Assembly (NCBI GenBank): GCA_022605425.2 | Contig: CM061256.1 | Span: 62,001 to 126,000 of the forward strand | From: Hamiltosporidium tvaerminnensis FI-OER-3-3 | Taxonomy: Eukaryota > Fungi > Microsporidia | Length of the DNA: 64,000 bases | Direction of reading: 5' to 3' | Part shown: piece after piece, positions 1 to 64,000 of the stretch | Layout: each line of letters starts with the position of its first letter | Position numbering within the stretch: the first letter of the stretch is position 1 | Made by a program: the position numbers and the translations under genes | Notes under the pieces: generated by a model | Seen by the model: only the letters and a program-made list of their open reading frames with translations | Database searches by the model: none | Told to the model about the DNA's origin: nothing

Positions 1-915
1 TGGTTGGTTCCTCCTTGTGAAATAAGGGGTGCTTTATTTTTTGGTTTAAAATTTTTTGCATCATCTTCCGCTCTCTTCTCTTCTTTTAAAGGGGGTGTTG
101 GTTCCTGATGCATCTCAGCTCCTAAAATAAAACCCAATGATGCACTCTCCTAGGTCTCTTCGGCATTTAGTCCTGACTCAAGTCCTCTTCGTCGATCAAA
201 GGAAATTGTTTCGACTGTCTTCTTTAGTACTATAGACTGAATGTATGCCTCTACATTCATGGTAATTTCTAGTCTTTTAAGGTGTGATTTATGTTATTTA
301 GTCACAATATCGTCCCAAGTCATCACATTAGGAATTATCTCAACACTACACTTATAAATAAGACCCAACTCATTGGCTAGCAGGTCATACTTCCTAAGTT
401 TTTCAGTTTCAACTATTTGAAGTGAATCTTGCAAAGTGATTCTTGCTTCAATGAGTGTTATCTTATTCTTCTTCTTATCTAAAATAAATATGTCGGGTAT
501 GTTATTCCGAATTTTAACATCAGTTTTAATTCTGGTGTCCACTCTTATCTCTGCATACTCATTATCAAGAATTTCTTGAACTGAGTGACTCCTAATTCGT
601 TTTGAAGACTTAAACTTATATCTATTTAAGAGAAGTAAGTGTAGGCATCTAGCCACTTCATTATGCCGTCTGGTGTAGTCATGGCCTAGCATTTTTTCAC
701 ATCGAGTTGCTAGATGATCTATAGTCTTACAAGATTTATTGCAATGTTAGTACATACCATCTGCACCCCAGAATACATTTCTATCCTGGATATAGCAGAA
801 CACAGCTTCATTTCATAGCCTAATATTTCCTCCCTTTAGCCATCTTGAAGAGTCACTAACACTCAAAAGCTCATTTTTTCTTGCATTATATAACTTTGAA
901 TGGAGTTTTCGTTTT
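1..915 (-). mobile_element. Fragment of an R4/Dong-type (RLE-bearing) non-LTR retrotransposon; 3' part runs off the window
   Basis: ORF 294-692 contains RRHN...PD..D...E...K, a restriction-like endonuclease. It is preceded by a decayed CCHC knuckle (TIDHLATRCEK). Homologous to 5228-6872 and 55820-57175. Similarity stops abruptly at ~915. Confidence 0.9.
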
Positions 916-1128
916 AGCCTTTTATAAATACAATGATTTATTTTTAAAATATAAGATTGGTAAAGTAATTATACGAGTGAAATATACCAATATAAAGCAA
1001 AATTCTATTTTCTATTCTTAGTTTTATTAATATTACTTACGAATTTTAAGAAAAATATTTTTATGAATTGTAAAGAAATAATTATTTTTGATTCCTAAAA
1101 AAAAGTAAAAGATTTAAATCCCATTTTT

Positions 1129-1818
1129 TTATTCCAAATATTTTTCAGCCTCAACAGAGAAAGTTTTTCCATCTTTAAGACAAAAAATATCTACGTTTTC
1201 TTGATTCAATGCCCCACTTTCAGGATGTGCATTTTTAAGAGCTGCTATCCCGACACGTATAAGTCCTTCCAAATCAAGTTCATTGAGACTATTCACCTCA
1301 CTTTCTAGGATGGTACGCGCAGATTGTGACCTATTTCCTATGCTCATAGCATGTGCTTCTCTTATACGTCCAGTTGGTTCAAACTCAATAAGTCTAATAC
1401 CTTCTGATTGTGTCATAAGTAAACCACTCACCCCATACAATCTTGTACCAGAATACATCGTTCTAAATGAAGCTTCTACACACAAATCATCAAAAACAGA
1501 CAAATGACTTATATTTCTATCTCTTATAACTTCTTCAGAAACACTTTTTTTGATTAAATAATCTACAATTTCTAATCCATCATTTGTAATTCCAGAAAAG
1601 GTAAAAAGTGAAGAATCATTTATTTTATAAACTTTTTTGTTGTAATATGAAATATCATTTAACTGTCCTTTATAACCTATCATTACACCACATTCATTGT
1701 TTTTTAGTGCGATTGAAACATTACCGAGCTCAACTGTCTTTTTTATGTAATCGAGCGGCTTTACTTTTCCTTCTGGTGTAAATACAGAAACATAGTTATA
1801 ATCTGTTATTGAAGACAT
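1129..1818 (-). CDS. PRE5: 20S proteasome subunit alpha type-1 (alpha6)
   Basis: N-terminal SVFTPEGK alpha-subunit motif, GTRLYGV, and AMSIGNRSQSARTILE (cf. PSMA1 AMSIGARSQSARTYLE). GACCCTTAA precedes the ATG and the stop lies within AATAAA. Confidence 0.92.
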   Translation of the reverse strand: MSSITDYNYVSVFTPEGKVKPLDYIKKTVELGNVSIALKNNECGVMIGYKGQLNDISYYNKKVYKINDSSLFTFSGITNDGLEIVDYLIKKSVSEEVIRDRNISHLSVFDDLCVEASFRTMYSGTRLYGVSGLLMTQSEGIRLIEFEPTGRIREAHAMSIGNRSQSARTILESEVNSLNELDLEGLIRVGIAALKNAHPESGALNQENVDIFCLKDGKTFSVEAEKYLE

Positions 1819-2787
1819 TTAAGGGTCACTTAATTTGTTTTATCACAAAAAGAATTTTTAATGTTTTGATTTGAAAAAAAATGTAACTTTTTTAGGAAAA
1901 AGAAGTAGAAATTATTTTATAGAAAAAAATAATTTTAAATAAAAGGGTCTGCAACAATCCAAAGGAATGAATGTTACAAATATCAAAAGAAAAATACCAA
2001 AAAAAAATTGTAAGTTGTGAAAATTCCATTTATTTATGTTCTCATTGTTACCACCTTTGGTTTGACTCATAATTTCAAAGTTATTTATTTTAGAATTTTG
2101 CTCAAATTATAAATCCTTTAGAAATTTAATTCTGCTTTTTTGGCTGTTAAAATTTTAAGTTTTATTTTTTGCATCTTAAATGCCTTGGCTTCTGATTATC
2201 TTTGCTGCAAATTTTTAATGAATGTGTAGACTTTTGTGGTTTTCAGTTCTTATCAAGATGAGTTCCTGTCTTTTTTATTGTTCATTCATTAGAAAAAAAA
2301 ATTCGGATGTTTTTGTAGGATTTTATACCGTATATATATGCTTTATTCTTATAGAAATTCGTACTTCTTAAGTTATATCTCATAATATTTAGTTACAAAA
2401 GTTTATATGTTTTCTAAAAATAGATTATTGTTGCATACAAAGTATAATTAAGACACAATATATATACCAACACGAAAAAATTTCTTTTTGACTTAGCAAA
2501 TCATAGGCAAATCTTTCAGAGTTATTCAATATGATGATCCTTATTTAATCTGTTTTTTATCTGAAATACTATAAATGTTATTTTCCCGAATTTTGACTTC
2601 GTTTAACTACAAAAGATCATTTTTAGCGTTTTTTCAACAGAGTAACTATTCTTGTGAATTTGGATTTGTATTTTTTAATGAGAAGTAAATGATTAAGAAA
2701 ATTACTACATAATGTCGCTTTCATATTATAGCATTTTTTCACGTAGAGTCACTTAATTATCTGTGATATTATTTATATCCCAAAGAT

Positions 2788-3522
2788 TTAATAGTAGAGG
2801 GAGGATAATCACATAAAAAGCTTTCTGCTCGGCAATGAGTGTAGCAAACTGATGAGAGGATCATTGTTTGGATTTTTGGTGGTAATAAAACCACACTACA
2901 TTTTCGGTTGTTCCATGGGAGTTGTTATGAGTAGGAAAGGTCTAAGAAATGTCGAAAAGTTTTCTATAAATTTATTTGTAGTTTTCTATGTAACTAGATT
3001 GCAGATCGCAGCTGAACATGTAGGTAATTGCTATGTAAAAACATGGAAACCTAGCCTTGCTCACTCGGGTTAGAAGACTTACCGCCTGGGAGACATAAAA
3101 ATAAAAATCAAAAAAAGCCGAGAGAGCTAAGTATCAAGTTATACCTGTTGGTATGACATTGCACGGTCTAGGTAGACCCCATGTAAATCTCTGAAATATA
3201 TCTTAGCTAGAAGTTTATTGGGTTCAGAAAGGGTAGAGTAAGTGGGAATGCTGCATAGTCTTGGGGAGCCTAGGGTAGGTCTCAACCTAAGATACCAATC
3301 TATGCAACGGACACCATCGAACTTTTGATAACTACCTGGCCATTCAATTAGGTTCTACATACTGGGTAGATGAAAGGCTTTGCGATGTAGGTATTGCAGG
3401 GGGTACTGATGGAGTGGTGTGGTAGCAGTTTTTTGGTTAAATCTAGAACTACATTAGTGTGATGAAAACAAATAAAACACTTGCTACTATTTTTAAAAGA
3501 TGTGATACTTATAAATAAAGAA
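2788..3522 (+). mobile_element. ~735-bp non-coding dispersed retroposon-like repeat (copy 1)
   Basis: Perfect 13-bp flanking direct repeat ATATCCCAAAGAT at 2775-2787 and 3523-3535. A-rich end (ATAAATAAAGAA). GC-richer than its flanks. Homologues at ~19075, ~37140, 53177 and ~61670. Confidence 0.8.
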
Positions 3523-5227
3523 ATATCCCAAAGATATAATATTTTTATTTAATATTTACAAATAAGAAGAAGGGTCTGTCATATGAATATAACTAATAAA
3601 CATAATTATTTTAGTTTTAAAAACAATTCTATACACAATAACAAAGGAACGGGTAGCAGATAGACGATTTCTCTGTAGATACATACTCCAAACCTAGCTG
3701 CCTTCCCGAAAATTTCGTAATCATCAAAAGCTAGTTTAGCATTCTACAGTTTTTACATATTACCTCTAGCTTTATAGTAAATTCATCTTAGAATATACTA
3801 AAATCTGATAATTGCGTATCTCAATTTTTTCTCACCTAAAATATTTTGATTTTCCACAAAAACTCACTAGCTCATCATTTCTACAAAAATATAACTTTGA
3901 ATATAATTTATAAATTTATTTTTGTCATACAAAATTGTTAATTTAAGCTTTTTTAAAGCTCATAAATATATTATTCTACCTAAAATAAATTAGCTGCAGA
4001 AAGTTTTTTATTATTGAATGCATTTTATTGATATTTACTATGTTTATATTTTTATTCTTCTAGTTCTTGTATTGCGCGGTTTTTTATACAGTGCAAAAGT
4101 AGCATAAGACTATATTTATATGGTATTTACCACTTTTTAAGTATAGAAGGCATGTTTTCGGTTTTATGAATCACGCTCTTGTATTCTTATTTAAAAGTGA
4201 TATCTTCTTTGTATATTAAACAAGTCATGTTTAATCCGGATATGTGTAATCTTCTAGTTATAATCGAGTAATCATATATTATACTTATATATAGAATATT
4301 TTATGTTAATAGATCAGATGATATTTTTTTGCATTTAATGACGTACGAAAAAGTTTCTTGTGTCTTGATATGAGTTTATTCTCCGCTAGTAAAATAAACT
4401 ACAAGTTGTGTATGAATTAATATCATGCTCAGATATAGTGAAATTGTTCTCTCGAGAGGAAGATCAATATGTTTGTAACACATTTAATCGTAGAAGTTTG
4501 TTCTAAACATTTCTAAAGAATACCTCTTTGACTAAAATCATTTTAAGTGTCATCCGAGCAATGCTCGCTTCTAAAGATCGAAAAATGCTTAAAATAATGA
4601 TTATCATGAAATATTTGATATTTAGACTTTTTTAGAGGTAAAATTTATCATGTTTATTTTTATTTACTATTTTCTAAGAAAACTTATACATAATAAAATA
4701 AAAAAACTCGGATTTTCTTCTCTTGTAGAGTCTTATTAAAGTACTAAATTCATTATTTTTTATGATCTTCAAATATATCACTTCCGTTCTTGCTATTGAA
4801 GATATAATAAATTTCAGGATCTAATCAGATAAATAAAAATGATCATTATATTTTAATACATACAAATAATTTCGATAAAAAATTAAATTGAAAAATGACA
4901 GATGACTAAAGTCTAATATTATTTTTATACATCTTAATTGATTATAGTCCTTGTCTTTTCAGTGTCATTTCAATAAGAAATTTATTCATTAATTTTATTT
5001 CGTAATTGATCTTAAGTTATATTATTTTTAGCAAATTTCTCGATATAATAGAAAGTATTAATTGATTATTAAAAAAAATCTATAGATTCTGAAAGTCGAA
5101 TATACATGGTTTTAATTTGAGAATAAAAAAAGCAAATTATTATTTTAAGTTCGAAATAAAATAAAACTTTATTTAAAATATATTTCACAGTAAAATATTT
5201 TTGCTGGAAATAGGATACCACTTTTAA

Positions 5228-6872
5228 GATTTAGTTATAAGATCCTGGGTTAACAAATTTTTCTTTTAAATAATTCTTTCCACCATTTCAATCACTTCTA
5301 TCTCTTCCTTCAACTTTAGCTCTTCATTTGCATTAATTGATGGTTCCTTTGCTGTGGTTACGTCATCTAAAATAAGGGGTAAAATATTTTTTCAATTATC
5401 TTGTTTAACACTATCTTCCTCGTTCTTCAATTCTTTTAAGGAGGGTGTTGGCTGTTTATGCATCTCAGCTCCTATAATAACACTCAATGAAGCTCTCTCC
5501 CAGCTCTCTTCGGCACTTGGTCCTGACTCAATTCCTCTTCGTCGATCAAAAGAAATTGTTTCGACTTTCTTCTTGAGTACTATGGATTGTATATATGCCT
5601 CTACATTCATAAATATCTGTAGTCTTTTAACATACCTCTTATAGTATTTTTTCACAATACCGTCCAGCTCATCACATAAGGAATTATCTTTACACTGGTT
5701 TATAAATAAGACTTAGCTCATTTGCTAATAAGTCATACTTCATAGGCTTCTCTGTTTCAACCATTTGAAGAGAGTCTTAGGAAGTTATTCCTACTTCAAT
5801 ACGTGTTATCCTATTCTTCTTTTTGTCCAAAATAAATATGTCAGGTCTTTTATTCCGAATTTTAACATCAGTTTTTATTCTGATGTCCACTCTTATCTCT
5901 GCAGATTCATTATCAAGAATTTCTTGAACTGAGTGACTCCTAATTCGTTTCTAAAACTTAAACTTATATTTATTCAGCAAGAGTAAATGTATACATCGTA
6001 TCACTTCATTATGTCGTCTAGTATAGTCATGACAAAGAATTTTTTCACATCTCGTTGCTAAGTGATCAACCGTTTTCCTAGACTGGTTGCAGTGTTGACA
6101 CATACCTTCTGCACCCCAGACTCATTTCTATCCTAAATGCAACAGAACACTGCTTCATCACGTAGTGTTACACTTCATTTCTTTAACCATCTTGAGGAGT
6201 GATTTAAACTTACCAGCTCGTTATTTCTAGCGCTATATAACTTTGAATGTAGTTTTTGGGTTTTAATTTCGTTATAAAGGTTAGCTACTTGAGCTTCTTC
6301 CGATTTCTTTTTTGGGACTTCCTCTTCCAACCCGTATTTTATTTTTAAAAAGTTTTTAATTTGTGAAAGGTGGGTTTTATTATTATTCTCAAGCTTTAGG
6401 ATTGCTGCTCTTCTGGTCGATGTATCTTTATGTTTTTTTAAAGAATCTAAGAGTTGCAAAAGCATATGTTCGCTTTTGAACTCGACACTAGGCGAACCTC
6501 TTCCAAGTGCTTTACGTGGAAGGTATAGACGTTCTTTGCGTCCTGGGCGTAGATGTATTTTGTTCTTTACTAACACTGCACGCACCGCATCATCTAACTT
6601 AGAGAAGCCAGGCGGTTCTAGTCGGAGTACACCTATATGATAGTTTAATAAAGAAATTGCACTTTTATTAATGGCTTGAAATAAATTTCTTGCATTGAAT
6701 CTCGTGCGAAAAAGTCTTTCTACTCGTACTAGAAGTTTAGTCTGTACTTCCTCAAACGACTTACTTTTTGGAATTTCTCTGCTATCTTCTATAATTTCAA
6801 GGTATTTATAAACACATATTCCTTCAAGAAGAGTAGCAGTATCTTCACAACATGGATCATTAGTGGCTGACT
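5228..6872 (-). mobile_element. 5'-truncated, disrupted R4/Dong-type non-LTR retrotransposon
   Basis: 12-bp TSD TACCACTTTTAA at 5216-5227 and 6873-6884. Carries the RT C-terminus and ERLYLPRKALGRG (ORF 6175-6585), CQHC...DHLATRC knuckle, RRHN and RPD endonuclease motifs, with stops and frameshifts. Confidence 0.9.
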
Positions 6873-9633
6873 TACCACTTTTAAAAATTATAATACTGTA
6901 TAATAGTGATAATATTAAAATCGTTTTAAAATATATTAAGTTAGAAAAATTATTGGAATAGATGGTGCCTTAAAGAGATTGATATATTTTTTAAAAAACA
7001 TCATAGACATTAATTTGATATAAAAAATTTTGACTTTCAGTTTTTATAAAAACTAAATGCAATTTTCAAATAAATATTTATTTGATTCTTTCTTAGAAAT
7101 TTTATTTGTCTTGAAAAGAACTACCGAGTATTTTGAATTTATATAATTTAAAAGACGTTTTTGAAATATAAAAATAAAGAAACAAAAACAGAGAAAAAAG
7201 CAAACATACAAAACGGAAATAATTTATAAACTTAAGATATAGTTTTGGAATCTTCTATAGAAAGATTTATTCATATAAATTATAAACGTATAAATATTTT
7301 ACTAAACACTTAAAACTAGATCAAAAAAATACTAAAACTGATTTTTTTAAATTTCTGGTATATTAGTGATTTTTGATAATATTTTTACTCTTTTTTCGAC
7401 CCTTCAAAAAACCGAGATTAGTCTTCTGTGACAAATCTATACATAAGCGGTAAAGAAAACTAGAATTTCTTTTAAATTAATTCTTAAAATTTTAACATTA
7501 AAGCCTTCATACTTTTATGTAGAATGCGTAGCGTTTTAAAATTTACTAATATTATACAAAAAAGACCCAAGAGAATTCTGCAAAAAGAATTTAAACGATG
7601 TCTAATGACTATATGTAAAAAATAGGCCAAAAACATATAGAAAAAATTTAATATCCTGTAACTATCAATCTGGGACTCAATTTTTTTTATAATCCATTCA
7701 TCATACCTTAAACTAAGGTTCTAATAAATCTTATGAATATTGAAAGCCATATTTGCGTTGCCTACAGTTTCTTTCATGCTAAAAAAATTCAAATGGAGAG
7801 ATATATTAATCTAAAATGCATTTATTCATGTTTATACTCAGCCAAAATAATCACTTAATATTAATTTTATTGTTCATCAATGAAAAATTGATCTATCCAG
7901 ATCTTATCACGAGGTAATAAAACTACCTCGAATAAAACCTTTGAATTATGAAGAATATTCAAGACCTTGATTACCATTTTTATACATTTACTTGTTATAT
8001 TCGGGTTTTATTTATACAGCATCTTTTCAATTGTTTTCATAGAAACAAAATATACTTAATCCGATTAAGGTTTAGAAATTTAGAATATAATTCAATAATG
8101 CGGAAAATGATTCTTGAAAAACCATATTAAAATAGGTTGACCTATAGAGGAGTTTTCTTTCTTCAAAATATACTCAATTATAACTTTGTATTAGATGCCG
8201 ATTCATATGAATTATTAGCATAGAACAACATTTAAGCGATGCAGCCAATGATTATATTTCTTATCTGAAAAAGTCACTGCCCATTATATTGTAGATATCC
8301 TTAAAGACTATACATCCGAGCTTACATTTTTTTTATTATACTGTCAAATTCAAGCCTTTTGAAAGTAAGACGGCAGAGTATTGTTGTGTATACTCTCTCC
8401 AAACCTCACCATACTAAACATAAAATTATATTTAGAATCTTTAATTTCACACCATTATTAATATTTAGAAATTTTATATTTTGCCAAAAATGAATGAGTA
8501 CAGGTTTGGTTTTGCAGTGGAACTCTGAGATGGAAACAGAATTTTGCGTTCTCTCTAAATATTTCGAATATAAATATTCACTATAGTATATTTTTGCAAT
8601 CCCAGGCAATGATTTTATACGATATTTTGCTGAAATTCGACAAAATCTGGGCAACTTTTTGTTTGGGGATAAAAAAAAAAGACTTTCGCATTATGCTTTC
8701 AATTCTCTCTATATTAAACGAAATTTATTGTCTTTGTAATATTATACACATTAGAGAAAGACTTCCGGTAGTTTCATGTTTTTTCTAACTAAATACTTTT
8801 CTTAAAAAAAATAGATATAATAATTGTATTGTTAATTGTAATTCGAGTAGGTTAAGGAATATGGTATTTTACTCAGATGTTTATAATATGATATTTAGTA
8901 TAGATTATAAACATTTCCAATCTTATTGGCCAGAATATATACAGAAAGGTTTTATTGCCCTAATGAATTACTTTGCGTGAATCTATACATAGAATTGCTC
9001 TCTGTGATATTTTAATTTATAATTAACTGCCTCGTAAATAATTCTAATCAAAATTTTTTCTTTATCTTTCGTACAAGAAAGTTTGCGTTAGACTGAGAAT
9101 TTGACCAGTCAAATGAAAAATGTCTAAGTAACGCCTAAAAATTGACGCTGCTTTGATTGACTCATAGATTTTGTTCGATCTATAAAGAAAGGAACAAGCT
9201 AAAAAAAATTTAATCGTAACTTATATCAAATGAATGTATAAAATACTTTAATTTTTTAAACTAACGTTATTTTATTGAAAAAATGTAGCTCAAAAGCATT
9301 TTGCTGAATTTTTAAATTTTAACTAGATGTTTTGCATTTATATTAGGCAAGTAACATATAGAATTTAATAATATACAGTGTGGACTTCTTCCGCCATAAA
9401 AAAATATATTTTTGATGTGTGTACATATGAAATTAGGTATTTATATATGAGTTTAATATTATAGTTTTAGTTTTGAAAGGATCAGGGTTGTATATAGCAT
9501 TTTTTTGATCATAAAAAATCTATGAAGTCTCTGATTACCATCTCTTTTATCATAAAAATAGAACCGTTAAAAATGAATCAATAAGGAAAAAGAAATAACT
9601 TTTAACGCAAATTTATTAGAACTTGGTTCAGAT

Positions 9634-11235
9634 TCATGTCAATAAGCTTTGAATACAAAGAATTCTCATTTTTAGTATATAGGCATCAGTAAATATGCCT
9701 GAATTTAATCTCACATTCATGTTATATCGTAAAAATATATGATATTTGTTTAAAGTTTCAAAAATTATCTTTTTTATGTCTTTGTCTTTAAGCCTACTTT
9801 TTATACGTTCCTTAATTTTGATAAAATAATCAATATAACAAGTATAATCGCTTGAGGACAAATTTATGTATTTTTTGAACGTCTCGCTTTGAAATAATTT
9901 TAAATAGTAATCTATGAATTTTAAAGATTCATTAATTGAAAAATGTTCAAAGTCATATTCATAACTCGTTATCAAAGGCCGTACGACATCAGACTCATTA
10001 TTTCTATAAAAGTAACTTTCTAAATATTTTTTCGTTTCCACATCAAACAAAAATACCAAATCAAGAACACATTTTAAAATAATATTTTTGGTATATTTAC
10101 CGCTAATAAAATCATTATGCATATAAAAACAGATATTAATAATCAGCTTGCACATTATTTTGCCTTCATTTGGAGAAAGAAGTAAATTTTTGATCAATCG
10201 AATTGTATATAAAACTTTTCTTAAATCATATCTTACTTTTTTTAATATTTCGGGACTCAATTTGTATTCTGTATATTTAGAATTATAATTGTATAAAACT
10301 TTCGAATTTACAACCGGAAAACTTAATGAAGGACTTTGCAGTATTATTTCAATTGTTTTTAATCCATAAAATATACTAGATATGGAGATTTCTTTGATAG
10401 GCTTTTTAGATATTTGATCGAATATAAAATCTTTTAAGAAAATCAATCCAGGGAAAAGTGACAATATAGGACAATTATGTCTTGCAATCTCGATGCATCT
10501 CATTCTTTTGATTAAAGATTCGGAAATACACTTAAAAAAAGCCTCACATTTCAAATCTTCTTTCATTTTCTTCTCAATCACATTCAAACATACAAAAACA
10601 AAGCAATTGCTTTTAAAAAGAGACTCCAAATCAAAATTTTGTTCATCAAAATTTTGTTTCTTAAAACACTCAAAAATGTTTTCAATTTTTTTAAAAAGGT
10701 TTAATGGATTTTGAATGTTTTCATTACCATTGCACATCTTTATTATATATTTAAAAGCATAATCGTGGCTAATATTTATTGGTTTTTTAGTTTTATTGGT
10801 TTTTACACCAATACTACTTTCGATGTCTGTGTTATGTGTTTGATTTGTGATTGTTTCCAAAGAAGATGTGTTAATGTGAGGCTGATAAATGTATGAAGGA
10901 TTTTCGGAACAGTCTACAAAATAATCAATGGCTATTGGAATATCAGAATCATGTGAAATATAAAATTTCTGTGAAACCAAAACACAATCAGATATGCTCA
11001 AAATATAATGATTAGGAGGATTACAACGATTTTCATTTTTTGAATCAGTTGTTTCTGGATGCTTACGAATCGAAAATTTTTTATCCAAATCATTTCCGAA
11101 AACTGTAACAATCAAACGGCTTTTCAAACCGTTTTTCGTTTTTTCTAAGTCTGTTGATAACTCCGAAACTTTATCTTGAACAGCCGTTTTTGTTAGAGAC
11201 CAGAAAACCAAAAAGAAATATTTCTTAAAAAGCAT
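9634..11235 (-). CDS. Uncharacterised lineage-specific ~533-aa protein, putatively secreted (family member A)
   Basis: Long intact ORF. The likely start is the GGG-ATG at 11235 (MLFKKYFFLVFWSLTKTAV), not the TTG at 11295. Shares NCPILSLFPGLIF, LDLVFLFD, KFIxYYL and NSxIFTD with the other members. Confidence 0.85.
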   Translation of the reverse strand: MLFKKYFFLVFWSLTKTAVQDKVSELSTDLEKTKNGLKSRLIVTVFGNDLDKKFSIRKHPETTDSKNENRCNPPNHYILSISDCVLVSQKFYISHDSDIPIAIDYFVDCSENPSYIYQPHINTSSLETITNQTHNTDIESSIGVKTNKTKKPINISHDYAFKYIIKMCNGNENIQNPLNLFKKIENIFECFKKQNFDEQNFDLESLFKSNCFVFVCLNVIEKKMKEDLKCEAFFKCISESLIKRMRCIEIARHNCPILSLFPGLIFLKDFIFDQISKKPIKEISISSIFYGLKTIEIILQSPSLSFPVVNSKVLYNYNSKYTEYKLSPEILKKVRYDLRKVLYTIRLIKNLLLSPNEGKIMCKLIINICFYMHNDFISGKYTKNIILKCVLDLVFLFDVETKKYLESYFYRNNESDVVRPLITSYEYDFEHFSINESLKFIDYYLKLFQSETFKKYINLSSSDYTCYIDYFIKIKERIKSRLKDKDIKKIIFETLNKYHIFLRYNMNVRLNSGIFTDAYILKMRILCIQSLLT

Positions 11236-14200
11236 CCCTAAAAATTTTTTATATTTTTTATATATTTTTTCTAAATAAGTATATAATTTTTTCAAAAAAA
11301 TTTAAAACGAATAATTTCCTTTATAGTGTAATTAAATATAGCAATTTGAGATATTTTTGATCTATTTTAGTAAACTAATAATTCAGGTTAAAACTTGTTT
11401 TAAATATTAAGAACTCTATTTTAATCATACATAGAATAGAAATTGCAGAATGTGAAAATTCAAGCGATATTATTGATCAAGAATAATAACACTATTCAAA
11501 AATTTATTTTTAAATCATATATTCTCAAAATTTATAAAATGATTTAAAAAATTCCAAAAAAAATAATAAATTCGGGTGATCAAAATTTAATTTATCTTCA
11601 TATGTACAAATTGAATTAATTCTAGTTAAATTGTAAAAAAAGATAATTTAAATATTGCATTTATGGTATTATACGAAAAAATGAACTAAATCCTAATAAA
11701 TTATATATTTTTTTACTACTAACGCAGAACTATAAATAGATATAAATTTATTTCAAAACCTTTAATTGAACCTCAAATAGGAGTTCTATTTTAAGTTTTT
11801 TACATTTTCTAGATTTTATAATGAATAGAATATTCATCTAGTTAAGATCTCTATTACGGCTTGCGACATAATATAGTTATCCGGTCTGCCACAATTTTTT
11901 TTGTAGAATAGGTTTTTTTCATTTAGAAAATAAAACAAATATAAATATATTGTATAAAAAAATTAGATTATTAAAATTGTAATTATGTATTTGTATTACA
12001 AAGAAAATTTATTAAATTTCAATAATTTTTTTTAAAGATTAATGATATTTTTTGAAATTTTTACTAAAAACCAAAATGAAATCACAAAAAATTTATGTCA
12101 TACATTATTACTAGTGAGATTAATGTAGTTAAGATTTGCCACTATTGATGTGTTAAAATTTTCGGTTAACTTTAGCAGTAGAAAGTATCAATAATGACTT
12201 CAGATTCTTATCTATTAGGCTAAAATTGTAAATTTTTTTGTGTATTTCATTTCAAAGAATTTTTTTCACTTGAATAATTAGTGCATGATGGCACAAATAA
12301 TTCTTATGAAAATTTATTAACACGATTGAATCACACGGTCTTAGAATCTTTTAAAATCCTCGAATTTTATTGAATATTTTTATTTAAAAATATCGATAAG
12401 ATGCATTTTTATCTTTTTGAACGAGAAATGGTTGTTTAAAATTTTATTCAAATTCAAATCATATAAACACAAAGAAATAATCATAGCATGTTTTTATAAA
12501 ATCTAGTAGGTTTTTGGCACTCGAAACTTTTTATAAAATTCATTATGACAGAGGAGCTAAAAGGTTTTAAGACTCTAAAATATAGTATAAGTTTTTATTA
12601 TACTTAAAGTAAATCTTTATAAAATCTAAATCAGTTGAGGAATTATCGAATTTAATTTTTAACGCTGTTAAAAAATAATAGAATGTAACAAATACGAAAA
12701 TACTAATGAAGTTAAAATTTCTTATTTTTAGCTGTGTACTAATACGGATAATAGCAAGAAATATTTTTCATATCTTAAAAGGTACTTTCTTTAAAATACG
12801 ATCACTTAAGATTTCGATAAATGATTTAAAAGCGTACAAAATGTTAATTAATTTTCATTATAAACAAAGTTTAAATAAAGAACAGACGATGCAGAGATAT
12901 ATTGATTTTGATTATGTTTTTTCTTCTATTTAATCTTATTTTATATTACATATAGTCTAATTTAAACTTGTATAAATCGTTGAGATATAGACTTTGGATC
13001 GTCACTATTATATAATCAACATAGAATCAATAAATTCTTCATTTTTGTTTCTAAAAATTTTATCCTTTGAATTTCGTCATTATTAAATATTTACGCTTCA
13101 TTTAGAGTCTTCTTGATATCACATTCCAATTTATATAAAAGAGATGAGTAAACTTGATTCCGATAGTCAATTTGTATATTATTTGTGTTTAGATCCTGCT
13201 GTTAACATATATCTTCATTTTATTGGTTATAACATCCGTGAAATATCATCAAACTTATAATATTAGAAATTTTCGAAAAAATTTCAGTGCTTAAGAGCGT
13301 TTTTCGATTTTTATTTAAGTTAAAATTCTTTTGTATTTTAGTCTAAATAATTCGAAGAAAAAAAGTAAAATTTAGACTTGGTTGAGATTTTCAGTTTCAT
13401 TCTCATTAGAAAAATCAAATAAAAATTTATTTTTTCATTTGAAGATTTGTTATATTTCAATTTTTGACAATCCCGCGTACTTATTTATGAATTAAAACAA
13501 AATAAAGACACTTTGTTTCAGTTTTAGACTCAAACTGTATTAACCTTCCCGAGTAAGATGCATATAATATCTACACGATTTTTGTGCTTGATATACACTG
13601 CCATGACTCTTAAAATTTTATTTAGACAGTGTTGTAAAAAATCAAAAATGATCTAAAAGGCTACATAATTATAATGAATCTATAATGTGATTCATGGTTT
13701 AAGTGTATAAGATAAAAGTTAGGTCCTTAAAGCTAAATTTTTATGATTTAAGTCATCTGACTATTTGATTTAAATTAAAGCTATTAAACTCTGTTCTGTC
13801 TAAATTTTTAGCGTTTGAATTCCCGAGTCGTTTTTTTAGATATTTGAGACAAATATACCAATATTTTACTATGATGTGATTTTTAAGTTTTGATATTCTG
13901 CTAGTTGTCCGCTTGACTCTGATTTCTTAATTTCTTAGGTATATATAAGAGCTAGAATAATTTTCCAAGTTTATATTTGACTACAATACTAAGAATTTAT
14001 AAGTTTTGGAATTTAAAAGTATAAATTTGTACAATAATTCTAAAAAATACTGTAGCGGAATGTTTTATACAACATAAAAATATTATATAACCGATAAACA
14101 TAAATATATTAGTCGAAGTATTATAAATTCAAGGAATTTGATTCCATAATGTGATTAATTCATTATATAAAGTAGCATTAATATATGGTTATAGCGGTTA

Positions 14201-16995
14201 GAATTTTTTCACTTCTCTTTTAAAACGAGTAGGTTTAATGATTTTCTTTTTTAAAAACACTCTCAGGTATATTTAAAGAATGAAGTATTGCCTAGAAGCT
14301 CAAGTGATGTTGAAATACGAACCAGGTACTACTTATATTAGAAAAAAGAAATTTTTTAGTGATAGGTATTGTATTATTTTCTCTATAGTGACTATTTAGT
14401 CAACTTGTTGATATAGGTATGTCATAATTTATTTCAAGAAAAGAATTTATAGTGGAAATATGTTTGAGATAGTTTGTTCTGTGGATATTTTATTTGCGCA
14501 TACAAATGAATTATACGAACAAAAAATATATGAGATTACAATCTACCCAAGGGGTTTTATATTTAATTTGGGATCAGAATCGTTCGATCAATCTGATACA
14601 TAAATTATAACATTGAGGCAAACAAGTAATGACTAATAAGATCATAAGACTCGGTTTAAATGTAATTTATATGAACTGTAAAAATATACTGCTTTTATAA
14701 AATTGCATATGATTCTCATTTAAATTGAAATTCTCATTTGAAAACATATCAGAAAGAGTAGTTCTAAAGATGTTGAAATTTTTAACGGTTTAATTTACAG
14801 TTAAACTACTTTTGAACCTCTATATTCCTCTTCAGATTGTATTTATAAAATTTTCTTTGAGTGCGATAGGTTTTAATGTATATTTATACTTTTATGAAGT
14901 CATAGTTTCGCGATACTTTTAATCTGAACAGATCTATGTAGCTTAGCAAAATCAATTGGTTTAAATAATTTTTATAGAATCTTTTTTCTAGTTCCATGGT
15001 ATAAATTTTAGGAACAATTATTGTTTAAGTTTTTTTGTGTTTCAAAAAATATATTTAGCTTTCTTCGATTTCTAAAGTTTAATCATGGTTTGATAAACGA
15101 ATAATGCAAAATTAAGTGCTCAAAAAATATCAAATAGATTTAGCCGGGTATATAAAATGATGTTTTTTCTGCCTGAATTAAGAAATCCTAGATTTAATAA
15201 AAATAACTATTTCCGATTATTTTACAACACAAATAATTTTTGAAAACTTCAGTCTATAAATGCTTGAGAATATTCTATTTAATGTGTACATACTAATTTT
15301 TTTAATTCAAAGATTATAATTTCTAATTATGTTTTTTACTTTCAGGCAAAGCTTTTCATTAATATTATATTATTTGAGGCAGCAGGAAGCATATTTACAC
15401 TTTTTTAAATGCTAAATGTGTATATCATAGTAATTCAACATTACGACTTAAATGGAATAATAAATAAAAGCATTTTATAGAATTTTATTTCATCTTATAC
15501 AAATATCTTGGTATATTATACTCATGTCTTTTTTTCTTTTAAGTTTCTTTCTAATCACCTAGAATATTCGAAAAAAAACACACATTTTAAACTTTTTAAA
15601 TACTTTAAAAACTTAATATGTACTGAAATTATTTGAAGATTAGATTTCGAGTTTAAATCTTAGTTATTCAAGGTAGCAAATTGGATTGGTTGTGGCAACA
15701 CAATTATTTGCAGATTTATATGCAACATTTTTTAGGTTATGACTTGATTTGATTGCCAATTAAGACTTGCAGATGATTTAATCCATCATTTCTGATATTT
15801 TCTTATTTATAGTATTCTAAGAGAAATATTCAAAAATAAGTAATTCAAAGGAACATGAAAAATTTTCTGGGGATATTTATAAGATTTGGTAGTGATTTCG
15901 ATACAGAATTTTAAATCGTACCGTTACTAATCAAATAAACGGTCTCATATATTTCTATATATTAAACACATGAAACTTCAAAAGAGACCACGGAAATATT
16001 AGCAGTGTTATTCTCAAAACCCTAACTGGGTTGCCATTGATAAGAAAAGCCTGAGCATACAGAGGGTACGACTTTGAAAAAAGTGACCGAATACTGTAAT
16101 TATTTAGATATACATTTATGCGCTTAGAGTCGTTCAAAATATTTTTAGCGAACTATTTGAGGGCGCATTTGGTTCGTCTGTACTGTGAAACATCTTGTCA
16201 GATCGAGTCTCTAGATAATATTTGTTGCGTTTCAATTTTCCAATGACTTTTAAATTTAGTTTTTTTCGATTTAAATTTTTAACTATCAATTTCTAAATGA
16301 AATAGAAATTTCTAATCTAATAGTTTAAAAGAAAACTACAAATTGACACAAAATTTTATAGATCTTGCACGGACTAATTACATTCTTTTTTTTATAAAAT
16401 ACTACTATATAAGCAATATTTTATGCTATATTACATTAATAACAAAGTAAATCATTCTTATAAAAAGATATAAAGCAATTATATTTTTCTAGTAAACAAG
16501 AAATATTTGAGTTTCTAAATCTAAAACTATAACAACATATTGGCTTACAATTTATTCAGTCTAAATTTAAAGCTACGATTAGACATTTGAATTTTTTTTG
16601 GTAATTTTTTTTCTAAAAATATAATTTGTCCTTTTTTAGTTAATTTCGGAATATTTTTCGATTCCTTTTAATTGTAAAAAATTTTATAAAATATATTTTT
16701 TTCTATTAAAGATATATAAAATAATGGCTTGTTTTACTATTTAAATCCAAAAGATGCATTAAAGTATTAAAAATAATTTGTATCTAATTTTTTAAGCGTT
16801 TGATTCTTTAAGAACAATTTTATATTAATTTTTTTAATAAGAAATTACATTTTGCAAAAAATCGAAATTACAAGATTTATTTCAGCATTTCAAAGGAACA
16901 TTTGTGCGCTTCTTGACAAAAAATCGATAAGTTTTTTGTATCAGATCTAAATGGATTTCTTGGTTTAGAATAAAAAGAAAATTAAAATCATAGCC

Positions 16996-18618
16996 ATGTT
17001 TTTTATATCATATTTAGGGATTTTTAGAAATTTTGTTAAATCAGCTATAGAAAGTTTACCTTCCAATTATTATGCCGAAGAATATAAAATAGACGATCAT
17101 ATAAAACGACACAATATTGGTGCATTCTGGTGTGAAGATATTATGGGAACACCAAGCACCTATTTGCATCCAAGTACTACCTTGATACAAGAATTTTTAC
17201 CTTGCAAAGCCGAACACGTTGGTAAGTCTACAGACGAATACTCCATACCATTTTCATATAATGCTTTAGATTCTCATATGGCTAAAACTTCACAAAATCC
17301 AATCCCTTCAAATAATACTCATGCCTACCATACATTATCAAGAATCCCGCGATTTTCAGCTTCGGATTCAACTCAAACACCTTCTTGTATGAATACTTTG
17401 CTAAATATTGATGAAAAAGACACTGAAAACCCGTTTCCCAAAGAAATTCCTGAAGAATATTATTATAAAACAGATCTACAGTGCCAAATTTCTGAGAAAA
17501 TAAAGAAACTAACACAGATTTGTAAACGTATTCGCAAAGATAAAATAAACTGTACTTCTTATAGTGATATTTTATGTTTTTTAGATGACTCATATAGAAT
17601 CAGAAATTTATTTTTGAAAAATATTTTCATGAATAATTGCAAGTTGTTTCGGAAACTAAGAAACATTGAGGCAGGAATGAAAGAATATTGGCAAGATGAA
17701 CGAATATTAAAGGAAGTTGCAGTTATTTTCAAAGCCAGAATAGATCAGATCGAAATAGCGAAAAAAAATTGTGCAATACTATCATTTTTTCCAGGCTTAA
17801 TTTTTATAAAAGATTTCATAAACAAAAGATTCACTAATATGTCATTAAATGAAAGACCTATGATAAGTATATATTATGGATGTAAAATAATCGAAAGTAT
17901 TTTGCATTATGATTCTTTAAAATTTACCGAATTAAATCATTCTTTTGTATATGGAGAGAATTCAGAATATCCTAAATTTCGATTATGCCGCAATTCTTTA
18001 CAAATAACAAAAAATTATTTGTTACAAATTCTTAATATCGTTAGATACATCTATGAAGCCTTAGAAATGCGACAAATTGATCAAAAAATGACCAAATTAA
18101 TAAAATCTGCTTGTTATTATTTAAAGAATGATTTTAGAAATAATAGGTATACAAAAAACATCATAACTAGATCCTTGCTTGATCTGGTATTTTTATTCGA
18201 TGAAGATTCAATAGAATATATATTAGAATACAACTCTGATACGTGTAAATCGGATCTTAGTATATTTCCACTTTTCAGATCGTTTCAACAAGACATAATT
18301 GATTTTTCAGTATTTGAAAGTCGTAAATTTATTAAATATTATTTAGAAATATTTGAGAATAAAATATTCAAAGAATATATCAACATACCCGAACAAAAAT
18401 ATGAACGACACATTTCATATTTGAATAAGATTAGAGAAAATATATCACAAAATCTTACGGATATTGAAATAAATACTATTGCCTTCGAGGCACTGGAAAA
18501 AACTCAAATATTTATACACTATTATATCAATGTAAAAGTAAATTCAATGATTTTTACAGATGAGTACAAAGAGAAAATGCTGGAAGCTTTCATTGAGGAA
18601 ATAAATTACACGGAATAA
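16996..18618 (+). CDS. Uncharacterised ~540-aa protein, same family (member B)
   Basis: Intact ORF with GCC-ATG start and hydrophobic N-terminus MFFISYLGIF. Contains NCAILSFFPGLIFIKDFI, LLDLVFLFDE and VNSMIFTD. The stop overlaps AATAAA. Confidence 0.88.
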   Translation: MFFISYLGIFRNFVKSAIESLPSNYYAEEYKIDDHIKRHNIGAFWCEDIMGTPSTYLHPSTTLIQEFLPCKAEHVGKSTDEYSIPFSYNALDSHMAKTSQNPIPSNNTHAYHTLSRIPRFSASDSTQTPSCMNTLLNIDEKDTENPFPKEIPEEYYYKTDLQCQISEKIKKLTQICKRIRKDKINCTSYSDILCFLDDSYRIRNLFLKNIFMNNCKLFRKLRNIEAGMKEYWQDERILKEVAVIFKARIDQIEIAKKNCAILSFFPGLIFIKDFINKRFTNMSLNERPMISIYYGCKIIESILHYDSLKFTELNHSFVYGENSEYPKFRLCRNSLQITKNYLLQILNIVRYIYEALEMRQIDQKMTKLIKSACYYLKNDFRNNRYTKNIITRSLLDLVFLFDEDSIEYILEYNSDTCKSDLSIFPLFRSFQQDIIDFSVFESRKFIKYYLEIFENKIFKEYINIPEQKYERHISYLNKIRENISQNLTDIEINTIAFEALEKTQIFIHYYINVKVNSMIFTDEYKEKMLEAFIEEINYTE

Positions 18619-19074
18619 AATTAATAAAATAAAATTTGAGTTTAATTCTTCTTTCGCAATTTCAAGATCTAAACAATTGATTCGAGAAATTTTAAATTTA
18701 TTTTGTTTCTTTATATGTTAAAACCAATCGTTAGTTAAACTAGTTATTTTAAATATATTAGTAAGAAATCTTATTATAGATTACCATTACTAAAAATTTC
18801 ATTAAAATATAAAAAAGAACATAATTACGCAAAGAAAATACGTTATATTATTTAGGTTCATAACACATTATATAATTATATTCTTAGATATCCATAATAA
18901 ATATTAAATTTTAATGACATTTTTAAATTAATATATTTTCATTATTGACTGGAATATTCTCGTAAATTTTTTAAATACAAGAAAAATGCCGACAAAATTC
19001 CTTTTTTACATATTTTTTCAGCAAAACCGTATTTAATTAATGCTATTTGCAGCTAATTATTTGATAGCCTTTCG

Positions 19075-19760
19075 TGGTAAAAGATAAAAACAACGTTAAA
19101 ACTTTTATGCCTGGCGTGTTTTTAAGAAAATCCGTGTAAAAATAAGAGTCAAGATTTTTTGAATTTTTAACACGCACATGATCTTTTGATGGCAAGGGTT
19201 CATTAACAGAGAATTTATGAAAAATAAGCGAAATTTTTTTTATGAAGTCTGTTTATGGATTTTTTTACAGACTATATTGAAATGCAAGAATAATACTATA
19301 GGTAATTTCCGTATAGAAGCCAGGAAATTGGACCCCACTCTATATAGTTGAAAGACTTAGCGCATGTAGAAAACAAAGATAAAACTCTAATAACCCGCAA
19401 TTTTAGAAAGCAGATTGAAATTATTGTATTAATTAAACAATAATAGCCCCCAGATTCTTGTGCAGAAATATATTAGCTGGTTGCTTATTTTTAGAAAACC
19501 TAAGATAACTGAATATTCTGCGGATCCTGAGGAAGTATAGTCCAGTTTTACACCAAATTCTGCCCGGAGAACGAAAATAGACAATTCTAAAGTAAATATT
19601 TTAAAAACATATATAACCATTTACGTGTCACCTTGAGATGTATCGCAAGGAATGACGATGGAGACCTAGGAAATATAACCTTTGAATAAGCTCTAACTAA
19701 GTTTACTCCACAAAAAATATCTCACTTATGCTAACATTTTATAAAGATGTGAAATTTTAA
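19075..19760 (+). mobile_element. Diverged copy of the ~735-bp repeat
   Basis: Colinear patches matching 2788-3522: ACTTTTATGCCTGGC~GCTTTCTGCTCGGC, TAGGTAATT, AAGACTTAGCGC~AAGACTTACCGC, ATAAAGATGTGA~TAAAAGATGTGA. Boundaries are approximate. Confidence 0.6.
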
Positions 19761-19962
19761 ACCAAGCTTTCTATATCGAAGACATTCATTCTAAATAGAA
19801 ATCAATTACTCTGTACCTTTAAAATTATCCGCAAATATCTCTGCTAAAGTCCATACTAAAATCACGATTTCTAATTTAATTTAAAAGTCTTAGTTTTGGT
19901 TAAATATTAGCTTGTTATAAACCCTGCAAAAAATCTTTTACCCGAGTATAAAATATATCATT

Positions 19963-20197
19963 CATTCATCCTTGGTACTACAGCCCTTTGCAAGCCTTGA
20001 CATCCTTTAGTGATACCGCACACCGGTCTTTTTCTAGTGGGTTTGTTTACTTATTGGTTTTCGTAACAGGTAGTTTTAATGGGTGGGTTGTTAAGCCTAC
20101 GCTGAACCCCAACATAGAGGATCAGTCTCTTTCAGTCGCCTCTTACGACAATTAGAGAATACTCTAAACCAATTCTGCTCCTACCATGGTGGGGAAG
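19963..20197 (-). mobile_element. Bipartite RTE-derived SINE-like element
   Basis: On the minus strand: GTCGTAAGAGGCGAC hairpin, GGCTTAACAACCC...TGTTACGAAA (RTE 5'UTR-like), AGGGCTGTAGTACC followed by a (GAAT)n tail (RTE 3' end). TSD TAAAATATRTCATT at 19949-19962 and 20198-20211. Second copy at 28930-29160. Confidence 0.8.
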
Positions 20198-22289
20198 TAA
20201 AATATGTCATTGGCTTATAAAATGAAGTATCATGTCGATGTGTTTTGTGTTACAGAAAAGGATAAAATTTTACTTAAATATTGACATATAGACAATATTA
20301 TGTCTATTGGTCTCGAAACAGCCACCCTTATCATATTTTAGGTCCCAAAAAATGTGATTTGAGCACAACCCTAGTAAAATAGACAACTGTCATTAAAGAA
20401 AAAATGCATAGCGTCTGATAATATAGGCAAAATGAAAGGCTCTGTTCACCAATAGCCATGTTATTAAATTGGAATGTTGAGAAACGTAAATAATTTATAT
20501 TTTTAGGAAGATTCATAGGGTAACTTGAAACGATTTAAATATCAATTAAAATTTTAATTATAAGATAAAAAATGAAATTTAATCAAATAATACAAGCTAA
20601 AATACATAAAGGTTATTATGTAACAGACTAATCTACACTGAATCATGAAAGTCTCGTATAGTCAAAAAATAGCGTTAAATTTCCGAAACTTTTAAGTCTT
20701 TTTGTTATAAAAATTTTAACTTTTTTTAATCTAATTTCTATTTTTAAAAAGAGTCTTTTTATAAATTTTATGTTTTTTAAGTCTTAAAAGAAGTACTGTT
20801 ATATTCTGGCTTTTATAATTTACAAAAATATAAGCGATTTTAATTTTATAGGCAACATGATCTTAAAAACATTGTTAAACCAAGAAACTACCTTATTGGA
20901 TATTTCGGCATCATTAAAAAGCTTTTAACTTTTTCAGTATTAACTCATATATATTCTTGATTATAGCACATAACTTAGATTTGGAATAATTGGAACTGTA
21001 AATTAACAATTATTGTTTTTAATAAAAAATAAACTATTGATACAAATTTTATGAAAAATTGTGTACTAAAATTTTTGAAATTAAAGCGAGTCTCAGCTAA
21101 AGGCCCTAATAAAACCATATTTTGTTTTGGAGATTTTAAACACAATCAGTCATATTTTCTGTACAAATTTTCAATCATGACTTATAATTAAATTTAACGT
21201 TCATATGATATCTTAGAAATATATGATATTTTTCTAAGGTTTAAATGTTTTCTTATTAATGTAAATCAGTCGAAGTTTATCATATATTTCCGTATTATTT
21301 TTACAAATTTCAGTATAGCTTTACATTTCGGTGCAGAAATTCTAATATATTCTTTAAATTTTTTACTTTGGGGTTATTTTAATTGATAATTACAATGTTT
21401 TAATGATTCATTAATGTAAAAGAAAACAGTCTTACGATTCAATGTTATTAATATTGGTATGTTTTCATACACAATGTGGCTTTTTGTTAAATTTATGCTG
21501 CTTTATTTTGTTCTCACTATTGAATAGAATTACAAAGCAAATTATCATCGTAGAATAATATTCTACCGACGCTTGTTTACTAACAAATAATTTTCCAAAA
21601 ACATGGCTTTTTGTGCGAATGAAAATGTTGCTGTTTTAAATCTCGGCAGCGTAATCGAATCATCATTTTTAGGTAAATTATATATTCATAAATCGAAATG
21701 GTTTTTCTTCTTTAGCGAAAATATTTTTTCTTTGATCTTAATGTTTAAGATTTTAGCATATGTTTTATCCTAATATATTCATGTCAAATATACTGAGGTC
21801 AAAATGGAAATATTTTTTATAAATCATAAATAATTACATGTCGGAATATGTCGCCTTCTTTTATGTTATTTCTACGTATTGATCGCCTATATTCTTTTAT
21901 AAAACAGAAACCTTTAAAAAAATAAAAATAAAGTGAAAATTTTGGTTCTCGATTTTTAATTCAAGATTTTATAGCGATAAATGAATTCGTAAAAAAGAAA
22001 AACACATTATTAAATAAATATGTAGTCAAAGAGCATAAAATATATTCTCAAGTATCTTAATACAAGTTAATACTTTTTTTATTCATTCTTAGGCATTAAA
22101 AAGTCATTTTAGTAACATTAAAACTATATTACCAAATTTGTGGAAAAAAAGTTTGTGATATAATTAAATTTGGTCTTTATTGTCGTTATTTTGAGAAGAT
22201 TACTTATATAACGAACGAAAAATATATTTTTTTTACAATATCTTTATAATAATTTTATTTAATAAAATCCTAGGCTAAAACCTCTTTCA

Positions 22290-23060
22290 AAATTTTAGAT
22301 TTTTCTTCACTTCTTTACCACCATCCTTTCCTCTCCTATATGGATTCTTCATTTTTGGGTATTTCGGTTCCTCTTTCATATATAGAGATGCATTATTTTT
22401 TGTTTTAATATTGTTTGACAACATCCTCTCGCTCCTTCCTTGTTTTAAAGGAAGTGTTGGGTTTTTAAGATTCAAGCTGCTTCATCAACATTTAATAAAG
22501 CCCTATCTCTACGCTTTTCAGCATATGGCTCTAAAATTTCTGCTTCGTCGATTGAATAAAACATTTCAACAGTCTTCTGGATTACTGTTAACTGAATTTA
22601 TGCCTCTACATTTTTAAGATTTTGGTGTCTTTTAACCTATATCCTATGATATTTTATTAAATCTGTTTTAATTCATCGAATATGGAATTATATCCATACG
22701 AAATATAGAAAACGACTTAGCTTATTGGCTAGCAGATCATACTTCCCAAACTTTTATATTTGACTATTTGAAGTAAATATTGTAAGGTATTTCTACTCTA
22801 ATGTGAGTTATATCAGGCTAACTCTTAACTCAAATAAATATGTCCAGTCTTGTATAGCAATGTTAAACCCAAATTTTGATTTTGGTGTTTATTTTATCTC
22901 TACATACTCTTTATCAAAAATTTTGAAAACCCCTGCTTTCAATTCGTTTTGAACGCCTGTGATTATATCTACTACGTAAGAATGAATTATAAATCATGCT
23001 ACATATTTTTTTACTCGAATAAACATTATCAAGCATTTTTTCATTCTGTAGCTGAATTTT
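22290..23060 (-). mobile_element. Old, degenerate R4/Dong-type 3' fragment
   Basis: CTTCGTCGAT, ATGCCTCTACAT and ATTGGCTAGCAGATCATACTTCC are colinear with 180-400. Confidence 0.75.
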
Positions 23061-23479
23061 CCACTGTTTCTCATATTACTAGATTTAATATTACAATCTT
23101 AAGATAGAATAAAAATATGATCCATTATTCTAATTAAATAATTTTGGATCTTCTAAATATTTTCTCCCAGCTTTTAATCACCTCGCTTTTGTCCAAATCC
23201 GACACTTATTTTATATTTATGGCCGGTCCCTCTATTTATATAAGAGGTATGCTATTTTTTGATTTAAGATGCCAAACACATTCTTGCCTGTTACGCGCTT
23301 TTATCCAAGGGTGTGGATTGCTCGTACTCCTTAAGTCCTTTAATAACACACTTTCATTTTTTTCCCAGCTCGATTAAAACATTATAAAATATATATGATT
23401 GAAATAAATATTCTAATATCGTCTTGGAATTCTAGCGCTTAAAAGTAGTGCAATTTTGCTTGAATATGACTCGTTTTAG

Positions 23480-24300
23480 CAAAGCGCGTTTTATCAAAAT
23501 TTTTAAAATGCAAAGAAAAAATGACATTGATGTAATGAAAATTTTCCTTTTGAACAAAAAGACTTCTTTAAATAATGTTCTGCTAGTAAATAACTATAAA
23601 AGGCGCAAATATTCCTCTGGAAGAATTCGTTTCCGCTGTTATTTTTGTGATAGGAAGCATACCGAATATTGTTTAAATCCAATTGAAAACATCAAAATTG
23701 GAATTAATGGTATAATTTTAATGGTTTGGAAATTACATTTAAATTTCCTGTGGTGACAAGAACAAAGCATAGTTTTTTAGATGTAATCATAGCAGACACT
23801 ATTAAAGAATTGATATTGCTAATATAAAAAATTTCTTCAATACCTAAAAAAAAAGCGAAATAGCAGGATCTGAAGCAATATTTAAAATAGAAGAAACGGT
23901 TACTAGCAAGAGAAAGTATAGCGGAAGTCGCTTTGTTAGTCCGAAATGAGTTTATGTAACTATATATGCAGCAAAAACGGGTTTCAATATGCAAATGGTT
24001 CTAAATAGAACGTTATTTGTTTTAGAAATGCAATTTAAGATCCATTTTTTTAAGATGTACAGTATAACCTTTGAAAATAGTTCGTACTTATCGATATTGT
24101 GAGATAATTCAGGTATTTCTTTTTATCGTGTGAACTATTCATTAAATTCCCTCCAAAATCGGGTATATTTAGCACCATTTGAAATTTATCTTAAAGATTG
24201 CAAAGTTTAAAACGAAAAATAATTTTTAACAAACGCTTCAATCGAAAGATAAATTTAAGAAGTAATTTTTATGAAGAATCATCGATGTAAAAACACAAGA
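23480..24300 (+). mobile_element. Decayed Merlin (IS1595/ISXO2-like) transposase
   Basis: RFRCYFC zinc-finger remnant in ORF 23448-23756. EIAGSEAIFKIEETVTSKRKYSGSR...*V at ~23857-23955 resembles the Merlin IGG..VEIDES..KRKYNRGR..WV motif. RVNYS resembles tVNHS. TIRs not found. Confidence 0.6.
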
Positions 24301-24849
24301 AACTGTCCTTAAAATATTTTATGGTTTTACCTAATGGGATAAATTTATTAAAATAATTTATTTTAAATGTGATTTTATACCAAATGTGTGAGTCAAGAGC
24401 AAAGTATTTAATTTTCTTCCTTTAAATTATTCTTTTCCTTCAGGCCCTTATCGAAAGTCCGAGCTCAAATTTGCCTTATCAGTTTAAATTGAATATTTTA
24501 CGAATCTGGCTAAAATTGTTTAAACAGCGAGAGATTTCAAACTTTAGAGACATCATCACTGAAAATCTTTCAGTTGACGGCATTTATAGCATATCGTTTT
24601 AAAAAAATAGTTTTAATCTAGAAAAAAACTATTTTAATGAAAAATAGGATATAGGTAGATTGTAATTTAAAATTTTTTATTTTGTTTGCAATTAGCAATA
24701 TAAATGGTCTAAAAAATTCTATGTATCTACCACAGATATAAATATATTAAATGTATTGATTGTTATACAGTTCTAAAAAAGTCGAAACACAATAATTCGT
24801 TTGTCATAAAACTTCTATGTTTGCGTAATGTTGGGTTTTTAAGATACGA

Positions 24850-25520
24850 GCCATGAAATCTTCCAAATCAAAGTATAGATCGAACTACTCAATGGGACAA
24901 TTATTGGGAAAATCACGAAAGAATTAACTGAGCTCGAAGATAAAGAAACCAGATAAAATTCTTAATAAAATTGTATTTGAAAATAATACTTAGTCGTGTG
25001 ATTCGATTAATATGTCTTATATGCCGAATTCCAATGCTAAACAAGTACCCATATATTGCCTTCTACGGCTAATTTCATAGAAAATGAAAAAAATATTCTA
25101 ATTCATATAAGATGACTCGGTTTTTGAATCCATATTTTCTTTTGCTGACGAAATAAATAGTACACCTGTTATGGTAGAGGAGGCTGTAAGTTATAAATAA
25201 TTCTTAAAAACTTGATAGAAGATAATGAACGCTTTAATTTCGATAATTACAAAGATGAACTTGTGCATCACCCTGCATCGAATTTGTTACAAAAGACGGG
25301 TAGTTATTTGAAAATGCTTAAATTCTAATTAATAGCGGAGAAACAAAATATTCTGCTATTACGGAGAAGAAGACTGAATTTTTATGGAGACAGTTACTTT
25401 CGAAATTTCGAGCTTAAACTAGAAAAACGTCTAAGAATATCCCGATTACAATGCAAAACAAATTTATGGTTTTTAAAGACTATCAATGCTTGTCGCATTC
25501 TATTTTACCTATGATTATTG
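24850..25520 (+). mobile_element. Possible heavily decayed Tc1/mariner transposase
   Basis: PVMVEEAVSY at ~25165 resembles the Tc1 GSVMVWG motif and has a plausible DE-like motif upstream. Many stops; no TIRs confirmed. Confidence 0.3.
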
Positions 25521-25949
25521 GTTCATTCTTTTTTTGTTTCTGTTTCTTATATGTTTTCGGAATATTGTTATTTTTTAACGGGTGTCTATTTTTGCAAACG
25601 AGTTCCTACATTAAGAAATTCCTCATATTTGTAGAACATCTATTATATGATTTAATTACATGGTTTATGCCAACTTTCAATATTACTATAAATAATTTTG
25701 ACTTATAGTTCTTACATACTTATTCCATTTCTCTTTTATCCCTCGGTGTCAATTTTTAACAGCTGTAAATTTTTCGATTACTTCATTTAATCTGTTGAAC
25801 TCGGAATTTTAAGGCTTGGCATATAAATCGCGTGTGGTTTATATCTCACTAAAATGTCAAATTATTTTAATAACAATTTCACACACTTATTACTAACGAG
25901 ATAATTTCAATAAGGTTATCTTCTTTTGACTTTTAAAAAAGTTCATAAC

Positions 25950-27649
25950 CAATAGTTTATTATGGAATAAATTGCACATGCAGTCGCTTCTTTTGCTTTT
26001 AAAATGCGCGTTACAGAAGAATTTTATAGTTACGGTTAGAAACATTGCTACTAGCAGTGATCTTTGCTTTTTCTTCCAAAAAATAAGTTCTTATCTTGTG
26101 AAATTGCTTTATCAATGCTATTCGGAAAGGTATACCACGATTCATTTTAAGATCCCATACTAAACTTTAACGTGAAATTTCGGGTGTAAAGCTATGTTCT
26201 ATGACACGAATTGGTGTTTGCCGCCTTTCTTATTATGGCTATCGTGATATTATTGATATTATTCGACTTTCTTCTTGCTTTCAGACTTAGAAATTCTATT
26301 AATTTTTCGGATTGTATATATCAATCGTCCCAGATCTGCAAATTAACATCACAGTTTAAATCGAAAGAAATCTCAAATACGATTGAGGCTGTTGTTTGTG
26401 AAATTACTTGCTGAGTCGTCGAATTCTTCTTAGATAGATTGCTGTGGAAATTGAAACAGTCTTGTCCTCAATTAATTTCAACTAGCTCGATTTGTTTTAC
26501 TGTTATGTCTCTCAGAGCAGTCCCGGTGTTTCGAGACACTTCGAATAGTATATTCTGCCAGTACATCTTAATTAAGAATTTTTTTCATGGTCCATATCTT
26601 TGACGAAGCGTTTAAACTGGTTCGTATATAGAAATCTGAGAATGTAAAAACGCTGATAATGTGTGAATTTAGGGATTGATACTCCTCAGAAAGGATTCAA
26701 TTATCACATCACCTCCGATATGTCATGAGTATACCTGGGAATGTTTATAGAGAAGATATTATTTTGTTTTTCTCTTGAACGTAATCCTTAATCGAATATT
26801 AAGAAACATGTGTAATTTTTCAAGAGTCAGCTGCTTCGTAATCGAATTTTTGTAATAAGGATTAAATTAAGATGGCAAGCTTTAGTTTCATTTCATGGAA
26901 GCACCTAGATTCAAGAATCTGTAGATAAGACCGACTTAAGCACTATACCTGTGAATCATTACAAATAATTAAAATGATTTCTATTTTAAAGCCGTTTGTC
27001 ATAGAGTCTGTAATTTTCTAAAATTTAAATGACTGAGAGGCATCATTGATCAACAAAAAAATTGATTAATCTTATATAAACATTCGCTCGAAGTCATACG
27101 CATCTTTTGCGTGATAGTATTTCGAGGAATAGATGGTTCGTGGAGGTGCAATCTGCAGGCTTGCCAGAACAAACAGCTCCTTACAAAAGAATGACATCTA
27201 TTTTTTTTATCTTTCTTGAGCTTAAATACAAACACATTGTCTTTGTGGAATATAAGAACTCTCTAAAGGTATTCTCATTGTTATTTGTTGCGAGAAGACG
27301 GATATAGAGCTATCTTGTTCTTTTGGTTTGTACGAAATTCAAAAAGGCACTTTTTATGTTTTTCCTAACGCACTTAACAAAAAATAAATACGTTTTTGCT
27401 ATAAAAAGATTGGAATTCACACGTTTGATGTGGTTCTTTGTCGAAAGCTACAGAAATTTTTAAACTGACTTTCTCTATCTTTGCAGAAAAAATCAAATAT
27501 GGACTCATTTAAGCCGAAATAGCTTTACTTTTTAAATATTCAACATTCTCGAAGTTAAAACACCCCAGAATATTATAAGTTTTATTCTCGAGCTTAATTG
27601 CTTCTCAGAAACGAAAAAGAGGCTCGTTCTTAGGCTTTAAAGGGGTTAA
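25950..27649 (-). mobile_element. Probable decayed piggyBac element
   Basis: TTAA-CCCC terminus on the minus strand (AGGGGTTAA at 27641-27649). Degenerate PGBD-like motifs occur in the expected order: MTSSEC/MsrnRF, LSTDS/lsiDE, CTGRI/GTiR, EDKTVSIST/W.D.K.V..ST and DVNL(AD)/GVDlaD. Other end not found. Confidence 0.45.
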
Positions 27650-28929
27650 AGAATTCTTGAAACGTCAAGCAGTATCAGTAGGTAAAAAGTATACTTTACT
27701 GATAAATCCAGAAAATAGGCGTTTATGAGAGGAACAGATGCGTAATGAGAATGTAATTATTTGTGAAAAGAAAGCGTGAGCTATCAGTGAATAATAAAAT
27801 TTATAAAACTGCGACAGAAAGAAGCTGCGCGATTTAAACTTAAAATTTTTAGATTTAAAGGGTATGAATAAATTTCTAACTTTTCAAATTCTATTTGTTT
27901 TTTTTATAAATCCTGCCAAGACGATTTAACAAGTCCGAATTTGAGTTTGCAACATGTTTTTTTTTGATTTCTTATAATCAGGGAATTTAAAGCAATTTTT
28001 TTAATATATTATAATGAAAATTACATTTTTAGATAGAGGAAGATTGCAATATGCGATAGCTTCAGCACTAATGATGCCAGTTTTTCGAGTGTTTTGAATA
28101 TAACTATAAATTCTTTACAGACTTGTGCATATATTTGTATCTGCACAAGTTTTGTGCTCATATTCTATCAGTGTCGAACTACACCTTACGTAATCGAGTC
28201 GTGTTAGATTTTTTGCGAGTTTGTGAAATAAAAATCGTTTGAGATGATGATCACTCAGAAGCTAGATTAAAATAATAATTTTATAAAAGAAAGACATATT
28301 AATCAATATTGACTTATATATCTAAATATGCGATACATTAACGTTTTTTGAACCCGAAATACCGTTATAAAGAGTCAAAAAACAATTTTTTAAATAATAT
28401 GTAGGCTTTAGACTTGTGAAATCTGTTTTGAAAAACCGAACGAATGAAAACAATGTATGTATCATAAAATTGTAACTGGTGAATGCCGAATGCAGCATAG
28501 CTTTGTATAATAATTATTAATTTTGGCTTTTTGTGCATCATTTAATATTCTGTATCTCCATTTTACACAGCAATATTACAAGATGCCTAGTAAAAGCTGA
28601 AAAAAATATTTTCTAAAAAGCACGGCAAGAATTTTCCAGTTTTGATTATTTATATTTAGAGATTTTATTTTTCGTTTCAAAAACCGAAATGTCTGTTGAA
28701 CCTTTTTGTTCGGAAATCATTAATATCAATTTATGAATTTTTCAAGTAAAAACATCAGAATTTTCATACATCATAGAATCATATAGTAAATTCTTTTATT
28801 TTTTGAAAAAAAATGTCTTGTAGTCGTGCTATCTTTAGAATAAATATTCCTTTAAAGTTTAAAGAGTATTTTTATTTTGTAAAGTTAAAAATTATCCAGA
28901 TATCGAAAAAATATGAACTAACTATATAA

Positions 28930-29160
28930 ATTTTTCCTCGGAATTGCGTGAGGAATTGAAATAGAGTATTTTCTGTTTGTGGTAAATAGCGACTAAAAGG
29001 AACTAGTCCTCCGGTTTGGGGTTTGGGGTCAGGCTAACAATCCACTCTTCAAAACCACCTTGTTACAAAGCCCGAAAAAGTAAACAAAACCACTGAAAAA
29101 AAACCGGTGGGCGGTATTACCGAGGGCTGCTAAAGCTTCTAAAGGGCTGTAGTGTCGATA
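28930..29160 (+). mobile_element. Second bipartite RTE-derived SINE-like element
   Basis: Aligns over its length with the reverse complement of 19963-20197 (GCGACTAAAAGG, AGGCTAACAA, AAGTAAACAAA, ACCGGTGGGCGGTAT, AAAGGGCTGTAGT). Degenerate flanking repeat ATATGAA..ACTATAT. Confidence 0.78.
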
Positions 29161-30529
29161 ATATGAATACTATATTTTATTGATAATCTGCATTTCTATT
29201 CCTAATCAAATATCAATTAATTATTGCCTTGATCGAGAAAATGGGTTTTGAATTATAACTTAAGCCAAAAAAAGGCCTGAATCAATTAAAAAATACCAGC
29301 ATATATATCAATTATAATAGTGAAACTTCAATTTTAAAATTCCAAATAGTTGAAATATAAATTAATGTTTTATAATTTTCTGAAGTAAATAATAATAAAA
29401 TCAAAACAATTTTTTTTGATGTGCCACTATTTACATTTGTAAAATAATTAAGGTTTAGATATGAAAATGTATAAAAAATTCTTTTTATTGATTTTAGGTC
29501 CTTTTGACATCGAATAATCATTTTATGAACCTTAAATCCAAATTTTGATATAATCATTCGTTATTTCATTTTATATAAACATTTTTCTAGTAAAAATAAA
29601 TAAGCTCTTTATTTGAATCAAAAATATATTTAAAATGTAAAATATAATCTTAAAATCATATCGCGCTTATGTTTCTATTAAACTCTAAGTTCATGGACTG
29701 TTGGAAGCATTTGAATATATATTCTGACAGAAGAAACTGTAAATTTATGTACTATTTCATAATGATGTTTTTTTATTTAAAACAGTAGTTGTGCCTACTC
29801 TAACAACCGGTTTTTCAATCATAGCGCTCATAAACTAAAAAAGAACGTCGATATTTTTAATAGAATAATTTTGGCATGTTTTGGTTTTATAAGATTGTTG
29901 TCAAATTTCAAGTGAAAAATCTTACTGCATACATAAGTATTTCCTCCGAATAGGATAAGTTTTATTGATATCTATGAGTTTAAAAAATTCATTGTGTGAT
30001 TTTTTAGAGTTAATCACTAAAAAATGTTGCATGGGTTTAGAAAATTTGAAGAAAACATAGTTTAACGGTTCCTCAAAAGTTTAATATTATTTCGATTTAT
30101 TATTTTATCTAATTATATCAAAATTAAGACATTTAAATATTTTTACTGACTTTTGCCTAAATTAATTACTGATTGACATATAAATTTATTTTCAGCGATA
30201 TCTTAAAAATTTTCATTTTTACGTTTTTATTTTTCGTTCTTTAGTGCTTTATTGGAATTAACTAACACTCAAATATCACTAAAAAAAAAAGTAAAATACC
30301 GGAATAAAGCGAACGAACCAGTAAAACAATATCTATTTATAAGAGGTGCCGCTATTTTTTTAAATGGTTATCTTTTTGAATTGCAGCTCTATATCCGCCT
30401 TTGGAGTCCACGTTTTCAAACTTTAGCTAATTTTCTTACTCACTCTCATCTTTGGTTTTTTTTAATAAATTATAACCAATCAAAGAGAAAGGCAATTTAA
30501 ACGAAATTTAATACAAAATATTTATTTTT

Positions 30530-31102
30530 TCAAAAATTATCGGCAATAAAACATGAACTACTGGCAAAAACAGTAAAAAGACTCAAAATAAAATTAAAAT
30601 TTGAATAGAAATAAATTTGGAAAAAAATGTAAAAAATTAATAACTGATTTAGCGAAATTGATATAAATAAAATCAAAAGACTGTGAAAAAATAAAGAGTA
30701 AAGTATCAAACATAAATTAAAAACAGTTCTGGTCAGCATATAAATTACAACCAGAAAATTAAATAAAAGTTTAAAAGATATTGGTAGGTAGGATAAGGAT
30801 ATATCGTATTTCATGGTTTTTGTCATTATGTCTGCATTTTTACCCAAATAATTAGCTTCATTTAATTCCTTTATATTTATATTCTCATGATTTATTTCGA
30901 AAATTTGCCTTAAATCGCCGGTAATTGATATATTTTGCTCATTTGAAAAGTTGATAGTTCCAATCTTACTATCTGTAGTGGCTATTATGTACTTTTCCAT
31001 TCCAAGTACCTTGTCTGTTTCCTTATTATTTGAATTCATTTTATAGGATTTTATTTTCCGATCAAAATCATTAAGAATCATAATTATAAAATTAAAGGAC
31101 AA
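30530..31102 (-). CDS. Hypothetical ORF or gene remnant
   Basis: 190-codon ORF; the ATG is probably at 31081 or 31039. The C-terminal half is low-complexity F/I/L-rich. No recognisable domain. Confidence 0.3.
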   Translation of the reverse strand: MSFNFIIMILNDFDRKIKSYKMNSNNKETDKVLGMEKYIIATTDSKIGTINFSNEQNISITGDLRQIFEINHENINIKELNEANYLGKNADIMTKTMKYDISLSYLPISFKLLFNFLVVIYMLTRTVFNLCLILYSLFFHSLLILFISISLNQLLIFYIFFQIYFYSNFNFILSLFTVFASSSCFIADNF

Positions 31103-31734
31103 AAGTTTGGATATAAATAGTAGAATATTCCGAAAATAGAAATAACTTTTATATTTCTATAATGTCAAAATATATTTCCACATTATATTTCACATGGATT
31201 GATTTGTCAAAAAAGATAAGCCTTTTAAAAAATACTTTCACTAACTAAGGCAAAAAAATTCATTCTGTCTCTATATTTCTAATATTAATACATTTTTTTG
31301 ATTTAATTAAATGAATCATCCAACAATACAAATCTTTTTTGTGCATTAAAATATCTTGATTTTCATTCCTAAGCCATAATTTCTTTCTTTAATGAAGATC
31401 ATTGCACAAAAAAAATTATTTGTTGAAATTTTTTAAAAACAGCGCATTTATTGAATTGTATAAATTCTAAAAAATTAAATTTCTAGAATGCTTGAGAAAT
31501 AGATTTATGAGTCGAAGGAGAAATGAATATAAATATAATATAATATATGTATATGTATATTATATTCATATGTATATAGTAGATATAAGATATTAATGGA
31601 AAATTTTTGCTGGTCATGATCAAATCAAATTGTTGATAAAATCATTGTTTGAATTCTTGGTGTAACCAAAACCACACTATTTAAAGAAAAGATCTTTTAA
31701 AATTAGTCTAACAATAAAAAGGTCTAATACTCTA

Positions 31735-34700
31735 AATGACACCACGGCTCTTAAAGAGCCCGGACATCTTTAAAAATTTATCATATTTCTTCTCAATCCA
31801 GCGCCCCTTTATTTCCCTGATTAGACTAATAATTCTCAGATCATTTTCTCAATCATTTATCAATATTTTTTTCACCTTTTGTTCTTTTTCCATTGGATTT
31901 ATAATGTAAGCTTGGTTTTCATTTCAATCTGGGAAAATTCGTGATACATATATTAGTATCTTAATCTTAGTCTTTTTATTATAGTTACCAAATTTTATTT
32001 AACATGATTTCATAAATTTCTAGATCAGTTTTTTAGTTTCGCATATTGATCAGAAGTTTTGGATCATATATTCTATTAATTATCTTTCTTTTCTACGTGT
32101 CTAAAAGTATTTTATCTTTTTTTTTCATAACTCAATTCTCTTTTCTATACATTACAATAGGTCGAATGATATTCAAATACACATTCTTATGTAATTCTTT
32201 CGTATAAATTCGATCTAATCAAGGTTCGCATCAAAAGATAGAGTTTATTTTGCCTCCTCCATTCCATAATTTTATCTTTGCGATCGTTATTCCTACTTTT
32301 TAGAATTTCCAAGATGGTAAAAGCTTGATACCTGTGAAAGTTTAATGAGTCAATCTCTTGGTATTTGTAAAGAAGTTTGAAAGTCATTTATGCATGCTTG
32401 GTTTGTTTAATTAATCTTTTGCTTACAATTTCTTATTTCTTGGGTTTAGCATCAGATGAAGATTTCATATTTTCTTCTTTCCTGTAGATTATACTTAGGG
32501 CGTCATCTTAAGTTGTATATAAATTGTTTCTATATGAAACCTTTACCTCCCTTATATTTAGCTTACGAAAAATATTTTAGATTCCAGTTTGTATAATATT
32601 CATGATAACATATCTAATTGTTTCAAGCCTCTATATATTCTAAAGTCATTTATGGTATCTTTTGCAAACAATATTTTCTATTTTCCATTGGTTAGCGCTA
32701 TTGTTATCATTCATAACAATTCTGTAGGCATTCCCAAATCGCTAAGAACACCAACCATGTATTTACGATCAATACTATCATAAGCTTGTTTATAGTCTAA
32801 AAGAGGTTTTTTAGTAAGAATTTCATATTCGAAGGATTTTTCCAAAATCATTCTCGTATTAAATAGTAGATTTTTTGTCGATCTAAATAACAGAAACTAC
32901 ACTGATAATATCGATAATTCATTCATCGCAGATCTCTAATTCATTTGCGACTATTTTGCTTAGAATTTTAAACTTATATTTGACAGACATATTCCTGTAT
33001 AAGTAGTAAATTCCATATTTTGGATTTGGCATATACAAGTATTATCGGTTTAAAACTTATTCATTGGGTATTTCTCGCTTTTTAAATATGATTTTAACCA
33101 ATTCGTGTATGTTTTCGTAGAATTTAACCTCGCTATATTATACAAATTCGACTGAAATTTTCTCTTCTTCCGATGCTTTCTGATTTCTCAAACCCATAAT
33201 CGCTGTTATTATTTACTCAAAAGTTAAATTTTCGACATTTAATTCGCTATGGTTCAAATATTCTTCTTCGCTAAATCCTTACGGCATTTTTCTTGGCCTA
33301 ATTTATCTTCTTAATCTAATTTTTAAGGTTTAAAAATATTTAGCCATCGAATCTGAAGTTTCTTTAGAAGCTATAAAACTTGCCATTTGTACTAAAGAAT
33401 ACAGTTTTTTTGATACGAATACTCATTATTATATTCTATTTTCATCATAAATTTTTCTTATATTTTAATTATCTGATTGCATTCTATTGCTTTTGATCTA
33501 TAGGGCTCTAATTTAAAGCAAATACTCTTTATATTAGTTTCTGCCGTAAAGTAATTTGCCATATAAATCTAGTATTAGGCCAAGGCATTGCAATTCTGAG
33601 TTAATTTGTAAGCTAATGATCGGTTTGCAGATCAGATCGAACTAAAAATAAATTTCCTCGGTTGTTTTTCACCTAAAACTTTCACTCCAGTTTTTTTTAG
33701 TTTTTTAGCTTACCTGGATCCGGGTATAATCTATTTCAGCTATTATATAAGGCTTGTTAAGTTTAAGTATCTGGTCTATGTATTTACACATTTTCTCTAA
33801 AAGCCATATCATTCAAATATTGGTATTATATCTTTTAATGTATATCTTCTGTAAAGATTTGAGTTGGATATATACTCCTTATACTTCATCTTCACCAAAA
33901 AGTGATTTTAATCTCATCGGCGCATCTAAAAATTCATAAATTTTACACTTTATACATGTATCAAATCAATAAGCACATAATAGATTTGTTTGAATGTACT
34001 ACCACTGGTGGTAGCAGAGTGTATCTATGTAATATTTTATGATGGAAGACTGCTAGAAATAGTAAAGTTCATAATTAATGCCAATTTAATTACTCTGATT
34101 TCGTTTTTATCCGATTCCGGATAAATGATTTTTTGTTCAATCGGGAATCTGCACCTCATATCGTTTCCTAATTTTGCATTAAATTCACATAAAATATTTT
34201 TAAATCATTTCTTGGTGCGTTTTCTTAGACTATATCAGTCTGCCATGAGATGAATCTTTATTTTTTTTGTTAGTATCTTTAGTAGCACGTAATTCACATC
34301 AATATTGAGTTAAAAACGTTTCTCATGAATCATATTGAATACAAACGTGCATCAATAGGTTTATATTCTTAAAAAAATTTCACTAGATTGTTTTCAAAAG
34401 CAGAAACTGTTTCAAGTACGTTATTCGTTTTTCTGCTGTAGAACACAGTGTATTCCTTTGTTTTTATCACGTCTGTTCCCTTCCATCTGATTTCTTATAA
34501 TGCAAAAATATCTACATATATTTCTTCGTATACTAGATAAATTATACAATAAACCTGGTCGAAAAGGTCGGCGCAAATCTGCTGTTCTGATATCTATTAA
34601 AAATTGCTTTTTTTTTTCTTATTATTTGATTTGGTTAGCATTTAGAAATTTTATTATTTCGTTTTTGTTTCATAACAATATAGTTTATGAGATAGTGGTT

Positions 34701-34780
34701 TAGCCTTTTGTTAATCTTTCACCTTTTATCTTGGCTTGGGACTAGAATAGAAGATCTCGTATTTTTTGGCGGAGTTGTTA
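31735..34780 (-). mobile_element. Near full-length, decayed RTE-clade LINE (APE + RT)
   Basis: Minus-strand motifs in the correct order: VDIFAL*EIRWKG...YTVFYS (APE start, ~34430-34520), DLQTDH (APE end, ~33620), YTGICLSN, LDYKQAYDSIDR (~32770-32800), RGLKQLDMLS (~32605-32635) and FYHLG. 3' hairpin GGCTCT-TAA-AGAGCC at 31746-31760. Length ~3.05 kb. Confidence 0.85.
34713..34780 (-). ncRNA. Degenerate twister ribozyme at the 5' end of the RTE LINE
   Basis: The minus strand reads AACTCCGCC-(22 nt)-CTAGTCCCAAGCCAAGATAAAAGGTGAAAGATT. The retrotransposon-associated twister pattern is AACTCCGCC...CCGGTCCCAAGCCCGGRTAAAGGAGGAGGGTT. Several stem pairs are broken. Confidence 0.7.
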
Positions 34781-34917
34781 TATTAATTTAGCAGAATTTA
34801 TTAATTACCTATTTCTTTGTTTCTAGTTTATGAATTTATTTATAGAAATATATGTCTTTACGTATTAAACAGTGAAAAAAATAAAAATGTGGAAAAAAAT
34901 CTTGTTTTAATTCATTG

Positions 34918-36516
34918 TCACAACATAAAATGATAGCAATTTTCCATTTTTTCTTTATAGATATCGGTGAAAACCAGCGAGTTTAATCTGATATTTATAT
35001 TATATCGTAAAAATATTTGAGAATTTTTCAATACTTTAAAAATAATTCGTCTTATACTACTATTTTCATGACTCTTCTTCATATATTCTTTCATTTCAAT
35101 CAAGTAATCGATAAAATAATTATATTCGTCTTTCGGAATAATTATTAAATTTTTAAATGTCTCGTTTTGAAAAAGATTTAGATAGTAATCGATAAATTTT
35201 ATAGATATACTATTTTTGAAATTTAAATAGTCATAAAAAAAACTCTTAAAGTTGGCCCGCGTTCGATTCTCGGTATCCGCTTTCTCATAAAAGTACAGCT
35301 TTAAATATTCTATCGTCTCACTATCAAATAAAAAGACTAAATCTAGTACACATCTTAAGATAATATCGTTTGCAAAGTGATTTCCAATAAAATCATTTAC
35401 CAAATAAAAATAAATATCTCTGACTAAATAAATTATTTTTTTGCTTTCATTTGGGAAACCCAGTAAATTTCTAATTAACCCAACAATTTCTAAAATTTTA
35501 CGAAAATCATTTTCTATAATCATGTAAAAGTGGGTGTTTAATTTAAAATCGGGCCGTCTCACATTTTTCCCATATAAATTATTCGAATTTTCAATAAAAT
35601 ATGAAGTATGATTTTGTAATATTTTTTCAATGATTTTAGATCCATAGAATATACAAAATATGGAAGTTTCGTTGGTAGCCACTGTAGTTATTTTATCAAA
35701 TACAAAATTGTTCAGTAAAATTAAACCCGGGAATAGCGATAATATTGGACAATTGGTCTGTGGGATTTTGATTGAACTCATTTTTTCAAGAAAAATTCTC
35801 AGCACTTCGTCCATTATGTTACTATTTTGCAAATTCTTCTGCATCTTCATTTCGATATCGTATAAGTCCTTAAATATATACTTGTTTTTTTTATAAAAAT
35901 TTTTAATTATTAATGTGTTATTGGTATTATGCACAAATATGCGTTCAATTTGTTCAAATATAACCGTTGGATTTTGAATATTTTTTTTATTAGTGAAAAA
36001 AAATCTTACAAATTCTATATCATATTTATAATTATTGTGCTTGGGTACATTATTTTTATTTTTTACTGGATGAAAGCTGGTTTCATCATTTTGTGCTTGT
36101 ATACTTGGGACAATATTCCTTCCAGCTAATGTGTGATCTGATGACTGGTCAAAACCCTGAATGTTGTTGGAAGAGTCTATGTGATAATCAATAAATATCG
36201 GAATGCTAGAATTGTGAGGAATAGTAATGTTCTGTGAAACCAACACACAATTCGATATTGTAAAACTGTAATTTTTCGAGTTATTACTAATATTTTTATC
36301 TTCTTTATTCATCTCTTTGGTGGTACTTTCATTGATTGTGATCGTGCACATTAAAGGATTTATACCAGAATTATTAGAGAAAATAGTAACAATTTTGTGC
36401 CTTGCCTCATCGTTTTTGGCTTTTTCCATTTCAGCTAATATTTCCTTAGATTCGTTATGAATAGCCAGTTTCATAAGAGACCAGAAAAACATTAATTTAT
36501 ATTGCTCAAAGAACAT
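34918..36516 (-). CDS. Uncharacterised ~532-aa protein, same family (member C, closest to A)
   Basis: Intact ORF. CCCC-ATG at 36516 gives MFFEQYKLMFFWSLMKLAI, which aligns with the start of A. Shares ISxCVLVSQ, IPIxIDY, NCPILSLFPGLI, CVLDLVFLFD and IFLRYNxNxRLNS with A. Confidence 0.87.
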   Translation of the reverse strand: MFFEQYKLMFFWSLMKLAIHNESKEILAEMEKAKNDEARHKIVTIFSNNSGINPLMCTITINESTTKEMNKEDKNISNNSKNYSFTISNCVLVSQNITIPHNSSIPIFIDYHIDSSNNIQGFDQSSDHTLAGRNIVPSIQAQNDETSFHPVKNKNNVPKHNNYKYDIEFVRFFFTNKKNIQNPTVIFEQIERIFVHNTNNTLIIKNFYKKNKYIFKDLYDIEMKMQKNLQNSNIMDEVLRIFLEKMSSIKIPQTNCPILSLFPGLILLNNFVFDKITTVATNETSIFCIFYGSKIIEKILQNHTSYFIENSNNLYGKNVRRPDFKLNTHFYMIIENDFRKILEIVGLIRNLLGFPNESKKIIYLVRDIYFYLVNDFIGNHFANDIILRCVLDLVFLFDSETIEYLKLYFYEKADTENRTRANFKSFFYDYLNFKNSISIKFIDYYLNLFQNETFKNLIIIPKDEYNYFIDYLIEMKEYMKKSHENSSIRRIIFKVLKNSQIFLRYNINIRLNSLVFTDIYKEKMENCYHFML

Positions 36517-37139
36517 GGGGACAAATTTTAATGACATTGGATATTATTAACGGCTTATATAACTTTTTAAATATTTAATAAATTATAATTGGGCAAATAT
36601 ATTTCTGATATAAATATTACCATTTTAAATATATTTGTAAAGAATAATTGCCATTTAAGTAACATATATATCAAATCAATTAGCTTTTAATATTATACAA
36701 GAAAAATTTATTTCGTTTTTTGCTATTTTAAAGTACGAACTCATTGGCTTTATTATTTTGTCAAAGCTCGATGATTTCTGTCGATATATAATATCAAAAT
36801 CATATTTTTATTAGGAAAATATCGTTTCAAACGCTACTATTTTATTCATTGAATATCATTTGTTGATTTGTAAGGTTTTAGATAATCAGGGATTGATATA
36901 TATATACCATTTAACATTGATTAAAGCAGTTTTCGAAGTTGAAATGCTCTCTTTTCTTTTTCGGACTCTAAAATAAACGAAAATCATAAAAAAAATGAAA
37001 TATAGTGTTAAGTAGATTATAAGAAAAAATATCTTTATTGGAAATTAAAATAGTAATCGTATTTTGTGTTATTTGCTTTCATATTTATATAATTTTTTTA
37101 TTTCTTACATTTATAAAACTAATAATACTTTATTAAAAA

Positions 37140-37860
37140 TATAAAATCTTTTAAAACAGTGGCAGGTGTTATATTTTTTATTGACATTAGCGCAATTCTA
37201 GGTTTAACATGAGTAACTTCCCAACCCCCCCCCCCAAAAAAAAAAAAAAATACATCTGTCCCCCTGCGATACCTACGTCCCAAAGACTTTCATCTACGAG
37301 ATGTGTAGAAGCTAATATTTGCGAGCCGTTACCCAGAGTTCGTAAATGTCCGTTGGATGGTCTGTGATTTTAGATCGAAACACCCCCTGGGCTCCCCAAA
37401 GACTATACAGCAAACTTATTTACTTTACACGTATCGAAACGAAACAAATTTCAGCTAAAGGTAACTTGGGAAGTTATATTAGATATATTAGACAGTAAAT
37501 GCTATACCCACATGTGCAACCTGCTACTCACCTTTTCTGGCCTTAAAAAGTTTTATTTTTAAGTCTCACAGGCGCTAATTCTTCTAACCGAGTTAGCAAG
37601 CCTAGATTTCTATACTTTCAAAGTAATTACCTTGAAGCGAAGCCGTAGTCACAATCTAAGTACATTAAAACTATAAATTGGATTTGCAGAAAAAGATTCG
37701 TCATTTCGTAGACTTTCTCTACTCATAAAAACACCCATAAAATAATCGAAAATGTGTTTGGATTTATTCATATCAAGATTTTATCAATATTTCAAATGTC
37801 AATCATGCATACTCTTTGCCAGGCAGATAGTTTTTCATGTGGTTATTCTCTCTTCACATA
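37140..37860 (-). mobile_element. Diverged copy of the ~735-bp repeat, abutting the inner end of the right arm
   Basis: CCCCCTGCGATACCTACGTC~CCCCCTGCAATACCTACATC, GGCTCCCCAAAGACTAT and TCTTCTAACCGAG match 53177-53911. Contains a C11A15 run at 37225-37250. Confidence 0.75.
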
Positions 37861-38029
37861 ATATCATTCTATAATAAGATTTCTTACTAATGTATTTAAA
37901 ATAACTAGTTTAACTAACGATTGGTTTTAACATATAAAGAAACAAAACAAATTTAAAATTTCTCGAATCAATTGTTTAGATCTTGAAATTGCGAAAGAAG
38001 AATTAAACTCAAATTTTATTTTATTAATT

Positions 38030-39652
38030 TTATTCCGTGTAATTTATTTCCTCAATGAAAGCTTCCAGCATTTTCTCTTTGTACTCATCTGTAAAAATCA
38101 TTGAATTTACTTTTACATTGATATAATAGTGTATAAATATTTGAGTTTTTTCCAGTGCCTCGAAGGCAATAGTATTTATTTCAATATCCGTAAGATTTTG
38201 TGATATATTTTCTCTAATCTTATTCAAATATGAAATGTGTCGTTCATATTTTTGTTCGGGTATGTTGATATATTCTTTGAATATTTTATTCTCAAATATT
38301 TCTAAATAATATTTAATAAATTTACGACTTTCAAATACTGAAAAATCAATTATGTCTTGTTGAAACGATCTGAAAAGTGGAAATATATAAAGATTCGATT
38401 TACACGTATCACAATTGTATTCTATTATATATTCTATTGAATCTTCATCGAATAAAAATACCAGATCAAGCAAGGATCTAGTTATGCTGTTTTTTATATA
38501 CCTATTATTTCTAAAATCATTCTTTAAATAATAACAAGCAGATTTTATTAATTTGGTCATTTTTTGATCAATTTGTCGCATTTCTAAGGCTTCATAGATG
38601 TATCTAACGATATTAAGAATTTGTAACAAATAATTTTTTGTTATTTGTAAAGAATTGCGGCATAATCGAAATTTAGGATATTCTGAATTCTCTCCATATA
38701 CAAAAGAATGATTTAATTCGGTAAATTTTAAAGAATCATAATGCAAAATACTTTCGATTATTTTACATCCATAATATATACTTATCATAGGTCTTTCATT
38801 TAATGACATATTAGTGAATCTTTTGTTTATGAAATCTTTTATAAAAATTAAGCCTGGAAAAAATGATAGTATTGCACAATTTTTTTTCGCTATTTCGATC
38901 TGATCTATTCTGGCTTTGAAAATAACTGCAACTTCCTTTAATATTCGTTCATCTTGCCAATATTCTTTCATTCCTGCCTCAATGTTTCTTAGTTTCCGAA
39001 ACAACTTGCAATTATTCATGAAAATATTTTTCAAAAATAAATTTCTGATTCTATATGAGTCATCTAAAAAACATAAAATATCACTATAAGAAGTACAGTT
39101 GATTTTATCTTTGCGAATACGTTTACAAATCTGTGTTAGTTTCTTTATTTTCTCAGAAATTTGGCACTGTAGATCTGTTTTATAATAATATTCTTCAGGA
39201 ATTTCTTTGGGAAACGGGTTTTCAGTGTCTTTTTCATCAATATTTAGCAAAGTATTCATACAAGAAGGTGTTTGAGTTGAATCCGAAGCTGAAAATCGCG
39301 GGATTCTTGATAATGTATGGTAGGCATGAGTATTATTTGAAGGGATTGGATTTTGTGAAGTTTTAGCCATATGAGAATCTAAAGCATTATATGAAAATGG
39401 TATGGAGTATTCGTCTGTAGACTTACCAACGTGTTCGGCTTTGCAAGGTAAAAATTCTTGTATCAAGGTAGTACTTGGATGCAAATAGGTGCTTGGTGTT
39501 CCCATAATATCTTCACACCAGAATGCACCAATATTGTGTCGTTTTATATGATCGTCTATTTTATATTCTTCGGCATAATAATTGGAAGGTAAACTTTCTA
39601 TAGCTGATTTAACAAAATTTCTAAAAATCCCTAAATATGATATAAAAAACAT
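38030..39652 (-). CDS. Family member B' (duplicate of 16996-18618)
   Basis: 540 aa, identical to B except for 6 clustered residues. Confidence 0.88.
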   Translation of the reverse strand: MFFISYLGIFRNFVKSAIESLPSNYYAEEYKIDDHIKRHNIGAFWCEDIMGTPSTYLHPSTTLIQEFLPCKAEHVGKSTDEYSIPFSYNALDSHMAKTSQNPIPSNNTHAYHTLSRIPRFSASDSTQTPSCMNTLLNIDEKDTENPFPKEIPEEYYYKTDLQCQISEKIKKLTQICKRIRKDKINCTSYSDILCFLDDSYRIRNLFLKNIFMNNCKLFRKLRNIEAGMKEYWQDERILKEVAVIFKARIDQIEIAKKNCAILSFFPGLIFIKDFINKRFTNMSLNERPMISIYYGCKIIESILHYDSLKFTELNHSFVYGENSEYPKFRLCRNSLQITKNYLLQILNIVRYIYEALEMRQIDQKMTKLIKSACYYLKNDFRNNRYIKNSITRSLLDLVFLFDEDSIEYIIEYNCDTCKSNLYIFPLFRSFQQDIIDFSVFESRKFIKYYLEIFENKIFKEYINIPEQKYERHISYLNKIRENISQNLTDIEINTIAFEALEKTQIFIHYYINVKVNSMIFTDEYKEKMLEAFIEEINYTE

Positions 39653-53911: not shown

Positions 53912-54870
53912 ATCTTTGGGATATAAATAATATCACAGATAATTAAGTGACTCTACGTGAAAAAATGCTATAATATGAAAGCGACATTATGTAGTAATTT
54001 TCTTAATCATTTACTTCTCATTAAAAAATACAAATCCAAATTCACAAGAATAGTTACTCTGTTGAAAAAACGATAAAAATGATCTTTTGTAGTTAAACGA
54101 AGTCAAAATTCGGGAAAATAACATTTATAGTATTTCAGATAAAAAAACAGATTAAATAAGGATCATCATATTGAATAACTTGTAAAGATTTGCCTATGAT
54201 TTGCTAAGTCAAAAAGAAATTTTTTCGTGTTGGTATATATATTGTGTCTTAATTATACTTTGTATGCAACAATAATCTATTTTTAGAAAACATATAAACT
54301 TTTGTAACTAAATATTATGAGATATAACTTAAGAAGTACGAATTTCTATAAGAATAAAGCATATATATACGGTATAAAATCCTACAAAAACATCCGAATT
54401 TTTTTTTCTAATGAATGAACAATAAAAAAGACAGGACCTCATCTTGATAAGAACTGAAAAACACAAAAATCCACACATTCATTAAAAATATGCAGCAAAG
54501 ATAAACAGAAGCCAAGGCATTATAGATGCAAAAAATAAAACTTAAAATTTTAACTGCCAAAAAAGCAGAATAAAATTTCTAAAGGATTTATAATTTGAGC
54601 AAAATTCTAAAATAAATAACTTTGAAATTATGAATCGAACCAAAGGTGGTAACAATGAGAACATAAATAAATTGAATTTTCACAACTTACAATTTTTTTT
54701 TGTTATTTTTCTTTTGATATTTGTAACATTCATTCCTTTGGATTGTTGCAGACCATTTTATTTAAAATTATTTTTTTCTATAAAATAATTTCTACTTCTT
54801 TTTCCTAAAAAAGTTACATTTTTTTTCAAATCAAAACATTTAAAATTCTTTTTGTCATAAAACAAATTAA

Positions 54871-54881
54871 GTGACCCTTGA
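54871..54881 (+). promoter_or_regulatory. Microsporidian CCC-type motif upstream of the start codon
   Basis: GTGACCCTTGA-ATG following an AT-rich tract. Equivalent CCC/GGG motifs precede the ATGs at 1818, 11235, 36516, 45447, 57868 and 63233. Confidence 0.65.
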
Positions 54882-55571
54882 ATGTCTTCAATAACAGATT
54901 ATAACTATGTTTCTGTATTTACACCAGAAGGAAAAGTAAAGCCGCTCGATTACATAAAAAAGACAGTTGAGCTCGGTAATGTTTCAATCGCACTAAAAAA
55001 CAATGAATGTGGTGTAATGATAGGTTATAAAGGACAGTTAAATGATATTTCATATTACAACAAAAAAGTTTATAAAATAAATGATTCTTCACTTTTTACC
55101 TTTTCTGGAATTACAAATGATGGATTAGAAATTGTAGATTATTTAATCAAAAAAAGTGTTTCTGAAGAAGTTATAAGAGATAGAAATATAAGTCATTTGT
55201 CTGTTTTTGATGATTTGTGTGTAGAAGCTTCATTTAGAACGATGTATTCTGGTACAAGATTGTATGGGGTGAGTGGTTTACTTATGACACAATCAGATGG
55301 TATTAGACTTATTGAGTTTGAACCAACTGGACGTATAAGAGAAGCACATGCTATGAGTATAGGAAATAGGTCACAATCTGCACGTACCATACTAGAAAGT
55401 GAGGTGAATAGTCTCAATGAACTTGATTTGGAAGGACTTATACGTGTCGGGATAGCAGCACTTAAAAATGCACATCCTGAAAGTGGGGCATTGAATCAAG
55501 AAAACGTAGATATTTTTTGTCTCAAAGATGGAAAAACTTTCTCTGTTGAGGCTGAAAAATATTTGGAATAA
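54882..55571 (+). CDS. PRE5: 20S proteasome subunit alpha type-1 (alpha6), second copy
   Basis: 229 aa. Differs from the left copy only by E->D (TQSEG/TQSDG). Confidence 0.92.
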   Translation: MSSITDYNYVSVFTPEGKVKPLDYIKKTVELGNVSIALKNNECGVMIGYKGQLNDISYYNKKVYKINDSSLFTFSGITNDGLEIVDYLIKKSVSEEVIRDRNISHLSVFDDLCVEASFRTMYSGTRLYGVSGLLMTQSDGIRLIEFEPTGRIREAHAMSIGNRSQSARTILESEVNSLNELDLEGLIRVGIAALKNAHPESGALNQENVDIFCLKDGKTFSVEAEKYLE

Positions 55572-55819
55572 AAAAATGGGATTTAAATTTTTTACTTTTT
55601 TTTAGGAATCAAAAATAATTATTTCTTTACAATTCATAAAAATATTTTTCTTAAAATTCGTAAGTGATATTAATTAAACTAAGAATAGAAAAATAAATTT
55701 TGCTTTATATTTGTATATTTCACTCGTATAATTACTTTACCAATCTTATATTTTAAAAAGAAATCATTGTATTTATAAGAGGCTTATATTTTTAAAATTT
55801 TATAATCTAATTAATTTAA

Positions 55820-57175
55820 TTAATAAGATCCTGAGTTATCAAATTTTTCTTTAAATAATTCTTTCCACCATTCCAACCACTTCTATCTCTTCCTTCAATT
55901 CCAACTCTTCATTTGCATTAATTGATGGTTCCTAAGCTGTTGTTACACCATCCAAAATAAGGGGTAAAATATTTTTCCTTATTTTATGTTTTAACACTAA
56001 ATTCCTCGTTATCTACTTGCTTTAAAAAGGGTTTTGGTTGTTTATGCATCTCAGTTCCTAAAATAACACTCAATGACGCTCTCGCTTCCGCTCTCTCTGG
56101 CATTTCGTCCAGACTCAAGTCTTCTTCGTCGATCAAAAGAAATTGTTTCGACTTTCTTCTTGAGTACTCTGGATTGTATATATGCCTCTACATTCATAAA
56201 TATCTAGAGTCTTTTAACATACCTCATATAGTATTTTTTCACAATACCGTCCCAGCTCATCAATAAGGAATTATCTCTACACTGGTTTATAAATAAGACT
56301 TGGCTCATTGTCTAATAAGTCATACTTCCTAGGCTTCTCTGTTTCAACCATTTAAAGAGAGTCTTAGGAAGTTATTCCTACTTCAATACGTGTTATCCTA
56401 TTCTTCTTTTTGTCTAAAATATATGTGTCGGGTCATTTATTCCGAATTTTAACATCAGTTTTTATTCTGATGTCCACTCTTATCTCTGCAGATTCATTAT
56501 CAAGAATTTCTTGAACTAAGTGACACCTAATTCGTTTTGACGACAAAAACTTATATCTATTTTGGAGAAGTAAGGGTGGGCAGCTAACCACTTCATTATG
56601 TCGTCTAGTATAGTCATGACCAAGCATTTTTTTCACATCTCGTTGCTATGTGATCGACTGTTTTTCTAGACTTGCTGCAGTGTTAGCACATACCTTCTGC
56701 TCCCCAGAATACATTTCTATCCTGGATATAGCAGAACACTGCTTCATTTTATAGTCTAATATTCCCTTTCTTTAGCCATTTTGAAGAGTCACTAACACTT
56801 ACAAGCTCGTTTTTTCTTGCATTTCACAACTTTGATTAGAGTTTTCGTTTTTCTATTTCGTTATATAGTTTTGCAAGTTGAGCTTCTTCTAAATTCTTCT
56901 TAGTAACTTCTTCTATTAACCTGTACTCTACTTTTAAGAAGCCTTTTATTGGTGCAAGATGATTTTCATTATTATTCTCTATCTTGAGGATTGCTGCTCG
57001 TCTAGTTGATATTTCTTCACTTTTTCCAAATAATCCAAGAGTTGCAGAAGCATATGTTCGCTTTGCAACTCAACACTATGAAGACCTTTTCCAAGTTCTG
57101 TTCTAGAAAGGTACAAACGCTCTTTCATCCTGGGTGAAGATGTATCTTATTCCTTACCAAACCGCACTCACTGCA
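55820..57175 (-). mobile_element. 5'-truncated R4/Dong-type retrotransposon fragment
   Basis: ORF 56433-56636 (MLGHDYTRRHNEV), an ERLYL motif near 57110, and a 3' end ATAAGATCCTG matching 5237-5247. Not part of the inverted repeat. Confidence 0.88.
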
Positions 57176-57867
57176 TAATCGTTCCATTTTTTTTAATTCT
57201 TTATATTTAATAATCTTTTATTAGTTCTATTTAATATATTAAGAATTCTAAATTGTTCATAGCAAAATTGCATGAAGACCGGAATAAGCAAGATATAGTA
57301 GAATTATAAAAGAATTTTAAAAATTGCAATTTCTTATTGTTTACCTTTAAATATTCCATGATAGAGTAAATTTATCTTTCTTTAATTTTTTTTTTGTTTT
57401 TCTTCTTCTGAAATAAAAAATTAAAATTATAAACACTAAATTGGTTTTTTTGTAATCGCTTAATGAATGTTCTAAATCGTTAAATCATTATCTTGAATAT
57501 GCTTTTAAATCCGTCTTTTGAATATTTCTTCGGAATATTTATAATTTTTTCTTCTTAAAATCTTTTCAAAATCTATCTAATAAATTTCTTAAATCAGTCT
57601 CTTAAATTTCCTCAAATATTTCTCTTAATAATTTAAAATTTTTCTTACAATTGGTCTTTCAAATCGCTTAAAATCCTTTTCTTAAATTTATCTCAAATCT
57701 TTTTGTCAAATACTTCATAAAAATTATTTTTAAAAATTTCTAAATCAATAATTTTTGAAGCTCAAATATATTTTACATCATAAAATGGTTTGTGTTTAAT
57801 TAAAAATACATTACGTAATTATATTTACAATACATTTCTATTTCATACTTTGTATAAACCAACCCTT

Positions 57868-58485
57868 ATGATAGACAGGTTAAATATTGGAGAAACCGTC
57901 ACATATGAAAACGCGACAGATTTATCTGATAAAAAGAATTATTGTAATATACGAGTTATTCAAAAGAATTTGGTTTATGTAATAGGCATTCCACAAAAAT
58001 ATGCTGATGATAATCTTTTAAAAAGAAATGAATTTTTTGGTCAATTCGGATCAATAAAGAAACTTGTTGTAAACAAAAGAACTTCGAGTTTAGACACGAC
58101 AGCAAGTGCATACATAACATATTCAGAAGAAAGTGAAGCCAGTAAATGTATTACAGAAGTGGATGAAAGTTTATTGGACAACAGAATTATAAAATGTACG
58201 TACGGAACTACAAAGTATTGTTCGTTTTATTTAAAAAATGTTGTTTGTCAAAATTCTGAATGTATGTATTTGCATGAACCAGGAAGTGTCTGTGATTCAC
58301 TTACCAAAGATGAAATGTGTAATAGCAAACACAAATTGCACAGTTTTGAAAGTAAAAATAAAAATAAAGAAGTTATCGGTAAAAAGACAGATATTGATAT
58401 AAGTCTTCATAGTCTGTTTAAATATAAAGAGAAGAGAAATTACAGAATTCCAGAAAAAATCAACTTTGAACCGAACGATTTTTAA
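57868..58485 (+). CDS. NOT4: CCR4-NOT subunit Not4/Mot2-like (RRM + C3H1 finger, no RING)
   Basis: IRVIQKNLVYVIG, EFFGQFG, SAYITY and YGTTKYCSFYL..C.NSECMYLHEPG are Not4 hallmarks. Start at CCCTT-ATG (57868); stop within TAATAAA. Confidence 0.9.
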   Translation: MIDRLNIGETVTYENATDLSDKKNYCNIRVIQKNLVYVIGIPQKYADDNLLKRNEFFGQFGSIKKLVVNKRTSSLDTTASAYITYSEESEASKCITEVDESLLDNRIIKCTYGTTKYCSFYLKNVVCQNSECMYLHEPGSVCDSLTKDEMCNSKHKLHSFESKNKNKEVIGKKTDIDISLHSLFKYKEKRNYRIPEKINFEPNDF

Positions 58486-58675
58486 TAAATGTAGTTTTTT
58501 ATATATTTTTAGTTTCTATTGGTTTTTTAAATTATGTAGATATAATATTTAAAAAAGATTGGTGTTTAGAATTATAAAATCTTTTTGAAAAAAAAATCAA
58601 AAATATTTTTTTATATTTTCATAAAATTTTAGTCGGATATTTAAAATACAGATTTGTTATGGTAGCTTGTAAAAT

Positions 58676-58873
58676 CTAAATGAATGTGTTTAAATAAATG
58701 TTTCTTTTAATACAAAAATGAAGAATATAATTTTTAGTGAGAAAAAAATATGAATATAAGAAAGATAGAAATATTGAACCATATAAAAATTTGAAAAGGA
58801 ACAGAGTGTTGTTGTTGATTCGAATCGGTGTTTCCTTGCGTTTCTTATCATATCTATCATATTTGTTCATCAT
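58676..58873 (-). CDS. Possible small single-TM protein (weakly RAMP4/Ysy6-like)
   Basis: 65 aa with a basic N-terminus then a hydrophobic stretch. CCACC-ATG after an AT-rich tract. The similarity is an impression only. Confidence 0.25.
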   Translation of the reverse strand: MMNKYDRYDKKRKETPIRINNNTLFLFKFLYGSIFLSFLYSYFFLTKNYILHFCIKRNIYLNTFI

Positions 58874-61669
58874 GGTGGTAAAATATTTTAACTATTTTAA
58901 ATTATATATTATAGTATTACGCATTTATTTAGGCATTATCTTTCCCTATATTTTGACCAAACAATTTTTTTTAACGCATAGTTTTTCTTAGCATTTTTAT
59001 ACATTTATTAGCAATCATATTCTTTACTTTTATATCTTAGCAGCCAAATTCGATCCTTGTAAAATTATAATTACTTTTCTTTTGTTCTGCTTTATTATTA
59101 CGGTATTACGAATATTTTTCATTAATATGTAGCTGATTGTGTCGCTTTTTAACTATCATATCACGGGTTTCCCATGCATGTAATTCTAATTTCGACTAAA
59201 AAAAATTGCTTTTTTGACTTCTAATTTATCATATTCGGATATTTTAGTGTTGTATTCAAGTATAATCTTTGTGATCTGTTACAATATTATTTAATATGAA
59301 TAAAAGCGTCTATAAATGTTCCTAGGTAAGTGAAAATCTATAAAATTTTAAATCCATAAAAAAAGCATCAAAATAATTTCTTAGATTACTGTAGGATGAA
59401 TTATTTTATTATTTTGTTTCTCAAATTAATATTTGATTCGCCTAACTTTTGCTGATTCGACTGCTATAGTTAAAAAAATGATTATAGATTATTCTTATTT
59501 TACTAATGCCATCAATATTGTTTTTTGTTCTGTATTAATTGATTTCGGAAATAATCATTCTCTTATATATGTTTTGAATTTAAATTATATTTTATTGCAA
59601 GACAAATTAAAAGACACATGAGATACGGTGTCAAACTTGTTTTGGTTGCTTTTATTTCAGAGATTTTAAAAATTCTCGGATTACATATCTCAGATTTATA
59701 CTTTTTTGCTTCGACCAAGAATCATTTTAAGTCTATAAAATTTATGTATTCTAACAATTTTCTGATACTTTCTGATATTCACGATCGATATTAAAACAAG
59801 CAGAATTGATTTACGATTTAATAATGAATAAAAAAATTCGTTGGCAAAAGAAATTACTCTCTATTGTGCTTGCTAAAATTTGATTCGTTTTTTATTTTTC
59901 TTATAATCCCAAACCAATTTTATTTTGAAAATCTTTCATTTCGTGGCTATATTCGGTTATAAATGATATGATTAGTATATTTTAACTTAAATTGTCAAAA
60001 AAATTTCATTTTATTTTTAGAAATGTATTTTAGAGATCTTTATATGCAAAGATAATATCTAAAAAAAGTTTAATTTACATTAAACTGACTGAATTATATA
60101 ACTCAGACTGAAATTCTTGTTGCTCAAATAATTTCTTGAATTTCAAAGAATTATATCATTATTTTTTTTAATCTTTTGCATATAATTCCCTAAATTTGAA
60201 TGTAATTAATTTTTTTATTCACGATAGCCCAGGAACACTTCTTTCATTTTCATCATAAATAATTCTTTTCCTATAAAATTCTTTATGTATTAATTCTAAA
60301 ACCAATAATATTCGATTCTATAAAAAAAGATTCTCGAAGACAAAAGCTGACTGTATAAGAAGCTTCTAAATTCCCAAATAGATTGTAATTTTCTCTTATA
60401 AGATAATATTGCATACTCATAAAAAGTTCCTTTTGATTTAATTATAAAAATTCGGGTGTTATTCTGTCTTTTTCTGTGATTTTTTTTTATAATTTCTGAA
60501 TTATAAGTCATTCGGCGCTTTAACTAAAAACTCAGTATTATATTTTTCTAAAATATCTTTTATTTTGCTGTACTCTTTCTATCGATTTTTTATATATTTT
60601 GGTTCATACTCGAATATTCATATTTAAATTATAGATTCTCTAAATGCTTCTTAGACCTAATTTTAATCACGGCCCCTTCGATGCTCAGAAATTGCGATAA
60701 TTCTCCATTTTTCCTGTTACTTTCATCATGCAGCATAACATTTCAAATATCTTGTTTAAGCTTAAGATATCTCTTGCAGGGCTGTTGCAGACAACGTTTT
60801 ATCTTTACTATGAATTAAAAATAATTTACACCACAAATTCATAATATATGCATTTTTGAATGAATGTGTTCAGGGTTGATTTGTTAAAAACTAGCTTCAT
60901 ATGTTAACTTCCACTGGTTTGAATATTATATCTGAATAGAAAAATTTTATAATCAAACATTCATTACTTAGACTACTACAAATAAATAAACTTTTAATTA
61001 TTATTAAATTTTATGTCTAGTGGTGTTTAATATGAATAGTTCTTAATATTTCCGGTTTTTGTATCATGAATTCTAATATCGATTTTCACCTCGTTTTTAA
61101 AGCCACTGTGTATATTTCTTACGTAAGATATGTCATATTTTTCATATAAATTGATCGCTTATACATTTCAACGTGATTAAAAAAAAGAAATCTTTATTTT
61201 TAGTTAACCTAGTCCTTCTTTTACCAATTTACAAGAAAAAGTCCTTTCAGATCAAAGAATTTTTGGAAAAGTTCATACAATAATTTTTATTTGTTTTTGT
61301 ACCTTTCGAATTCGCAATATTTTCTGAATTGAAGCAAAACTAGTTTCATATCTTTTTTTGATGTATTTTGTAATTCTTTAGTTTAATTATAGACTTGTCA
61401 GTTCAGATGTGCGAACCGATCTGAACATCTTTACCTTTTAAAAATTTCGGTATAAGTAATTATTGGTTTATTTTTACAAATATTTAGTTTTTGAAGTTGG
61501 TTTCTGTTTTCTTGAGATTTTATTTGATGAGATAGGCTAGTTAATGTGGTGCTGAATTCTTTTTATCTATTTCTAATTTAGCTCCCTGGTTTTAATCGGG
61601 AACAGCATTTAATTAATTGCAAAAACGATATCTCTTAAATTACATAAAGATTGTTTTCTATACTTAATG

Positions 61670-62350
61670 AATATCATATCTTTCTAAAATAGTGATACGG
61701 GTTATATTGTCTTCATTACATTGGCGCAATTCTATGTTTAAATAAATGCCTCCTTCTTAATATTCCATCAGTATTTGCTAGGATATTTACATCCCAAATT
61801 TTTTATGGTTACTTTGTAGAATTAAATAAATGACTGTGTAGGTTGCCAGTATGGGTTAATGTTTGTTACTTAGTGTGTTATCGCAGCTTGACACTTGCCT
61901 TTTAGTTTTAAAGAATCAAAAGTATTATTACTTGATATATAATTTACAAACCTTTTAGATTTAAAATTAAGTTATGTTTTGGTGGCCTGCATAGGGTCAA
62001 CCTGGAGTCTGCAATACCATACTAACAGTATAATCAAATGTCTGATGTTTGTGCTCTTTAAAAGGTATGTTTTTTAGTACCTGACATCGATAGATCTTCC
62101 AAACAGAGTGAATACGACTAAATTCTTATGCCTTTATATGTAATTTACTTACAAGTTAAATCGTGGTTTATGATCTAGTTACTTGGAAAACTACAAACTA
62201 ACTTTGAAGAAAAAAATGTCACTGTTTTTAAGACCATCTTTTTTTTACAGATATACATGTAACAAAGGAAAATTTGGTGCGATTTTATACACATTTTCCA
62301 CTCAATTGCGTCAAGTAGATGTTTCAGTGATTGGTTCCTTTGCACTCTTA
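61670..62350 (-). mobile_element. Diverged near-full-length copy of the ~735-bp repeat
   Basis: GCGCAATTCTA, TCCATCAGTA, CATAGGGTCAACCTGGA~CATGGGGTCTACCTAGA and ATCTAGTTAC..GAAAACTACAAA are colinear with 53177-53911. Confidence 0.7.
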
Positions 62351-63232
62351 ATTCCACTTTTAGTAACAATATTAATTTAATTAAAATATAAACAAATTTT
62401 AATCAAGGAAAATGCAAAATAAAAATATAACTTTTCAATTACTTCCGCCACTAAAATTATTTATTTCAAACCAGCATTTTTACAAAAGATATTATTTTGT
62501 TTGAATTGAGTAAATTGTTCGATAAACTGTTAAAGTAAAAAAATAATTTAAAAACCGAATTTAAAATTTTCGAATCTTAATAAAGAAAATATGAAGTATA
62601 ATTTAGTTGATATAAACATAGAAAAAGTACCAAATTAATGCTTAAAACAAAAATAATTTAAAATGTTTTGTCTGATCATTTATACGCCAAAGAACTTTGT
62701 TGTTTTAAAATTTATTCTATTTTTAAAATACTAAAGTCTTGCAAAAATAATTTTTCTTTAAATGGTGAAAAAAGGATTTATTTCAATTTTTTGATTTACT
62801 ATGAAAATATATTTTTTATAGAACCTTTGTTTCGGATTTGGAAGAAGAGACAAAAGTGGTTAAAGAGGTAAAAGAAAACATATAAAAAATGGTAAAAATA
62901 TTTTAACCCAGAATTTTATTAAACAAAAATAGAACCTTTGTGAAAGAAATTTAATTGCTCGGTCATTAAATTTATTAAAAACAAGTTTTTGCTTGAAACT
63001 TTATGTATTTTTACCAACAATTTTTTTGGTTTCTATAATTTCCAAATAATAACTTTACAATATTTGGAAATAAATTAAATTTCAAAAGCTATTAATAGAA
63101 ATCAAACAGATATATATTAGTATAAATGAACATAATTAGATGTAATAATATTGAAATTTTTACGGTTATTCTTTGATTTAATTATTGTTATTTATATTTA
63201 TCAATACTTAGAATATTCCCCTTCTTGTATTG

Positions 63233-63898
63233 ATGGAAAAAATTAACGACATGGAATTTAATAATGATTTGGAGCGAGAAAATAAATTCAAAGAAATTGT
63301 GAGCAAACATATTAAAACATTAAATTTAGAAAAACCGAATTATGAAAACAAAGAGATGTTTTACACAAAAGAAGAAATGGACAGATTTAATAATATTGTC
63401 TTAAAAACGAATGAAGAAAAAAAGCAAAAGGAAATTGCCAGAAATGATAAAAATTATAAGAAAAATAAAGAAAACAAATCAAAAAAGAATAAGAAATATG
63501 TTCAGATCGATGATTATGTTGAAGGGAGTAGTAAAAATGAAATAAAAAAACAAAAAGACAAGGAATGCGATACTAAAGATTCTCTAAAAACAAAAGGAAA
63601 GAAAATTGAAGCAAAAGAATCTATGAATAGAAATGCTAAAGGTTCTAAAAAAAGAAAAAATGATGAAACAAATGAAACTCCAAAAAATATGAAAGCCAGA
63701 GTTGATGAGCCAAAAAAAAGAAAAACAGATAAAAATTTAAAAAAATCCGTAGAAAAAAATGAAAAATTAAAAAAAGAAAATTCCAAGGTAAATGAAAATT
63801 CATCTGAAAAGAAGGAAATAAAAGCGAAAAAAGAAAATACAAATAAAAAAATATCGATGAATAAAAAAGTAAAAAAAGAAAAATCCCTAAAAGAATAA
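63233..63898 (+). CDS. Lys/Glu-rich protein, probable divergent rRNA-processing factor Ebp2
   Basis: 221-aa ORF with CCCC upstream. NDLERENKF...EKPNYENKEMFYTKEEM resembles the Ebp2 DDxxRExxF...RPxDYFAEMxKSDxxM pattern. Long basic tail. Confidence 0.55.
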   Translation: MEKINDMEFNNDLERENKFKEIVSKHIKTLNLEKPNYENKEMFYTKEEMDRFNNIVLKTNEEKKQKEIARNDKNYKKNKENKSKKNKKYVQIDDYVEGSSKNEIKKQKDKECDTKDSLKTKGKKIEAKESMNRNAKGSKKRKNDETNETPKNMKARVDEPKKRKTDKNLKKSVEKNEKLKKENSKVNENSSEKKEIKAKKENTNKKISMNKKVKKEKSLKE

Positions 63899-64000
63899 TA
63901 AATCTAATTTTTAGTATTTTTAAATTAAATTTTTATATTTTATTCTGTTTTGATTGAATTTTTTATATTCATATTCCCCTAATTTACCTTAGATTTATTA

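Follow-up and report, generated by a model that had tools for sequence, protein, structure and literature searches.

Features of the locus

A 64,000-nucleotide stretch of the genome of Hamiltosporidium tvaerminnensis (isolate FI-OER-3-3), a parasite of Daphnia whose sister species is H. magnivora, contains a large palindrome, formed by two inverted arms on either side of a gene-bearing spacer. The stretch, referred to below as the window, covers positions 62,001-126,000 of CM061256.1 (GCA_022605425.2), and the palindrome lies 63-118 kb from the scaffold end. Each arm carries a PRE5-like proteasome gene, the remnant of a dead retroelement and the genes A and B, which belong to one protein family; a third member, C, lies in the spacer together with a decayed fragment of the family (Table 1). 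Scans of the 64-kb window for tRNA genes, Rfam families and tandem repeats were all empty.

Table 1. Coordinates of the palindrome, its genes and neighbouring elements (position 1 is the first nucleotide of the window)
Feature	Position	Strand	Remarks
Palindrome left arm, 17,865 bp	916..18780		Reverse-complement match to 37868-55784, 98.18%
Palindrome right arm, 17,917 bp	37868..55784		Inverted match to left arm; contig L007 crosses 55784
Single-copy spacer, 19,087 bp	18781..37867		Without mirror symmetry; one C-gene variant per assembly
Retroelement copy adjoining left outer junction	1..915		Truncated exactly at arm boundary
PRE5-like proteasome alpha subunit, left copy, 229 aa	1129..1818	-	Pfam PF00227, E=6.7e-25
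Homogenised tract, left arm	4005..8816		Mirror 47883-52694; 2 differences in 4.8 kb
Degenerate retroelement fragment, left arm	5229..6841		Mirror copy 49858-51470; broken ORFs
Family member A, 533 aa	9634..11235	-	Also annotated as 533-aa gene in source assembly
Second candidate conversion tract, 5' 1.2 kb of B/B'	16931..18152		Mirror 38496-39717
Family member B, 540 aa	16996..18618	+	Intact ORF
Decayed further family fragment in spacer	21187..21457	-	Two short tblastn matches to C-terminal part of A/A', E ~2e-7
Family member C, 539 aa, single copy in spacer, tandem with B'	34918..36537	-	Intact ORF
Family member B', 540 aa	38030..39652	-	6 residue differences from B
Family member A', 539 aa	45447..47066	+	18-bp in-frame insertion at ~45631-45648
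Degenerate retroelement fragment, right arm	49858..51470		Mirror of 5229-6841
PRE5-like proteasome alpha subunit, right copy, 229 aa	54882..55571	+	Compared with left copy
Retroelement copy beyond right outer junction	55813..57180		29 bp outside; orientation as left flanking copy
NOT4-like RRM/zinc-finger gene, single-copy right flank	57790..58485	+	Pfam RRM_1, E=1.2e-6

The left arm was aligned with the reverse complement of the right arm; the 17,929 columns contain 250 mismatches and 26 indel events, and a repeat of about 18 kb at 98% identity cannot have arisen by chance; the inverted arms and the spacer of about 19 kb described in a first-pass annotation of this DNA are thus borne out. The homology ends abruptly at all four junctions, and their comparison revealed neither fainter homology beyond them nor microhomology at them. 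When the spacer is compared with itself, mirror symmetry is limited to one internal inverted match of 230 bp at 74%. This locus was not found described in the literature on microsporidian palindromes and inverted duplications.

The two PRE5 copies differ by five synonymous changes and one conservative Glu/Asp replacement (pN/pS 0.05), which points to strong purifying selection. The first-pass annotation had also held that differences between the arms respect codons; this is correct for the 18-bp indel, which is in frame, and almost so for PRE5, where all changes but one are silent.

The retroelement fragments of the arms contain broken reading frames, with a weak, below-threshold match to zf-RVT (E 0.05-0.06), and are 80-91% similar to the copies at about positions 1-915 and 55813-57180 and to others left of the window. 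The copy at 1-915 is an 83% direct repeat of 56021-56851, and the segment matching 56852-57180 is missing from it. On the right side, the order of arm, retroelement and NOT4-like gene is also present in H. magnivora, on contig L007.

A protein family confined to Hamiltosporidium

The five intact members recognized in the first-pass annotation (A, B, C, B' and A') are confirmed by their open reading frames, and the decayed fragment in the spacer is a sixth that it had missed. Pairwise identity is 39% between A and C, 33% between A and B, and 31% between B and C. The family comprises 13 sequences, found only in Hamiltosporidium: a word search yielded two matches, and an exhaustive profile search of 1.84 billion representatives yielded nine, namely six named Hamiltosporidium proteins, two unnamed NCBI fragments and a repetitive 1,112-residue ENA protein, which is taken to be a low-complexity match. 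Pfam searches with all long open reading frames and the 13 family members, up to E=1, gave no match for the family, and neither did a profile search of PDB sequences. The AlphaFold2 model built from the 13-sequence alignment is of moderate quality only (pLDDT 53, pTM 0.58), and the Foldseek comparison of this model with the PDB gave a best E of 0.29 and TM scores of at most 0.17; therefore, no fold is assigned to the family. The H. magnivora orthologue of A carries the automatic UniRef name "Ras-GAP domain protein", which was rejected, since none of the 13 members has a Pfam match at E<=1 and no PDB or fold match was obtained.

According to Kyte-Doolittle hydrophobicity, a single strongly hydrophobic N-terminal segment is present in each of the distant paralogues (19-residue mean 1.8-2.2), as opposed to a weak N-terminal stretch of only about ten residues (1.6-2.1) in A, B and C; further membrane segments are absent in every family member. 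The weak stretch in A, B and C makes them at best putative secreted proteins, and a role in host interaction is pure conjecture.

A and A' differ by 12 synonymous and 18 replacement changes, besides the six-residue insertion in A', and the resulting pN/pS of 0.34 is consistent with moderate purifying selection on A. Neither the left arm nor any of the five H. magnivora contigs has the 18-bp insertion, and the exact A' protein is on record on two contigs. The six residue differences between B and B' are confined to a span of 37 residues (386-422), with a pN/pS of 0.82 obtained from nine changes, counts that are too small to demonstrate positive selection. Conversion from A or C was rejected as the source of this patch, because its residue states match neither gene. 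A cluster of 18 substitutions lies 190-270 bp upstream of B'; its explanation as a micro-inversion was rejected.

Junctions and copy number

The long-read assembly was produced by merging Canu and NextDenovo contigs with quickmerge, followed by manual curation (PMC10542269), and the contigs independent of it derive from Ray short-read assemblies (PMC6944219) of H. magnivora BE-OM-2 and IL-BN-2 and of H. tvaerminnensis FI-OER-3-3. A comparison of isolates had been proposed together with the first-pass annotation, and it recovers three of the four junctions in short-read contigs from these three isolates of two species. The left inner junction is crossed by L003 (BE-OM-2) and L004 (IL-BN-2), the right inner junction by L005/L010 and L006 (FI-OER-3-3) and by L001 (IL-BN-2), which reaches only 117 bp into the arm, and the right outer junction by L007 (BE-OM-2). 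Since contigs of IL-BN-2 cross both inner junctions, the inner end of the arm is present on both sides of the spacer in that isolate. For the left outer junction (915/916) the contig look-up returned the source scaffold alone; its support is the long-read assembly, and it adjoins a repeated retroelement, a place prone to mis-joining.

L005/L010, from the same isolate as the window, are 99.94-99.95% identical to it, and the spacer is collinear with contigs of four short-read assemblies at 99.1-99.95%. The spacer gene C occurs as one variant per assembly, and every arm gene as at least two variants in at least one assembly: there are four A-bearing contigs in BE-OM-2, two B contigs in FI-OER-3-3 and, judging by accession order, probably two PRE5 contigs in BE-OM-2. 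Only two arm variants are found per isolate, a number to be expected equally of two paralogues in a homozygous genome and of two alleles. Apart from one private difference, L006 is a pure mosaic of left-arm and right-arm states. Short-read contigs of near-identical repeats may be chimeric, so block patterns are weak evidence, and site counts are sturdier.

A fold-back chimera of long reads or of whole-genome amplification was rejected: the arms are separated by 291 difference events and a 19-kb spacer, and the same differences appear in the short-read contigs. The first-pass annotation had likewise dismissed a simple fold-back read error, rightly so; its argument from codon-respecting differences, instead, fails to separate paralogues from alleles.

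Probable exchange between the arms and comparison with H. magnivora

The differences between the arms are unevenly distributed. In the tract 4005-8816, identical runs of 2,652 and 2,134 bp occur, whereas a uniform null puts the 99.9th percentile at 731 bp; here, at 202 sites, the two H. tvaerminnensis arms, both read from one long-read assembly, share a state unlike that of the H. magnivora NOT4-linked contig, the other patterns being found at 0 and 3. This tract contains only the dead retroelement and non-coding DNA. In the second tract, at 16931-18152, there is a single arm-to-arm difference, and at 12 sites the arms share a state unlike that of H. magnivora (other patterns, 1 and 1). That these tracts are alike between the arms yet unlike H. 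magnivora indicates arm-to-arm gene conversion.

The opposite pattern is observed elsewhere: at 16730-16809 the left arm equals the left-linked contigs of H. magnivora at 18 of 18 sites, and at 916-2200 the NOT4-linked contig is matched by the right arm at 20 sites and by the left arm at 8, with the proviso that the H. magnivora contigs may be chimeric. The remainder of the arm shows polymorphism common to both species. Concerted tracts beside opposite ones and shared polymorphism mean that conversion is patchy, not pervasive, and we infer that gene conversion may be the cause of the conflicting trees among tracts. The earlier proposal that the arms convert each other thus finds support in the two homogenised tracts and in the conflict between adjacent trees. 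The further suggestion that the palindrome acts as a maintenance cassette does not, because the larger homogenised tract is free of genes and A/A' belong to the segments with higher divergence, so that no maintenance of gene A by the palindrome is visible.

At 109 of 214 sites that differ between the arms, the same two states are found among H. magnivora contigs. With about half of these sites also variable in the sister species, the duplication is older than the split between H. tvaerminnensis and H. magnivora. The divergence of the single-copy spacer between the species is only 0.6-0.9%.

Origin and possible function

The locus is likely, and we hold this with good confidence, a genuine interstitial inverted segmental duplication with a spacer, older than the species split and patchily converted. 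Before H. tvaerminnensis separated from H. magnivora, a 17.9-kb block containing PRE5, the dead retroelement, A and B would have been duplicated, with the new copy placed, inverted, on the other side of a 19-kb segment bearing C. Afterwards the arms would mostly have drifted apart, reaching 2-3% in non-coding parts, and occasional non-reciprocal recombination may have overwritten patches, in H. tvaerminnensis the 4.8-kb tract and the 5' 1.2 kb of B.

Such a structure could also result if the long-read assembler, or the merging that followed, had joined head-to-head the two alleles of one arm in a heterozygous diploid. Duplicated contigs of this genus were reported to have lower mean depth and some were called alleles (Haag et al., PMC6944219), the use of quickmerge and manual curation leaves room for such a join, only two arm variants exist per isolate, and the left outer junction, known from the long-read assembly only, coincides with a repeated element. 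However, the copies have different outer flanks, Pho88 with a nest of retroelements as opposed to the NOT4-like gene, and on the inside each adjoins a different end of the spacer. Short-read contigs contain both inner junctions, even within one H. magnivora isolate, and the switch from two variants to one takes place at the same junction in all isolates examined, in two species; a single arm would require an inversion heterozygote and, anyway, an inverted arm segment past the spacer. The case against joined haplotypes thus relies on independent contigs that span the junctions, not on the codon pattern, and makes an artefact very improbable. Equally remote is a real and recent duplication that diverged plainly, without exchange between the arms, its unevenness reflecting constraint or mutation rate. 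Coding divergence is indeed below non-coding divergence (1.15% vs 1.57%), and divergence is an even 2-3% in the interiors of A and of the A-B intergenic region; yet both inner junctions and the right outer one already exist in H. magnivora, which shares half of the arm differences, neighbouring tracts yield opposite trees, and the near-identical 4.8-kb tract is free of constraint, being made up of a dead retroelement and intergenic sequence, and diverges by 5-6.7% between H. magnivora variants.

An adaptive recombination cassette, in which frequent conversion and flipping of the spacer maintain and diversify putative secreted host-interaction proteins, is unlikely, although less so than the two preceding explanations. 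Conversion tracts do exist, one of them over most of gene B, the family is genus-specific, multi-copy and provided with N-terminal hydrophobic segments, and both the clustering of the B/B' replacements, with their pN/pS, and the substitutions upstream of B' are compatible with diversification. However, the arm identity of 98.2% is far below the near-identity of frequently converting palindromes, A/A' are not homogenised, the main converted tract is without a gene, the B patch has no donor in A or C, and the counts are too few to show positive selection. In Y-chromosome palindromes, conversion has been proposed to keep genes intact in place of sex, and one Hamiltosporidium species is considered asexual. 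By analogy, the palindrome might be a working recombination device in a reportedly asexual lineage: conversion would replace sex and keep PRE5 and two putative secreted-family genes intact, spacer flips would alter the neighbourhood of C, and the patch at residues 386-422 of B, the cluster upstream of B' and the A' insertion would supply host-facing variants, a scenario to which we attach little probability. Most simply, the structure is a neutral product of a drift-dominated, repeat-rich genome; a neutral origin explains every observation made at the palindrome, and the long duplications of Hamiltosporidium have been ascribed to drift (Haag et al., PMC6944219).

Whether the long segmental duplications of Hamiltosporidium are true duplications or alleles has been a question since the first assemblies, and the locus offers a worked example of a duplication that is real and inverted, predates the separation of the two species and has undergone conversion. 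Its four junctions and copy-specific markers provide a PCR-sized, read-testable system for intrachromosomal recombination in an obligate intracellular parasite. In addition, a genus-specific protein family without a fold match, located in duplicated DNA, is defined here; in microsporidia, host-exposed proteins are usually sought first in families of this sort.

Comparison with known systems

Plastid inverted repeats undergo flip-flop recombination, which inverts the spacer and corrects the copies. They resemble the palindrome in having two inverted copies around a single-copy region; however, in plastids the two copies are practically identical and both isomers occur side by side, whereas the arms described here are 1.8% apart and one spacer orientation is known from the assembly. 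The P1-P8 palindromes of the human Y chromosome and those of the X have large inverted arms, with gene conversion from arm to arm. The likeness of mammalian sex-chromosome palindromes to this locus includes inverted arms of tens of kb, a unique spacer, a multi-copy gene family in the arms, an age greater than that of a species split, and non-reciprocal exchange between arms (see also PMC6790999 and PMC11168930). Unlike them, the palindrome lies on a microsporidian chromosome without known sex-limited inheritance, the essential housekeeping gene PRE5 is also duplicated, and the arms show 98.2% identity with patchy conversion, as opposed to about 99.9% or more in Y palindromes.

Closer parallels exist among Microsporidia. 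Long segmental duplications of 0.9-59 kb with at least 80% identity account for 5-15% of the Hamiltosporidium assemblies (Haag et al. 2019, PMC6944219), and the palindrome, from the same genus and of the same size class, is very probably one of them; in that study duplicates and alleles were not separable and no structures were given, whereas here the inverted layout, the junctions and the cross-species conservation are resolved for one locus. In the same H. tvaerminnensis genome, tail-to-tail pairs of rRNA operons around LINE repeats (PMC12449221) likewise form inverted pairs flanking a central segment, with retroelements nearby, but they are rDNA units at five loci, whereas the palindrome duplicates a protein-coding block and encloses a 19-kb spacer with genes of its own. 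The subtelomeric duplications of Encephalitozoon cuniculi (PMC4704409) are also microsporidian blocks with lineage-specific gene families, thought to be homogenised by recombination; those repeats are shared between the ends of different chromosomes, whereas the palindrome lies within one chromosome. The locus is, in conclusion, a new example of an already known kind of structure.

Structure and gene content of the palindrome

The window has a G+C content of 26% and long ORFs are scarce. Its dominant repeat, found by a repeat search and by BLAST of the window against itself, is formed by 916-18780, which is the reverse complement of 37868-55784; these are exactly the arm coordinates proposed by the first-pass annotation, and its observation of near-identical inverted arms around a spacer was confirmed both by the self-comparison and by short-read contigs across three of the four junctions. 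The arms align over 17,929 columns with 98.18% identity, 250 mismatches and 26 indel events; the 19,087-bp spacer is unique except for one 230-bp inverted match at 74%, and at each of the four junctions homology breaks off sharply. Gene B is recorded on scaffold CM061256.1 (676,572 bp) of GCA_022605425.2, so that the window spans about 62,001-126,000 there; no human sequence is present in it. For this H. tvaerminnensis FI-OER-3-3 assembly, Angst et al. 2023 joined PacBio CLR (Canu) and ONT (NextDenovo) contigs by quickmerge and curated the result manually; the assembly paper makes no mention of the palindrome structure (PMC10542269).

Features of the palindrome and its flanks (window coordinates, unless a contig sequence compared with the window, L007-L009 or L012, is named)
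Feature	Position	Strand	Remarks
Left arm	916-18780		
Spacer	18781-37867		
Right arm	37868-55784		
PRE5, proteasome alpha subunit	one per arm		229 residues; Pfam PF00227
Family gene A	9634-11235	-	left arm; 533 aa
Family gene B	16996-18618	+	left arm; 540 aa
Family gene C	34918-36537	-	spacer; 539 aa; tandem with B'
Family gene B'	38030-39652	-	right arm; 540 aa
Family gene A'	45447-47066	+	right arm; 539 aa
Decayed fragment of another family member	21187-21457		spacer
ORF, 183 residues	30530-31081	-	spacer; conserved
Degenerate retroelement fragment, 1.6 kb	one per arm		5229-6841 and 49858-51470; broken ORFs, weak zf-RVT match
Degenerate retroelement copies	1-915, 22254-22923, 55813-57180		window
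Degenerate retroelement copy	about -3240 to -1623		left of window (L012)
Pho88-family gene	~3.4-4.0 kb left of window start		L012; Pfam E=5e-38
NOT4-like gene	57790-58485	+	RRM and C3H-type zinc finger
Lysine-rich ORF, 222 residues	63230-63898	+	right end of window
A-retroelement fused models	L007:3308-9157, L008:3314-8590, L009:1080-5853		BE-OM-2

Outside the left arm lies a nest of copies of the arm retroelement together with the Pho88-family gene, the first single-copy gene past this arm, and a short tandem array of ~80-bp units is found between that gene and the window. The right flank contains one retroelement copy and the NOT4-like RRM gene; the 700 bp upstream of the latter show no ORF for a RING domain, which may have been lost or may be encoded at another place. 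A single degenerate retroelement 3' fragment, in which an RHN motif comes after a zinc-finger motif and which matches zf-RVT weakly, is present at least six times in or around the palindrome; two of its copies, in direct orientation, bracket the entire 55-kb structure, the left one being truncated exactly at the arm boundary. Neither the lysine-rich ORF, whose lysine content is extreme, nor the spacer ORF has a Pfam match; the latter, very hydrophobic in its C-terminal half, has a gene call and is intact in the short-read assemblies of both H. tvaerminnensis and H. magnivora.

The protein family

A word search recovered Hamiltosporidium proteins only, and an exhaustive profile search of 1.84 billion representatives gave nine hits: six Hamiltosporidium-named proteins, two unnamed NCBI fragments and one repetitive ENA protein, which was discounted. 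Distant paralogues occur as tandem pairs on contigs other than CM061256.1, and a 1.0-Mb contig is the recorded location of proteins from two of their clusters. The automatic UniRef label "Ras-GAP" on an orthologue of A is unsupported, because at E<=1 none of the members matches any Pfam family. No PDB sequence match was found for the family, nor any fold match for its AlphaFold2 model (pLDDT 53, pTM 0.58), which comprises an N-terminal helix, a disordered stretch (~37-160) and an all-alpha domain (~160-510). One N-terminal hydrophobic segment is strong in the distant paralogues and weaker in A, B and C, and no further membrane segment is present in any of them; judging from sequence, secretion is plausible, and a role in host interaction is conjecture.

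The apparent diversity of the A cluster is inflated by the annotation of H. magnivora BE-OM-2, which joins the A gene to retroelement-derived sequence via long predicted introns (models of 615-856 aa, one of them named "reverse transcriptase domain-containing"); Haag et al. doubt such predicted introns themselves.

Duplication or mis-joined haplotypes

Long duplications of 0.9-59 kb are known in Hamiltosporidium, and Haag et al. warned from read depth that some of them are alleles (PMC6944219), so that the arms might be two haplotypes mis-joined by the assembler; in addition, the left outer junction (915/916) adjoins a repeat, and no independent contig was found across it, the look-up matching the source scaffold only. 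The other three junctions, however, are crossed by contigs from the four Ray short-read assemblies of the same authors (PMC6944219). H. magnivora PITI01000048 (BE-OM-2; its sequences L003 and L011 jointly cover 9142-37235) and PIXR01000028 (IL-BN-2; L004) pass unbroken through the left inner junction (18780/18781), while the right inner one (37867/37868) is crossed by H. tvaerminnensis PITJ01000097 (L005/L010, 99.95% identical to the window) and PITJ01000636 (L006), and by H. magnivora PIXR01000722 (L001), which breaks off 117 bp into the arm, the usual behaviour of a k-mer assembler that meets a repeat. PITI01000110 (L007) crosses the right outer junction (55784/55785) and continues into the NOT4-like gene. 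Since L004 crosses the left inner junction and L001 the right one, IL-BN-2 carries the inner arm end at either side of the spacer, the two ends being inverted relative to each other.

Variant numbers also speak against a mis-join. The spacer gene C has a single variant in every assembly; A-bearing contigs are four in BE-OM-2, B contigs are two in FI-OER-3-3, and two H. magnivora PRE5 contigs are on record, which, to judge from accession order, may both be from BE-OM-2. In several isolates, belonging to two species, the change from two variants to one falls on one and the same base, as predicted by a two-copy arm beside a one-copy spacer and not by heterozygosity, and a mis-join is very improbable.

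Age, selection and probable exchange between the arms

The inverted duplication is old, and the genes that it has doubled are intact. The two species differ by 0.6-0.9% in the single-copy spacer; counting substitutions, the arms are 1.4% apart as a whole and 2-3% apart in the interval from 9.2 to 16.5 kb. The same two states occur in H. magnivora at 109 of the 214 arm-difference sites for which at least two H. magnivora contigs were available, and these common states, together with the conserved junctions, make the duplication older than the species split.

The codon-respecting differences invoked by the first-pass annotation indicate that both copies are functional sequence, but they do not discriminate paralogues from alleles. 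Between the arms, PRE5 has five synonymous changes and one replacement (pN/pS 0.05), and A and A' have 12 and 18 (pN/pS 0.34), besides an 18-bp in-frame insertion confined to the right-arm copy, A'. B and B' show two synonymous and seven replacement changes (pN/pS 0.82); all six residue changes fall at 386-422 (18151-18261 in B; 38387-38497 in B'), the remainder of the 540 residues being identical. For all these genes the counts do not suffice for a claim of positive selection. Derived states in this patch are found on both copies, and A and C were rejected as its donor, no matching sequence being present in either.

Arm differences are very unevenly distributed. The longest identical runs (2,652 and 2,134 bp, with two differences between them) lie in unconstrained DNA at 4005-8816; the 99.9th percentile of a uniform null is 731 bp. 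There the arms are alike at 202 sites at which the NOT4-linked contig of H. magnivora is unlike both (the H. tvaerminnensis side being the window arms alone); H. magnivora variants are 5-6.7% apart over the compared segment 6500-9100. The same pattern is found in the 5' 1.2 kb of B (16931-18152), with 12 arms-alike sites versus 1 and 1. Directly upstream of B (16730-16809), the left arm agrees with the left-linked contigs of H. magnivora at all of 18 sites, and at its outer end (916-2200) the right-linked contig of that species is matched by the right arm at 20 sites and by the left arm at 8. Such opposite trees in adjacent tracts would be the signature of gene conversion over an old duplication. 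Site counts rather than block patterns were relied on, because the short-read contigs are visibly mosaic and may be chimeric: L006, from the same isolate as the window, is a block mosaic over its match to 45982-37261 (51 left, 120 right and 1 private state), and so either a chimera put together from both copies during assembly or a recombinant arm carried by the homologous chromosome.

The substitutions between the arms at 16730-16809 (mirror 39840-39919) are 18 in 80 bp and lie 190-270 bp ahead of the start codon of B and B'. Their right-arm version is confirmed by L006, and both H. magnivora contigs carry exactly the left-arm version; a micro-inversion was rejected, and no donor sequence was identified.

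Origin and comparison with known systems

The abrupt junctions, and the retroelement cut short where the left arm begins, suggest that the structure arose close to a retroelement by break-and-repair or template-switch and not by recombination of the two flanking copies, whose orientation is direct. Arm-to-arm gene conversion has probably been patchy. The adaptive interpretation of the first-pass annotation, in which crossovers would flip the spacer and the locus would act as a maintenance and variation cassette for host-interaction genes, is only partly supported.

Very probably, the locus belongs to the "long segmental duplications" left unresolved by Haag et al. (PMC6944219). Tail-to-tail rRNA operon pairs around LINEs have been described before in the H. 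tvaerminnensis genome (PMC12449221), and the palindrome is a new, well-resolved example of an already known kind of structure. It works like the mammalian sex-chromosome palindromes with a spacer and like the inverted repeats of plastids, but homogenisation is far weaker here than in either.
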